From Deinococcus radiodurans R1 = ATCC 13939 = DSM 20539 (GTDB lineage: Bacteria > Deinococcota > Deinococci > Deinococcales > Deinococcaceae): a DNA stretch of 32,000 nt. The translations under genes were made by a program, and so were the position numbers. The notes under the pieces were generated by a model, which searched no databases, was not told where the DNA came from, and saw only the letters and a list, made by a program, of their open reading frames with translations. Numbering within the stretch: position 1 is the first letter of the stretch; each line of letters opens with the position of its first letter. Where the stretch lies: positions 511,213-543,212 of the forward strand of contig NC_001263.1 of the NCBI RefSeq assembly GCF_000008565.1, read 5' to 3'. Below are positions 1 to 32,000 of the stretch, in pieces.

Positions 1-2271
<2,271 letters not shown>

Positions 2272-2350
2272 TTTTTCAGTGTAGGCCGGGGGCGCAAAAG
2301 GGACAGTGGCCCTCCTCCCTTGACGCCGGAAACCGCCCTGTCAGGCGAGC

Positions 2351-3295
2351 TTATTCAAAGAAATCTTCGTCAATTTCCAGCAGGGTCAGCGTTTGTTTGG
2401 GCTGCACCCCCACGCCGTAATTGAGCATCAGGGTGGTGAGCTGCACCCCATCAACGAGCACCAGCCGGTCCTGCGCTTCACCCTCGGCATAGGCCCTGGC
2501 ATCGGGCGTGTAGCGGGAGGTCGTCATAAAGACGCCGCGCGTGGCCCGTTTGCCATACAACGCGCCCACGAATCCCTGCACTTCAGGGCGGCCCACCGGG
2601 TTTCCTGCTCCGTACCGTTTGGCCTGAATGTAGATGTTCTGGACGCCCAGCGGATCGAGTTTGATGATGCCGTCAATCCCGCCGTCTCCTGACCTTCCGG
2701 TGTGGCTTTCGATCAGCAGGGTCCTGAGTTCGCGTTCGTCGTTGCCGCCGTAGCCCATCGCGCGCAGGACCCGAATCACGGCGCGTTCGAAGAAGGCCGG
2801 AGAGCCTTCGCGCAATCGCCGCAACAGTTCAATCGCCAGATCATCGTTGAGCTTGTCCACCGCGCCGATGGCGACACTTTCGAGGTCCTGTTCCTCGACC
2901 AGCGCGGGCACTGAAGTCGCCTGGACCACGGCCCCGGCCCGGTCCCCCTGACGCTGGTTGCGCTCGGCCAGGTATTGCTGCCAGCGGGGCTGGGTTTCGA
3001 ACTCTCTTTCGGTCAGGGTGTCGCCCACCGTCGGCAAAATCTGCCGCCCTGTGTCCGAAATCTGATAGATGCCGCGCTGGGGCTTGACCAGAAAGCCGGC
3101 CCGGTAGAGGTTGCTGCACGCCCAGGCGATCCGGTGGCGCACTTTGGATTCGCCGCTGGGGATGGTTTCGGCCAGGGCCTGAGGCGAAAGCTGCGCGAGC
3201 GCAGTCACCGCGTCTTTAATCTGGTTGACCTGCCGCGCCTGCCCGTCGCCCATGAATTTCAGCGTGAGAGCGTTGAATTCGTCAAAACTGGGCAT
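2351..3295 (-). CDS. mrr: Mrr-family type IV restriction endonuclease (Mrr_N winged-helix domain plus Mrr catalytic domain)
   Basis: The N-terminus MPSFDEFNALTLKFMGDG...IKDAV and the segment RHRIAWACSNLYRAGFL match Mrr_N. The C-terminus has FERAVIRVLRAMGY, GDGGIDGII and YIQAKRY, the D-(D/E)xK nuclease core typical of Mrr. I chose ATG 3295 (alternative 3307) over the track start 3361, which would overlap the upstream gene ending at 3336. Confidence 0.85.
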   Translation of the reverse strand: MPSFDEFNALTLKFMGDGQARQVNQIKDAVTALAQLSPQALAETIPSGESKVRHRIAWACSNLYRAGFLVKPQRGIYQISDTGRQILPTVGDTLTEREFETQPRWQQYLAERNQRQGDRAGAVVQATSVPALVEEQDLESVAIGAVDKLNDDLAIELLRRLREGSPAFFERAVIRVLRAMGYGGNDERELRTLLIESHTGRSGDGGIDGIIKLDPLGVQNIYIQAKRYGAGNPVGRPEVQGFVGALYGKRATRGVFMTTSRYTPDARAYAEGEAQDRLVLVDGVQLTTLMLNYGVGVQPKQTLTLLEIDEDFFE

Positions 3296-3335
3296 GGTGT
3301 CGCGCATATTTTTTAAGTTTACGCTCTGTCTGGAC

Positions 3336-3944
3336 TTACGGCTTTCGTCCCTTCCGCGCACCCAGCGCCTGTCCCAGCGACGCCCGCCGCATGATGGCCG
3401 CTCCCAGCTTGACCCGCTCGGGCCCCGGCAGGCCGCGCACCACCACGGCGACGGGCTGCCGCGCGGCGTCCAGCGTCTGCGCGGGCGTGTCCGGGCCGAT
3501 GTCTACCAGATTCGACACCGCTTGCGTGGGCACGTCGCTCAGCACGATGGTGAGTTCGCCCCGCCGCTCGAACAGTCCTGCAAAGGCCCGGTACTGCCGC
3601 GAAACCGGCAGGGCGACGAGAACCACTGTGGCCGCCAGCCCCGGCAACAGCGTGAGCCACAGGGGCGCCCGCAGGAGATTCAGGACGATTAGCAGCAGAA
3701 AGAGGGCCGCCACCGCCATCCAGGGCCGCAGTGGACTGTAAGCGTTTTTGGCCGCGTCCTGCACCGCAGCCAGCTCGGCGGGCGTGGGCTGGGTGCTGGG
3801 GCCGCCGGGCATCACGCCCTGCACGGTGACGCCGCGCGCCGTGAGGCCGTAGAGTTCCAGGCCGTCAGCCCAGACTTTGCCGGCGGGGCCGCTGTAGAGC
3901 AGGGGGCCGCTGCGCGGCTCGGAAACAGTCGCCTTGCTGGTCAT
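3336..3944 (-). CDS. hypothetical membrane protein (two adjacent predicted TM helices)
   Basis: 202-aa ORF with high GC3. It has a central hydrophobic pair (WMAVAALFLLLIVLNLL and LWLTLLPGLAATVVLVAL). I recognise no family. Confidence 0.6.
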   Translation of the reverse strand: MTSKATVSEPRSGPLLYSGPAGKVWADGLELYGLTARGVTVQGVMPGGPSTQPTPAELAAVQDAAKNAYSPLRPWMAVAALFLLLIVLNLLRAPLWLTLLPGLAATVVLVALPVSRQYRAFAGLFERRGELTIVLSDVPTQAVSNLVDIGPDTPAQTLDAARQPVAVVVRGLPGPERVKLGAAIMRRASLGQALGARKGRKP

Positions 3945-4052
3945 CGTTCACACCATACGCAACTGAAGAACGGGCTCATGAGTGAGAGTCTCCGCAGATA
4001 AAACGCCGTTCCTGACAGATCGCTGTGAGACGGGCTGTGGCAAGATGGCCCG

Positions 4053-4634
4053 GTGAAGTCGGGGAGCATCGAACTGCGCTGGGCTTATGTGGCCTTCGGG
4101 CTCCTGGCGGGCATCGACGTTCTGGCGGGCATTCGTATTCTGCGCCGGATGGTGTGGCACCTGGAGCCGTCGGCGCCGGACGCGCCGCTGTTCATCCTGC
4201 TGTTTTTGCTGCTGCACGTCGTGCTGCTGTGGCTTTTTCACCGGCTGCGTAACCTGGTGCGCTACGACCAGCGGCTACGGGCGATGTACGAGCAGGAACT
4301 GGGATTCGCCCAGCAGTTGCTCGACGCCAGCACCGAGGGCCTGCTGATGTTCGGTCCCGAGGGCACCATCACCTACGCCAACCGCCGCGCCGGGGAGGTG
4401 ATGGGGTACGCCCCCGAAGCGCTGCTGGGGCAAAGAGCGCAGCTGCTGGTCACGCCCGAGGACCAGGCCGCCTTGCAGGAACAGTGGGTGCAGGTTTGGG
4501 CGCAGCCCCAACAGGTCTACCACCTGCGGGTCTACGACGCCCAGGGGCAGGTGCGCCGGGTGCAGGTCACCGCCAGCCCGCGCTGGCACCAGGGCCGGGT
4601 CGTGGGCAGTTTCGGCGTGGTCCACCCGGAATAG
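4053..4634 (+). CDS. membrane-anchored PAS-domain protein with no output domain
   Basis: GTG start. Two N-terminal hydrophobic helices are followed by a PAS-like core (LLDASTEGLLMFGPEGTITYANRRAGEVMGYAPEALLGQ...VGSFGVV). Confidence 0.7.
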   Translation: MKSGSIELRWAYVAFGLLAGIDVLAGIRILRRMVWHLEPSAPDAPLFILLFLLLHVVLLWLFHRLRNLVRYDQRLRAMYEQELGFAQQLLDASTEGLLMFGPEGTITYANRRAGEVMGYAPEALLGQRAQLLVTPEDQAALQEQWVQVWAQPQQVYHLRVYDAQGQVRRVQVTASPRWHQGRVVGSFGVVHPE

Positions 4635-4643
4635 ATACAGCGC

Positions 4644-6140
4644 TTACTGTCCGCGCCGCCGCGCCGCCCAGCGTTCAAGCGCCGTGACCGCGCCGTAAAG
4701 CAGCACCCCGAAGACGATCAGGAGGGCAATCGCGGCAAACTGCCCGGCCTTGTCCTGATAGATGCCCGCCTCCTGCACCCTAAAGCCCAGGCCCTTTTGA
4801 TTGGGGTCGGTAAATTCCCAGACCACCGCGCCGATGAGCGCCAGACTCGCCGCCAGCCGCAGCCCGCCGAGCATGACCGGCAGCGCGCCGGGCAGTTCCA
4901 GCCGGGTCAGCCGCTGCCAGGGGGTCGCCCGCAGCGAATGAAACAGCTCGTGATAGGCGTGGTCCACCTCGCGCACGCCGATGAGGGTGGACACTAGCAC
5001 CGGATACAGCGCCGAGAGGGCCGACACCAGCACGGCGGGCAAGCTCCCGAACCCCAGCCACGACACCAGCAACGGCGCGAGCACCACGATGGGCGTGCTC
5101 TGCGACGCGACGATGAAAGGGCTCAGGAAGCGCTCCAGCGCGCGCGACTTGGCGATGGGATACCCGAGCAGCAGCCCCCCCAGCCCACCGAGCAGGGTGC
5201 CGAGCAGCGCGGTGCGGGCCGTGACCCACAACGAGGCGAACAACGTGGGGGCGTTGCCGGTCAGCTTGGCCCACACGGCGGCGGGCGCAGGCAGCAAAAA
5301 GGGCTGCGCGAGCCGTACCGCCGCCACCTGCCACGCGATTCCAGCGAGCAGCAGCGCCAGCAGCGGCAACAGCGCCGAGGCGCTCGGACGCCGCCGGGGC
5401 GCGACCTGCAAGCGGGTGGAGTCGCCGGCCCCGAGCAGGTCGCGCAGCCGGGCCTCTATACCGTCGGTGTAGGCGCTGACCCGGCCTGCCCCGCGCGTGT
5501 CGAGCACCTCGACGAGTTGCCCGCCGCGCAGCACCGCCACCCGGTCGGCGAGCAGCGCGGCCTCGCGAATCGAATGGGTGACCAGCACTGTGGTGCGGCC
5601 CGTTTTTTCGTGCAGGTGCCGCAATTCCTCGTTGAAGCGTTCGCGCACCAGGGCGTCGAGCGCGGCGAACGGCTCGTCGAGCAGCAGAATGTCCCCGCTC
5701 TGGGCCAGCGCCCGCGCCAGCGCCACCCGCGCCCGCATTCCGCCCGAAATGCGCCGGAAAATAGTCGGCGTAGCTTCCAGCCCCACCAGCCGCAGGGCTT
5801 CTTTGGCGTCCAGGCCGCCGTTCCCGCCCGCAGCCGCGCCGAGGTCGGCGGGCAGTTGCACGTTCCGCAGGGCGCTGCGCCACGGCAGCAGTCGGTAATC
5901 CTGAAAGACCAGCGCCGGGGGCGAGGCCACCTCTACCCGCCCTGCGTGGGGAAGCTGCAACCCGGCGATGACGCGCAGCAGCGTGCTTTTGCCGCCTCCG
6001 CTCGCGCCGATAATCGCCAGAAATTCGCCGCGTTCCACGTTCAGGGTCACGTCGCGCAGCACCGGCACGCCGCCGAGCTGCACCGAGACGTGTTCCAGCC
6101 GGATAGGGTCAGTGTTGCCCGGATGCCCTGGGCCACTCAC
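4644..6140 (-). CDS. ABC transporter, fused ATP-binding and permease protein (nitrate/sulfonate/taurine NitT/TauT-like)
   Basis: Walker [10 protein letters not shown], signature [15 protein letters not shown], Walker [13 protein letters not shown] and the H-loop VTHS are followed in the same frame by a 6-TM BPD-type permease (EAA-like region [24 protein letters not shown]). I chose GTG 6140, which forms a GTGA overlap with the stop of the upstream EamA gene. The longer track ORF (to 6809) overlaps that gene out of frame. Confidence 0.85.
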
Positions 6141-7042
6141 TGGGGCCGCCCCCGCGTATTGACCAGCAACACCCCCGCCAGGGCGATGACGCCGCCAAGC
6201 AGGGTCACCGCGCCGGGCACCTCGCCCAGCAGCGCCCAGGCCATCAGCAGCGCGAACACTGGCGACACGTACAGAAAAGACGACGTGACCCCCGCCCCCA
6301 CCCGTGAGATGGCGAAGGTCCAGGTGAGGTACGCCAGCGCACTCGGAAAGACGCCCAGGTACAGCACCGCCAGGTGCGCGGGCAGGGGCGCGGCCCGCAG
6401 CTCGGTGCCGAAGCCAGGCAAAAAGACCAGCAGCGGCACCGTGCCCAGAATGAGGCTCCAGACCGTGAAGCGCAGCGACCCCACCCGCGCCAGCACGCCC
6501 TTTTGAAAGACGAAATACAGGCTGGTGAAAAAGGCGGCGCCCAGCACCAGCAGCGCCCCCGCACTGAAGCCGAGGCCCTGCCCCTGCCCGAGCACGATCA
6601 GCGCGACCCCACCGAGGCTGACCGCCGTGCCGAGCCAGCCGAGGGGATTGAGGCTTTCGCCGAGAAACCGCGCGGCGAGCAGCGCCGTAATGACCGGTCC
6701 GGCGGCGATGATGAGGCTGGCGGTTCCGGCGGGCACACTGCGCTCGCCCATGTTGAGCAGCACGTGATACAGCGAAATCCCCGCCACACTCAAAACCCCG
6801 ATCTGCCACAGGTCACGTGGCGCGGGCACCGGCAGCCGGGTCACGGCCATCACCAGCAGCAGGGTCACGCTCGCCACCAGAAACCGGTAGAGCGCGAGGT
6901 GCCCCGGCGAGAAATGTTCGAGGCCGATCCGGATCCCGGTAAAGGCCGACGCCCAGAACACCAGCGTCACCACAATGGCCCCCAGCGACAGCGGATCGAG
7001 GCGGCCTTGCACCGGGGCAGCAGAAGTCATGGGCGTCAGCAT
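6137..7042 (-). CDS. EamA/DMT-family transporter (10 TM)
   Basis: 301-aa polytopic hydrophobic protein with two EamA-like halves ([26 protein letters not shown]... and ...[39 protein letters not shown]). Alternative ATG at 7030. Confidence 0.85.
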
Positions 7043-7118
7043 AGGACAGGCCGCGCCGGGTGCGCCCTTGCCCCCGCCTGCCCGGATGCTAAAGTGTCTT
7101 CCGCGCTTTGTGCGCCGC

Positions 7119-7195
<77 letters not shown>

Positions 7196-7197
7196 AC

Positions 7198-7229
7198 AAA
7201 AACCCCGCACTCGACGGGGTTTTACTTTT
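7198..7229 (+). terminator. intrinsic terminator after tRNA-Arg, probably bidirectional (also closes the integrase gene)
   Basis: Stem CCCCG (7203-7207) / CGGGG (7215-7219) with a 7-nt loop. It has an A-run upstream and TTTTACTTTT downstream, so it reads as hairpin plus U-tract on both strands. Confidence 0.65.
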
Positions 7230-7264
7230 GGCCCAGGGCCTACCGTTTGTGACGCTGAGGGGCA

Positions 7265-7290
7265 GGTGTCAAACGTCTGTCAAACGTCAG
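7265..7290 (+). promoter_or_regulatory. candidate integrase arm-type site pair (tandem GTCAAACG), attL side
   Basis: GGTGTCAAACGTCTGTCAAACGTCAG. A near-identical copy, GGTGTCAAACGGTTGTCAAACGTA, lies at 24597-24620 in the same orientation. Each copy is roughly 70-130 bp inside its att repeat. Confidence 0.6.
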
Positions 7291-8621
7291 GCCCTCGCCC
7301 GCTTTGACCCTGGGGCAGCGCTGGGGGGCAGCTCGCCCGCCTCACCCTCAGCGCTGCCCGCCTCAGCCTGGGCGAGCCGTGCCCGCACCGTTACCCGCTT
7401 ACGCCCCTGGGGTTCAGGCTCAGGGGCCGGGGCCGCCGCTGGGGTCAGCGGGTCATAGGTCAGCGAGGCCCGCTCACTTTCGTACACGTGCCGGTACGTG
7501 TCCCGCGTGAAACTGGGGGCCGCGTGCCCCAGCTCAGCCGAGAGCACCTCGACGGGCACCCCCGCCGCCGCCTGAACGCTCGCCCAGGTGTGCCGCAGTT
7601 TGTGAGGAGTCAGCACCGGCACGCCCACCGCCTGACAGAGCCGCGCCATAGGCCGCCGCAAATTGTCAGGCCGGTACGGGGTGCCCGCCCGCGTCACGAA
7701 CACATACCCGGTGCTCTGGTACTCGCGCCCGTTATGCCTTAGCCGCGCCCCCGCCTCGCGCTCAGCCTGGGCGCGGGCGTCGAGCAGCAACCGGGCCGCG
7801 TCACCGGTCACGGTCAGCGAGCGGCGGCCCCGTTCGGTTTTCGGGGTGTCCTCATAGACTCGCCCGCCGCTGACTGACCGCGTGCGCTCGATGTGTACCA
7901 CCGCCGCGAGCGTGCCCCCCTCAGCGCTGCCCCGCATGGTCACGTCTGCCCAGGTCAGCCCCAGGGCCTCGCCTGGGCGTAGACCGGTCGCCAGCATGAA
8001 GGCCAGAGGCCAGCCCCAGCGGTCAGCGCGGGCCGCCGCGTAAAACCGGGCCGCCTCATCTGGGGTGAACGCCTTGACCCGCGCGGCCCCGCGCTCGACA
8101 TACACGGGGCGAGCACGGGCGGCGGGGTTCACCGTCACCACCCCGTCAGTCAGGCCCAGCAAATAGGCCGCGTTCAGCAGGTTGTGAGTTTGCCGCCGCA
8201 CACTGTCACCCTGCCCCGCCTCGCGCTGGGCGTCATAAAACGCCCTGAGCCGCTGGGGGGTCACGCCCTGGGCCTTGAGCTGCCCCAGGCTGGGGGAGAT
8301 GTTGCGCCGCAGTAAGGCGCGGTAATTCTCGACGGTGCGCCCCTTGAGGCTGGGGGCGCGGTGCTCGATGTACGCGCTTACAAGCTGCTCGACGGTCACG
8401 CGCTCGCGGGGGGGCAGGGTGTCACGCTCAGCGGCCCTCAGCGCCTCGCGCACCGCCTCGCGTGCCGCCGTCATGTTGCGGGCCGTGCCGGTCACGTGCC
8501 GCCGCTCGCCCGCTGGGGTGGTGGTCATGACCCGCCAGCGCACCCGCCCCGCTGGGGTTTTCGTATAGCTGCCCTCGCCCTGCCCGCGCTTGACCCGCCG
8601 CCCCTCTGCCCCGTCTGCCAT
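7287..8621 (-). CDS. int: tyrosine recombinase / phage-type integrase
   Basis: 444 aa. SAM-like N-domain (VEQLVSAYIEHRAPSLKGRTVENYRALLR). Catalytic residues in context: ATGLRPGEALGLTWADV (Arg), HKLRHTWAS (HxxR) and LGHAAPSFTRDTYRHV (His and Tyr). Adjacent to tRNA/attL. Confidence 0.93.
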   Translation of the reverse strand: MADGAEGRRVKRGQGEGSYTKTPAGRVRWRVMTTTPAGERRHVTGTARNMTAAREAVREALRAAERDTLPPRERVTVEQLVSAYIEHRAPSLKGRTVENYRALLRRNISPSLGQLKAQGVTPQRLRAFYDAQREAGQGDSVRRQTHNLLNAAYLLGLTDGVVTVNPAARARPVYVERGAARVKAFTPDEAARFYAAARADRWGWPLAFMLATGLRPGEALGLTWADVTMRGSAEGGTLAAVVHIERTRSVSGGRVYEDTPKTERGRRSLTVTGDAARLLLDARAQAEREAGARLRHNGREYQSTGYVFVTRAGTPYRPDNLRRPMARLCQAVGVPVLTPHKLRHTWASVQAAAGVPVEVLSAELGHAAPSFTRDTYRHVYESERASLTYDPLTPAAAPAPEPEPQGRKRVTVRARLAQAEAGSAEGEAGELPPSAAPGSKRARA

Positions 8622-8690
8622 GCCCTCAGCGTACCCCCGCCCCCTGAGCCGTAACAGAACCGGGCAGCGCTGGGGGGCGCCCGGTTCCTG

Positions 8691-8956
8691 GGGGAGTAGG
8701 GGTAGGGTTCTAGGGGGTTTTAGGGGGGTAAATCCCTATAAGCATTTTTTAGACTATCTATCTATCTATATTTGATGTGCCAGAGGGCCTCTAGCGCTGC
8801 TACGGGGTAAGAGTAAAGTACGTATACACTCTAGGGCTCTCCAAAACCCCTAAAACCTCTGGGCTACTCCGAACACCGCCCAGCACGGGAAAAACAGTAG
8901 AGGTTATGTGCTGGGCTACTCTGGGCGCCTACCCCCTAAAACCTCTGGGCTACTCC
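8691..8956. repeat. iteron-like cluster A flanking the most AT-rich tract of the element
   Basis: Perfect 24-bp direct repeat CCCCTAAAACCTCTGGGCTACTCC at 8847-8870 and 8933-8956. An extra CTGGGCTACTC at 8911-8921. An inverted degenerate copy at 8691-8728 (GGGGAGTAGGGGTAGGGTTCTAGGGGGTTTTAGGGGGG). An AT-rich segment at 8729-8830 includes the (TATC)n tract AGACTATCTATCTATCTATATTTGATG. Confidence 0.75.
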
Positions 8957-9912
8957 TACCCCCAGCGCTGCCCCAGCCTGGGCACCGGGGGCGCCCCAGC
9001 CCTGCCCCCGCGTCACCCGCTGACGTGCTGGGCGAGCCGGTCAAATGACGAAAAATGACGATGTTTTGAACGTTCAAACGGGCCGCCGCTCTCTTTTTTC
9101 TGTGACAGAACACTTAGCCCCCGTCGCTGGGGTTTTCGCCGGTTCTGGGGAAAACGAAAACGCCGCGCCCAGACGGTGAAAACCTGGGGCAAACGTGACA
9201 ACTTGGACAGCTAAAAAAGAGAGGAAAGCACCCCGCCCAGGTGCTCGACGAACACCGCCGCGAGGCCCTGGGGGTGAAAGTTTGAAACACCGCGCCCAGA
9301 CAGTAAAACCCCCAGCGGCACCCCTTCAAACTTTCCGATTTTTTCAGCGGTTTTCGTGCCCCTACCCGTGCCCCGCCCAGGGCGCCAGGTCTAACGCTCG
9401 CCCCCTACCCCGCGAGCCGCCGAGGGTTGTTTCACCGTCATAAAGTTCAGGGCGTAAAACCCCCGCCGCGAGGCCCTGACAACGAAAAAATAAAAACACC
9501 GCCCAGCACGGCGAAAACCGCCCAGCAGAACCGTGCATAATTTCGGGATTCTTCGGGGTTTTCGTCGAGCACCTGGGGGCACGCCCTACACCTGACCGCC
9601 CGGTTAATTTTCCTATTTTCGGAGAGGGTAGCGCCTACAGGGGGCAGCGCTCAGCGAGCCGCGCCCAGACGGTAAAAAACGGGATAGGCCGCGTCCTGGG
9701 AACCTCAGAAAACCTCATCCACTGAGCACGCTACAAAGTGCCACGCGCCCAGGTGCCGGGCGAAAAATCCCCCGCCAATAGACCGGGGGGGGATACATAC
9801 TATGGATACCCTTTAACCCCTACCTAGACGGTAAAAACCCGTACCGGCCCGCGCTCTAAAACCTGACAAAACCTGACATTCTGGACACTTAAGACGGTTC
9901 TAAGTGCCCAGG

Positions 9913-9942
9913 CAAAAACCCCCCGCCGCTGAGGGCGAGGGG
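9913..9942 (-). terminator. intrinsic terminator ending the repressor / small-ORF transcript
   Basis: Minus-strand RNA reads CCCCUCGCC-cucagc-GGCGGGGGG, a 9-bp stem with one G-U pair, followed by UUUUUG. It lies about 25 nt past the stop at 9967. Confidence 0.6.
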
Positions 9943-9966
9943 CTGGGCGTGTAGCTGGGGCGAGGG

Positions 9967-10110
9967 CTAGCGCTGCCCGTACCCCTGCCAGATGAACACC
10001 GCCGCAGTAAAGGCCACCGCCCAGGCGGGCCGCTCTGAGCCGTCGAGCGCGAGAAACAGGGCGAGGGCCGCGAGCGCTACGCCTAGCCAAAACACGCGGG
10101 GGTTTTTCAT
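9967..10110 (-). CDS. 47-aa two-TM hydrophobic peptide, translationally coupled to the repressor
   Basis: Not in the ORF track. My translation is MKNPRVFWLGVALAALALFLALDGSERPAWAVAFTAAVFIWQGYGQR. Its ATG (10110-10108) overlaps the repressor TGA (10109-10107) as ATGA. High GC3, and a terminator follows. Confidence 0.45.
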   Translation of the reverse strand: MKNPRVFWLGVALAALALFLALDGSERPAWAVAFTAAVFIWQGYGQR

Positions 10111-10493
10111 CCTGCCCCCCCAGCGCTGCCCGGTTCATCTGCCCCAGGCTCAGCCGGTGCCGCTGGGCTGGGGGTCGAGCTGCCCGCCGCGCCCAGGGCC
10201 TCGCGTACCGCCGCCGTTATGCGAGCGGTGAGCGCGTCGAGTTCCTGGGGTGAGCTGGGGACCGTGACCGGCTGGGCGGTGCCGGTGTGCTCGACGGGCA
10301 CCGCTGTAAGCGTCAGGCCCAGGGCGTCAAGCATGGCGGCCCAGAGTGGGGGCACGGTGCCGCCGCCCTCTGACCCGTTCAGGGCGCGAGTAATGGAAGT
10401 AGGGCTAACCCCGGTAGCGCGTGCGAGGTCGGCGCGGCTCATCTTTTTTTCGTGTAGGCGGGCGTTAATGACCGCCCTTACCGCGTCATTCAT
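10107..10493 (-). CDS. XRE/cI-like HTH transcriptional repressor
   Basis: MNDAVRAVINARLHEKKMSRADLARATGVSPTSITRALNG is a classic XRE helix-turn-helix. It is divergent from the plus-strand operon. Start ATG 10493 (track start 10523 is also possible). The C-terminal tail is low-complexity. Confidence 0.8.
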   Translation of the reverse strand: MNDAVRAVINARLHEKKMSRADLARATGVSPTSITRALNGSEGGGTVPPLWAAMLDALGLTLTAVPVEHTGTAQPVTVPSSPQELDALTARITAAVREALGAAGSSTPSPAAPAEPGADEPGSAGGAG

Positions 10494-10535
10494 GGCTAGA
10501 ACCTTATCATCTCGCGTATACATATACCTTAGAGG

Positions 10536-10567
10536 TTGACAGTATTTACGGGATATGTCAATATTGT
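10536..10567 (+). promoter_or_regulatory. candidate rightward promoter with overlapping operator
   Basis: -35 TTGACA at 10536-10541. A -10-like CAATAT/AATATT follows 17-18 nt downstream. TTGACA-N13-TGTCAA is an inverted hexamer pair (10536-10560). The site lies in the 260-bp gap between the repressor and the first plus-strand gene. Confidence 0.45.
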
Positions 10568-10753
10568 TTCAGCAGTTGAGCGAGCCTCGAACAGAACCGA
10601 TACGCCCGCCGCCTGACTCCCCCGCGAGGTCACACCCTGGAAAACCCGCCCGCCCCGCGTCCCTGAGCCAAAAAAAATGAGTAGAGGCCGCCTCTGTCGC
10701 CAAACAAGAAAACGGCCCCCACACTCGCCCCCCCTTTGCCAGAGGTAAGCACC

Positions 10754-11203
10754 GTGAAAGATACCGCCCGAAACACCCCCGCCCCCGCGCTCGCCCCTGG
10801 GCGCTACGCCGTCACCGCCGGTTACACCTCTCAGGTGTGGGACGTGACCGCCCAGGGCGTCACCCGTACCACCGCCCAGAGCGGCACCTACGCCCCCTCG
10901 CCCCTCGCGCCCCTGACTCACGCTGAGGCGGCCCAGGTGCTCGCCCAGGCCGCCGCGTACCTGGGCCGCCCCGCTGCTCAGCCGCTCGCGCCCCAGCCGG
11001 TGAGCACCCCCAGCGGTGCCCCGGTAGGTAAGGCAACGGGCCGCGCTCTACACGTCGAGCTGTCCCGGCTGGGCTACCGCGAGCACTACACCGCCGCCGC
11101 TGACGCGCTGGGCCGCCCGGTGCCCTCGCTCGCGGCTCTGACCGCCGCTGAGGTCAAAACGGTGTACGCCTACGCCTACGGCTCGCTGGGCATGACCGCC
11201 TGA
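10754..11203 (+). CDS. hypothetical protein (first gene of the plus-strand operon)
   Basis: GTG at 10754 sits 7 nt after GAGGT. High GC3. Ala/Pro-rich 149 aa. No family recognised. Confidence 0.6.
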   Translation: MKDTARNTPAPALAPGRYAVTAGYTSQVWDVTAQGVTRTTAQSGTYAPSPLAPLTHAEAAQVLAQAAAYLGRPAAQPLAPQPVSTPSGAPVGKATGRALHVELSRLGYREHYTAAADALGRPVPSLAALTAAEVKTVYAYAYGSLGMTA

Positions 11204-11258
11204 CCCGCTCAGGGGGGGGGCAGAACGCGCCCCCCCCCTCGCCCCAGAGGGGGACGCC

Positions 11259-11531
11259 ATGACCACGAAAAAAACCGGCACCAAAACCAAAGCCGCCCCA
11301 GCTCGCAAAACCGCGAGCACGAAAACCGCCCCAGCTCGCAAAACTGCGAGCACGAAAACCGCCGCGAGCAGCAACACCGCCCCCGCCCCCCAGCCCCAGC
11401 ACGCCCCCAGCGGCTCGCGTGCCCCGCTGATTCTGGGCCTCGCCCTCGCGGTGCTGGGGTTTATCACCCTCACCCCGGCTGACGTGCGAGCGAGCGTAGA
11501 CGCGGCCCTGAGCGGCCCCGTTGCCCGGTGA
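11259..11531 (+). CDS. small membrane protein with a Lys/Thr-rich tandem-repeat N-terminus
   Basis: ATG follows GAGGGGGA. The N-terminus reads KTKAAPARKTASTKTAPARKTASTKTAAS and is followed by one TM helix (LILGLALAVLGFITL). The DNA carries a tandem repeat of about 33 bp (about 11296-11362). Confidence 0.6.
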   Translation: MTTKKTGTKTKAAPARKTASTKTAPARKTASTKTAASSNTAPAPQPQHAPSGSRAPLILGLALAVLGFITLTPADVRASVDAALSGPVAR

Positions 11532-11538
11532 GGCCCGT

Positions 11539-11799
11539 ATGCCAGAGCTGACCGCCTACACCGTCACCGCGCCCGGTGTGAAGTCCTACACCACCCGCGC
11601 CCCCTCGCCCGCGCTCGCGGTGCTGCCCGCCGCCCGCGCCCTCTATGGTCGCCGCGCCCGGTACGTCATCACCGCCCAGGGGCAGCCCGTCAGCGGCGGC
11701 CCGTTTGTGTTCGCCCTGGGCGTCGAGGGCAACCCCGCCCGCCTGGGCGTGACCGTCAGCGAGGCCCCCAGCCGCCCCCCCAGCGAGGCGAGCGCGTGA
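11539..11799 (+). CDS. hypothetical protein
   Basis: ATG at 11539 follows GGTGAGG. 86 aa with high GC3. Its stop overlaps the next start (GTGA). Confidence 0.6.
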   Translation: MPELTAYTVTAPGVKSYTTRAPSPALAVLPAARALYGRRARYVITAQGQPVSGGPFVFALGVEGNPARLGVTVSEAPSRPPSEASA

Positions 11800-12035
11800 G
11801 CGCCTACCGCCTGGGGCACGGCTCAGAACTGACTGACGCCCAGGCCGCCCAGTTGCTCGCCCGCACCGCCCAGGGCGAGGCCCTGAACTGGGCACCGGTC
11901 AAAACCGGGCACCGCTGGGCGCTCGCGCACCTTGCCACCCTGACCGCCGCTCAGCTCGACGAACACCGCGAGCGCGTGAGCCGGTGCGCCCAGGTGCTCG
12001 ACGGGCTGCCCGTGCCCGCTGCCCTCACCGCCTGA
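11796..12035 (+). CDS. hypothetical protein
   Basis: GTGA-coupled start. 79 aa. No family recognised. Confidence 0.6.
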   Translation: MSAYRLGHGSELTDAQAAQLLARTAQGEALNWAPVKTGHRWALAHLATLTAAQLDEHRERVSRCAQVLDGLPVPAALTA

Positions 12036-12097
12036 ACCGCTCGACGTGGGGCCGCCCCAGCGCTGCCCCAGTTCTCAAAACTTGTGAGGTTTTCGAC

Positions 12098-12871
12098 ATG
12101 ACCAAACCGCATTACACCGCCGCCGTGACTGACCGCGAGGCCCCCGCGCCCTGGGGCGAGTGCCAGGGGTGCGGGGCCGCCGCTGCCCTGCCCGCCTCGA
12201 TGCTGCCCGGCAGAACCTTCAATTACTGCCCCGCGTGCACCGCCCTTGAGCTGCTCAGGGCCGCCGCTACTCAGGCCCTCTCTGACATGCTCGCCCCGCA
12301 CCTGGGGGCCTGGGGCAACTTCTGGGCCGCGTCTGGGCTGAGCCTGGATGATTTGCAGGGCATCACGGGGCAACTGAGCGCGAGCTGGGCGGATGAGGAA
12401 TACTCGACGCGCTACCAGACCGCCGCGATTTACCGCGCGATGAGGGCGCACCCCGCGCCCCTGAACGTCGAGCGGGCCGCCCCTGACCGCCGCGAGGTGA
12501 ACGCGCTGACCCTGCCCCGCGTCACCGCCGCATACCGCTATGACCGCGCCGCGCCCGCTGCCCAGGGGGGCGGCCCTGAGCGCGGCTGGGCGTTTACGCT
12601 CACCTACCCTGACGGGTCTACCGATGAGGGCGTGACCCTCCCCCCAGGGCGTGACGTGCTGCTCACGTACCCCAGCGGCCCCCAGGGTGACGCGGTGCTC
12701 TACTACACCGGCATACACGGCTCGACGGCTGACCGCCGCCCCATCTCTCGCGGTGACGTGCCGCTCTACGTGCCCGCCCAGTTCGTCAAATACGCCCGCG
12801 CCTCGCTGGGGTACTGGGGCGAGGCCCAGGCCCCTACCGCCCAGGCCGCCGCCGCTGAGGGTGCCCAGTGA
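12098..12871 (+). CDS. hypothetical protein with an N-terminal CxxC...CxxC zinc-ribbon-like motif
   Basis: ATG at 12098 lies 8 nt after GTGAGGT. The N-terminus reads WGECQGCGAAAALPASMLPGRTFNYCPACTALE. 257 aa. The track start 11984 would add an Arg-rich leader crossing the previous gene. Confidence 0.65.
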   Translation: MTKPHYTAAVTDREAPAPWGECQGCGAAAALPASMLPGRTFNYCPACTALELLRAAATQALSDMLAPHLGAWGNFWAASGLSLDDLQGITGQLSASWADEEYSTRYQTAAIYRAMRAHPAPLNVERAAPDRREVNALTLPRVTAAYRYDRAAPAAQGGGPERGWAFTLTYPDGSTDEGVTLPPGRDVLLTYPSGPQGDAVLYYTGIHGSTADRRPISRGDVPLYVPAQFVKYARASLGYWGEAQAPTAQAAAAEGAQ

Positions 12872-13263
12872 CCGGGGCCGGGACACCGGGCCGCCGCTCG
12901 CCCCGCGCCCTTATCCCTGGGGCGGTCAGTCTCGCGGCGGTTCAGGTGGTGCCCGCCTCGCTGACCGCTGACGGGCGGCCCGCGCTCGCCCTCGCCTGCT
13001 ACACCACCCGGCACCGCGTGACGCTCGCGCACCTCCCCAGCGGGGCCGCGTGGTCACTCGCCCGCCCCCCAGCGCTGCCAAACGAACGCGACGAGCGCGA
13101 GGGGCTGACGCTCGCCCGCCTGGGCGGTGCCCGTCTGACCCTTGAGCATGAGGGCCGCCGCGCCGTGCTCGACGTGCCCGCCGTGCGTTTGCTCCGCGAG
13201 CTGTGCGAGGCCCTGGGCACCTATGACCGCTCACCCGTCGAGGGCCTGGGGCGGCCCGCATGA
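12868..13263 (+). CDS. hypothetical protein (carries the RLTL motif)
   Basis: GTGA-coupled start. 131 aa. Contains GGARLTLEHEGRRAVLDVPAV. Confidence 0.6.
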   Translation: MTGAGTPGRRSPRALIPGAVSLAAVQVVPASLTADGRPALALACYTTRHRVTLAHLPSGAAWSLARPPALPNERDEREGLTLARLGGARLTLEHEGRRAVLDVPAVRLLRELCEALGTYDRSPVEGLGRPA

Positions 13264-13763
13264 CCCCCGGCGCTGACCCGGTGCTGTGTAACCTCGCCCC
13301 CGCCCAGGTGCTCGCCCGGATGCTCGACGTTTTGGCGGGCGAGCTGGGCGGCCCCGGCGCCCGGCACACCAGCGAGGCCCGCGAGCACGTGCGGGCGGCC
13401 CTCGCTGCCCCTGAACTGTCGCCCGCGTACTTTGACGCGCTCGCCCAGGCTGAGGGCGCCCTGACGCGGGCCGTCAGCGAGCGGCCCCCCTCTGGGCACC
13501 TGAGCGCCCGCGAGGTGCTGGGCGTCACCCGCACCCCCAGCGGTGCCCGCCTCACCCTCGCTGACGGTGAGCGCGTCGAGCTGCCCGCCACCTCGCCTTA
13601 TCACCTGACCCCGACGGCACCGGCCCGCCTCTCGCGGCTCGACGTGCCCGCGCTCTACACCCTGCCCGCCGCGCTCGCTCGCCCCGCCGCCCTCGCGCTG
13701 GGGTTTGACCCTCAGCAGCTCGCGGCCCTGCTCGACACCCCAGAGGTGCCCCGCCATGACTGA
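13260..13763 (+). CDS. hypothetical protein (carries the RLTL motif)
   Basis: ATGA-coupled start. 167 aa. Contains SGARLTLADGERVELPA. Confidence 0.6.
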   Translation: MTPGADPVLCNLAPAQVLARMLDVLAGELGGPGARHTSEAREHVRAALAAPELSPAYFDALAQAEGALTRAVSERPPSGHLSAREVLGVTRTPSGARLTLADGERVELPATSPYHLTPTAPARLSRLDVPALYTLPAALARPAALALGFDPQQLAALLDTPEVPRHD

Positions 13764-14340
13764 ACCGAACACCGCCGCCCGTACCCCCGCCGCCCTCGCT
13801 GAGCACCTGGGGCTGAGCGTGCCCCAGCTCGCCCAGCAACTCGCCCGCGTGACTCAAACCGAGGGCCTGAGCGCCCAGGGCCTCACCGTGTATGAGGGGG
13901 CCGCCTCGCTGGGCCTGAGCGCCGCTGAGGTGCTGGGCGTGCTCGCCATGTGCCCCGGCACCGCTGAGCGTGAGGCGGCCCCGCTGCTCGACTTTCCCGC
14001 GTCCCTGAACGGCGCAAACATGCCCGCCGCGCTGTGTGACGCGCTGAGCGGAGTGTATGCGGTGCTGAGTGACGCCCCGCCCCAGGGGGTGAGCCGCGAG
14101 CACCTGGGCCGCGCCCTCGCTGAAGTCACGGGGGCCGCCCAGGTGCTCGCCCAGCTCGACGGCACCCCCGCCGCCCTCAGCGCTGCCCAGGTCATGACCG
14201 CCCGCGCTCTCGCGGCTGGGGCCGGGGCTGAGTTGTACCCGGCTGACACCCTCGCCCAGTTCAGGGCAGCGGGCGAGCGCCGCGCCGCTGAGCACCGGCA
14301 CCCCGTGACCGGTCAGCCGCTCGCGGGGGGCAGGTTCTGA
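13756..14340 (+). CDS. hypothetical protein
   Basis: ATG at 13756 overlaps the previous stop by 8 nt (ATGACTGA). 194 aa, beginning MTEPNTAARTPAALAEHLGLSVPQLAQQLARV (possibly HTH-like). Confidence 0.6.
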   Translation: MTEPNTAARTPAALAEHLGLSVPQLAQQLARVTQTEGLSAQGLTVYEGAASLGLSAAEVLGVLAMCPGTAEREAAPLLDFPASLNGANMPAALCDALSGVYAVLSDAPPQGVSREHLGRALAEVTGAAQVLAQLDGTPAALSAAQVMTARALAAGAGAELYPADTLAQFRAAGERRAAEHRHPVTGQPLAGGRF

Positions 14341-14738
14341 TGCTGCCCCTAGAACTGCTCAGCGCCCAGCCTCACGGGGCAGGGGTGCGGCTGACCCTCG
14401 CGGGGCGAGCTGAGGCGCTCGACGTGGTACGCGGTCAGGTTCAGGTGAGGGCCTGGGGCCGCGTGCCCGGTCAGCCCAGCGTGCTTGACGTTCATACCCT
14501 CTGGGGGCGCCAGCCGGTCAGGGTGCCCGCCGCGCTGCTCGCCCAGGTGTGCGGGGCGCTGGGCCTCTCGCCCCGGTTGCCCTGCCCCGCGTGCGAGGGT
14601 GAGGGCGTGACTGACACCGCCGCCCCAGGGGTGCCGCCCCGCTGCCCCGCATGTCTGGGGCGCGGCACCCTGACCCCCGCTCAGCTCGCGCGGCATGAGG
14701 CGGCCCAGGCTGAGCAGCTCGCGGGCGGTGTCTCATGA
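14340..14738 (+). CDS. hypothetical protein with two DnaJ-type CxxCxGxG zinc-finger motifs
   Basis: TGATG junction with the previous gene. Contains CPACEGEG and CPACLGRG 22 residues apart. The N-terminus carries GAGVRLTLAGRAEALDVV. Confidence 0.62.
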   Translation: MLPLELLSAQPHGAGVRLTLAGRAEALDVVRGQVQVRAWGRVPGQPSVLDVHTLWGRQPVRVPAALLAQVCGALGLSPRLPCPACEGEGVTDTAAPGVPPRCPACLGRGTLTPAQLARHEAAQAEQLAGGVS

Positions 14739-15289
14739 ACCTTGACCGCCGCGCCCTGAGCGCTCAGGTCAGGGCCTTACGTGACGCGCTCGACGCCCTG
14801 GGCCTGCTCAGCCCGCCCGCTGACGTGCCCCAGGTGCGAGAGGGAGAGGCCCAGATAAACGCCCAGCGGCTCGCCTCTGCCCTGAGTGACGCGGCGGGGG
14901 TGCTCGCGCCCTACGGCAGCTCGCCCGCGCTGAGCAGTTTTCACGGGGTGCTGACCCTCGCGGGGGTGGTGCTCGCTGAGGTTCAGGCCATAGAACCGCG
15001 CCCGCTCGCGGCCCTGGGGGTGCTCATGGTCTGGGCCTCTGACCATGCCCGCGAGACACTGGGCGCTGAGGCCGCTGAGCAGCTCGCCCAGCTCGACACG
15101 TGGCAGATACGGGCCGCCGCTGCCCCGCTGGGCGAGTCTGACCGGGGTGTGTTCCTGGGGGCTGACGCGGTGCTCAGGGTGTCGAGCTGGGCCGCCGCTG
15201 ACCCTGACGTGACCGCCCCAGACTTGACCCGCGCCCTACTCGCTGAGGCCCAGATGCTCAGCCGCCCGCCCAGCGCTGCCCAGGCATAG
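14735..15289 (+). CDS. hypothetical protein (last gene of the plus-strand operon)
   Basis: ATGA-coupled start. 184 aa. It ends in PPSAAQA, encoded by a copy of the 14-mer. Confidence 0.6.
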   Translation: MNLDRRALSAQVRALRDALDALGLLSPPADVPQVREGEAQINAQRLASALSDAAGVLAPYGSSPALSSFHGVLTLAGVVLAEVQAIEPRPLAALGVLMVWASDHARETLGAEAAEQLAQLDTWQIRAAAAPLGESDRGVFLGADAVLRVSSWAAADPDVTAPDLTRALLAEAQMLSRPPSAAQA

Positions 15290-15354
15290 GCCGCCTTATG
15301 CTCGCCCGCTGAGATAACGCCCCGCCCCGCTCGCCCTTATTTCAGAATTGACCC

Positions 15355-15406
15355 CCAGAACGAAAACAAACGCCCAGCACGGCACCCGCGCCGCTCGCTG
15401 GGCGTT
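15355..15406 (-). terminator. candidate intrinsic terminator in the convergence zone
   Basis: Perfect 10-bp stem AACGCCCAGC (15369-15378) / GCTGGGCGTT (15397-15406) with an 18-nt loop. On the minus strand it is followed by TTTGTTTTCGTT. Confidence 0.4.
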
Positions 15407-15640
15407 AATGTTCCACGTGAAACGTATTTGACACTTATGTAAATAACTTTGTGACAGTGAAACAAAAGCGCCGCCGCCCGCCGCCTGGGGGTGCAAAAGT
15501 TGCCAACTCATGCCAACTTTTGACAAATGAAAACGGGGTTTTCTGGCCCTGGGCACCGCCGCCCGCCTCTCTCTCATGTTCTGGGGGGAGAGGTGCCGCC
15601 CCTCTCTCGCGCCCCTCTCTCGACGTGTTCAGGCGAAAAC

Positions 15641-15694
15641 TTAAAAACACGAAAACCGCCCAGCCTGAGCGCGTTTTGCCTCTCTCGCTGGGCG
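15641..15694 (-). terminator. candidate intrinsic terminator after the 15747-16118 gene
   Basis: Minus-strand stem CGCCCAGC/GCUGGGCG (15687-15694 / 15657-15664) is followed by GUUUUCGUGUUUUU. The 22-nt loop is long, so this call is tentative. Confidence 0.4.
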
Positions 15695-15746
15695 TGAGCT
15701 TTCGTGTGTTTTCGCCTCTCTCGCCCTCGCTGGGCAGCGCTGGGGG

Positions 15747-16118
15747 TTATTCCAGTTCTAGCCGCTGGGTATTCCAGGCCCGCGCCATACCCGCCGCAAA
15801 ACTCGACGCCAGCAACTCGCCCAGCATGACCGACTCAGGCGGGGCGAGCGCGTCCCGTTTGGTTTTCCAGGGGGGCGTAAGTATCCCCGCGTTCTCAGGC
15901 AGACACCACACCCGCGAGCCGTAAGAGTCAAACCCCAGGCAGAACACGCGGCCCTGAGCGTGTAGCCGCCTGAGTGCCCGCCGCGTGCTGACCTCATCTG
16001 AGTAACCCCAGAGGCTCGCCCCGTAAATCTCGGCTGTCAGCTCTCGCGTGTTCAGCCTGACGCGCTCGCCCAGGGCCGCGAGCACACCGCGCATAACTCG
16101 CCCGTCACCTCTCGACAT
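15747..16118 (-). CDS. hypothetical protein
   Basis: 123 aa with high GC3. The alternative ATG at 16094 is preceded by GAGAGGTGA. It might be winged-helix-like (RRALRRLHAQGRVF), but I cannot support that. Confidence 0.55.
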   Translation of the reverse strand: MSRGDGRVMRGVLAALGERVRLNTRELTAEIYGASLWGYSDEVSTRRALRRLHAQGRVFCLGFDSYGSRVWCLPENAGILTPPWKTKRDALAPPESVMLGELLASSFAAGMARAWNTQRLELE

Positions 16119-16177
16119 GCTTTAAGTGTTTCACAGGTTCAAAAACGCCCCCGCTGACAGAACGCTTAAAAATCCGC

Positions 16178-17035
16178 TCACACCGCCCCCAGGTGCTCGA
16201 CGCTGGGCAGGGGCACGGGCTGAGGCTCGCCCAGGTCACGCCCCCCAGCGCTGCCCCGTTCATAGGCTCGACGCCCGCCCGCCGCTTTACCCCAGGGGCA
16301 CGGCCCCAGCCCCCAGCGCTCAGGGCGTGACGGCTTAGGAAAGTAACCGGGCAGGGCACGGGCCGCGCTCGCCCGGGACACATAGAGCGCCCGGTCATGC
16401 GCCGCACCCCAGGCCCTCGCCCGGTAGGGTTTTCGTGTGTCTACTCGCTGGGCGAGAACATGCCCCGCCCAGTCTGGGCACCCGTGCCGCTGCCTGCTCG
16501 CGTCCGTCAGCCCCAGGCACTCGCGGCACCCGGTCAGCGGCTGGGGCAGGTGTTCACCCTGGGCACCCCAGCGGCTCGCGTAGAGCACGCCACACCGCCG
16601 CGAGCACCTGGGGCACGTCAGCCAGAACCGCACCCCCTGACCCCTGGGGCCGGTGTGTGAGGTGGTGACGCTGACCCGCACCGCCCCCAGCGCTGGGGCC
16701 GTATCTGCCCGCCGCGTGCTGACGGTGCGCTCTATGGGGTGCCAGTCAAACGCGAGCAGCGCCGCGAGCCGGGGCAGTTCTGCGGGCGTGCCCGCCTGGG
16801 CGAGTTGCTGGGCGTACCCTCTGACCGCCTCGCCCAGTTGCGCCGCGTCGAGCCGCTGACAGAGGTGCACCGGCACCCGTGTAAACCACCGCCGCCCGGT
16901 GCCCCGGTGTGCCCAGTTCTGAACGGTCGGCGGCCCCTCGCCCCGCTGAACTTTCAGGGTGAACGGGTCGCCCCGCCGCTCGTACTTTCTGCCCGCTGCC
17001 ATAGGGTCAGGGTAGGGGGCACGCTGCCCCGGCAC
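16178..17035 (-). CDS. hypothetical Cys-rich protein (CPRC...C...CRECLG)
   Basis: 285 aa. Contains WLTCPRCSRRCGVLY...GCRECLGLTDASRQRHGCPDW, suggesting a zinc-binding module. Start is uncertain (GTG 17035 or ATG 17002). Confidence 0.55.
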   Translation of the reverse strand: MPGQRAPYPDPMAAGRKYERRGDPFTLKVQRGEGPPTVQNWAHRGTGRRWFTRVPVHLCQRLDAAQLGEAVRGYAQQLAQAGTPAELPRLAALLAFDWHPIERTVSTRRADTAPALGAVRVSVTTSHTGPRGQGVRFWLTCPRCSRRCGVLYASRWGAQGEHLPQPLTGCRECLGLTDASRQRHGCPDWAGHVLAQRVDTRKPYRARAWGAAHDRALYVSRASAARALPGYFPKPSRPERWGLGPCPWGKAAGGRRAYERGSAGGRDLGEPQPVPLPSVEHLGAV

Positions 17036-17704
17036 CGTGACCGCCCCGCCCCAGGGGTGCCAGGTCTACCCCCCAGCGCTGCCCAGGCTCAGGCAAAGGC
17101 GAAAAAATACCGGGCAAGTTTTCGCCACTTGCCGCCCAGCACCGGGCAAAACCGCGCCGCGTGCGAGCAAAAACGGGGCAGAACTGGGCGCCGTGTAAGC
17201 AAAAACGCCCCCCAGCGCTGCCCAAACTGGGAAAAACCGGGTAAATGTTGCCCCCCGGCGCACACTGAGCGCGTCACACCGAACAGCCCAGAACCGCCCG
17301 CCCAGCGCGTGAAAACAGGGGCGAGAGGGTGTGAGCTGGGGTTATGTAGGCGGATTCTCCTGAGCCAAATTGAGCCGCTCGACGGCTCGCCCGCCGTCCG
17401 GTGTATTACCAGCCCGCCCCCAGAAAACACACCGCCCCCGCGTGCCCGCCTATCACTTTCGTTTAAAACGCGAGTGCGCCCAGCACGGCGAAAACCCCGC
17501 GAGCGGCTGGGCGGTTTTGCTGTTTCAAACGCGAAAACCGCCGCGAGCGGTGAAACATTCTGGGGGCATATCGGCGGCCCCGCCCAAATGGTCAGGCGGG
17601 GGCCGTTTTGCTGACCATTTGCTCAGCGCCCAGCACATGCCCGCGAGGTGCTGGGCGGTCATTTTCCTACCGTCAGGCAAATGACCGCGAGCCGCGCCCA
17701 GCGA

Positions 17705-17730
17705 GCAAAAACCCCCGCGATGGGCGGGGG
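17705..17730 (-). terminator. intrinsic terminator after the 17782-18774 gene
   Basis: Stem CCCCCGC (17712-17718) / GCGGGGG (17724-17730) with a 5-nt loop. On the minus strand it is followed by TTTTTG. Confidence 0.55.
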
Positions 17731-17781
17731 CAGTGTGAGCAGCGGTGAGCAGAACTGAGCAGAAAACGGGGCAGCGCTGGG

Positions 17782-18774
17782 CTACTCGCTGGGGTGCTGC
17801 TCGCCCAGCACCCCCCGCAGCGGCCCCGGTGTGTCTCTGCCCTCGCGCTCGCGGCGGGCCGCCTCTAGGTCATGTAAGGCACGGTAGAGCACGCGCTCTA
17901 GGTGCGCTTCATACCGCGTGACTTTCTGGGCCTCAGCCTCACCGGGCAGCGCTGCCAGGGCGAGCGCGTCAGCCTCAGCGCTGAGGGCCTCGCGCTGGGC
18001 GGCCCTGATTTTTGCCGCCTCCCCGCGCTCAAACTCGGCAGACTCCCCCAGCATCTCGCCCGCCTCATCTCCCCAGAACTCGCGGTAAAACGCGAGCAGC
18101 CCCGGCAGCTCGCCCGGTTCATACGTCCATTTGTGCCCCTCGACGCTCGCCGCCTCGCCCCGCCTGGGGGCGCGGCCCAGCATGGCCCGCACCATGTCAC
18201 CCGCCCGCGCTGGGGGGTCAGCGTCGAGCAGCTCACCCGCGAGGGCCGCGCCCAGGTGCGCCGCGTCACGCTCGCCCAGCCCCTCAGCGCTGCCCCCACC
18301 TGCCCAGCGGCTCAGGTGTGCCGCCGCCCGGTCATGCTGGGCCGCCTTATGTTCGGGCAGCCCAGGCACCGCCGCGAGCAGATGGGGCGAGGTGCCCGCC
18401 GCGTCAGCGAGCCGCGCCCGTGCCCGCTTGACATTCCCGGTGCCCCGGTATCCCTCCCCCTCAGCAATAGCGGCCCGTGTCGAGCGCTGGGCCTCGCGTA
18501 TCTGGGCCGCCTCATACCGTGCCACGCGGTCAAGTCGCCACAGGGCGAGGGCCGCCCGGTCTGCTAGGCGCTGCTCTAAGTAACTCGCGGCCCCGGTGCT
18601 CGCCCGTATCTGCTCGACGTGCTGGGCGTATGCCTCGCGCTCGCCCTCGCTGACGTGCTCGCTCAGAATCCCGTGCCGCTGGGCGTTTGCGCCCCTGGGG
18701 TCACGCTCGACGGTCTGACCCTGGGGCATGTCGAGCACCCCCGCCGCGTTTGTTTCGTAATTTTCGCCGTTCAC
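17782..18774 (-). CDS. hypothetical protein (Ala/Glu/Arg-rich, helical)
   Basis: 330 aa. GTGA-coupled to the upstream gene. No family recognised. Confidence 0.6.
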   Translation of the reverse strand: MNGENYETNAAGVLDMPQGQTVERDPRGANAQRHGILSEHVSEGEREAYAQHVEQIRASTGAASYLEQRLADRAALALWRLDRVARYEAAQIREAQRSTRAAIAEGEGYRGTGNVKRARARLADAAGTSPHLLAAVPGLPEHKAAQHDRAAAHLSRWAGGGSAEGLGERDAAHLGAALAGELLDADPPARAGDMVRAMLGRAPRRGEAASVEGHKWTYEPGELPGLLAFYREFWGDEAGEMLGESAEFERGEAAKIRAAQREALSAEADALALAALPGEAEAQKVTRYEAHLERVLYRALHDLEAARREREGRDTPGPLRGVLGEQHPSE

Positions 18775-18989
18775 CGTTCACCACCTGGGCCGCTGCCCTC
18801 TAGCATCCTGACCGCCCGCTCTAGCTCGCTGACGGTGTACCGTGCCCGCTCGACTTGGGCCGCTCGCCGCGCCTCTGGGGTTTTCGCGTGCGCCTCCATG
18901 AGTACGAGCCTGACGCCCCGCGAGGCCAGCTCCCAGAGCAGGGGGTCAACCTCAGCGGGCCGCCTGAGCCTGAACCGCCCGCCGCTCAC
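18771..18989 (-). CDS. hypothetical small protein
   Basis: 72 aa. The junction GGTGAGCGGTGAGCGG supplies an SD-like box plus the GTG/TGA overlap. Confidence 0.55.
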   Translation of the reverse strand: MSGGRFRLRRPAEVDPLLWELASRGVRLVLMEAHAKTPEARRAAQVERARYTVSELERAVRMLEGSGPGGER

Positions 18990-19246
18990 CGCTCACCCTC
19001 TGGGGGCAGCGCTGCCGCGTCGAGCACCTGGGCGAGCACCGCCCAGCCGTCAGGGGTCAGGGTGCCCGCGCCGGTCACGTACCCCGCCGCGTGTAGGGCG
19101 TCGAGCTGGGCCGCGCTGGGGGGGCGGTGCTCGACGGTCACCGCGAGGGCCTGAACCTGGGCCGCGAGGGTGCCCCAGCCGCTCGCGCTGAGGGCCTGGG
19201 CGTATGCCCTGAGCAGCGCCGGCGCGTATTCGTGCCGCGTGCTCAC
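18986..19246 (-). CDS. hypothetical small protein (possible paralogue of the next gene)
   Basis: 86 aa with a coupled start. It shares a G-x-LTP-x-G-x-A-x-L segment with 19243-19506. Confidence 0.55.
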   Translation of the reverse strand: MSTRHEYAPALLRAYAQALSASGWGTLAAQVQALAVTVEHRPPSAAQLDALHAAGYVTGAGTLTPDGWAVLAQVLDAAALPPEGER

Positions 19247-19506
19247 CTCTCACCCCCAGCGCTGCCCAGCCCTAACCGCTCGACGTGGGCACGTACCGCC
19301 GCGAGGCCCTGGGCGGTGAGCTGCCCGCCTGGGGTGAGCACCCCCAGCCCCTCAGCCGTCGAGCGGGCCGCGTTTTTGAGTCTGCCCAGCCTGGGGGCCT
19401 CGCGGCTGAGCAGCTCGCCCAGCCCCGGCACCGCCTGACCCTCTACCGTGCCCGCGTACACGTCGAGCGCGGCCCAGGTCACGGCGTTCATTTTCGCCCG
19501 CGTCAT
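19243..19506 (-). CDS. hypothetical small protein
   Basis: 87 aa. ATGA-coupled start. It ends in GSAGGER, encoded by a 14-mer copy. Confidence 0.55.
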   Translation of the reverse strand: MTRAKMNAVTWAALDVYAGTVEGQAVPGLGELLSREAPRLGRLKNAARSTAEGLGVLTPGGQLTAQGLAAVRAHVERLGLGSAGGER

Positions 19507-19979
19507 GACTCGCCCCGCTCAGCCTCAGCGAGTTTCAGCCCAGGGCGCAGCGCCCAGCGGGGGGCCACCCCGTGACACATACACCGGGCCGCCGCGTGCA
19601 TGACGGGCAGCGGCGGGGCATCAGGCCCCGGCCCGCCCGGTGCCCAGGGGGTATGAACCGCCCAGCCTAACGAACACTCCCCCATGAGGCGGCCCCAGTC
19701 TGGGGCGGCAGTGAAGTGTCTACAGGTGCCGCACCGCCCGCGCTCAGCCGCCCGCGCTGCCATATCGGGCACGGGGCGAGTCTGGGGGCGCGGCGGGGCA
19801 GCGGGCGGCCCCTGAACCGGGGGCGAGCTGGGCACCGGGGGGCGAGGTGCGGGGCGGGGGGGCAGCGAGGGCACCGGGGCCGGCGCGGGCACCTGAACCG
19901 GTTCAGGCGGGGCAGCGCTGGGGGTAGTTTGCCCGCGTGCCGCCCTGAGCTGGGCGAGAAAATCTGAGGAAAACGTCAC
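19503..19979 (-). CDS. hypothetical Pro-rich / Cys-rich protein
   Basis: 158 aa. A long proline-rich linker is followed by CGTCRHF...C...CMCH. The start overlaps the primase stop. Confidence 0.55.
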   Translation of the reverse strand: MTFSSDFLAQLRAARGQTTPSAAPPEPVQVPAPAPVPSLPPRPAPRPPVPSSPPVQGPPAAPPRPQTRPVPDMAARAAERGRCGTCRHFTAAPDWGRLMGECSLGWAVHTPWAPGGPGPDAPPLPVMHAAARCMCHGVAPRWALRPGLKLAEAERGES

Positions 19980-22651
19980 GCGCTCACCCCCTCGCCCTCT
20001 GCCCCGTCGAGCGCCGCGAGCGCGTCAGGGTGCACCCTGAGCGTTTTCACGGGCCGCCCGCCCGCCTTACCGCCTGGGGGCGTGCTGACTTCTACCCTCG
20101 CGGCCCCGCACTCGCTGAGCACTTTTAGAGCCGCGTCGAGCCGGGGGCCGGTCATACCCGCCTTACCCTCAGCGAGCACCCGGCGCACGTCTGCCACCTT
20201 GTGACCATCACACACGCGGCCCCGCTCGACGTACCCCAGCACCGTCTGAGCGTCGAGCACGTCAGCCCGCCGCCCCTCGCGCCACAGTTTGCGGGCGTGC
20301 GCCGCGAGGTACTCACACCACACCGCCGCGAGCGCCGCCGCCTCAGCGCCAACACGGGCGGGCTGAGGGTGAGCGCTGCCCAGCGTCACCACGTCGAGCG
20401 CGTGAAAAATCAGGGCGAGCCGTGCAAATGTTGCCGGTTGCTTAGAGATATGCGCCCGGTATGCCTCGCCCCGGCTGAGGTCTTTTAGGGCCTGGGCGTG
20501 CTGACGTTCCCAGGCGTCGTAAACCGCCTGAGCCTCTGGGGTGTAGAGCAGCGGGGCCGGGCCGCCGCTGGGGTACACGCTGCCCAGACTCTCAGGGGTC
20601 AAGGTGCCCAGCCCGTCGAGCACCGCCGCCGCCGCCTCGCGGAGCGCCTCGCTGACCGGCTCGCGCTGGGCGGCTTGGTCAAACTCTGGGAAGATGTCAG
20701 GCCAGATAAACACCTGAAACCGTTGTAAGAGGCCGTCACCGGCCCCGCGCTGGGCGTCGAGCACGTCAGCGAGCGGCCCCGGTTGGATACCGCCCAGCAC
20801 CCCAGCGCACATCAGCGGGATATGTACCACCCCGCGAGAGACGCGCTTGAGCGTAAAAGACTCGGTGCCGTTTGCCGCCTCCAAATAAAACGCCCGTTCA
20901 GTTTCACGCCCTGAGCGCTCAAACCCCGCGAGCCACCCGGTCAGCTCATCACGTACCACCGTCACACCCTGGGGGCTGTCCCTCAGAATCTCGCCCAGCG
21001 TCTCGGCGTTTGGGTCGTTGACCACGTACCACCGGGCAGTAAGGGCCGCCTCAGCCTCGCGCAGCGCCTCGCGTGCCTCTGTCAGCTCATCATCTGAGGG
21101 CATCTCGACGGGTTTACCGCCCCCCTTAAATGCCCGTTTCACGCGGGCTTCTAGCGCCTCTAGCTGGGCCGCCGCCTTACCTCTCGCGGTTTCCAGTTCT
21201 GAGCGCTGGGCGTCGAGCCGGTCAAACTCTGCTTTCTGGGCGCGAGTCAGCACCGCCGCCCCTCTATTCACGGCGTAGGTTTTTTTCAGCCCAGGCCGCC
21301 CGCATACCGCGCCCCAGAGGTTCGCGGGCACCGCTGGGGTGTTGGGGGCGTTTTTCAGTTTCACCGCCGCGCTGAGCATCCCCCCAGCACCGACGAGCAC
21401 CGGCCCCGCGAGCACCTCTAAGGGCAGCCCCGCCGCCCGCGCCTCAGCCTGTATCCACTGGGCGAGCGGGGCGGGCAGCAGCTCGACGGGCAGCGGCGGC
21501 ACCGGTTCAGTCACCGGGGGCAGAGGGGCAACCTCGCCCCAGGCCACCGGGGGCAGGTCAGCGGCGGCGGGGCGGGGGGCGCCACCCCCAGCGCTGCCCC
21601 GCTCAGGCTCAGGCAACCCCAGCACGCGGGCGGCCCGCTTGACCAACTCGCGCCGCTGGGCAGGGTCAGCCGTGTACACGTCCACACCCTCAGCGAGCAG
21701 CGCCCAGACTCCGAACGCGTCACGGGGCAGCCCATCCCCCAGGGGGTCGGCAGCGTGCCAGCTCATCACCACCTGAGCGCCTCGCGGGGTGCGCTCAGGG
21801 CGCAACCTCACGCCCGCCTGACCGCTCGACGAGCCGGGGTAAAGCCAGGGGCCATGAGGCCCGCCCTTATACCCGTGCTCGCCCAGCACCTCAGCGAGTG
21901 AGCGCGAGGCGTTAAACGTGTCTATGACGCTCGCCCCCTCGCCCTCACCGCCGCGCGAGCTGCCACCGCCCAGCCGGTTCAGGTCACGCTCAGCCGGGGC
22001 GGGCAGCTCAGCCGGTGCCCAGGGGCACGCGGCCCGCATGACCGGCAACAGGGCCGCCCAGCGCTGCCACAGGCTCAGCAGTTCGGGGGGCAGTTCGGGC
22101 AGCTCGCCCAGCGAGGCGGGCACCGGCCCCGTCCATTCATAGGGCCGCCCGGTGTCAGGGTGCACGCTGGGCGGCATCACGTCCTGCACCCCAGCCCCGC
22201 CGCGTAGCTCAAAAATGGTCAGCGGGGCGGGCCGCCCGCCGGGGCCTTTCTTGCCGCTGGGGTCAGGCCAGCTCAGGGCGTGCCGGTTCAGGCTCAGCCC
22301 GTCAGGGACGCGGAAAATAGGCTTTTCACCCTTCTTACCCCTGACCCGGTAGGGGTTAGAGGCGAGCACCGCCGCGAGGTCTACGCCCACCGCCGCGAGT
22401 GCGAGCGCCGCGCCGTCGTGGTCTATGTCGAGCGCGGCGGTTTGACTCTCAGAGTGCAGCAACCCCACACCGGCCCCAGGGTGCGCCGTGAGGTACTCGC
22501 GGGCAGCGCTGGGGGTGGTAATCCACTGGGCGGGGTCAGAATCCCATCCCTTCGCGCGGGGGCCTTTCGTGCCCTGGGGCACCGGCACCAACGCGGCCCA
22601 GCTCGCCAGGGCCTCAGCCTGGGCGATACGGTCAGCAAAGGGCGCGGTCAT
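19976..22651 (-). CDS. replication protein: bifunctional primase-polymerase (Prim-Pol) N-domain fused to a DUF3987-type helicase-like domain
   Basis: 891 aa. The N-terminus has LVPVPQGTKGPRAKGW, ALDIDHD (DxD) and PPSVHPDTGRPYEW, typical of Prim-Pol. The C-terminal half (FYLEAANGTESFTLKRVSRG...GGIQPGPL) resembles DUF3987 proteins of phage and plasmid primases. Confidence 0.8.
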   Translation of the reverse strand: MTAPFADRIAQAEALASWAALVPVPQGTKGPRAKGWDSDPAQWITTPSAAREYLTAHPGAGVGLLHSESQTAALDIDHDGAALALAAVGVDLAAVLASNPYRVRGKKGEKPIFRVPDGLSLNRHALSWPDPSGKKGPGGRPAPLTIFELRGGAGVQDVMPPSVHPDTGRPYEWTGPVPASLGELPELPPELLSLWQRWAALLPVMRAACPWAPAELPAPAERDLNRLGGGSSRGGEGEGASVIDTFNASRSLAEVLGEHGYKGGPHGPWLYPGSSSGQAGVRLRPERTPRGAQVVMSWHAADPLGDGLPRDAFGVWALLAEGVDVYTADPAQRRELVKRAARVLGLPEPERGSAGGGAPRPAAADLPPVAWGEVAPLPPVTEPVPPLPVELLPAPLAQWIQAEARAAGLPLEVLAGPVLVGAGGMLSAAVKLKNAPNTPAVPANLWGAVCGRPGLKKTYAVNRGAAVLTRAQKAEFDRLDAQRSELETARGKAAAQLEALEARVKRAFKGGGKPVEMPSDDELTEAREALREAEAALTARWYVVNDPNAETLGEILRDSPQGVTVVRDELTGWLAGFERSGRETERAFYLEAANGTESFTLKRVSRGVVHIPLMCAGVLGGIQPGPLADVLDAQRGAGDGLLQRFQVFIWPDIFPEFDQAAQREPVSEALREAAAAVLDGLGTLTPESLGSVYPSGGPAPLLYTPEAQAVYDAWERQHAQALKDLSRGEAYRAHISKQPATFARLALIFHALDVVTLGSAHPQPARVGAEAAALAAVWCEYLAAHARKLWREGRRADVLDAQTVLGYVERGRVCDGHKVADVRRVLAEGKAGMTGPRLDAALKVLSECGAARVEVSTPPGGKAGGRPVKTLRVHPDALAALDGAEGEGVSA

Positions 22652-22869
22652 CGAGCACCCCCAGCGCTGCCCAGGTGCGCCCCGCTCGCCTGTAGCTCGC
22701 TGAGCCTGTCGAGCAGCCGCCCCGCGATTTTTTCCAGCTCGCCCAGGGCGTCATACTCGCCCCGTGCCCGCATCTCTGGGGCCTCGCGCTCTATGTACTC
22801 GCTCAGGCTCGCGTGCTGCTCGCATAGCTCGCGGTACAGGACGCGGGGCGAGGGGGTGAACGCGAGCAC
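22648..22869 (-). CDS. hypothetical small protein upstream of the primase (start uncertain)
   Basis: ATGA-coupled to the primase start. The plausible coding part is VLAFTPSPRVLYRELCEQHASLSEYIEREAPEMRARGEYDALGELEKIAGRLLDRLSELQASGAHLGSAGGAR. GTG at 22869 or 22893. The rest of the 218-aa track ORF runs through repeat cluster B. Confidence 0.4.
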   Translation of the reverse strand: MLAFTPSPRVLYRELCEQHASLSEYIEREAPEMRARGEYDALGELEKIAGRLLDRLSELQASGAHLGSAGGAR

Positions 22870-22871
22870 CT

Positions 22872-23150
22872 GGGGAGTAGGAGTAGAAAACACTTCCCCC
22901 CTAAAACCCCCTGGGCTACCCTCCCCCCCCAGCGGGGGCAGGGTGAACAGTTTTTGTGCGCTGGGCGCGGGTTTCTCGCGCTCGCCCTGGGCGGTGCCGG
23001 TGTGAGTAGGAGTAGGCCGCGAGGTTATGGGGGCGGTAGGGGGGGAGACGATTCTACTCAAACCCCCGGCCCCGTTTTCTACTGTTTTCCCCGTCTGGGC
23101 CGGGGTTTTTGCCTCTGCCCCAGAGTAGAAAACAGGTTTTAGGGGTTTCT
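22872..23150. repeat. iteron-like cluster B (related to cluster A)
   Basis: GAGTAGGAGTAG occurs at 22875-22886 and 23014-23025. CCCCTAAAACCCCCTGGGCTACCCTCC at 22897-22923. An inverted copy GAGTAGAAAACAGGTTTTAGGGG at about 23123-23145. CTACTC/CTACTG boxes at 23054-23080. GAGGTTATG is shared with 8901-8909. Confidence 0.7.
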
Positions 23151-23264
23151 GGGGCGCCTTAACACATACGAAAATGCACGCGGCCCCGCTCGCGGTGCTC
23201 TCCGGTAGACTCTGGGCAAGCCCGCCAGCCTGCCCCCGCCCCGTGCCTGCCATATGGGGCGGTT

Positions 23265-23561
23265 TCATTTTTGCCCCTGAGCCGTCGAGCGCTCGGCCCG
23301 CCACGCGTCGAGCTGGGCGCGGTGAATGCGGTACACGGGCCGTGCGGGGGTGCCGTAGTTTTCAGCGAGCAGGCGGCCCGCTTTAATTTCGTTTCTGATG
23401 AGGTCTTGCCCGACGCGCAACAGGGCCGCCGTCTCTACCACGTCGAGCACGGGCAGGGTTGCGAGCTGCTCAGGGGTCAGGGTGGTACGTTTGCGCCCGT
23501 TCGTCACTCTGGGCGAGCGGGTCAGGTTTTCAGCATGTGTGCTGGGGTTAGGGGTGGTCAT
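23265..23561 (-). CDS. excisionase-family / MerR-like HTH DNA-binding protein (candidate Xis)
   Basis: 98 aa. LDVVETAALLRVGQDLIRNEIKAGRL...YRIHRAQLDAWR matches the HTH_17/excisionase pattern. GAGGG lies 8 nt before the ATG. It sits at the opposite end of the element from int. Confidence 0.7.
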   Translation of the reverse strand: MTTPNPSTHAENLTRSPRVTNGRKRTTLTPEQLATLPVLDVVETAALLRVGQDLIRNEIKAGRLLAENYGTPARPVYRIHRAQLDAWRAERSTAQGQK

Positions 23562-23717
23562 GTAAAGCCCTCGCGGTACACCCCAGCCGCGCCCCGCGTC
23601 GAGCGCAGGGGGCTAGGGGTAGAGCTGGGCGGGCCTGACTCGCCGCGTACCGTTTACGGCGTAGGGGTGTCAGGTTGCCCGGTGAGCGCTTCCCCGGTCA
23701 GGGGCAGCGCTGCCAGC

Positions 23718-24548
23718 TCAGGCGAGGGCAGGGGGCGCGAGGGGTGCGGCTGGGGGTATGGCCCGCGAGTAGAGCGGGCGAGGGGCGCGACGAACTGGGG
23801 GCCGCCGCTTAGGTTTACGGGGAGCCATGCGCCGCAGTACCCGTAGCAGCACGCGTACCGTTCGCCAGAATTGCCGCCGCTCGTTACGGTGCTCGCGCCC
23901 TTTGGGAAGTTGGAGAACGAACGAGTAGAGGGACGCCCTGAGTTGCGCTCCTAACGGTTCAAACCCATGCATGAGTTGCTTTACAACTGCCTGCGGGCCG
24001 CCTGGGAGATGCTTTGCAAGACTTAGAAGGATGTTGCCCCAGTGGTAGCCGTACTGGGCCGCTGTGGTTAGCTTTTCAGTCAGATAAGCGGGCTGAGGCG
24101 CGGCTATGTAAGTGCGGGGCAGCCCCAGACTCATTTTCTCTACCGGCGCTGCCCAGGCTGCAAACCCCGCGAGCTGCTCAGCCCCGTTTACCGGCTCCCC
24201 CCCCAGCGCTGCCCCCGCCTGGGCGTCAGGCTTAGCAGCGGGCCGCCCAGGGGCGAGCATGGCCCAGAGGCCCCAGCGGTACACCCCGGCCCCGCGCATG
24301 ACGGCACGGCGGTAGTGGCGAGCAGTCCAGGGGTCAGGGTGAACGCTCAGCGAACCGTCAGGGGTAACGTTGCCCAGGGTGGGTACGTCATGTGCCATAA
24401 GCTCAACCTCGACGCGGCGAGGTTCGCCCAGCCAACCGCCCGTGACGATTTGCACGGGCAGATAAACACAGCCGCCGTTAACCCTTATGACATACGCGCC
24501 CCAGACGTTTACACGTTTAGGGGTGGGCAGGGTCACGGGGGCGGACAT
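23718..24548 (-). CDS. hypothetical protein with a basic C-terminal tail
   Basis: 276 aa. First gene inside attR on the minus strand. The C-terminus reads RRMAPRKPKRRPPVRRAPRP. No family recognised. Confidence 0.55.
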   Translation of the reverse strand: MSAPVTLPTPKRVNVWGAYVIRVNGGCVYLPVQIVTGGWLGEPRRVEVELMAHDVPTLGNVTPDGSLSVHPDPWTARHYRRAVMRGAGVYRWGLWAMLAPGRPAAKPDAQAGAALGGEPVNGAEQLAGFAAWAAPVEKMSLGLPRTYIAAPQPAYLTEKLTTAAQYGYHWGNILLSLAKHLPGGPQAVVKQLMHGFEPLGAQLRASLYSFVLQLPKGREHRNERRQFWRTVRVLLRVLRRMAPRKPKRRPPVRRAPRPLYSRAIPPAAPLAPPALA

Positions 24549-24596
24549 ATCTCTATCTTACGCCCTGTTACGGCTGAGCATAAGTGAGGCGGCTAG

Positions 24597-24620
24597 GGTG
24601 TCAAACGGTTGTCAAACGTA
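24597..24620 (+). promoter_or_regulatory. candidate integrase/Xis arm-type site pair, attR side
   Basis: GGTGTCAAACGGTTGTCAAACGTA. It matches 7265-7288 at 22 of 24 positions and lies in the same orientation. Confidence 0.6.
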
Positions 24621-24748
24621 CTGGGCAGAATGACCGCCCCCCGTACCCCCTGGGGCGTAACGCCTGAGATACATTTTTACCGTCTGGGCGCGGCGCCTGC
24701 CCCTAAGCGCTCGACGGGGCACCCCTCGCCCGTTTTCCCGCTCATCCC

Positions 24749-24794
24749 CCTTCTAAGCGGTCGGTCGTAGGTTCAAGTCCTACAGGGTGCACCA
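24749..24794 (+). repeat. attR: displaced 3' fragment of tRNA-Arg (anticodon loop to CCA)
   Basis: 45 of 46 positions identical to 7150-7195. It has no 5' tRNA half upstream, so it is not a functional tRNA. Confidence 0.9.
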
Positions 24795-24798
24795 GAAG

Positions 24799-24835
24799 AA
24801 CCCCCACTTTTGATGGGGGTTTTACTTTTTGTTTG
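24799..24835 (+). terminator. intrinsic terminator, presumably the original tRNA-Arg terminator
   Basis: Stem CCCCCA (24801-24806) / TGGGGG (24814-24819) with a 7-nt loop, followed by TTTTACTTTTTGTTTG. Confidence 0.6.
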
Positions 24836-24951
24836 CGATAGACCGTTTAATCGGCGCCGCTTACTTCAACGAGCATCTCAGGATCGGCTTAGGGACAGGA
24901 ACGGTGCTCTGAATATTGATGAGCAACAAGTCTGGTCCCAAGGGATCGGAT

Positions 24952-27030
24952 TTACCGGTAGATAGGAATCTTGACATAGACATTCTTTTCACTGCCGTTG
25001 TCGAAGGTCACTGTTCCGATGGCGTTGATCTGCGTATACGAGCGATCAGAGCGCTCCCGTACAGTGAGTGGCAGAGTAAAGATCAAGGTGCTGCCGTCCT
25101 GAAGAAAGTCAGTCGCCAAAACCCCGGCAGTCTGTGACGGCCAGACGTCTGGAGCATCAATGGGAAATTTCTGCGTCGTACCGTCTTCCTCGTACTCCAG
25201 TTCGTAGTTGAACACGGCACGTATGGGGCTGGTCCCATTAGGAATCGTCTCGATGACGACGGCACAATGTTGGATTTGCCCGGGTGTGAGGTAGGCCTGC
25301 TCTGTGCCACCGGCGTCATCCACGCAGCCGCCAAATGTCCAATTGAGAAATTTGGGGGCGCCCTGCCGCGTTTCTGAACTTTCGGCAACTGTGTCGGCAG
25401 ATGGCTCGGTGGGCAACTCCGTGGTGACGCTGTGCTGTAGTTCCTTGAAGATCTTCCCTGTCTCGCTGGTGATAAAGAGCTGTCCTCCAGTCTTGATCAG
25501 CCCGAGATCGGTGTAGGCCTGCCCGGTCAGTTGTTTGCCAGGCCGGGTCAGGTCATAGCTGTAGTTGAAGCGCACCTGTCGGGTGTTGGCGCCTTCGGAC
25601 AGGGTCTGAACCTCGGAAACCCGCTGATACGAGCGCTCGGGCCAGCGCTTGAAATACCCAGCTTTGTCCTTTCGCAGCGCTGCTTTGGCCTGAAGACCCT
25701 GGTCAAAGTAAGTGACGCGGTCAGCATAGTGATTGATCGCTGCCGTCAGGTCATGACCACTGCCTGCGGCGAGGTAATCGTCCACGAAGGTCACAACTTC
25801 ATCGTCCGTGATGGGGTCTTCACTGGGCGGCAGCGCTTCGACAGGCGTCGCTTCTGGCGGCGGGATGATGGCGGCTGGAGGTTCAGGATCGGTAGGCACA
25901 GGCTCAGCAGGAGGTGAAGGCTCCGGTTCAGGAGGCTGTTCTTCTGTTTGCGACTGCTCTGCGACGGGAACCTGCACCTCCTCCGGAGTTTCAGTGGGTG
26001 CAGAGACGTCATTCTCCGACGTGCTTTCACTGACAGCTGTGACCGTTGAGGATCGCGGTGTGGAGGCCAACTTGTACCCGCCCAGGACAACAAGGCCAAT
26101 CACGAGTGGAATCCACCACGGAAAGCCGGCGCGTGACTGTGTCGGTCCAGGGTCAGGTGACTGGGGAGCCGCCGGGGGTGAAGGAACAGAAGGTGGAGGA
26201 GCGGGAGGTTCCTGCTGCGAAAGGATTGCCTGAGTGGGCTGAGCGCGTCGGAGTTCTTCCAGCACCTCGGCGGCGCTTACGGCGCGGACAGCCGGGTCCA
26301 ACTGCAAGCAGGATTCGAGGGCGTGGGCAACTTGAGGCGGAATTCCTGCTGGCCAGCTGGGGAGCCGCACGCCTTGCTGCCGTGCCGAGACGGGGGACAA
26401 CGCGGTGCCCGTCGCCGCTTCGAGCAGGGTGGCTGCCAGAGCGTACAAATCCGTCTGGGGGGTATAAGGGCCCCCCGAAAGCAGTTCCGGTGCGGCATAA
26501 CGCGGGTCGTGCGGCCAGTGGTCACGAAGTTCCTGCGCGGTGCGCCGTGCAAGTCCAAATTCTGCCAGCAGTGGCCGCTTCTGTGTATCAAACCAGACGG
26601 CTTCCGGACTGATCTGGGTATGGAGCAGAGCGCCCTGATGTGCAGCCGACAAGCCTTCAAACAGCGCCGTTGTCAGGGGCTGAAGCAGTTCCGGTGAAAC
26701 TGGCCCAGCGGACAGCAGCTCACGTAGAGTGATGGTGCGGCGCGGTTCGAAGACCAGAGAGAGCCACTCGCCTTCATCGATCAAATCACGCACGGGCAGC
26801 ACGTGGGGACTGTGCACCTGCAAAAGACTGCGGGCGTACCTCAACCAAGTCTGCCTTGCCCGTTGACCCCGAGGTGTGCCAGGGTCTGCAACCGCATAGA
26901 AACTGACCAAAACCTGCTCGTTCCACTCGGTGTGAGCTCGGTAAAGTGCCTCGTGTGGGGTGCTGTGCAACTGCTCATCGAGCAGATACCTTCCGGCTCT
27001 CCGGGCTCCTTGCTCAGGCCACTCAGCCAT
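24952..27030 (-). CDS. single-pass transmembrane pseudokinase (degenerate Ser/Thr kinase fold, Pro-rich linkers, extracytoplasmic NTF2-like and beta-rich domains)
   Basis: ATG at 27030 lies 6 nt after AGGAGG and overlaps the LRV gene stop by 8 nt. The kinase fold is recognisable (YAAPELL, DLYALAATLLEAATG, LQLDPAVRA), but the catalytic positions are substituted (see findings). TM helix FPWWIPLVIGLVVLGGY. The C-terminal part begins DDEVVTFVDDYLAAGSGHDL... Confidence 0.85.
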   Translation of the reverse strand: MAEWPEQGARRAGRYLLDEQLHSTPHEALYRAHTEWNEQVLVSFYAVADPGTPRGQRARQTWLRYARSLLQVHSPHVLPVRDLIDEGEWLSLVFEPRRTITLRELLSAGPVSPELLQPLTTALFEGLSAAHQGALLHTQISPEAVWFDTQKRPLLAEFGLARRTAQELRDHWPHDPRYAAPELLSGGPYTPQTDLYALAATLLEAATGTALSPVSARQQGVRLPSWPAGIPPQVAHALESCLQLDPAVRAVSAAEVLEELRRAQPTQAILSQQEPPAPPPSVPSPPAAPQSPDPGPTQSRAGFPWWIPLVIGLVVLGGYKLASTPRSSTVTAVSESTSENDVSAPTETPEEVQVPVAEQSQTEEQPPEPEPSPPAEPVPTDPEPPAAIIPPPEATPVEALPPSEDPITDDEVVTFVDDYLAAGSGHDLTAAINHYADRVTYFDQGLQAKAALRKDKAGYFKRWPERSYQRVSEVQTLSEGANTRQVRFNYSYDLTRPGKQLTGQAYTDLGLIKTGGQLFITSETGKIFKELQHSVTTELPTEPSADTVAESSETRQGAPKFLNWTFGGCVDDAGGTEQAYLTPGQIQHCAVVIETIPNGTSPIRAVFNYELEYEEDGTTQKFPIDAPDVWPSQTAGVLATDFLQDGSTLIFTLPLTVRERSDRSYTQINAIGTVTFDNGSEKNVYVKIPIYR

Positions 27031-29617
27031 GGTGGGCCTCCTGACGCGCCGCATGTTGACGGTCCTGCCGTGCCTGCTCGATATTCGGGTGATCGAGGCG
27101 AGACGCCATCCGAACTGCCCTGGGCGTGGCAGCCGGGTGCACGATGACAGCGGACAGGATCAGCACGTCCGAAAGAGCCCGTGCCGAAGCGCGTTGTTTT
27201 GACCAGCGCCGCCAGCGCCTGAGCAGAACATGTTCACCGAACGGCAGGCGGCGGGTCCAGCGCTCAAGTCGCAAGAAGCGCTCGTAAGCCGCGTCGTAGG
27301 CCAGATGTTCCAGGGTGCCACCGTCCGTATTTGAATGGTGGGCCACTTCCAGCCGCAGGTGACGATGATTAGCCAGTTGCCGCAGAAGGGCCGGAGTACA
27401 GGCAGGGTTGCGGAGAATGCTCCGCTGAACGGACGCCTGAGAGTCCATGGTCAGCTTCTCCAGGGTGGGAGGAGGCGTGCGCGGATCGCGGGCGACGGCT
27501 TCCCGAATCTCGGTCCTCGTGACATCGGCCAGCTCGGCCAGCAGTTCCGGCGTGGCGAGTGGGTGACGGACCAAGGACAACAGAATGTCTCCGTCGTTGA
27601 GAGAAGCCTTCAACACGACGCTCAGCACATTGGGGTCCACATCCTTGCGCCGGAGCAATTTTTGACGGAGCTGCGCACTCGCATCTTGCGCGAGCACAAC
27701 CTGCAATCCGAAGGCGAGTTCCTCACTGCGACTGATGATGCCGGACCTGACTTCTTCCTCCGGGTCATTGACCAGGACCTCAAGTGTTTCCTGAGGCGTG
27801 CGGGGATGTGAGGCGACCTTACAGCGCACGCGCAAGGCGTCACTCTGCCCGAGTGAAGCCAGCGCCTCCGCACTCACGTCTGGCTGACCCACTTCCTCCC
27901 ATTCGAGGTCATTGAGTTTGGCCTGCACCTGTCCGTAGCGTGGATGCTGTCGGATGACCGGACGCATAGGCTGTTCCGGCAGCCGGCGTTCCAGCGCGCC
28001 ACCAGGGGCAGCAGGATTAAGGAGGACGTTCAGGCGAACGTCCCGCAGGGGGTCGTCACTGAGGGCGACCAGAAGGTCATCCGGCGTGCTGACATTGCTG
28101 CTCAGCCCCTCCCGCACCCGGGCGTCGAACAGGGGAAGAGCCGCCAGTTCCTGTCCTGGCGTGCTCGGGCTCGCGGCCTGCGCAACGCGCTGCACTTCGG
28201 GCACCTGATCACCCAGCAACAGGGCACGGGCAGCCGACGGGGTATGCGGATTGAGGCCCACTTGCGCCCGCACCCGGGGGCTGCGGTCCCTGCTGAGCCG
28301 GACCAGCATCTCGGCGGGCGCTTGCTGGGCGGCAACGGCGAGCTTCGCATTGCGGCGGCGAGTCTCCAACGCCTGCTGCGCCTGAGCCTGGCTCAGGGGC
28401 GCCCGGCGCAGGTTGGCGACGAACTGCACGCGTTCGTTGGCGTCCTGAGCGAGCGCGTCTAGAACCTCACTGGGTGTATAGGGATGAGCCGCCACCGCCT
28501 CACGGATGGCGTAGCGCGCGTCTCCTGCCAGCAGGCTCAGGGCTTCTGGTGGGCTGCTCGGGTTGCGGGCCACTTGCAACCGGACGGCGTGGTCTCCGTC
28601 ACCGGCCAGTGCCAACAGGGTCGGTCCACTGGCGTGAGGGTGGCTGGCGACATGCTCACGAATGGTCACATGGTCCGGGTCCTGCGCCAGAGCAGCCAGT
28701 TCTTCCGGCTCTGCATTCGGGTTCTCGGCGGCGGCGGAGCGCACCCACCAGTCCGGGTCCACCGTCAGGCCCAGTCGGGCTTCTCGGGGAAGGGCCGGAT
28801 TGCGGGCCACTGCCGCCCGCTCCTCCCAGGTGCCTTTCCAGGCAAAGTTCAGCAGCAGGCTTTCTTCTAGCGGGCCTTCTTCCAGGCGCCGCAACAACGT
28901 TTCCCGCGCCTCACCGTAGGGCCGCTGCTCATCCAGCCACAGCAGCAGGTCCAGCGGAAGCAGTGGGTGGCGCGCCGCCAGTGACCAGAGCCTGCGGGTG
29001 GCCTGAATTTCCGCCGTTTCGTCCGCCGTGATTTCTGGATCAGTTCGGCGGTCGAGCAGGCGCTCGCGGAGCGGCCTGAGCACTTGCGCTGCGCACTGAG
29101 AGACCGTTGCTGTGTCCTGCGGCGCAGCCGCTTCGGGTACCGCAGGCGGCTCGGCGAGAGGAGCGGCGGGGGCTGAAGGAGACAATTTGGCTGCTGCTTT
29201 CCGGATTCGCATAGGCACGGAAGCGTTCGTCTTGAGGTACTCACAGAGGCCAGGATTTTCCTGCGCCTGGGCAATGATCCAGGTTTCTCCCCGACTGGGC
29301 CGATAGTCGAGAAGCTGTTTGATGTGCCCATTGAGGATCAGTTCGATGACTGTCTCGTCGGTCGTGGCCGGATGCTGCGCCGCTATGGCGGCTGTATATG
29401 TCCCCAGAATGCCGAGCAGGGCGAGCTGCTCGGGCGTCAGAAGCTGGGGCGTCCGCTCGGCGAGGTCTATCACCTGCGCGAGCTCGGGGGGAAAACTCAT
29501 GTGTTTCCGCGCCGCGCGCCGCACAGCCGAGTTGGAATGCGCGGCCAACTGCGCCAGGCGCGCCGCTGGTGTGCCAGGGTCGCTGGCTTCTTGAAGCAAA
29601 CCTGAGAGGGCGGTCAT
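27023..29617 (-). CDS. LRV (leucine-rich repeat variant) / HEAT-like alpha-solenoid repeat protein, 864 aa
   Basis: At least 15 units of about 23-24 aa of the form D-x-D/E-x-x-VR-x-x-(V/A)A-x-(N/H)P-x-x-P-x-x-x-L-x-x-LA. An example stretch is DWWVRSAAAENPNAEPEELAALAQDPDHVTIREHVASHPHASGPTLLALAGDGDHAVRLQVARNPSSPPEALSLLAGDARYAIREAVAAHPYTPSEVLDALAQD. Confidence 0.85.
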   Translation of the reverse strand: MTALSGLLQEASDPGTPAARLAQLAAHSNSAVRRAARKHMSFPPELAQVIDLAERTPQLLTPEQLALLGILGTYTAAIAAQHPATTDETVIELILNGHIKQLLDYRPSRGETWIIAQAQENPGLCEYLKTNASVPMRIRKAAAKLSPSAPAAPLAEPPAVPEAAAPQDTATVSQCAAQVLRPLRERLLDRRTDPEITADETAEIQATRRLWSLAARHPLLPLDLLLWLDEQRPYGEARETLLRRLEEGPLEESLLLNFAWKGTWEERAAVARNPALPREARLGLTVDPDWWVRSAAAENPNAEPEELAALAQDPDHVTIREHVASHPHASGPTLLALAGDGDHAVRLQVARNPSSPPEALSLLAGDARYAIREAVAAHPYTPSEVLDALAQDANERVQFVANLRRAPLSQAQAQQALETRRRNAKLAVAAQQAPAEMLVRLSRDRSPRVRAQVGLNPHTPSAARALLLGDQVPEVQRVAQAASPSTPGQELAALPLFDARVREGLSSNVSTPDDLLVALSDDPLRDVRLNVLLNPAAPGGALERRLPEQPMRPVIRQHPRYGQVQAKLNDLEWEEVGQPDVSAEALASLGQSDALRVRCKVASHPRTPQETLEVLVNDPEEEVRSGIISRSEELAFGLQVVLAQDASAQLRQKLLRRKDVDPNVLSVVLKASLNDGDILLSLVRHPLATPELLAELADVTRTEIREAVARDPRTPPPTLEKLTMDSQASVQRSILRNPACTPALLRQLANHRHLRLEVAHHSNTDGGTLEHLAYDAAYERFLRLERWTRRLPFGEHVLLRRWRRWSKQRASARALSDVLILSAVIVHPAATPRAVRMASRLDHPNIEQARQDRQHAARQEAHHG

Positions 29618-29620
29618 AGG

Positions 29621-30226
29621 CTAGGGTGTACTCTTCTGCGCGTACTCGACGACGATTTCTACGCGCTCGTTTTGCGGCGCGAACTTGTGACCGTTGAAAG
29701 GCGTTTGACCACCGCGGGCGGCCACCGCCAGCCGGTTCGGGCTGATGCCACCACGCAGGTAAAACGCGGCGGCGACTGCACTCGCTCGCGTAGCAGACAG
29801 GTCCCACCGCTCCGGTGTATTGGGCCTGGAGGTCTGGGTGTGCCCCTCGATCCGGATCCGCTTCCAGTTCTTTTTCTGAGAGCGCAGCACCTGAGCGAAA
29901 TCCACCAGGGCGGTCTCTCCCTCAGGCGTCAGAACAGCGCTCTCACCGACAAACATGTTCTCCGAACGAAAAACCCAACGCTGGGCGCCTGGAGGATCGT
30001 TGCGTTGCACGGGTGACAGGAGCTGAGGCCGCACCGAAAGCGGCGCACGCCGGACAGCAGCGACGACTAGCTCCTGGGCCTTGCGGTACTTCACCTGATC
30101 CCAGCCCGCTTGCCCCACCGCCAGAATACCGCCGATGAAAAAAATCAGGACAAAAATCAGGTTCAGCGTCAGGTCACTGAAAGCGATGTAAGGGTTGGTG
30201 TCGCCCCGAAGACGCGACGTGCTCAT
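29621..30226 (-). CDS. MotB/ZorB-like protein: N-terminal TM helix with conserved Asp plus an OmpA-like peptidoglycan-binding domain
   Basis: ATG directly follows GGAGGGAAGG. YIAFSDLTLNLIFVLIFFIGGILAV places Asp18 at the TM entry, as in MotB/ExbD/TolR. The C-terminus IRIEGHTQ...WDLSATRASAVAAAFYLRGGISPNRLAVAARGGQTP is an OmpA_C-like core. Confidence 0.85.
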   Translation of the reverse strand: MSTSRLRGDTNPYIAFSDLTLNLIFVLIFFIGGILAVGQAGWDQVKYRKAQELVVAAVRRAPLSVRPQLLSPVQRNDPPGAQRWVFRSENMFVGESAVLTPEGETALVDFAQVLRSQKKNWKRIRIEGHTQTSRPNTPERWDLSATRASAVAAAFYLRGGISPNRLAVAARGGQTPFNGHKFAPQNERVEIVVEYAQKSTP

Positions 30227-30250
30227 CCTTCCCTCCAGGCACGGCGGCGC

Positions 30251-31486
30251 TCAATCCCCACTTTGTACCTCGGCGCGCGAGCGGCTCAGGGCGCGGGACA
30301 ATTCGCTGAAGGAGTGATCGAGACGTGCGGCGTAATTGCTCTGCTCGGTGCGGAAGGTCTGGCCCGACTCTTCAAAGCTGTTACTTGCCCGGCCCAGTTG
30401 ATCGCCGACACGGGTGATCTGCTTGAGCAGTTCGGACGTGGTGGCCTGCACCGTGTCCTGGAGGCGACTGACCGTCGTCGCTTGCTGAGCGAGGTTCTGC
30501 TGCAACTCCGTGCTGCTCGTGCGCAGGGACGAGGCGGCGCTTTCCTGAGCCTGCACCAGGTCCGACACGCCGCGACTCAGGCCCACAGTGAGTTCCTTGA
30601 CAGACGTGTCCATCTGCCCGAAAACTTGCTCAATCTGTACACTGGTGTCCGAGAGTTGCGTCAGGCTCTGGCCCAGAGTGTCGCCCGCCTTGCCGAGCAC
30701 GCTTTCGAGTTGGACCGCCACGTCTTGCAGCCTCTTGTGAATGTCCTGAAAGCTATTGCCCGCGTCGCGCAGGTAGCGGCCCATGCGCTCCATTTGCGAA
30801 GTGATGGCGCGGGGGAAGGTGGCTGGGACAAGTTCGGCGTGTACAAAGGCGTTGAGTTCGTCCTCAAAGGTTTCCTGCGCGCGGGCGGCCAGCGCAAAGG
30901 CTACCCCGGTGCCCAGGCTTAGCAGGATGCCCCACAGACTTGCCCCAAACGCCCCCTGCATGACACTCATGGTGCTGGCAAGGGCGTCGGCAAGTTCTCC
31001 CGGCTCTGTGGCCCGCGCGGCGTTGCGGATCGGAGTCACGAGGGTTCCGATTGACCCGGCGAGGCCCATCACCGTGCCCAGCAAACCAGCGAGCATCAGC
31101 AGGTTGGGAATGTTGCGCGCCGACGAGAGGCCAGCTTGTGCGGCGGCGCCCACGGCCTGCGTCGCCGCCTGCAAGTCCGGCGTGGCAAGAGTCCGGGCGC
31201 GGGTCACAGCCACCACCGCTTGCCGCACGGCGCTGGTGGCGGGCAAGGCCTGCGCGGCACGCCAGGCGTCCTCAGCCACTTCGTCGGATTCTGGCGGGTC
31301 CTCGGTGTCTAGGGCAGGCAAGACTACCTGGCGGATTTGTTCTAGAAAGCTCCGTTCCTGTTGGCGCCGCTGACGAGCCACGGCCAGGGCCCGCATGAAG
31401 TAAAGAGTAAGCGGCAACATGACGGCGAGCAGGACCAGCCAGCCTTCGGGCCTCAACTGAAAGAGGGTATTCAGAAATTCACTCAT
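30251..31486 (-). CDS. MotA/ExbB/TolQ-family proton-channel protein with a ~215-aa C-terminal helical tail (ZorA-like architecture)
   Basis: TM1 is WLVLLAVMLPLTLYF. The channel core NIPNLLMLAGLLGTVMGLAGSIG ... MQGAFGASLWGILLSLGTGVAFALAA carries the LLGTVxG signature. Residues from about 195 to 411 are Q/S/T/L-rich helix with no TM segment. Confidence 0.85.
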   Translation of the reverse strand: MSEFLNTLFQLRPEGWLVLLAVMLPLTLYFMRALAVARQRRQQERSFLEQIRQVVLPALDTEDPPESDEVAEDAWRAAQALPATSAVRQAVVAVTRARTLATPDLQAATQAVGAAAQAGLSSARNIPNLLMLAGLLGTVMGLAGSIGTLVTPIRNAARATEPGELADALASTMSVMQGAFGASLWGILLSLGTGVAFALAARAQETFEDELNAFVHAELVPATFPRAITSQMERMGRYLRDAGNSFQDIHKRLQDVAVQLESVLGKAGDTLGQSLTQLSDTSVQIEQVFGQMDTSVKELTVGLSRGVSDLVQAQESAASSLRTSSTELQQNLAQQATTVSRLQDTVQATTSELLKQITRVGDQLGRASNSFEESGQTFRTEQSNYAARLDHSFSELSRALSRSRAEVQSGD

Positions 31487-31489
31487 GGT

Positions 31490-32000
31490 TTACCCGAACA
31501 CGCTGTAGCGTTGGCCGAAGGGATGCTCAACGTCATCAGGGTGGTATTCGCACTTCAGGCCCTGGCCGATGACGTCCTCGAAGGTTTCGCCCACTGGGCC
31601 ACCACAGACCCGGCAGTAGTACCCCTGAGTGTTGGCAACGCGGCCTTTGGGCAGCCGTTCTCCCTTGTCCTTGTACAGGCCGTCAATGAGGTTGTTATCG
31701 GGCGGAAATGTCTCCAGCAGGGCCTGTCTCAGGTCAGCATCCTGCGTCAGGTACGCCATCAGGGCCGTCTGGGCTGCCTGATCGCTCCAGTCCCGAACAG
31801 CGCGGGCGCTGCTGCTGCTCATATTGTCGTGTAGCCATTTGACGTAAGCCTGCCTTCCCTCGGCGGGCGTGGGGTAACGGCCCACGATGGCTTTGCGCCG
31901 TGCCTCTATCTCGCTACGCAGGTACGTCGCGGCATTTGTGAGGCTCTTGGAGGGCCGCGAGCTGTCCTGCGGCTCAAAGGCCAGTTGCCGCGCGGCCTTG
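31490..32000 (-). CDS. hypothetical protein, C-terminal part only (first gene of the operon; frame stays open to the right edge)
   Basis: The track start GTG 31885 is not the real start. The same frame reads on without a stop to position 32000 (...KAARQLAFEPQDSSRPSKSLTNAATYLRSEIEARRKAIVGRYPTPAEG...). It contains YYCRVCGGPVGETFEDVIGQGLKCEYH (CxxC...CxxH). The stop is 3 nt before the MotA-like start. Confidence 0.65.
   Translation of the reverse strand, partial: KAARQLAFEPQDSSRPSKSLTNAATYLRSEIEARRKAIVGRYPTPAEGRQAYVKWLHDNMSSSSARAVRDWSDQAAQTALMAYLTQDADLRQALLETFPPDNNLIDGLYKDKGERLPKGRVANTQGYYCRVCGGPVGETFEDVIGQGLKCEYHPDDVEHPFGQRYSVFG

Follow-up and report, generated by a model that had tools for sequence, protein, structure and literature searches.

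A short asymmetric motif marks the DNA of small integrative elements that form one family in Deinococcus, and its copies are probably protein-binding sites marking the whole element. The member of the family described here is an element of ~17.6 kb, integrated at tRNA-Arg in the chromosome of Deinococcus radiodurans R1; it lies within the window, the whole stretch of 32,000 nucleotides that was analysed. Its boundaries, main genes and predicted promoters are listed below; for the ~10 genes of the rightward operon, a family match was sought and none was found.

7119-7195, + strand: tRNA-Arg(TCT), whose 3' half is the attL of the element (ARAGORN, Rfam)
7287-8621, - strand: tyrosine integrase, AAF10092 (Pfam Phage_integrase, E = 8.6e-18)
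8622-10106, unstranded: non-coding stretch, lower in GC and with repeats of its own, containing the motif copies at 8662 and 8960 (repeat search; composition profile)
10107-10523, - strand: XRE-family HTH protein, a repressor candidate (Pfam HTH_3/HTH_31)
10536-10565, + strand: promoter-like site predicted for the rightward operon; the inverted repeat TTGACAGTATTTAC/GGGATATGTCAA overlaps it
10736-15289, + strand: rightward operon of ~10 genes, whose motif copies are all on the + strand (sense)
17782-18774, - strand: 330-aa all-helical protein (AF2 model, pLDDT 86)
19243-19506, - strand: 87-aa protein, weakly winged-helix-like (AF2 model, pLDDT 86; Foldseek)
19976-22651, - strand: PrimPol + DUF3987 primase-helicase, DR_0530, AAF10112 (Pfam)
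23265-23561, - strand: HTH_17 (AlpA/excisionase-like) protein (Pfam)
24577-24604, - strand: predicted promoter-like site of the leftward operon
24745-24800, + strand: attR, where the 3' half of the tRNA recurs as a direct repeat, and the right end of the element (alignment; blastn versus the related element L001)

Form and abundance of the motif

The conserved unit is asymmetric: a C-rich flank is followed by AGCGC[T/G]GCCC, giving the full form 5'-(C)CCC-AGCGC[T/G]-GCCC-3', in which both flanks are C-runs on one strand. The copies in the element are as follows; the positions given for them in the initial annotation were right to within 1-4 nt.

7313-7326, - strand: exact copy, in the integrase's last 13 codons, sense
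7346-7359, + strand: 1-mismatch copy (CCTC...), forming an inverted pair with the 7313 copy
7919-7932, + strand: 1-mismatch copy within the integrase gene
8662-8675, - strand: exact copy, non-coding, with the integrase start 41 nt downstream
8960-8973, + strand: exact copy, non-coding, perfect 15-nt inverted partner of the 8662 copy
10118-10131, + strand: exact copy supplying the XRE gene's last codons (GSAGGAG in translation)
12055-12068, + strand: exact copy, intergenic; this junction is duplicated in L001, around an extra gene
13067-13080, + strand: 1-mismatch copy in the 131-aa gene, retained via the rare Pro codon CCA in 7 of the 8 relatives that could be aligned
14175-14188, + strand: 1-mismatch copy, coding
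15268-15281, + strand: 1-mismatch copy in the last codons of the rightward operon's final gene
15732-15745, - strand: exact copy, 1 nt past the stop codon of gene 15747-16118
16243-16256, + strand: exact copy; the stop codon of gene 16178-17035 comes 65-78 nt later
16685-16698, unstranded: symmetric variant CCC-core-GGG
17071-17084, + strand: exact copy in non-coding DNA; gene 16178-17035 starts 36 nt downstream
17210-17223, + strand: exact copy, non-coding
17769-17782, - strand: 1-mismatch copy adjoining the 330-aa gene's stop codon, upstream of a terminator-like hairpin
17944-17957, unstranded: variant GGG-core-CC, kept in 7 of 9 relatives via the rare Ala codon GCA
17973-17986, unstranded: bare core with weak flanks, not conserved in relatives
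18282-18295, + strand: 1-mismatch copy in the 330-aa gene, where the rare Ala codon GCT is retained
19004-19017, unstranded: variant GGG-core-CC, close to a gene junction
19254-19267, + strand: exact copy forming the GSAGG tail of the 87-aa gene, its G-run preceding the next start codon by ~8 nt
19910-19923, - strand: exact copy, 53 nt past the primase stop codon
21586-21599, + strand: exact copy within the primase gene
22056-22069, + strand: 2-mismatch copy within the primase gene
22501-22514, - strand: exact copy within the primase gene
22659-22672, + strand: exact copy; the gene just upstream of the primase takes its GSAGGAR tail from it
23702-23715, unstranded: variant GGG-core-CC, 5 nt past the stop codon of gene 23718-24548
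24201-24214, + strand: exact copy within gene 23718-24548

The core, CAGCGCTG, occurs 29 times in the window, whereas dinucleotide shuffles gave 2.33 on average and never more than 7. Inside the element lie 28 of these cores, at 7316-24211, matching the earlier count of at least 28; the single outside core at 25675 likewise lacks the C/G flanks, as had been reported. With at most one mismatch allowed, CCCCAGCGCTGCCC is found 27 times (0.23 expected). Exact 14-mers number 15 (10 plus-strand, 5 minus-strand), where Markov models (order 1-5) built from the motif-masked island predict at most 0.1. Under the same models at most 1.5 occurrences of AGCGCTGCCC are expected in the island, where 27 are observed. 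By contrast, not one AGCGCTGCCC is present in a further 144 kb of Deinococcus DNA, made up of the pooled flanks from the hosts and two plasmid stretches. Density is 2.24 per kb in non-coding and 1.43 per kb in coding DNA. The motif is element-specific, at ~2 copies per kb, and has no counterpart in the surrounding DNA.

Conservation in related elements

Relatives were found via the primase DR_0530, and 12 related Deinococcus elements were compared. The motif unit is the top 10-mer in 9 of the 12 (primase identity 59-91%, GC 58-70%), and AGCGC[TG]GCC reaches 1.5-2.5 per kb in all of these. One locus, L228, taken from a 4x long-read assembly, is of a G type, with 21 copies of AGCGCGGCC, 16 of them AGCGCGGCCC, and just 7 T-type copies. 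Such a lineage variant would be expected if a binding factor co-evolves with its sites, and because the G-type form has no palindrome, the palindrome is dispensable. Two relatives, L226 and L227 (the latter with 66% primase identity), are motif-less, and L229 has only a weak motif. Primase genes hold 2-6 copies each, with turnover; point mutations create and destroy individual sites while density stays at ~2 per kb.

Retention of cores exceeds the background in L001 (14 of 19 versus 32%, p = 2e-4) and in L223 (5 of 12 versus 10%). Where the amino acid is conserved, 87% of codons under the core are identical, compared with 65% elsewhere, a difference that is significant in 8 of 9 relatives, and the rare codons CCA, GCA and GCT are kept at motif sites. 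Selection thus acts on the DNA, with the motif maintained at synonymous positions and in non-coding DNA. The relatives, the synonymous-site conservation and the background controls support the earlier proposal of an element-specific signal that acts on DNA.

Placement relative to genes

Twenty of the 28 copies lie inside genes. Orientation relative to transcription is mixed, as first described (8 sense, 10 antisense), and motif orientation is independent of transcription. The enrichment at gene ends claimed in the initial annotation holds in the window, where 11 cores fall within -80/+25 nt of a stop codon (3.8 expected, p ~0.001), and extends to L220 and L223; it is absent from L221, leaving 3 of 4 elements. 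A preference for an in-frame Ser-Ala reading was also claimed, and 14 of 20 coding copies in the window do have it, but it is not general: in the relatives the Ser-Ala frame (AGC|GCT) is about as frequent as the Ala-Leu frame (GCG CTG), and the sole frame avoided is the one that encodes Cys or Trp. The Ser-Ala frame is a result of codon structure, with C at codon position 3 and then G at position 1, rather than a cause.

A proposed element-wide array of binding sites

Our preferred explanation, held tentatively and at somewhat less than even confidence, is that selection acts on the density of an array of binding sites, which a protein encoded by the element would occupy. The copies would be double-stranded DNA sites for a putative sequence-specific protein that reads an asymmetric site, as a monomer or two-domain reader would, and that may cover the entire element. 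With whole-element occupancy, the benefit would rise with the number of sites and would not depend on any single position. The likeliest role would be element-wide control or organisation: the integrated element might be kept silent or compacted, or the element might be recognised as 'self' on excision and replication.

Two proteins are candidate binders by co-occurrence only. The 330-aa protein is present in every motif-rich element and missing from L229, L227 and L226, a distribution that makes it a candidate partner of the motif. Homologues of the 87-aa protein occur in 8 of 8 T-type relatives compared and in 0 of 4 others (the G-type L228, the weak-motif L229 and the motif-less L226 and L227), which likewise suggests a candidate binder. 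This co-occurrence, drawn from 12 partly sampled loci related by descent, the G-type one known from a 4x long-read assembly, is weak evidence. The primase, HTH_17 and 131-aa proteins are present in the motif-less L227 too.

Several observations sit less easily with a binding array. In a fold search, the AF2 model of the 330-aa protein matched no known fold, and that of the 87-aa protein is only weakly winged-helix, its Foldseek matches to wHTH proteins reaching TM ~0.5 but with E > 1. Neither predicted main promoter holds a motif copy: the best match has 5 mismatches in the XRE/rightward promoter region (10500-10760) and 6 in the leftward one (24540-24700). Regulatory operators account no better than 'density signals', uptake sequences among them, for site turnover at constant density, for placement at gene ends and in tolerant frames, and for alternating orientation.

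Alternative explanations

In one unlikely alternative, the motif is a self-recognition tag for moving DNA, read by a packaging, export or import machine, so that a piece only a few hundred bases long would suffice for recognition. It is likened to uptake sequences (DUS/USS) and to the TRS/clt repeats of Streptomyces plasmids. A density of ~2 per kb held constant despite turnover, the use of both orientations with more alternation than chance, gene-end enrichment with tolerant reading frames, and the inverted pairs 7313/7346 and 8662/8960 would all suit such a tag, as would an element with no recognisable capsid, terminase or conjugation gene. Extreme restriction-site avoidance in the element points the same way, since it implies that the element often enters new hosts with its DNA unprotected, and D. 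radiodurans is naturally transformable. However, the element yielded no translocase, DNA receptor or packaging ATPase, and there is no sign of element transfer. Two further roles seem improbable to us: a Chi-like nuclease signal, which would tame an exonuclease, of the host or of the element, on linear DNA that is replicating or coming in, or a DNA-modification target. AGCGCT is the one 6-bp palindrome spared from purging in the element (41 observed, 8.6 expected), the other 63 totalling 56 against 417 expected, and the C-rich form is strand-biased, 85 versus 24 when six elements are combined, compared with a background ratio of ~1.2:1. That bias runs in the same direction as the element's C-over-G skew. 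Under a looser half-site definition, however, polarity falls to ~62% and is significant in no single element. The motif is not the host's Chi, since the host flanks lack it, and D. radiodurans is not known to have RecBC or AddAB. Modification, raised in the initial annotation, is weakened further by the G-type variant, which destroys the palindrome, and by the search of the element, in which no methyltransferase or nuclease domain was found. Published R1 methylomes list CCGCGG/YCGCGR only, with no AGCGCT motif.

The gene-end enrichment would also fit recombination at module boundaries, with short shared junction sequences promoting cassette exchange between related elements. In L001 an extra gene lies between ~40-bp direct repeats that hold GCTCGACG and the motif, and the ends of homology blocks fall near the motif 17 times versus 9 for random positions. 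This excess is gone once positions are matched for gene-end distance (17 versus 15 expected, p = 0.34), many copies lie and turn over deep in genes, as in the primase, and L221 lacks the enrichment; the proposal, made at the outset, thus gains no independent support and now seems quite improbable. A slim chance attaches to a signal in RNA or single-stranded DNA, acting as 14-bp stems between oppositely oriented copies, a G-run ribosome-binding site for the following gene or a C-rich mark of transcript ends. Orientation alternates in the window (20 runs versus 14.3 expected, p = 0.008), the copies at operon or gene ends are sense in 5 of 5 cases, and three genes end in LGSAGG-x-x-stop (x-x being AG, ER or AR), where an overlapping start codon follows the G-run by ~8 nt. 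Yet the overall numbers of sense and antisense copies are similar, both operons and the non-coding DNA carry copies, and no hairpin can form from the core alone; stem pairing is not evidence, because any two opposite copies pair by construction. Finally, the motif could be a passive by-product, the commonest long word in a vocabulary narrowed by word avoidance and fixed codon pairs. In its favour, the island shows a depletion of 10-fold or more for 76 of the 441 hexamers that could be tested (3 of 342 in host flanks), CTCGCCCAG, CGTCGAGC and CCCAGGTGCTCG recur 28, 47 and 11 times, and CTCGAC encodes 31 of 36 Leu-Asp pairs and GCCCAG 68 of 81 Ala-Gln pairs. However, the motif-masked Markov models up to order 5 fall far short of the 15 14-mers seen, the motif is denser in non-coding DNA, it persists across elements of 58-70% GC, it is conserved at synonymous sites, and it uses two reading frames and both orientations, unlike words confined to a single codon phase; this origin is very improbable.

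Comparison with known systems

The initial annotation likened the motif to the stoperator sites of mycobacteriophages. That analogy fails: orientation is unrelated to transcription, the main promoters are motif-free, and most copies are inside genes. The main promoter regions come no closer to the motif than 5 mismatches, and the XRE/rightward promoter has its own inverted repeat. The best-studied repressor arrays differ from the motif in the same respect of orientation, and KOPS and SRS are unlike it in that its strand polarity is weak overall (62-78%). The motif matches the behaviour of no known system of element-marking binding sites. Known uptake sequences, for their part, mark the host genome, whereas here the motif marks a mobile element and the host DNA is without it.

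The element and its genes

The motif-bearing element lies between a tRNA-Arg(TCT) gene and a partial repeat of it, and promoter-like sites are found beside the gene for the XRE-type helix-turn-helix (HTH) protein and upstream of the leftward operon.

Bounds and promoter-like sites of the element
7119-7195: tRNA-Arg(TCT), left bound
about 24745-24800: direct repeat of the 3' half of tRNA-Arg(TCT), right bound
10536-10565, + strand: promoter-like site directed outward from the XRE gene
24604-24577, - strand: promoter-like site upstream of the leftward operon

The element proteins are identical to the D. radiodurans R1 entries AAF10092 to AAF10112. Few of the genes are recognisable, namely those encoding a tyrosine integrase, the XRE-type HTH protein, a PrimPol-DUF3987 primase-helicase and an HTH_17 protein; about 20 further island ORFs had no match in Pfam, PHROGs, NCBIfam or PDB sequence searches. 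Tailed-phage genes are absent, as are recognisable virion or conjugation genes. A near-identity DNA search of phages returned tRNA matches only, a protein search of phages and plasmids returned only distant primases (at most 42% identical), and IMG/VR scans with the primase or with one or two motif copies yielded only distant relatives or single chance hits. The motif is unreported in the literature searched, where the only relevant information on the island genes concerned expression of the primase gene DR_0530. In one published transcriptome, this gene was up-regulated in recJ-like mutants (log2 fold change 2.1 and 3.3), a hint that the element reacts to DNA repair defects.

A 1.4-kb non-coding stretch of lower GC content (8622-10106) carries repeats of its own: a 27-nt unit present three times (9158, 9285 and 9654), and three copies each of CTGGGCTACTC and AAAACCCCCGCC. 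This stretch may represent an origin or a regulatory region.

A dispersed motif confined to the element

The core CAGCGCTG occurs 29 times in the window, compared with 2.3 times (maximum 7) in dinucleotide-preserving shuffles, and 28 of these cores lie between 7316 and 24211. Likewise, the 14-mer CCCCAGCGCTGCCC was found 27 times when up to one mismatch was tolerated, against an expectation of 0.23. The initial annotation had read such an over-representation directly from the sequence; its copy coordinates proved right to within a few bases, and a recount returned the same single core outside the element, at 25675, without C/G flanks. Since the vocabulary of the island is very unusual, expectations were also drawn from Markov models of order 1-5 trained on the island with all motif copies masked. 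Under these models, the 14-mer was observed 15 times against at most 0.1 expected, and the 10-mer 27 times against at most 1.5. The motif is not a composition artefact. The copies extend over the whole 17 kb, separated on average by 625 bp; 20 of the 28 cores lie inside genes, and density per kb is 2.24 in non-coding and 1.43 in coding DNA. The 10-mer AGCGCTGCCC was not found in other Deinococcus DNA totalling 144 kb, of which 44 kb came from pooled host flanks and 100 kb from plasmids.

Searches with the primase recovered 12 related loci from D. sp. VB343, D. fonticola, D. arenicola, D. frigens and metagenomes. In nine of the 12, the commonest 10-mer is AGCGCTGCCC or CAGCGCTGCC, over a range of primase identities (59-91%) and GC contents (58-70%), and the motif stops short of the relatives' host flanks. 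Two loci lack it: L227, with a 66% identical primase and several other genes in common with the window element, and the distant L226. The sequence varies by lineage. L228 (8617-21541) contains AGCGCGGCC 21 times, 16 of these as AGCGCGGCCC, and the T form only seven times, and L220 mixes 21 T-type with 11 G-type copies; when the two forms are counted together, every motif-bearing element has 1.5-2.5 copies per kb. The comparison of lineages, G-type variants included, indicates that the conserved unit is asymmetric, AGCGC[T/G]GCCC being preceded on its 5' side by a C-rich flank. The T form's 8-bp palindrome is not essential.

Three of the related loci (L220, L231 and L232) are stand-alone Logan contigs of 18.9, 15.7 and 14.5 kb, about the size of the element, with the integrase at one end.

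Selection at the DNA level and turnover of sites

Window cores are retained in relatives more often than 8-mers in general.

Retention of window cores in three related loci
L001: 14 of 19 retained; 8-mer background 32%; p = 2e-4
L221: 6 of 10 retained; 8-mer background 19%; p = 0.005
L223: 5 of 12 retained; 8-mer background 10%; p = 0.005

Where the amino acid is conserved, the codons are identical in 87% of cases over the core and in 65% elsewhere, a difference that is significant in eight of nine relatives. The most conserved sites keep the motif by means of rare codons ending in A or T, while neighbouring synonymous positions vary.

Rare codons that hold conserved sites
13067: CCA, in ...CCC CCA GCG CTG CC.
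17944: GCA
18282: GCT

Individual sites nevertheless turn over. Across six elements, sites in the primase gene fall at 12 distinct positions, two to six in each element, and lost sites are one or two substitutions away from the core, with no insertions or deletions. This turnover at constant density points to selection for copy number as much as for position. Together, these observations establish the motif as real, element-specific and selected at the DNA level.

Several kinds of repeat can be set aside. Similarity between copies fades beyond about 20 nt, which rejects a larger repeat of which the motif would be a part; gain and loss of sites by substitution, with no insertions or deletions, rejects a mobile mini-insertion, and copies that arise by point substitution rather than insertion likewise do not fit a REP- or MITE-type repeat with a hairpin. 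A protein-level PSAA/GSAGG motif is rejected by the presence of copies in two frames and in non-coding DNA, and shufflon-like inversion sites by copies lying within essential genes in both orientations.

Position, reading frame and orientation

The association with gene ends noted in the initial annotation was upheld in the window, where 11 cores lie from 80 nt before to 25 nt after a stop codon compared with 3.8 expected (p about 0.001), as well as in L220 (p = 0.009) and, within 40 nt, in L223 (p = 1.5e-4), but not in L221. A preference for reading the coding copies as Ser-Ala was likewise borne out in part. In the window, 14 copies are in the Ser-Ala frame (AGC GCT), five in the Ala-Leu frame (GCG CTG) and one in the Cys/Trp frame, but in relatives the Ser-Ala and Ala-Leu frames are about equally used and the Cys/Trp frame is avoided. 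The unrelated word CTC GAC also centres a CpG palindrome on the codon boundary; the frame bias therefore stems from codon structure and tolerance rather than from a selected peptide.

Orientation relative to transcription is mixed, as first described: eight copies are sense and ten antisense in the window, and 23 and 34, respectively, in four pooled elements. The five copies at the ends of operons or genes are all sense. In three antisense copies at internal junctions, a G-run lies about 8 nt upstream of the overlapping start codon. The motif encodes the tail LGSAGG-x-x-stop (x-x being AG, ER or AR) of three unrelated genes; in each, the stop codon is overlapped by the next start codon, which lies about 8 nt downstream of the G-run. 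The G-run of these tails may double as a ribosome-binding site.

Motif-encoded LGSAGG-x-x-stop tails
10107-10131
19243-19267
22648-22672

With strict flank classes in six elements, the C-rich form lies on the window + strand 85 times and on the other 24 times, compared with a background ratio of CCCn8CCC to GGGn8GGG of about 1.2:1. Under a half-site definition, the strand bias drops to about 62% and is significant in none of the elements taken singly; polarity amounts to 62-78% depending on the definition used. The bias runs with a C-over-G skew of the + strand, a skew that does not depend on gene direction. Copies in minus orientation hardly ever adjoin one another: in the window, runs number 20 where 14.3 would be expected (p = 0.008), L229 and L232 give p = 0.005 and p = 0.011, and six elements fall at p = 0.005-0.04. 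By our estimate over 11 elements (the window and ten relatives), there are about 10 adjacent minus pairs against about 31 expected.

The + strand of 7196-24800 as a whole is C-rich whatever the gene direction, with a coding-strand GC3 skew of -0.18 in + strand genes and +0.07 in - strand genes. This suggests one-directional replication or another process specific to one strand.

Avoided and recurrent words in the island

Short palindromes have been purged from the island. Those of six bases, 64 in number, together occur 97 times against 425 expected, or 56 against 417 when AGCGCT is left out, and GCGCGC, CCGCGG, GGGCCC and CGGCCG are each absent where 30-40 copies would be expected. GATC does not occur in the island (24 expected), compared with 44 copies in the host flanks (43 expected). 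Hexamers depleted at least 10-fold number 76 of 441 testable in the island and three of 342 in the host flanks; many are non-palindromic, among them CTGCGC, CGGCCA, GGAGCC and CCACGG. The avoidance is common to the motif-bearing window element, L001, L220, L221, L223, L224, L228, L230 and L232, and is weak or absent in L226, L227, L229 and two Deinococcus plasmids. It ranks among the strongest restriction-avoidance signatures to be expected of a small element, and the avoided words offer a read-out of the restriction systems that Deinococcus mobile DNA meets.

The only enriched palindromes are AGCGCT (41 against 8.6 expected) and TCGA (77 against 33), the latter as CTCGAC in 71 of 77 cases. 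Certain codon pairs are nearly fixed, with Leu-Asp written as CTCGAC in 31 of 36 cases and Ala-Gln as GCCCAG in 68 of 81, never as GCGCAG. A second island word, CGTCGAGC, occurs 47 times in the island (7778-24709) and four times in the flanks, without strand bias; in 36 of 40 coding copies, the codon boundary falls in the middle of TCGA (CTC GAC or GTC GAG). This word is clade-specific: copies are plentiful in the window, L001, L220, L221 and L231, and next to none are found in L223, L224 and L228, where Leu-Asp is kept at the corresponding positions with other Leu codons. The word is maintained at synonymous positions.

Two further words recur in 7196-24800: CTCGCCCAG, 28 times in one codon phase (Leu-Ala-Gln or Leu-Gly-Glu), and CCCAGGTGCTCG, 11 times (Ala-Gln-Val-Leu or Glu-His-Leu-Gly). 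Both yield short peptide words common to many of the unmatched element proteins.

Candidate readers of the motif

Among the element proteins, a 330-aa protein (17782-18774, - strand) is encoded in all motif-rich elements and is absent from L229, L227 and L226. Its homologues are restricted to Deinococcus (71) and carry two conserved R-Y-E-A motifs. The AlphaFold model (pLDDT 86) is all-helical and matched no PDB or viral-library fold, with nothing below E = 0.08. An 87-aa protein (19243-19506, - strand) is encoded in every one of the eight T-type relatives compared; the model obtained for it (pLDDT 86) gave non-significant matches only, many of them to winged-helix regulators (TM about 0.5), so that a winged-helix fold is only suggestively indicated. 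Such co-occurrence, drawn from a dozen partly sampled and related loci, is correlation and not proof. The primase, HTH_17 and 131-aa proteins are also encoded in the motif-less L227; retention there of a 66% identical primase rejects a primase recognition site.

The XRE repressor is likewise disfavoured as the reader of the motif. In its promoter region lies another inverted repeat, TTGACAGTATTTAC/GGGATATGTCAA, which overlaps the -35/-10 elements of the rightward promoter next to the XRE gene (10536-10565) and is probably the protein's own operator, unrelated to the motif. The best motif match at the main promoters has five mismatches in 10500-10760 and six in 24540-24700.

Possible functions

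The reading that we favour, tentatively and with a probability that we place a little short of even, is that the copies are bound by a protein that the element itself encodes and whose role is element-wide. An unlikely rival is a tag by which the element's DNA is recognised as self when it moves, and the fuller version of this rival, in which the element would possess a "self" tag of the uptake or packaging type, is less probable still. In that version, an element-encoded protein would recognise AGCGC[T/G]GCCC on any fragment of element DNA and channel the fragment to export, import or re-establishment, leading to spread among Deinococcus species; the purge of restriction sites would be the other half of the same life style. 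If true, no earlier system resembling uptake sequences would have belonged to a mobile element instead of its host. A packaging or partition signal had also been suggested initially; no ATPase besides the primase-helicase was found in the element, and none of the island's ORFs contains an FtsK/SpoIIIE domain.

Readings that invoke nuclease or modification, recombination, an RNA-level role or a by-product share the remaining probability. A modification target at the palindrome AGCGCT is weakened by the G-type form, which lacks this palindrome; no methyltransferase domain was found in the island, and the published R1 methylomes list CCGCGG/YCGCGR only and no AGCGCT, with the limit that m5C there would escape both methods. 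For recombination at module boundaries, proposed in the initial annotation, 17 ends of homology blocks lie near motif copies compared with nine at random positions, but 15 are expected once distance to gene ends is matched (p = 0.34), so that no excess remains. One anecdote is on record: L001 has an extra gene of about 125 codons (19864-20379; reverse complement 2295-2810) between the homologues of genes 11796-12035 and 12098-12871, flanked by a direct repeat of about 40 bp that consists of a stop codon, ACCGCTCGACG and the motif. At the RNA level, a search for known families in Rfam found the tRNA alone.

Comparison with known systems

The initial annotation likened the motif to the stoperators of cluster A mycobacteriophages. 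In these phages, stoperators of the L5 gp71 type are bound by a monomeric repressor with an HTH and a stoperator domain; the only domain of the 138-aa XRE protein is an N-terminal HTH. Cluster A stoperators are asymmetric sites of about 13-14 bp, of which a temperate element carries 20-36 dispersed copies; the host lacks them, they are associated with gene ends, and their sequence varies by lineage (PMC9283540). Their orientation follows transcription, a reversed site losing function; they lie in short intergenic gaps, and one copy is the operator at the early lytic promoter (PMC9283540). The Deinococcus motif shares the asymmetric unit, the copy number (27 of the 14-mer with at most one mismatch), the absence from the host, the association with gene ends and the lineage variants. 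However, its orientation is mixed, no copy lies at either main promoter, and 20 of 28 cores are inside genes, although density per kb is higher in non-coding DNA; host phylum and element type also differ, the Deinococcus element being without tailed-phage genes. The analogy thus fails on transcription-linked orientation, early-promoter operator and short intergenic gaps, and by the tests available this is not a stoperator system.

Other phages also have many dispersed copies of a site with one known or presumed phage-protein binder, including the P1 C1 operators, the phiC31 conserved inverted repeats and the cluster O 17-bp repeats, and the motif resembles them in its many short copies across a mobile genome. 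The sites of those sets lie largely between genes, in connection with promoters or transcript ends, and to our knowledge no set is on record that reaches about 2 copies per kb within genes while its sites turn over rapidly. Chi, KOPS/SRS and Streptomyces TRS/clt are strongly polar G/C-rich words of 5-8 bp that are over-represented, act by number and are read by RecBCD/AddAB or FtsK-family translocases. The motif is likewise short, G/C-rich, over-represented and strand-biased, but its unit is 10-14 bp, it is only weakly polar (62-78%) and the element encodes none of these enzymes. A Chi site, which would be enriched in the host core genome, is rejected, as the host flanks lack the motif; KOPS, SRS and TRS are rejected for want of strong polarity and of an FtsK-family translocase in the element. 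Replication iterons are rejected as well, since copies do not cluster at an origin beside an initiator and the motif-less L227 keeps a 66% identical primase.

The uptake sequences of Neisseria (DUS) and Pasteurellaceae (USS) occur at about 1-2 per kb in both orientations, form inverted pairs at gene ends, occupy tolerable frames in coding DNA, turn over by point mutation under selection for number and are the same across related species. The motif matches them in density, use of both orientations, inverted pairs, tolerated frames, turnover and sequence shared across species. DUS and USS are over-represented throughout the host chromosome, and it is the host's competence machinery that reads them, DNA with the sequence being taken up preferentially through a specific receptor; the motif, in contrast, is carried by the mobile element only, and host DNA is without it (no AGCGCTGCCC in 44 kb of flanks).

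To the best of our knowledge, dispersed element-specific motif arrays have been described in only a handful of phage groups, and their function is understood in fewer. The Deinococcus array adds a different phylum and an element whose proteins are almost wholly without family matches; it departs from the best-known case in orientation, promoter copy and intergenic position, and shows the population behaviour of a "count-dependent" signal. Because the element resides in the D. radiodurans R1 chromosome, binding, silencing, excision and transfer are testable with existing genetics. By analogy, the motif is most like a dispersed protein-binding array that marks a mobile genome, and its evolutionary behaviour resembles that of count-dependent signals such as uptake sequences.

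What the first reader, a model, noticed from the sequence alone, without database searches (positions are those of the whole stretch)
24952..32000. Five-gene stator-like operon (MotA-tail / MotB-OmpA / LRV solenoid / TM pseudokinase / Cys-His protein): candidate undescribed Zorya-like system
**Seen in sequence.**
- Five minus-strand genes are packed with 3-nt, 24-nt and 3-nt gaps and one 8-nt overlap, so this is almost certainly a single operon.
- Two genes form a MotA/ExbB-type channel plus a MotB-type partner with a TM Asp and an OmpA peptidoglycan anchor.
- The MotA-like protein carries a long cytoplasmic helical tail.

**Established knowledge.** Deinococci are non-motile. A MotAB-like pair in which the A subunit has a long tail is the hallmark of the ZorAB core of Zorya anti-phage systems.

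**Inference.**
- The partners here are not ZorC/D/E-like. I see no helicase, nuclease or HNH motifs.
- Instead there is an 864-aa LRV solenoid and a membrane-spanning pseudokinase with an extracytoplasmic sensor-like region.
- That suggests an envelope-sensing, ion-driven signalling or defence module with a different effector logic.
- Location supports this: it starts about 160 bp outside attR of a tRNA-integrated element and lies about 22 kb from an Mrr gene.
Basis: partly seen in the sequence, partly recalled or inferred. Interest (0 to 1): 0.9.

Follow-up and report, generated by a model that had tools for sequence, protein, structure and literature searches.

The report
Tubulin-like GTPase operon with Zorya-like motor
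The five genes are the downstream part of a seven-gene Deinococcus radiodurans operon (DR_0534–DR_0540), catalogued in 2010 but never tested, that pairs a Zorya-like ion-driven membrane motor with a giant tubulin/FtsZ-like GTPase, which gives a testable handle on a protein family whose function has been unknown for 15 years.

Summary
The five tightly packed minus-strand genes are real. The "Cys-His protein" is not a small gene: it is the last 170 residues of a 1070-aa tubulin-superfamily GTPase (FtsZl1, DR_0538) that runs off the window. Two more genes lie upstream, so the operon has seven genes, DR_0540–DR_0534 of D. radiodurans R1. This exact locus appears in Additional file 5 of Makarova & Koonin 2010 as an "FtsZl1 operon", so it is not undescribed. 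Its function has never been tested.

New here:
- The MotA-like protein belongs to a family of about 284 representatives. Its nearest annotated relatives are ZorA, below family thresholds.
- It sat next to FtsZl1 in every one of 22 loci with enough flank.
- The conserved core is vWA-like/FHA-like membrane protein, small 3-TM protein (not detected at every locus), FtsZl1, ZorA-like subunit and MotB/OmpA-like subunit with an invariant Asp.
- The LRV solenoid and the pseudokinase are lineage-specific accessories.
- The cassette is mobile: four Deinococcus plasmids and no shared flanks.
- Known defence genes neighbour it only occasionally, and no ZorC–G-like partner exists.

Verdict: not a member of Zorya types I–III. 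It is a Zorya-like stator coupled to a tubulin-like protein. A defence role is possible but unproven.

The parts
24952..27030 (-). DR_0534: membrane-spanning pseudokinase. Cytoplasmic degenerate kinase domain (~26206-27009), TM helix (26068-26124), Pro/Glu-rich linker, then an extracytoplasmic region (24955-26067) with a weak SnoaL-like match. Lineage-specific accessory gene.
   Evidence: Pkinase 9.2e-18 and SnoaL_2 0.0025. G-loop, beta3 Lys, HRD Asp and Asn are all replaced in the D. radiodurans clade but intact in the D. misasensis variant. Only the N-terminal ~270 aa align between species. D. sonorensis carries an SH3 + beta-helix ectodomain instead.
27023..29617 (-). DR_0535: 864-aa cytoplasmic LRV/HEAT-like alpha-solenoid. 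Recurrent but non-universal accessory.
   Evidence: LRV 4.8e-57 with 11 repeats and LRV_2 3e-18. No TM segment. No PADLOC or NCBIfam hit. Orthologues are 47-50% identical in Deinococcus. LRV proteins also occur in L018, L021, L022 and L015. No homologue detected in the five metagenome loci, and no LRV gene is called in L017 or L024.
29621..30226 (-). DR_0536: B subunit of the motor (MotB/ZorB type). Single TM helix (30113-30187) with Asp18 (30173-30175), and an OmpA-like peptidoglycan-binding domain (29663-29956).
   Evidence: OmpA 1.4e-20. ZorB1 5.9e-7. MotD, MotB and MotS models 1e-11 to 5e-7, all below cut-off. PDB MotS 2.3e-5. The NPYIAFSD motif has an invariant Asp in 23/23 sequences.
30251..31486 (-). 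DR_0537: A subunit of the motor (ZorA-like). TM1 31376-31444, compact helical cytoplasmic domain, TM2 31037-31111 (LLGT138V), TM3 30884-30946 (Ser/Thr183), helical cytoplasmic tail 30254-30883.
   Evidence: 3 TM segments. AF2 model with pLDDT 71, all-helical, tail helices 227-266 and 271-409. Top 50 Foldseek PDB hits are all 5:2-motor A subunits: TolQ 9ddm, ExbB 5sv0 (TM-score 0.66, normalised by the target), ZorA 8vvn/8qyk, PomA/MotA. MotA_ExbB matches 17/20 family members. ZorA models match 16/20. 284 representatives at E<=1e-10.
31490..32000 (-). 3' end (residues 901-1070) of DR_0538, the 1070-aa FtsZl1 tubulin-superfamily GTPase. The gene continues beyond the window.
   Evidence: The frame is open to base 32000. 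The full gene lies at L001 6785-9997, and the window is identical to L001 over 11,750 nt. Tubulin_2 1.4e-73. GTP motifs GLGSTG, GAGxIRMVGR and GGTCSG are >=90% conserved in 114 homologues.
31523..31615 (-). Conserved C-terminal Cys/His knuckle of FtsZl1: C1030-x2-C1033 ... C1051 ... H1060. Probable zinc site (inference).
   Evidence: C1030, C1051 and H1060 are >=90% conserved and C1033 is 80-89% conserved across 114 full-length homologues. Coordinates.
24750..24795 (+). Second copy of the 3' 45 nt of tRNA-Arg(TCT), the att repeat that bounds the 17.6-kb integrated element at 7196-24795. It marks the boundary just outside the operon and is not part of the operon.
   Evidence: tRNA at 7119-7195. 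The repeat was read directly and has 1 mismatch. Integrase 7287-8621 and Prim-Pol/DUF3987 19976-22651 lie inside the element.
24797..24823 (.). GC-rich hairpin with T-runs between the tRNA remnant and the 3' end of the operon. Candidate bidirectional terminator (inference).
   Evidence: Terminator-like site with 10 pairs. Sequence read. A similar hairpin follows the intact tRNA.

Best explanation
The finding is the downstream five-sevenths of the FtsZl1 operon DR_0540-DR_0534 of Deinococcus radiodurans R1.

**Core (shown by synteny).** The conserved core is a trans-envelope module of four to five proteins:
- a type-I membrane protein with a vWA-like ectodomain and an FHA-like cytoplasmic domain (DR_0540);
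- a small 3-TM protein (DR_0539);
- a large cytoplasmic tubulin/FtsZ-superfamily GTPase (FtsZl1, DR_0538);
- an ion-driven stator unit built from a ZorA-like A subunit with a cytoplasmic helical tail (DR_0537) and a MotB/ZorB-like B subunit with a channel Asp and a peptidoglycan anchor (DR_0536).

**Proposed mechanism (inferred, by analogy with ZorAB and other 5:2 motors).**
1. An A5B2 complex anchors to the cell wall and conducts ions through the Asp18 / Thr138 / Ser183 path.
2. Its tail couples envelope state to FtsZl1.
3. GTP-dependent assembly of FtsZl1 at the membrane is the output.

**Accessories.** The LRV solenoid (DR_0535) and the transmembrane pseudokinase (DR_0534) are accessories found in Deinococcus-lineage and closely related loci. 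They are probably a cytoplasmic scaffold and an extracytoplasmic sensor or adaptor, possibly docking on the FHA-like domain.

**Biological role (inferred).** The cassette is an accessory, horizontally moving module. Its role is most likely an envelope-triggered conflict or envelope-damage response, not motility or core cell division.
For: **Identity of the locus**
- Searches identify it as DR_0534-DR_0540. The window is identical to L001 over 11,750 nt.

**FtsZl1**
- Tubulin_2 1.4e-73, with GTP motifs conserved.

**A subunit**
- The fold matches 5:2-motor A subunits.
- MotA_ExbB matches 17/20 family members.
- ZorA is the only annotated family matched: PADLOC 16/20, and NCBIfam ZorA_2 at best 2.6e-10.
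- Thr138 is invariant, and residue 183 is Ser or Thr throughout the family alignment.

**B subunit**
- OmpA 1.4e-20 and an invariant Asp in 23/23 sequences.

**Linkage**
- The order 0540 / (0539) / FtsZl1 / ZorA-like / MotB-like recurs in 7 loci found through the A subunit in genomes.
- It recurs in 8 loci found through FtsZl1.
- It recurs in 5/5 metagenome loci found with distant A-subunit relatives.
- It also holds on the D. actinosclerus plasmid.

**DR_0540**
- The AF2 model has pLDDT 82. The N-domain hits are vWA domains and the C-domain hits are FHA domains. UniRef names two orthologues VWFA.

**Accessory status of LRV and kinase**
-. An active kinase replaces the pseudokinase in D. misasensis.

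**Mobility**
- Four Deinococcus plasmids carry the cassette.
- D. radiodurans flank genes find no match in 12 other loci.
- Cassette GC is 62.4% against 66.5% for the window's left flank and 69.4% for the integrated element.
- The cassette sits beside a tRNA integration hot spot.

**Analogy**
- ZorAB senses envelope perturbation and signals through its tail (abstract read).
Against: - No experiment exists for any FtsZl1 operon. Searchable literature still treats Tubulin_2 proteins as uncharacterised.
- The 5:2 stoichiometry, the tail-FtsZl1 contact and FtsZl1 polymerisation are all untested here.
- The window protein itself matches MotA_ExbB only at E=0.4 and ZorA models at about 1e-4. Part of those alignments lies in the low-complexity coiled-coil tail.
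- The vWA and FHA assignments rest on weak Foldseek hits (E 1e-2 to 1e-1). Pfam gives no support in 17 family members.
- The core contains no recognisable toxic or enzymatic effector.
- Clear defence neighbours (Hma, McrBC, Tiamat) occur in only 3 of about 16 annotated contexts. The family is absent from IMG/VR viral contigs and from PADLOC.
- The core is strongly conserved: FtsZl1 is 76-80% identical across Deinococcus species. That would equally fit a structural, housekeeping-type machine.
Confidence: 0.5

Rival explanations
1. Constitutive membrane-remodelling or envelope-biogenesis machine, as proposed by Makarova & Koonin 2010. FtsZl1 filaments and envelope-spanning partners shape membranes, vesicles or the complex Deinococcus envelope, with no link to conflict and no trigger.
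For: - This is the published prediction for this very operon.
- All partners are membrane- or wall-associated.
- The best structural matches include TolQ, the motor of the Tol-Pal envelope system.
- The core is strongly conserved.
- There is no effector domain.
- Defence neighbours are infrequent.
Against: - Distribution within Deinococcus is patchy, with about 48 clusters at 90% identity in 5.8 billion proteins.
- The cassette is carried on four plasmids.
- No flank is conserved.
- One copy is disrupted by IS630.
- These are traits of a dispensable accessory cassette. In addition, no TolA, TolB, Pal or TonB gene is in the operon.
Confidence: 0.25
2. One reading: a new Zorya subtype dedicated to anti-phage defence. 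ZorAB-like sensing is passed to the LRV solenoid and the pseudokinase, which act as the effector module.
For: - ZorA and ZorB are the closest annotated families, and the A subunit carries a tail.
- Defence genes lie next to the cassette in three genomes: HmaA E=0, TmtA 1e-175, McrBC. Mrr would be about 4 kb away if the integrated element were removed.
- The ectodomain of the pseudokinase is variable.
Against: - LRV and kinase are missing from many loci that keep FtsZl1 and the motor, so they cannot be the essential effectors.
- Scores are far below family cut-offs: 18.6 bits against 100 for NCBIfam ZorA_2. In the wider family the best PADLOC ZorA hit is only 7e-13.
- The model has no strands anywhere, whereas ZorA is described as having extra beta-sheet structure in its cytoplasmic domain (paper read).
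- No nuclease or helicase partner is present.
- Enrichment of defence neighbours is not demonstrated.
Confidence: 0.1
3. Ton/Tol-like energy transducer. The proton-driven motor powers an extracytoplasmic process such as adhesion, uptake or outer-layer tethering through the vWA-like ectodomain protein. FtsZl1 serves only as a cytoplasmic organiser.
For: - IM-tethered vWA proteins next to TolQR-like motors were recently proposed as force transducers (paper read).
- DR_0540 has a vWA-like ectodomain.
- The A subunit resembles ExbB and TolQ most closely in fold.
Against: - DR_0540 has the opposite topology to TolA/TonB-like transducers: signal peptide, ectodomain, TM helix, then a cytoplasmic domain. 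Its TM helix has no SHLS/His motif.
- The B subunit carries an OmpA-type anchor, unlike ExbD and TolR.
- This reading leaves the cytoplasmic tail and the 1070-aa GTPase without a role.
Confidence: 0.08
4. Motility, gliding or secretion motor of the MotAB, AglRQS or GldLM kind.
For: The proteins belong to the same 5:2 motor superfamily. NCBIfam MotB, MotD and MotS models are the best B-subunit hits.
Against: - The A subunit has 3 TM helices rather than the 4 of MotA.
- MotA and PomA are the weakest structural matches.
- All NCBIfam Mot scores are far below cut-off.
- No flagellar, gliding or T9SS gene lies in any of the loci.
- Deinococcus is non-motile (general knowledge).
Confidence: 0.03

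Closest known systems
FtsZl1 operons (Makarova & Koonin 2010, Biol Direct 5:33, PMC2875224)
   Same: This is the same locus. DR_0534-DR_0540 is listed in their Additional file 5 with FtsZl1, MotA/TolQ/ExbB, OmpA, 'LLR' and Ser/Thr kinase labels. DR_0536 is their representative of the 'OmpA-like' family. The vWA, FtsZl1, B7, 'flagellar motor protein' (COG1360) order they list for cyanobacteria parallels the core found here.
   Different: - They read the OmpA-like proteins as beta-stranded membrane proteins and left the gene between FtsZl1 and OmpA ('B7') unassigned outside Deinococcus.
- Here the pair is read as a ZorAB-type stator: invariant Asp, 3-TM A subunit and tail. It was next to FtsZl1 in every locus examined.
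- The Deinococcus variant has no P-loop GTPase gene among its seven genes. Its vWA domain has a degenerate MIDAS motif (AFSTGH).
- Whether B7 is homologous to DR_0537 was not tested.
Zorya anti-phage systems, ZorAB core (types I-III)
   Same: - The A subunit is MotA/ExbB-type with a long helical cytoplasmic tail.
- The B subunit has a TM Asp and a peptidoglycan-binding domain.
- ZorA and ZorB are the only defence families matched.
- ZorA chains appear among the fold matches.
   Different: - No ZorC/D, ZorE or ZorF/G partner is present. The conserved partner is a tubulin-like GTPase.
- Scores are far below family cut-offs.
- The cytoplasmic domain is all-helical, without the ZorA beta-sheet insert.
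- The tail is about 200 aa here and about 400 aa at the median in the wider family. E. coli ZorA has a tail of about 700 angstroms.
- No phage phenotype is known.
TolQR / ExbBD 5:2 motors (Tol-Pal, Ton)
   Same: These are the best structural matches: TolQ 9ddm, and ExbB 6ye4 and 5sv0 (TM-score 0.66, normalised by the target). They share the 3-TM topology, the compact helical cytoplasmic domain and the pore Thr in TM2.
   Different: - The B subunit has an OmpA-type anchor, unlike TolR and ExbD.
- The A subunit has a C-terminal tail of about 200 aa.
- No TolA, TolB, Pal or TonB gene is nearby.
- No NCBIfam TolQ or ExbB model matches at E<=0.01.
IM-tethered vWA 'force transducers' next to TolQR-like motors (Mol Biol Evol 2025, PMC12204202)
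   Same: A 5:2-type motor is encoded together with a membrane-tethered protein that exposes a vWA fold outside the cytoplasm.
   Different: - DR_0540 has its TM helix after the vWA domain and a cytoplasmic FHA-like domain.
- It has no SHLS motif and no Asp-bearing transpore helix.
- That paper mentions neither tubulin nor Deinococcus.
GAP1-N2 GTPase / tubulin / vWA conflict systems (Kaur, Burroughs, Iyer & Aravind 2020, eLife, PMC7159879)
   Same: A tubulin-superfamily protein with a long helical C-terminal region is encoded with vWA proteins and membrane components. The authors predict a role in biological conflict.
   Different: Those systems centre on GAP1-N2 GTPases and FNIII proteins in Firmicutes and Actinobacteria. 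That paper does not mention MotA, and its only 'ZorA' hit is an author name in the reference list. The Deinococcus operon has no such GTPase.

Membership tests
FtsZl1 operon (Makarova & Koonin 2010) | Large (~1000 aa) protein with an N-terminal FtsZ/tubulin-like GTPase domain (Pfam Tubulin_2) | tested here: met
   Tubulin_2 1.4e-73 over residues 11-366 of the 1070-aa protein. DR_0538 is named as FtsZl1 in the paper's tables. G-box motifs are >=90% conserved.
FtsZl1 operon (Makarova & Koonin 2010) | Adjacent vWA-domain protein | tested here: inconclusive
   The DR_0540 model (pLDDT 82) gives weak vWA hits: CLCA1 VWA at probability 0.89-0.99, E about 2e-2. UniRef names two orthologues VWFA. Pfam matches none of 17 members, and the MIDAS motif is degenerate.
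FtsZl1 operon (Makarova & Koonin 2010) | Frequent partners: OmpA-family protein and Ser/Thr kinase | tested here: met
   OmpA 1.4e-20 and Pkinase 9.2e-18. The kinase is catalytically dead in this clade.
FtsZl1 operon (Makarova & Koonin 2010) | Frequent partner: diverged P-loop GTPase | tested here: not met
   None of the seven gene products has a P-loop GTPase match. This feature is frequent but not obligatory.
Zorya (types I-III) | ZorA: MotA/ExbB-type membrane domain recognised by ZorA family models | tested here: inconclusive
   The fold matches 5:2-motor A subunits, including ZorA 8vvn and 8qyk. NCBIfam ZorA_2 scores 18.6 bits against a cut-off of 100. Family-level best hits are 2.6e-10 (NCBIfam) and 6e-10 (PADLOC). 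In the wider family the best is 7e-13, with at most 23/64 members matching any one ZorA model.
Zorya (types I-III) | ZorA: long C-terminal helical tail in the cytoplasm | tested here: met
   Helices 227-266 and 271-409 follow TM3. The topology follows from 3 TM segments. The tail is shorter than in E. coli ZorA.
Zorya (types I-III) | ZorA-specific beta-sheet elements in the cytoplasmic domain (per mBio 2025, PMC12505986) | tested here: not met
   DSSP of the AF2 model shows helices only. The feature is as stated in the paper read. The result depends on the model (pLDDT 71).
Zorya (types I-III) | ZorB: TM helix with conserved Asp plus peptidoglycan-binding domain | tested here: met
   Asp18 is invariant in 23/23 sequences. 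OmpA 1.4e-20. ZorB1 5.9e-7.
Zorya (types I-III) | Subtype-defining soluble partners: ZorC+ZorD, ZorE, or ZorF+ZorG | tested here: not met
   None of the seven proteins matches a ZorC-G model in PADLOC.
Zorya (types I-III) | Protection against phage | not testable with these tools
   No experimental data were found for DR_0534-DR_0540.
Tol-Pal / Ton systems | TolQ/ExbB with TolR/ExbD, plus TolA/TonB (SHLS helix) and TolB-Pal or TonB-dependent transporters | tested here: not met
   The A-subunit fold is similar. However, the B subunit is OmpA-type, no TolA, TolB, Pal or TonB gene lies in the locus, and no NCBIfam TolQ or ExbB hit appears.
Flagellar stator MotAB/PomAB | 4-TM MotA with a torque-generating cytoplasmic interface, in a flagellated organism | tested here: not met
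   The A subunit has 3 TM segments. MotA and PomA are the weakest fold matches, with target-normalised TM-scores of 0.29-0.35. Mot NCBIfam scores are far below cut-off.

The most novel reading that the evidence does not exclude
FtsZl1 together with its dedicated ZorA-like/MotB-like stator would be a widespread, previously unrecognised class of envelope-triggered immune or conflict system. A cell-wall-anchored ion-driven rotary motor would transmit an invasion or damage signal through its tail to a tubulin-superfamily GTPase. Polymerisation of that GTPase, rather than a nuclease, would be the effector step, for example by sealing, sequestering or arresting the infected cell.
Probability: 0.3. 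Interest if true: 0.85.

Novelty: new variant of a known kind. Interest (0 to 1): 0.6.

Why it matters
FtsZl1 (Pfam Tubulin_2) has been an orphan branch of the tubulin/FtsZ superfamily since 2010. Later surveys set it aside as uncharacterised.

This clade of FtsZl1 was encoded next to a ZorA-like/MotB-like stator in every locus examined. That turns a vague 'membrane remodelling' prediction into a concrete, mutable model, with defined targets: the channel Asp, the pore Thr, tail length and the G-box residues. Deinococcus radiodurans is a genetically tractable host for these tests.

The result would also widen the Zorya paradigm. The same kind of tail-bearing 5:2 motor would serve a cytoskeletal GTPase instead of nucleases. 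This would add a new output class to ion-driven rotary motors.

If the role proves to be defence, it would be the first tubulin-based bacterial immune effector that I am aware of.

Tried and rejected
- **Single-sequence and profile searches of the A subunit against PDB sequences.** They returned only coiled-coil noise from the tail. The question was settled by structure prediction and Foldseek.
- **FtsZl1 profile against PDB sequences.** Nothing was found, not even tubulin or FtsZ.
- **Pfam on 17 DR_0540 homologues.** No vWA or FHA match.
- **Flank synteny.** tblastn with D. radiodurans flank genes found no hit in 12 loci.
- **PADLOC on 41 flank ORFs of 8 Deinococcales loci.** Mostly helicase-type hits (DpdF, PsyrT, DinG, BrxH, Cas3-like) and one REase_II hit. 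I therefore rejected the claim of a defence island.
- **Viral contigs.** No FtsZl1 found.
- **Plasmid tblastn with a distant A-subunit relative.** Only the same four Deinococcus plasmids.
- **Cluster look-up of 10 distant relatives.** No taxon names returned.
- **Fusion search.** No fusion of the ZorA-like protein with FtsZl1, 0540-like or MotB-like domains in 146 representatives.
- **First metagenome scan.** It failed because the alignment was too diverse. It was repeated with A5.
- **Literature.** Searches for tubulin with Zorya, stator or defence, and for the DR_05xx locus tags, found no functional study.
- **Readings rejected.** Flagellar stator, Tol-Pal and a known Zorya subtype (see the membership tests).

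Full report
**1. What is in the sequence**

Five minus-strand ORFs fill 24952-32000:
- a 700-aa kinase-like protein (692 aa from Met9);
- an 864-aa LRV protein;
- a 201-aa OmpA-domain protein;
- a 411-aa membrane protein;
- an ORF whose frame is still open at base 32000.

The gaps are 3, 24 and 3 nt. The overlap is 8 nt when the kinase starts at the Met that aligns with its orthologues.

An exact-protein look-up placed the 411-aa protein on 2.65-Mb chromosomes. The window's reverse complement is identical to locus L001 over 11,750 nt. In L001 the truncated 'Cys-His' ORF is the C-terminus of a 1070-aa protein with a full-length Pfam Tubulin_2 match (1.4e-73). It is preceded by a 109-aa and a 439-aa gene, with a 1-nt overlap at each junction. 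The operon therefore has seven genes.

**2. The locus is already in the literature**

Additional file 5 of Makarova & Koonin 2010 (PMC2875224) lists it as follows:

| Gene | Their label |
|---|---|
| DR_0540 | hypothetical |
| DR_0539 | hypothetical |
| DR_0538 | FtsZl1 |
| DR_0536 | OmpA family |
| DR_0535 | 'LLR' |
| DR_0534 | Ser/Thr kinase |

The same order is listed on D. deserti plasmid 2. The authors predicted an 'FtsZl1-centred membrane remodelling system'. They described the DR_0536 family as beta-stranded membrane proteins.

I found no functional study of these genes. A 2023 survey of the tubulin/FtsZ family sets Tubulin_2 proteins aside as divergent and uncharacterised.

**3. The stator pair**

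*B subunit, DR_0536*
- It has one TM helix and an OmpA domain (1.4e-20).
- Its N-terminal motif NPYIAFSD carries an Asp that is invariant in 23/23 family members. This is the position of the channel Asp of MotB, ExbD, TolR and ZorB (established knowledge).

*A subunit, DR_0537*
- It has three TM segments.
- The window protein barely matches Pfam MotA_ExbB (E=0.4), but 17 of 20 family members do, best 6e-5.
- An AF2 model built on a 20-sequence alignment (pLDDT 71) is entirely helical. Long helices span residues 227-266 and 271-409 after TM3.
- All top-50 Foldseek PDB hits are A subunits of 5:2 motors. TolQ and ExbB come first (TM-score up to 0.66 when normalised by the target), then ZorA, then PomA and MotA.
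- TM2 holds an invariant LLGT138V. TM3 holds Ser or Thr at position 183. These are the pore positions known from ExbB and TolQ (established knowledge).

*Relationship to ZorA*
- The only annotated families matched at the sequence level are ZorA families. PADLOC matched 16/20 members, best 6e-10. NCBIfam ZorA_2 matched 10/20, best 2.6e-10. No TolQ, ExbB or MotA NCBIfam model matched.
- All scores are far below family cut-offs. Part of the alignments lies in the coiled-coil tail.
- A profile search of 1.84 billion representatives found 284 relatives at E<=1e-10. In a sample of 64, the best ZorA hit was only 7e-13.
- This is a sister family of ZorA, not ZorA itself. It combines an ExbB/TolQ-like compact helical cytoplasmic domain with a ZorA-like tail and a MotB/ZorB-like anchor. 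The model contains no strands at all, so it lacks the beta-sheet elements reported for ZorA.

**4. The conserved unit**

- *Found through the A subunit in genomes.* All seven genes are collinear in five Deinococcus species loci. A sixth lacks only a detectable kinase. A 45%-GC Deinococcales MAG has six genes before its contig ends.
- *Found through FtsZl1.* Eight further loci keep the order 0540-like / (0539-like) / FtsZl1 / 410-600-aa ZorA-like / OmpA-type B subunit. These are Calidithermus terrae, D. misasensis, D. roseus, D. sonorensis, D. knuensis and three metagenome contigs. The genes after the B subunit vary: LRV, an active kinase with a beta-propeller, a beta-propeller protein, or nothing.
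- *Found through distant A-subunit relatives in metagenomes.* All five loci with enough flank show the same order. Three of them also have the small 3-TM gene. None has an LRV or kinase homologue.
- *On the D. actinosclerus plasmid.* The gene sizes and order in its annotation also match.

Counting these 21 loci and the window's own, the ZorA-like gene sat next to FtsZl1 in 22 of 22 loci with enough flank. The core is the vWA-like/FHA-like protein, FtsZl1 and the stator pair, usually with the 3-TM protein. LRV and the kinase or pseudokinase are recurrent accessories.

Conservation between Deinococcus species follows the same ranking:

| Protein | Identity |
|---|---|
| FtsZl1 | 76-80% |
| B subunit | 76-79% |
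| A subunit | 69-73% |
| DR_0540 | 57-61% |
| LRV | 47-50% |
| Kinase | ~47%, N-terminal domain only |

The cyanobacterial order vWA / FtsZl1 / 'B7' / COG1360 'flagellar motor protein' in the 2010 tables looks like the same core. I could not fetch B7 to test this.

**5. The other proteins**

*FtsZl1*
- It has no TM segment.
- It retains GLGSTG, GAGxIRMVGR and GGTCSG motifs at >=90% conservation in 114 homologues.
- Its 700-aa C-terminal region matches nothing in Pfam or PDB sequences.
A zinc site is an inference.

*DR_0540*
- It has a signal peptide, an alpha/beta ectodomain, a TM helix, a Gly-rich linker and a beta-rich cytoplasmic domain.
- Foldseek hits are weak but fall into two consistent classes. 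The ectodomain hits vWA domains. The C-terminal domain hits FHA domains such as OdhI and Ki67, at probability 0.96-0.97.
- UniRef names two orthologues VWFA. Pfam sees nothing. I treat both assignments as tentative.

*DR_0534*
- In the D. radiodurans clade it has lost the glycine loop, the beta3 Lys, the HRD Asp and the catalytic Asn. The D. misasensis counterpart keeps all of them.
- Its ectodomain differs between species: SnoaL-like here, SH3 plus beta-helix in D. sonorensis.

**6. Genomic setting**

- The operon ends 157 bp from a 45-nt repeat of the tRNA-Arg 3' end. This repeat bounds a 17.6-kb integrated element carrying an integrase and a Prim-Pol/DUF3987 gene. The operon lies outside the element.
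- The cassette occurs on four Deinococcus plasmids, one copy split by IS630.
- D. radiodurans flank genes have no match near the cassette in 12 other loci.
- Cassette GC is 62.4%, against 66.5% for the window's left flank and 69.4% for the integrated element.
- Known defence genes neighbour it in C. terrae (HmaA, E=0, plus DUF1156), D. misasensis (McrBC) and D. sonorensis (Tiamat TmtA, 1e-175, plus an integrase).
- In D. radiodurans, Mrr is 21.6 kb away, or about 4 kb if the element is discounted.
- Other contexts are metabolic. Forty-one flank ORFs from eight further loci gave mostly helicase-type hits and one REase_II hit.
- With roughly 3 clear cases in 16 contexts, I cannot claim enrichment.
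- The core proteins have no PADLOC model. FtsZl1 was not found on viral contigs.

**7. How it most likely works**

*Shown*
- A stator-type A/B pair with the channel residues, a wall anchor and a cytoplasmic tail.
- Invariable genetic linkage, in the loci examined, to a cytoplasmic tubulin-superfamily GTPase and a bitopic protein that spans the membrane.
- Accessory status and mobility.

*Inferred*
- An A5B2 complex forms.
- As in ZorAB, wall engagement and ion flow are converted through the tail into a cytoplasmic signal (abstract read).
- FtsZl1 receives that signal, and its GTP-dependent assembly at the membrane is the output.
- The vWA-like ectodomain and the pseudokinase ectodomain supply extracytoplasmic inputs. 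LRV and the FHA-like domain act as scaffolds.

Conflict and envelope-damage response cannot be separated by my evidence, and I give them together about 0.5. Constitutive membrane remodelling gets about 0.25.

**8. Comparison and novelty**

- The cluster is a member of the published FtsZl1 operon class. It is in fact one of that class's listed examples.
- It is not a member of Zorya types I-III. The partner genes are absent, scores are below threshold, and the ZorA beta insert is missing.
- It is not Tol-Pal or Ton, and it is not a flagellar stator.
- I did not find in the searchable literature the reading that this FtsZl1 clade comes with a dedicated ZorA-like 5:2 motor. The same holds for reinterpreting the 'OmpA-like' family as its B subunit.
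- I therefore rate it a new variant of a known kind: a tail-bearing 5:2 motor with a tubulin-like partner. The gene cluster itself is not new.
- Interest is 0.6. It is surprising to motor and tubulin specialists and makes a 15-year-old orphan family testable. It is neither undescribed nor shown to be a defence system.

Noticed in passing
window 7196-24795 (att repeats 7151-7195 and 24750-24795): A 17.6-kb element is integrated in tRNA-Arg(TCT). It is bounded by a 45-nt direct repeat with 1 mismatch. It carries a tyrosine integrase (7287-8621, -), a Prim-Pol/DUF3987 primase-helicase (19976-22651, -) and an HTH_17 excisionase-like gene (23265-23561, -). Each repeat copy is followed by a GC hairpin with a T-run.
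   Followed up: partly
window 2351-3361 (-): This is an Mrr-type type IV restriction endonuclease (Mrr_N + Mrr_cat; PADLOC mREase_IV 7e-65). It would lie only about 4 kb from the operon end if the integrated element were absent.
   Followed up: partly
window 55-2424 (+): A 789-aa ORF with a GTG start has no Pfam or PADLOC match and overlaps the 3' end of the Mrr gene by 74 nt. Whether it is a real gene is unclear, because long spurious ORFs are common in high-GC DNA.
   Followed up: no
L016 14658-16436 (D. misasensis, JQKG01000003): In the distant variant of the cassette, the position of the pseudokinase is taken by a kinase with intact catalytic motifs fused to a beta-propeller. A McrBC system follows. 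This suggests the D. radiodurans-clade pseudokinase descends from an active signalling kinase.
   Followed up: partly
plasmid NZ_CP086382.1 96078-100362 (D. radiophilus): The FtsZl1 gene on this plasmid is split into two pieces by an IS630-family transposase. The cassette is therefore dispensable, at least there.
   Followed up: no
L019 (Nostoc punctiforme plasmid pNPUN01, 132604-149635): A vWA protein and a tubulin-like (Tubulin_2-type) protein sit directly downstream of CHAT-domain and caspase-family genes on a conjugative plasmid. No stator pair appears in the (incomplete) gene table. This FtsZl1 context fits the conflict-system reading of Kaur et al. 2020.
   Followed up: no
L014 (Deinococcales MAG, JANYFS010000559): This locus carries the cassette at only 45% GC, against 60-70% in the other Deinococcus loci. 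Either the lineage is unusual or the bin assignment is doubtful.
   Followed up: no
Makarova & Koonin 2010, Additional file 6 (DR_0536 family): The published comment describes the DR_0536 'OmpA-like' family as having beta-stranded transmembrane domains. The sequences instead show a single alpha-helical TM segment with an invariant Asp, followed by an OmpA-type peptidoglycan-binding domain.
   Followed up: yes
DR_0537 family (146 representatives returned): Estimated tail length after TM3 has a median of about 400 aa among the 46 representatives where it could be measured. It is only about 200 aa in the D. radiodurans clade, at the short end of the range seen. FtsZl1 length stays about 1050-1075 aa throughout.
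   Followed up: partly

Follow-up and report, generated by a model that had tools for sequence, protein, structure and literature searches.

DR_0534, the last gene of the Deinococcus radiodurans FtsZl1 operon, encodes a predicted membrane-spanning pseudokinase

The operons of FtsZl1 (Tubulin_2, PF13809) were surveyed by Makarova and Koonin in 2010 (PMC2875224). In that survey, Ser/Thr kinases appear as a recurrent class of FtsZl1 neighbours (Figure 2C), and planctomycete FtsZl1 proteins are annotated as kinases. Additional file 5 of the survey gives the genes DR_0540 to DR_0534 of Deinococcus radiodurans as an FtsZl1 array, enters DR_0534 as a COG0515 Ser/Thr kinase and calls DR_0537 'MotA/TolQ/ExbB'; the locus considered here is that system. 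A 2026 preprint (bioRxiv 10.64898/2026.01.23.701218) names DR_0534 as a candidate phosphatase substrate kinase. Literature searches on DR0535 to DR0540 returned nothing.

At the sequence level, a pseudokinase is defined by the absence of at least one of three residues: the Lys of VAIK, the Asp of HRD and the Asp of DFG. Bacterial pseudokinases missing all three motifs are relatively common, and some that lack the canonical residues, such as ActPs2, still bind nucleotides (PMC12599244). MviN (Rv3910), the ActPs3 pseudokinase of M. tuberculosis, resembles DR_0534 in that it is Hanks-derived, degraded in all three motifs and membrane-associated, and it regulates an envelope process without catalysis (PMC12599244). 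However, the hallmark of ActPs3 is a deletion in the activation loop combined with bulky aromatic residues that fill the ATP site, whereas DR_0534 has a full-length segment between EFG and APE; in addition, ActPs3 comes from Actinobacteria, where it is fused to a lipid II flippase-type protein, whereas DR_0534 is located in an FtsZl1 operon. GLW, ActPs1, ActPs2, CP1, DYD and DLHK (O'Boyle et al. 2025) are conserved pseudokinase clades of Actinobacteria, Proteobacteria and Cyanobacteria, several of which carry a transmembrane (TM) segment C-terminal to the domain. Their motifs are unlike those of DR_0534: GLW replaces HRD with GLW, ActPs2 has a beta3 Arg, HRN and large insertions, and CP1 is cytosolic and linked to COG3899. 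In DR_0534, the GLW motif, deletions of the activation loop or G-helix, the combination of a beta3 Arg with HRN and a COG3899 partner are all absent, and neither PMC12599244 nor bioRxiv 10.1101/2025.01.12.632604 mentions Deinococcus pseudokinases or FtsZ. Set apart by the published descriptions in these two sources only, the DR_0534 clade is outside the seven named bacterial pseudokinase families. Structurally, the closest proteins are PknB and Stk1, which share with DR_0534 a topology in which the kinase-fold domain is N-terminal and cytoplasmic and a single TM helix leads to an extracellular part; however, PknB is active and carries PASTA repeats, whereas DR_0534 has lost the catalytic residues and has unrelated ectodomains.

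In the 32,000-nucleotide stretch of D. radiodurans DNA analyzed here (the window), DR_0534 is a minus-strand open reading frame whose product matches AAF10106.1 and WP_162177566.1 exactly. An ATG-initiated frame (24952..27054, minus strand) corresponds to the 700-aa GenBank version, which begins at an alternative upstream ATG at 27054. The true start is likely to be the ATG at 27030, as originally predicted, which gives 692 aa; this ATG is preferred because AGGAGG (27037-27042) lies 6 nt upstream and because both an orthologue and the RefSeq protein begin with MAEWP. The features of the gene and its surroundings are listed in Table 1.

Table 1. Features of DR_0534 and neighbouring elements, with positions counted from the first nucleotide of the window
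Feature	Position	Strand	Basis
Partial tRNA-Arg 3' half copy (attR)	24743..24822	+	direct repeat family D8
DR_0534 CDS, 692 aa + stop	24952..27030	-	ORF list, translation, exact protein matches, Shine-Dalgarno sequence
Ectodomain part 2, predicted all-beta sandwich, residues 560-692	24955..25353	-	homologues P0130-P0146, AF2
Ectodomain part 1, alpha+beta, weakly NTF2/SnoaL-like, residues about 408-525	25456..25809	-	Pfam SnoaL_2, AF2
Pro/Glu-rich linkers flanking the TM segment	26125-26235 and 25810-26073	-	
Predicted TM segment FPWWIPLVIGLVVLGGY, residues 303-319	26074..26124	-	sequence and coordinates
Predicted cytoplasmic pseudokinase domain, residues 1-265	26236..27030	-	Pfam Pkinase, AF2, Foldseek, dN/dS
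G6 homopolymer, codons 185-187	26471..26476	-	site of 1-nt deletion (G6 to G5)
EFG for DFG, residues 157-159	26554..26562	-	phmmer; family table
Degenerate catalytic loop HTQISPEA for HRDxKPxN, residues 137-144	26599..26622	-	phmmer against PDB kinases; family table
beta3 strand VLVS, residues 40-43; S43 in place of the ATP-binding Lys	26902..26913	-	alignments
Degenerate Gly-rich loop LHSTPHE without Gly, residues 21-27	26950..26970	-	opposite GxGGxG in alignments
DR_0535, cytoplasmic LRV (HEAT-like) repeat protein	27023..29617	-	Pfam LRV 4.8e-57
DR_0536, MotB/OmpA-like; N-terminal TM helix with Asp (AFSDLTLN) and peptidoglycan-binding domain	29621..30226	-	Pfam OmpA 1.4e-20
DR_0537, three TM-like hydrophobic segments and a coiled-coil tail of ~200 aa	30251..31486	-	hydropathy
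DR_0538 FtsZl1 (Tubulin_2), C-terminal 169 aa; gene runs past the window	31490..32000	-	

The N-terminal domain of DR_0534 is, as judged from profile matches and structural anchors, a predicted Hanks-type protein kinase-like fold. Pfam PF00069 (Pkinase) matches residues 70-265 with 65 bits against a cut-off of 31.7 (E=9.2e-18), and profiles of MAD6, MkoA and PD-T4-6 also match the full domain. Among kinase subfamily profiles the top one is MAD6 (NCBIfam NF047741); an assignment of DR_0534 as the MADS defence kinase MAD6 was rejected, since its 104 bits are far under the curated cut-off of 460 bits. The AF2 model predicts a bilobal kinase fold with confidence (pLDDT 93.1, pTM 0.90), and Foldseek places Stk1, PknB and PknA at the top with a TM-score of about 0.8. 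DR_0534 keeps APE (180-182), D194 as the Asp of alphaF and R249 as the Arg of alphaH-I, in accordance with the anchors that had been picked out by eye. In an alignment of 56 sequences, H137, F158, E182, D194 and R249 are invariant, and four proteins at 45-72% identity share 100 invariant columns, which include the regulatory-spine residues L69, H137, F158 and D194 as well as APE and R249.

The residues required for catalysis are a different matter. When DR_0534 is compared with PDB kinases using phmmer, HTQISPEA pairs with HRDVKPAN and EFG with DFG; in a MAFFT alignment with canonical bacterial kinases, HSTPHE lies opposite GxGGxG, VLVS opposite VAxK and Y65 opposite the alphaC Glu. Both programs thus reproduce the motif placements of the original prediction, and no Lys, Asp or Asn that a by-eye alignment might have missed was found at the catalytic positions. 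Specifically, the beta3 Lys is replaced by S43, the alphaC Glu by Y65, the HRD Asp by Q139, the Lys and Asn of the catalytic loop by S141 and A144, and the DFG Asp by E157. It had been claimed that every catalytic residue is lost; this holds for the Asp, Lys and Asn of the catalytic loop, but the His of HRD is kept. The columns K43, N144 and D157 are at least 90% conserved in an alignment of 56 kinases, the exceptions being the DR_0534 clade. In DR_0534, none of the elements of a catalytically competent Hanks kinase (Gly loop, beta3 Lys/alphaC Glu, HRDxKxxN and DFG Asp) was found, and with all three residues of the triad gone, the protein falls within the sequence definition of a pseudokinase.

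The reported absence of lysine before the catalytic loop is also accurate: the first Lys of the 692 residues is residue 151, and the kinase domain contains 1 Lys against 23 Arg. In a genome this poor in Lys, its absence from residues 1-150 is only weakly surprising (P about 0.04, calculated with a local Lys frequency of 2.1%); nevertheless, because no Lys is present anywhere in the N-lobe, a relocated lysine of the WNK type is excluded. Every computational check that we ran favours the earlier reading of a conserved fold with lost phosphotransfer, and DR_0534 would probably neither bind ATP/Mg nor transfer phosphate.

For the comparison within the clade, we used 13 related sequences that form about a dozen clusters at 50% identity, the named ones all from Deinococcus. 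Their distribution was taken from protein searches and contig look-ups; a genome-wide scan for loci with the pseudokinase profile returned only 2, as its automatically chosen peptide patterns are too clade-specific. The beta3 Lys, the alphaC Glu, the Lys and Asn of the catalytic loop and the DFG Asp are present in none of the 13, and an Asp at the HRD position is found only in P0153, a fragment of 229 aa; apart from this exception, the relatives share the loss of catalytic residues.

Beyond the kinase-like domain, the original prediction of a TM helix between Pro/Glu-rich linkers stands, but the part outside the membrane, put at about 330 aa, is better given as about 370 aa after the TM segment, of which about 250 are in folded domains and the rest in Pro/Glu-rich linkers. 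FPWWIPLVIGLVVLGGY is moderately hydrophobic (19-residue KD mean of about 1.5, summed by hand) and is not flagged by a hydropathy scan at a threshold of 1.6; an equivalent hydrophobic segment is present in all relatives. The C-terminal part is probably located outside, since the orthologue P0002 contains a cytochrome c insert and stand-alone homologues of the C-terminal domain carry signal peptides; the SH3b and beta-helix modules in the ectodomains of relatives were also counted for this location. The NTF2-like first part of the ectodomain matches SnoaL_2 at E=0.0025, which is under the Pfam cut-off, is modelled by AF2 as helices and long strands with low pLDDT, and among relatives is common only to P0002 and P0152. 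The beta-sandwich is the sole confident part of the ectodomain model (pLDDT about 90); it yields only generic Ig/arrestin-like matches in a Foldseek search against the PDB, has named matches only in Deinococcus, and also forms the C-terminus of secreted proteins of ~340 aa. The ectodomain thus varies by lineage, with NTF2-like and beta-sandwich parts in DR_0534 and SH3b and beta-helix modules in most relatives.

DR_0534 is the last gene of its FtsZl1 operon, and the same gene array occurs at at least five other loci. The order FtsZl1, DR_0537, OmpA, LRV, pseudokinase is kept in D. deserti, D. taklimakanensis, D. phoenicis and metagenomes. The portion of DR_0538 in the window is 59% identical to residues 902-1067 of D. 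deserti FtsZl1 (E=1e-66), and this orthologue matches the Tubulin_2 profile at 1.6e-69. DR_0536 further matches MotS and MotB in the PDB, MotD and MotB in NCBIfam and, weakly, ZorB. DR_0537 shows weak ZorA matches (E about 1e-4); because a PDB sequence search with it returned coiled-coil matches only, its assignment as MotA/ExbB/ZorA-like is tentative. DR_0535, in which a hydropathy scan detected no TM segment, ends within DR_0534: its TGA overlaps codons 2-3 of the pseudokinase gene (ATGGCTGA), giving an 8-nt overlap. The LRV gene lies directly upstream in every pseudokinase locus compared, and the overlap is usually 8 nt across the compared operons.

Other Deinococcus FtsZl1 operons differ in their kinase-like gene. 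A divergent operon in D. misasensis encodes at the same position a protein with a Zn-ribbon, a canonical kinase and WD40 repeats; the D. detaillensis orthologue of this kinase-WD40 protein is independently degenerate; and D. roseus and one metagenome have only the LRV gene and no kinase-like gene. From these three states it follows that the kinase-like module is optional, always accompanied by a repeat scaffold, and has lost catalysis twice, so that it looks like an optional, mostly non-catalytic adaptor. A word-indexed search with D. deserti FtsZl1, which returned the Deinococcus-type subfamily only, detected no kinase-FtsZl1 fusions. The variable ectodomains, the lost catalytic residues and the contrast between active and dead kinases in Deinococcus FtsZl1 operons are new in that the 2010 survey does not describe them.

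We consider that DR_0534 is a bitopic membrane pseudokinase that serves the FtsZl1 system as an adaptor without catalytic activity, with a probability of roughly 0.6. A role in the operon as scaffold or sensor, as first proposed, is plausible, and the operon comparison strengthens it. In this model, a partner in the cytoplasm would bind to the dead kinase domain; the best candidate is the translationally coupled LRV protein DR_0535, which the FtsZ-like DR_0538 might join. Through its one TM helix and an ectodomain that differs between lineages, DR_0534 may link this assembly to the cell envelope or let it report on the envelope, and the assembly would sit beside the putative peptidoglycan anchor DR_0536 and the membrane partner DR_0537. 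The moderate hydrophobicity of the TM segment, the absence of the gene from some FtsZl1 operons and a frameshift allele were counted against the adaptor reading.

Alternatively, the dead domain or its linkers might be phosphorylated in trans by an active Ser/Thr protein kinase (STPK) and so act as a phospho-acceptor or decoy that recruits a reader protein. MviN offers a precedent, since it binds FhaA once PknB has phosphorylated it (PMC12599244), and D. radiodurans possesses several active STPKs and PP2C phosphatases (bioRxiv 10.64898/2026.01.23.701218). Moreover, the linkers of DR_0534 are Ser/Thr-rich, and the beta3-alphaC loop carries a clade-specific TPxGxRxRQ with a conserved Thr (Thr52). 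However, the activation-loop Thr is not conserved, neither an FHA-domain gene nor an active kinase was found in the operon or the window, and the STRING link in the preprint derives from the kinase annotation rather than from experiment. We regard phosphorylation in trans as an unlikely explanation, although it does not conflict with the adaptor model and might complement it.

It is rather improbable that the Deinococcus FtsZl1 operon is a Zorya-analogous machine for envelope surveillance or anti-phage defence, in which the dead kinase with its swappable ectodomain would be the specificity or sensor subunit, its fold would serve as a conformational switch and catalysis would have been dispensable twice. 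DR_0537 and DR_0536 resemble ZorA and ZorB in combining TM segments and a long coiled-coil tail with a MotB-like peptidoglycan anchor. However, the profile scores are far under the family cut-offs and equivalents of ZorC, ZorD and ZorE are absent, so that this is a resemblance only; a literature search for Zorya together with tubulin-like proteins found no paper linking the two. Besides the weak ZorA/ZorB similarity, the hints are the rapid swapping of ectodomains, the patchy distribution, the replicon location in D. deserti, and neighbours that include Mrr, McrBC-like genes, a BrxH/DrmD-like helicase, AbiEii and integrases. Small open reading frames between the operon and the PrimPol gene gave no PHROGs or PADLOC match. 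An integrative element of ~17.6 kb, with an integrase, starts at the tRNA-Arg at 7119-7195, and its attR marks a boundary just downstream of DR_0534; because this attR lies between the element and the DR_0534 stop codon, the operon is not cargo of the element.

An enzyme of a non-canonical kind, performing AMPylation (as SelO), glutamylation (as SidJ) or catalysis with WNK-like relocated residues, has published precedents among 'pseudokinases', and DR_0534 itself keeps His137 and the acidic E157. Across the clade, however, no polar residue is conserved at the active site: E157 is G, Q, R or P in relatives, T138 and Q139 vary (HTQ, HHR, HTA, HTR, HRR, HGR and QGR at the HRD position), the beta3 Lys position holds S, T, N or E, and the alphaC Glu position holds Y, H, S, N, A, Q or L. 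The N-lobe offers no Lys, and the phosphate-binding loop has no Gly and a conserved acidic residue instead. Such drift is the opposite of what is expected of a new catalytic centre, which makes this alternative very improbable, and fits catalysis that is no longer selected.

A gene on its way out, whose kinase-like domain is a functionless relic kept by fusion to the ectodomain or by operon polarity, would accord with the G6-to-G5 frameshift allele found in two other D. radiodurans data sets (CP050120.1 and ERR7055001) and with the absence of the gene from some FtsZl1 operons, but can hardly be true given that the domain has a dN/dS of 0.078 between DR_0534 and D. taklimakanensis, as low as that of the ectodomain (0.084), with dN threefold under that of the linker (0.18 versus 0.59), that about a dozen 50%-identity clusters, diverging to ~34% identity, retain the fold and the spine residues, and that the intact G6 allele is on 339 (326+13) of about 355 contigs. 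Since a frameshift occurs in at least one D. radiodurans lineage, the core system can do without DR_0534, at least under laboratory conditions. Drift at the catalytic positions combined with purifying selection on the domain argues for a functional pseudokinase rather than a decaying gene, and the DR_0534 clade is, on this sequence evidence, a small group of well-conserved predicted pseudokinases, so far of Deinococcus only.

DR_0534 has been counted among the Ser/Thr kinases of D. radiodurans, a model of radiation resistance in which STPK research is active. Should it prove dead, D. radiodurans would have a smaller set of active kinases, and work that presumes its activity would be misdirected. 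Within one operon type, the kinase is active in one case, independently dead in the orthologue and missing in others; this natural experiment should make a non-catalytic role testable. In addition, DR_0534 gives the FtsZl1 system a defined subunit that spans the membrane, and the variability of its outer domain hints at where the input of the system may be sought.

We predict, with a probability of about 0.9, that DR_0534 is a catalytically dead pseudokinase. The longest form of its ORF gives a 700-aa translation identical to AAF10106.1 (= DR_0534, Deinococcus radiodurans R1), and translation from the second ATG (27030) gives exactly WP_162177566.1, a 692-aa RefSeq protein labelled 'protein kinase' on which residues are numbered here. 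The ATG at 27030, also the start in the original prediction, is favoured because AGGAGG lies upstream of it, the D. taklimakanensis orthologue starts with MAEWP, and the upstream gene, which encodes an LRV-repeat protein, has its stop codon inside ATGGCTGA. This arrangement looks like translational coupling, and an 8-nt overlap between LRV stop and pseudokinase start is present in most loci compared (from called boundaries in D. deserti, D. taklimakanensis and one metagenomic locus).

The Pfam Pkinase model matches residues 70-265 with E=9.2e-18, which exceeds the gathering score. In phmmer alignments to PDB sequences (mycobacterial kinases, CDK2), HTQISPEA lies opposite HRDVKPAN and EFG opposite DFG. 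In a MAFFT alignment of DR_0534 with canonical bacterial kinases taken from the hit list, HSTPHE occupies the position of the GxGGxG loop, VLVS that of VAxK, Y65 that of the alphaC Glu, Q139, S141 and A144 those of the catalytic Asp, Lys and Asn, and E157 that of the DFG Asp. The two methods place the four motifs as the by-eye alignment of the original prediction had done, with no Lys, Asp or Asn at the catalytic positions, and the structural motifs it described as retained are present: APE, the alphaF Asp (D194) and the alphaH-I Arg (R249). Across a 56-sequence alignment, columns K43, N144 and D157 are at least 90% conserved, the exceptions being the DR_0534 clade, and H137, F158, E182, D194 and R249 are invariant. 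The earliest lysine of DR_0534 is residue 151 (P about 0.04, mildly unusual for a Lys-poor genome), so a relocated lysine is ruled out and, as had been claimed, none precedes the catalytic loop. AlphaFold2 gives a confident kinase fold for residues 1-275 (pLDDT 93.1, pTM 0.90), with beta1-beta3, alphaC and the C-lobe helices as expected; the nearest PDB structures are S. aureus Stk1/PknB and M. tuberculosis PknA/PknB (TM about 0.8).

A word-indexed search found three close relatives, namely a D. taklimakanensis protein (71-72% identity), a D. deserti 'putative kinase' encoded on replicon CP001116 (46-48%) and one metagenomic protein (about 50%). About eight further clusters came from a profile search run exhaustively over 1.84 billion representatives; past these clusters, the matches merge into ordinary and multi-domain kinases. 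The beta3 Lys, alphaC Glu, catalytic-loop Lys and Asn, and DFG Asp are absent in all 13 sequences compared. The catalytic loop reads HTQ, HHR, HTA, HTR, HRR, HGR or QGR, and HTD in one C-terminally truncated 229-aa fragment, and the first DFG position is E, G, Q, R or P. APE and D194 are unchanged in all 13, as is R249 except in that fragment. Alignments, model and relatives together uphold the earlier reading that the fold is conserved and phosphotransfer almost certainly lost. Between D. radiodurans and D. taklimakanensis, dN/dS is 0.078 for the kinase-like domain (dN 0.18) and 0.084 for the ectodomain, both approximate because synonymous sites are near saturation; the linker has a dN of 0.59. 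Since the catalytic residues are lost clade-wide and dN/dS is low, the domain is kept by selection for something besides catalysis.

A Pro-rich linker separates the kinase-like domain from a single segment of moderate hydrophobicity (residues 303-319). Beyond this segment, a second, long linker rich in Pro and Glu leads to an alpha+beta region, whose match to SnoaL/NTF2 is below threshold, and then comes a C-terminal all-beta domain with a confident AlphaFold model whose PDB neighbours are generic beta-sandwiches only. The all-beta domain recurs at the C-terminus of ~340-aa signal-peptide-bearing proteins, the named ones all from Deinococcus. Family members differ in the ectodomain: a cytochrome c domain is inserted in the D. 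taklimakanensis protein, the NTF2-like and beta-sandwich pair is also found in one metagenomic member, and SH3b plus a NosD-type beta-helix replaces that pair in most members. An extracytoplasmic location of the C-terminal part of DR_0534 is supported by these modules and by the cytochrome c insert.

DR_0534 is the final gene of a co-directional array. At the right window edge lies the C-terminus of FtsZl1, a Tubulin_2-family FtsZ-like protein (59% identity to D. deserti FtsZl1, E=1e-66); its terminal CxxC...CxxH motif (YYCRVCGG...LKCEYHP), kept in D. deserti, may be a zinc ribbon. In DR_0537, three hydrophobic segments are combined with a coiled-coil tail of ~200 aa, and the ZorA/MotA-type matches of this protein are weak. 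DR_0536 is MotB/OmpA-like with an Asp in its TM segment (AFSDLTLN) and a peptidoglycan-binding domain, and DR_0535, directly before DR_0534, is the cytoplasmic LRV-repeat protein. Together, DR_0536 and DR_0537 resemble a stator-like pair and are reminiscent of Zorya, but their scores are far below the cut-offs. The order FtsZl1-DR_0537-DR_0536-LRV-pseudokinase is repeated in D. deserti, D. taklimakanensis, D. phoenicis and metagenomic contigs. Makarova and Koonin (2010; PMC2875224) described this array as the FtsZl1 system; genes DR_0540 to DR_0534 are given in their Additional file 5, the last as a COG0515 Ser/Thr kinase, and their Figure 2C has kinases as a recurrent neighbour class. The operon link was therefore already known; that paper makes no mention of the kinase being dead. 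Horizontal acquisition of the operon would fit its lower G+C content (0.59-0.66 vs mostly 0.63-0.74 elsewhere in the window) and its presence on the 314-kb D. deserti replicon CP001116.

An integrative element of ~17.6 kb ends, on its right side, just short of the operon. Defence or restriction-type genes often adjoin FtsZl1 operons (a McrBC-like pair with a PDC-S14 domain, a BrxH/DrmD-like SNF2 helicase, AbiEii, Mrr), and in D. deserti as well as in D. misasensis the operon is flanked by AddAB-like nuclease-helicase pairs.

Positions of features in the window and in three other FtsZl1-operon loci (L014, D. misasensis; L015, D. detaillensis; L002, a further locus)
Feature	Locus	Position	Strand	Remark
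Defence/restriction-type genes	window	2351-3361		
Defence/restriction-type genes	L014	18415-21776		
Defence/restriction-type genes	L015	5602-8484		
Defence/restriction-type genes	L002	1-255		
Stand-alone PAS-domain ORF	window	4053-4634	+	adjoins 721-aa ORF
721-aa ORF	window	4644-6809	-	ABC ATPase and BPD_transp_1 permease domains in one protein
Integrative element	window	7119-24822		
tRNA-Arg(TCT), intact	window	7119-7195		left end of element
Tyrosine integrase	window	7287-8621	-	after tRNA-Arg(TCT)
PrimPol/DUF3987 primase-helicase	window	19976-22651	-	cargo of element
tRNA-Arg 3'-half copy	window	24743-24822		84% identical to tRNA 3' half
Operon region	window	24001-32000		
DR_0534 ORF, longest form	window	24952..27054	-	
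G6 run of DR_0534	window	26471-26476		
TPxGxRxRQ	window	26851-26877		residues 52-60
LRV-gene TGA/DR_0534 start overlap	window	27023-27042	-	TGA over DR_0534 codons 2-3; AGGAGG 6 nt before ATG 27030
DR_0536 and DR_0537	window	29621-31486		
CxxC...CxxH end of FtsZl1	window	31490-31630		
Zn-ribbon, kinase and WD40 protein	L014	15658-17436		
Its orthologue	L015	15780-17519		full length, E=1e-29

The FtsZl1 subfamily (about 100 clusters at 90% identity, the named ones all Deinococcus) is broader than the pseudokinase clade. In D. roseus and one metagenome the operon ends at the LRV protein and the kinase-like gene is absent. In D. misasensis, a protein with Zn-ribbon, kinase and WD40 parts follows the OmpA gene in place of the LRV protein and TM pseudokinase, and its kinase has all canonical motifs (GQGGFG, VALKE, HRDIKPDN, DFG). 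The corresponding motifs of the D. detaillensis orthologue are VLLLE, IDGQLGPH and LDLG, an independent degeneration. Judged from these sequences, the kinase-like module is an optional part of the operon tail that never occurs without a repeat scaffold (LRV or WD40), and it has lost catalysis at least twice, as would be expected of a module that contributes mainly by binding and not by phosphorylation.

We consider it reasonably likely that DR_0534 is a non-catalytic adaptor. The cytoplasmic pseudokinase domain would dock a partner, most likely DR_0535 in view of the translational coupling and strict co-occurrence, possibly FtsZl1, and the TM helix and ectodomain would link the assembly to the envelope, next to DR_0536/DR_0537, the pair with the peptidoglycan anchor. 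The kept regulatory-spine residues (L69, H137, F158, D194) would fit a stable, active-like scaffold conformation. It is compatible with this adaptor model that DR_0534 is an acceptor phosphorylated in trans, as MviN is, with a candidate site in the clade-specific TPxGxRxRQ of the beta3-alphaC loop, which is present in most family members, absent from canonical kinases, and might serve as a phosphosite or as an interface. A non-canonical enzyme is unlikely, since a conserved active-site polar residue is absent across the clade. The selection data contradict the idea that DR_0534 is a relic without function. Two D. radiodurans data sets, CP050120.1 and ERR7055001, do have G5 in place of G6, a frameshift at codon 185 which suggests that the gene is dispensable in culture; the G5 form is either genuine variation in a lineage or an error in the homopolymer. 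The frameshift splits DR_0534 into calls of 250 aa and 341 or 451 aa, and several other D. radiodurans assemblies have just a C-terminal 280-341-aa 'hypothetical protein' annotated.

Bacterial pseudokinases are an established class, with seven families (ActPs1-3, GLW, CP1, DYD and DLHK) in a 2025 atlas and review, which describe it as relatively common for all three motifs to be lost (PMC12599244, bioRxiv 10.1101/2025.01.12.632604). By their published descriptions none of these families fits the DR_0534 clade, and neither the atlas nor the review names Deinococcus pseudokinases or FtsZ. Among subfamily profiles, that of the MADS defence kinase MAD6 scores best, with 104 bits; since its cut-off is 460, DR_0534 does not belong to MAD6. 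The DR_0534 group appears to be a new pseudokinase clade within an already described operon type. The sole paper found naming DR0534 counts it among STPKs (bioRxiv 10.64898/2026.01.23.701218), and the main value of the finding is that it corrects the D. radiodurans kinase inventory; it also offers a natural series of active, dead and absent kinases for the study of the FtsZl1 system.
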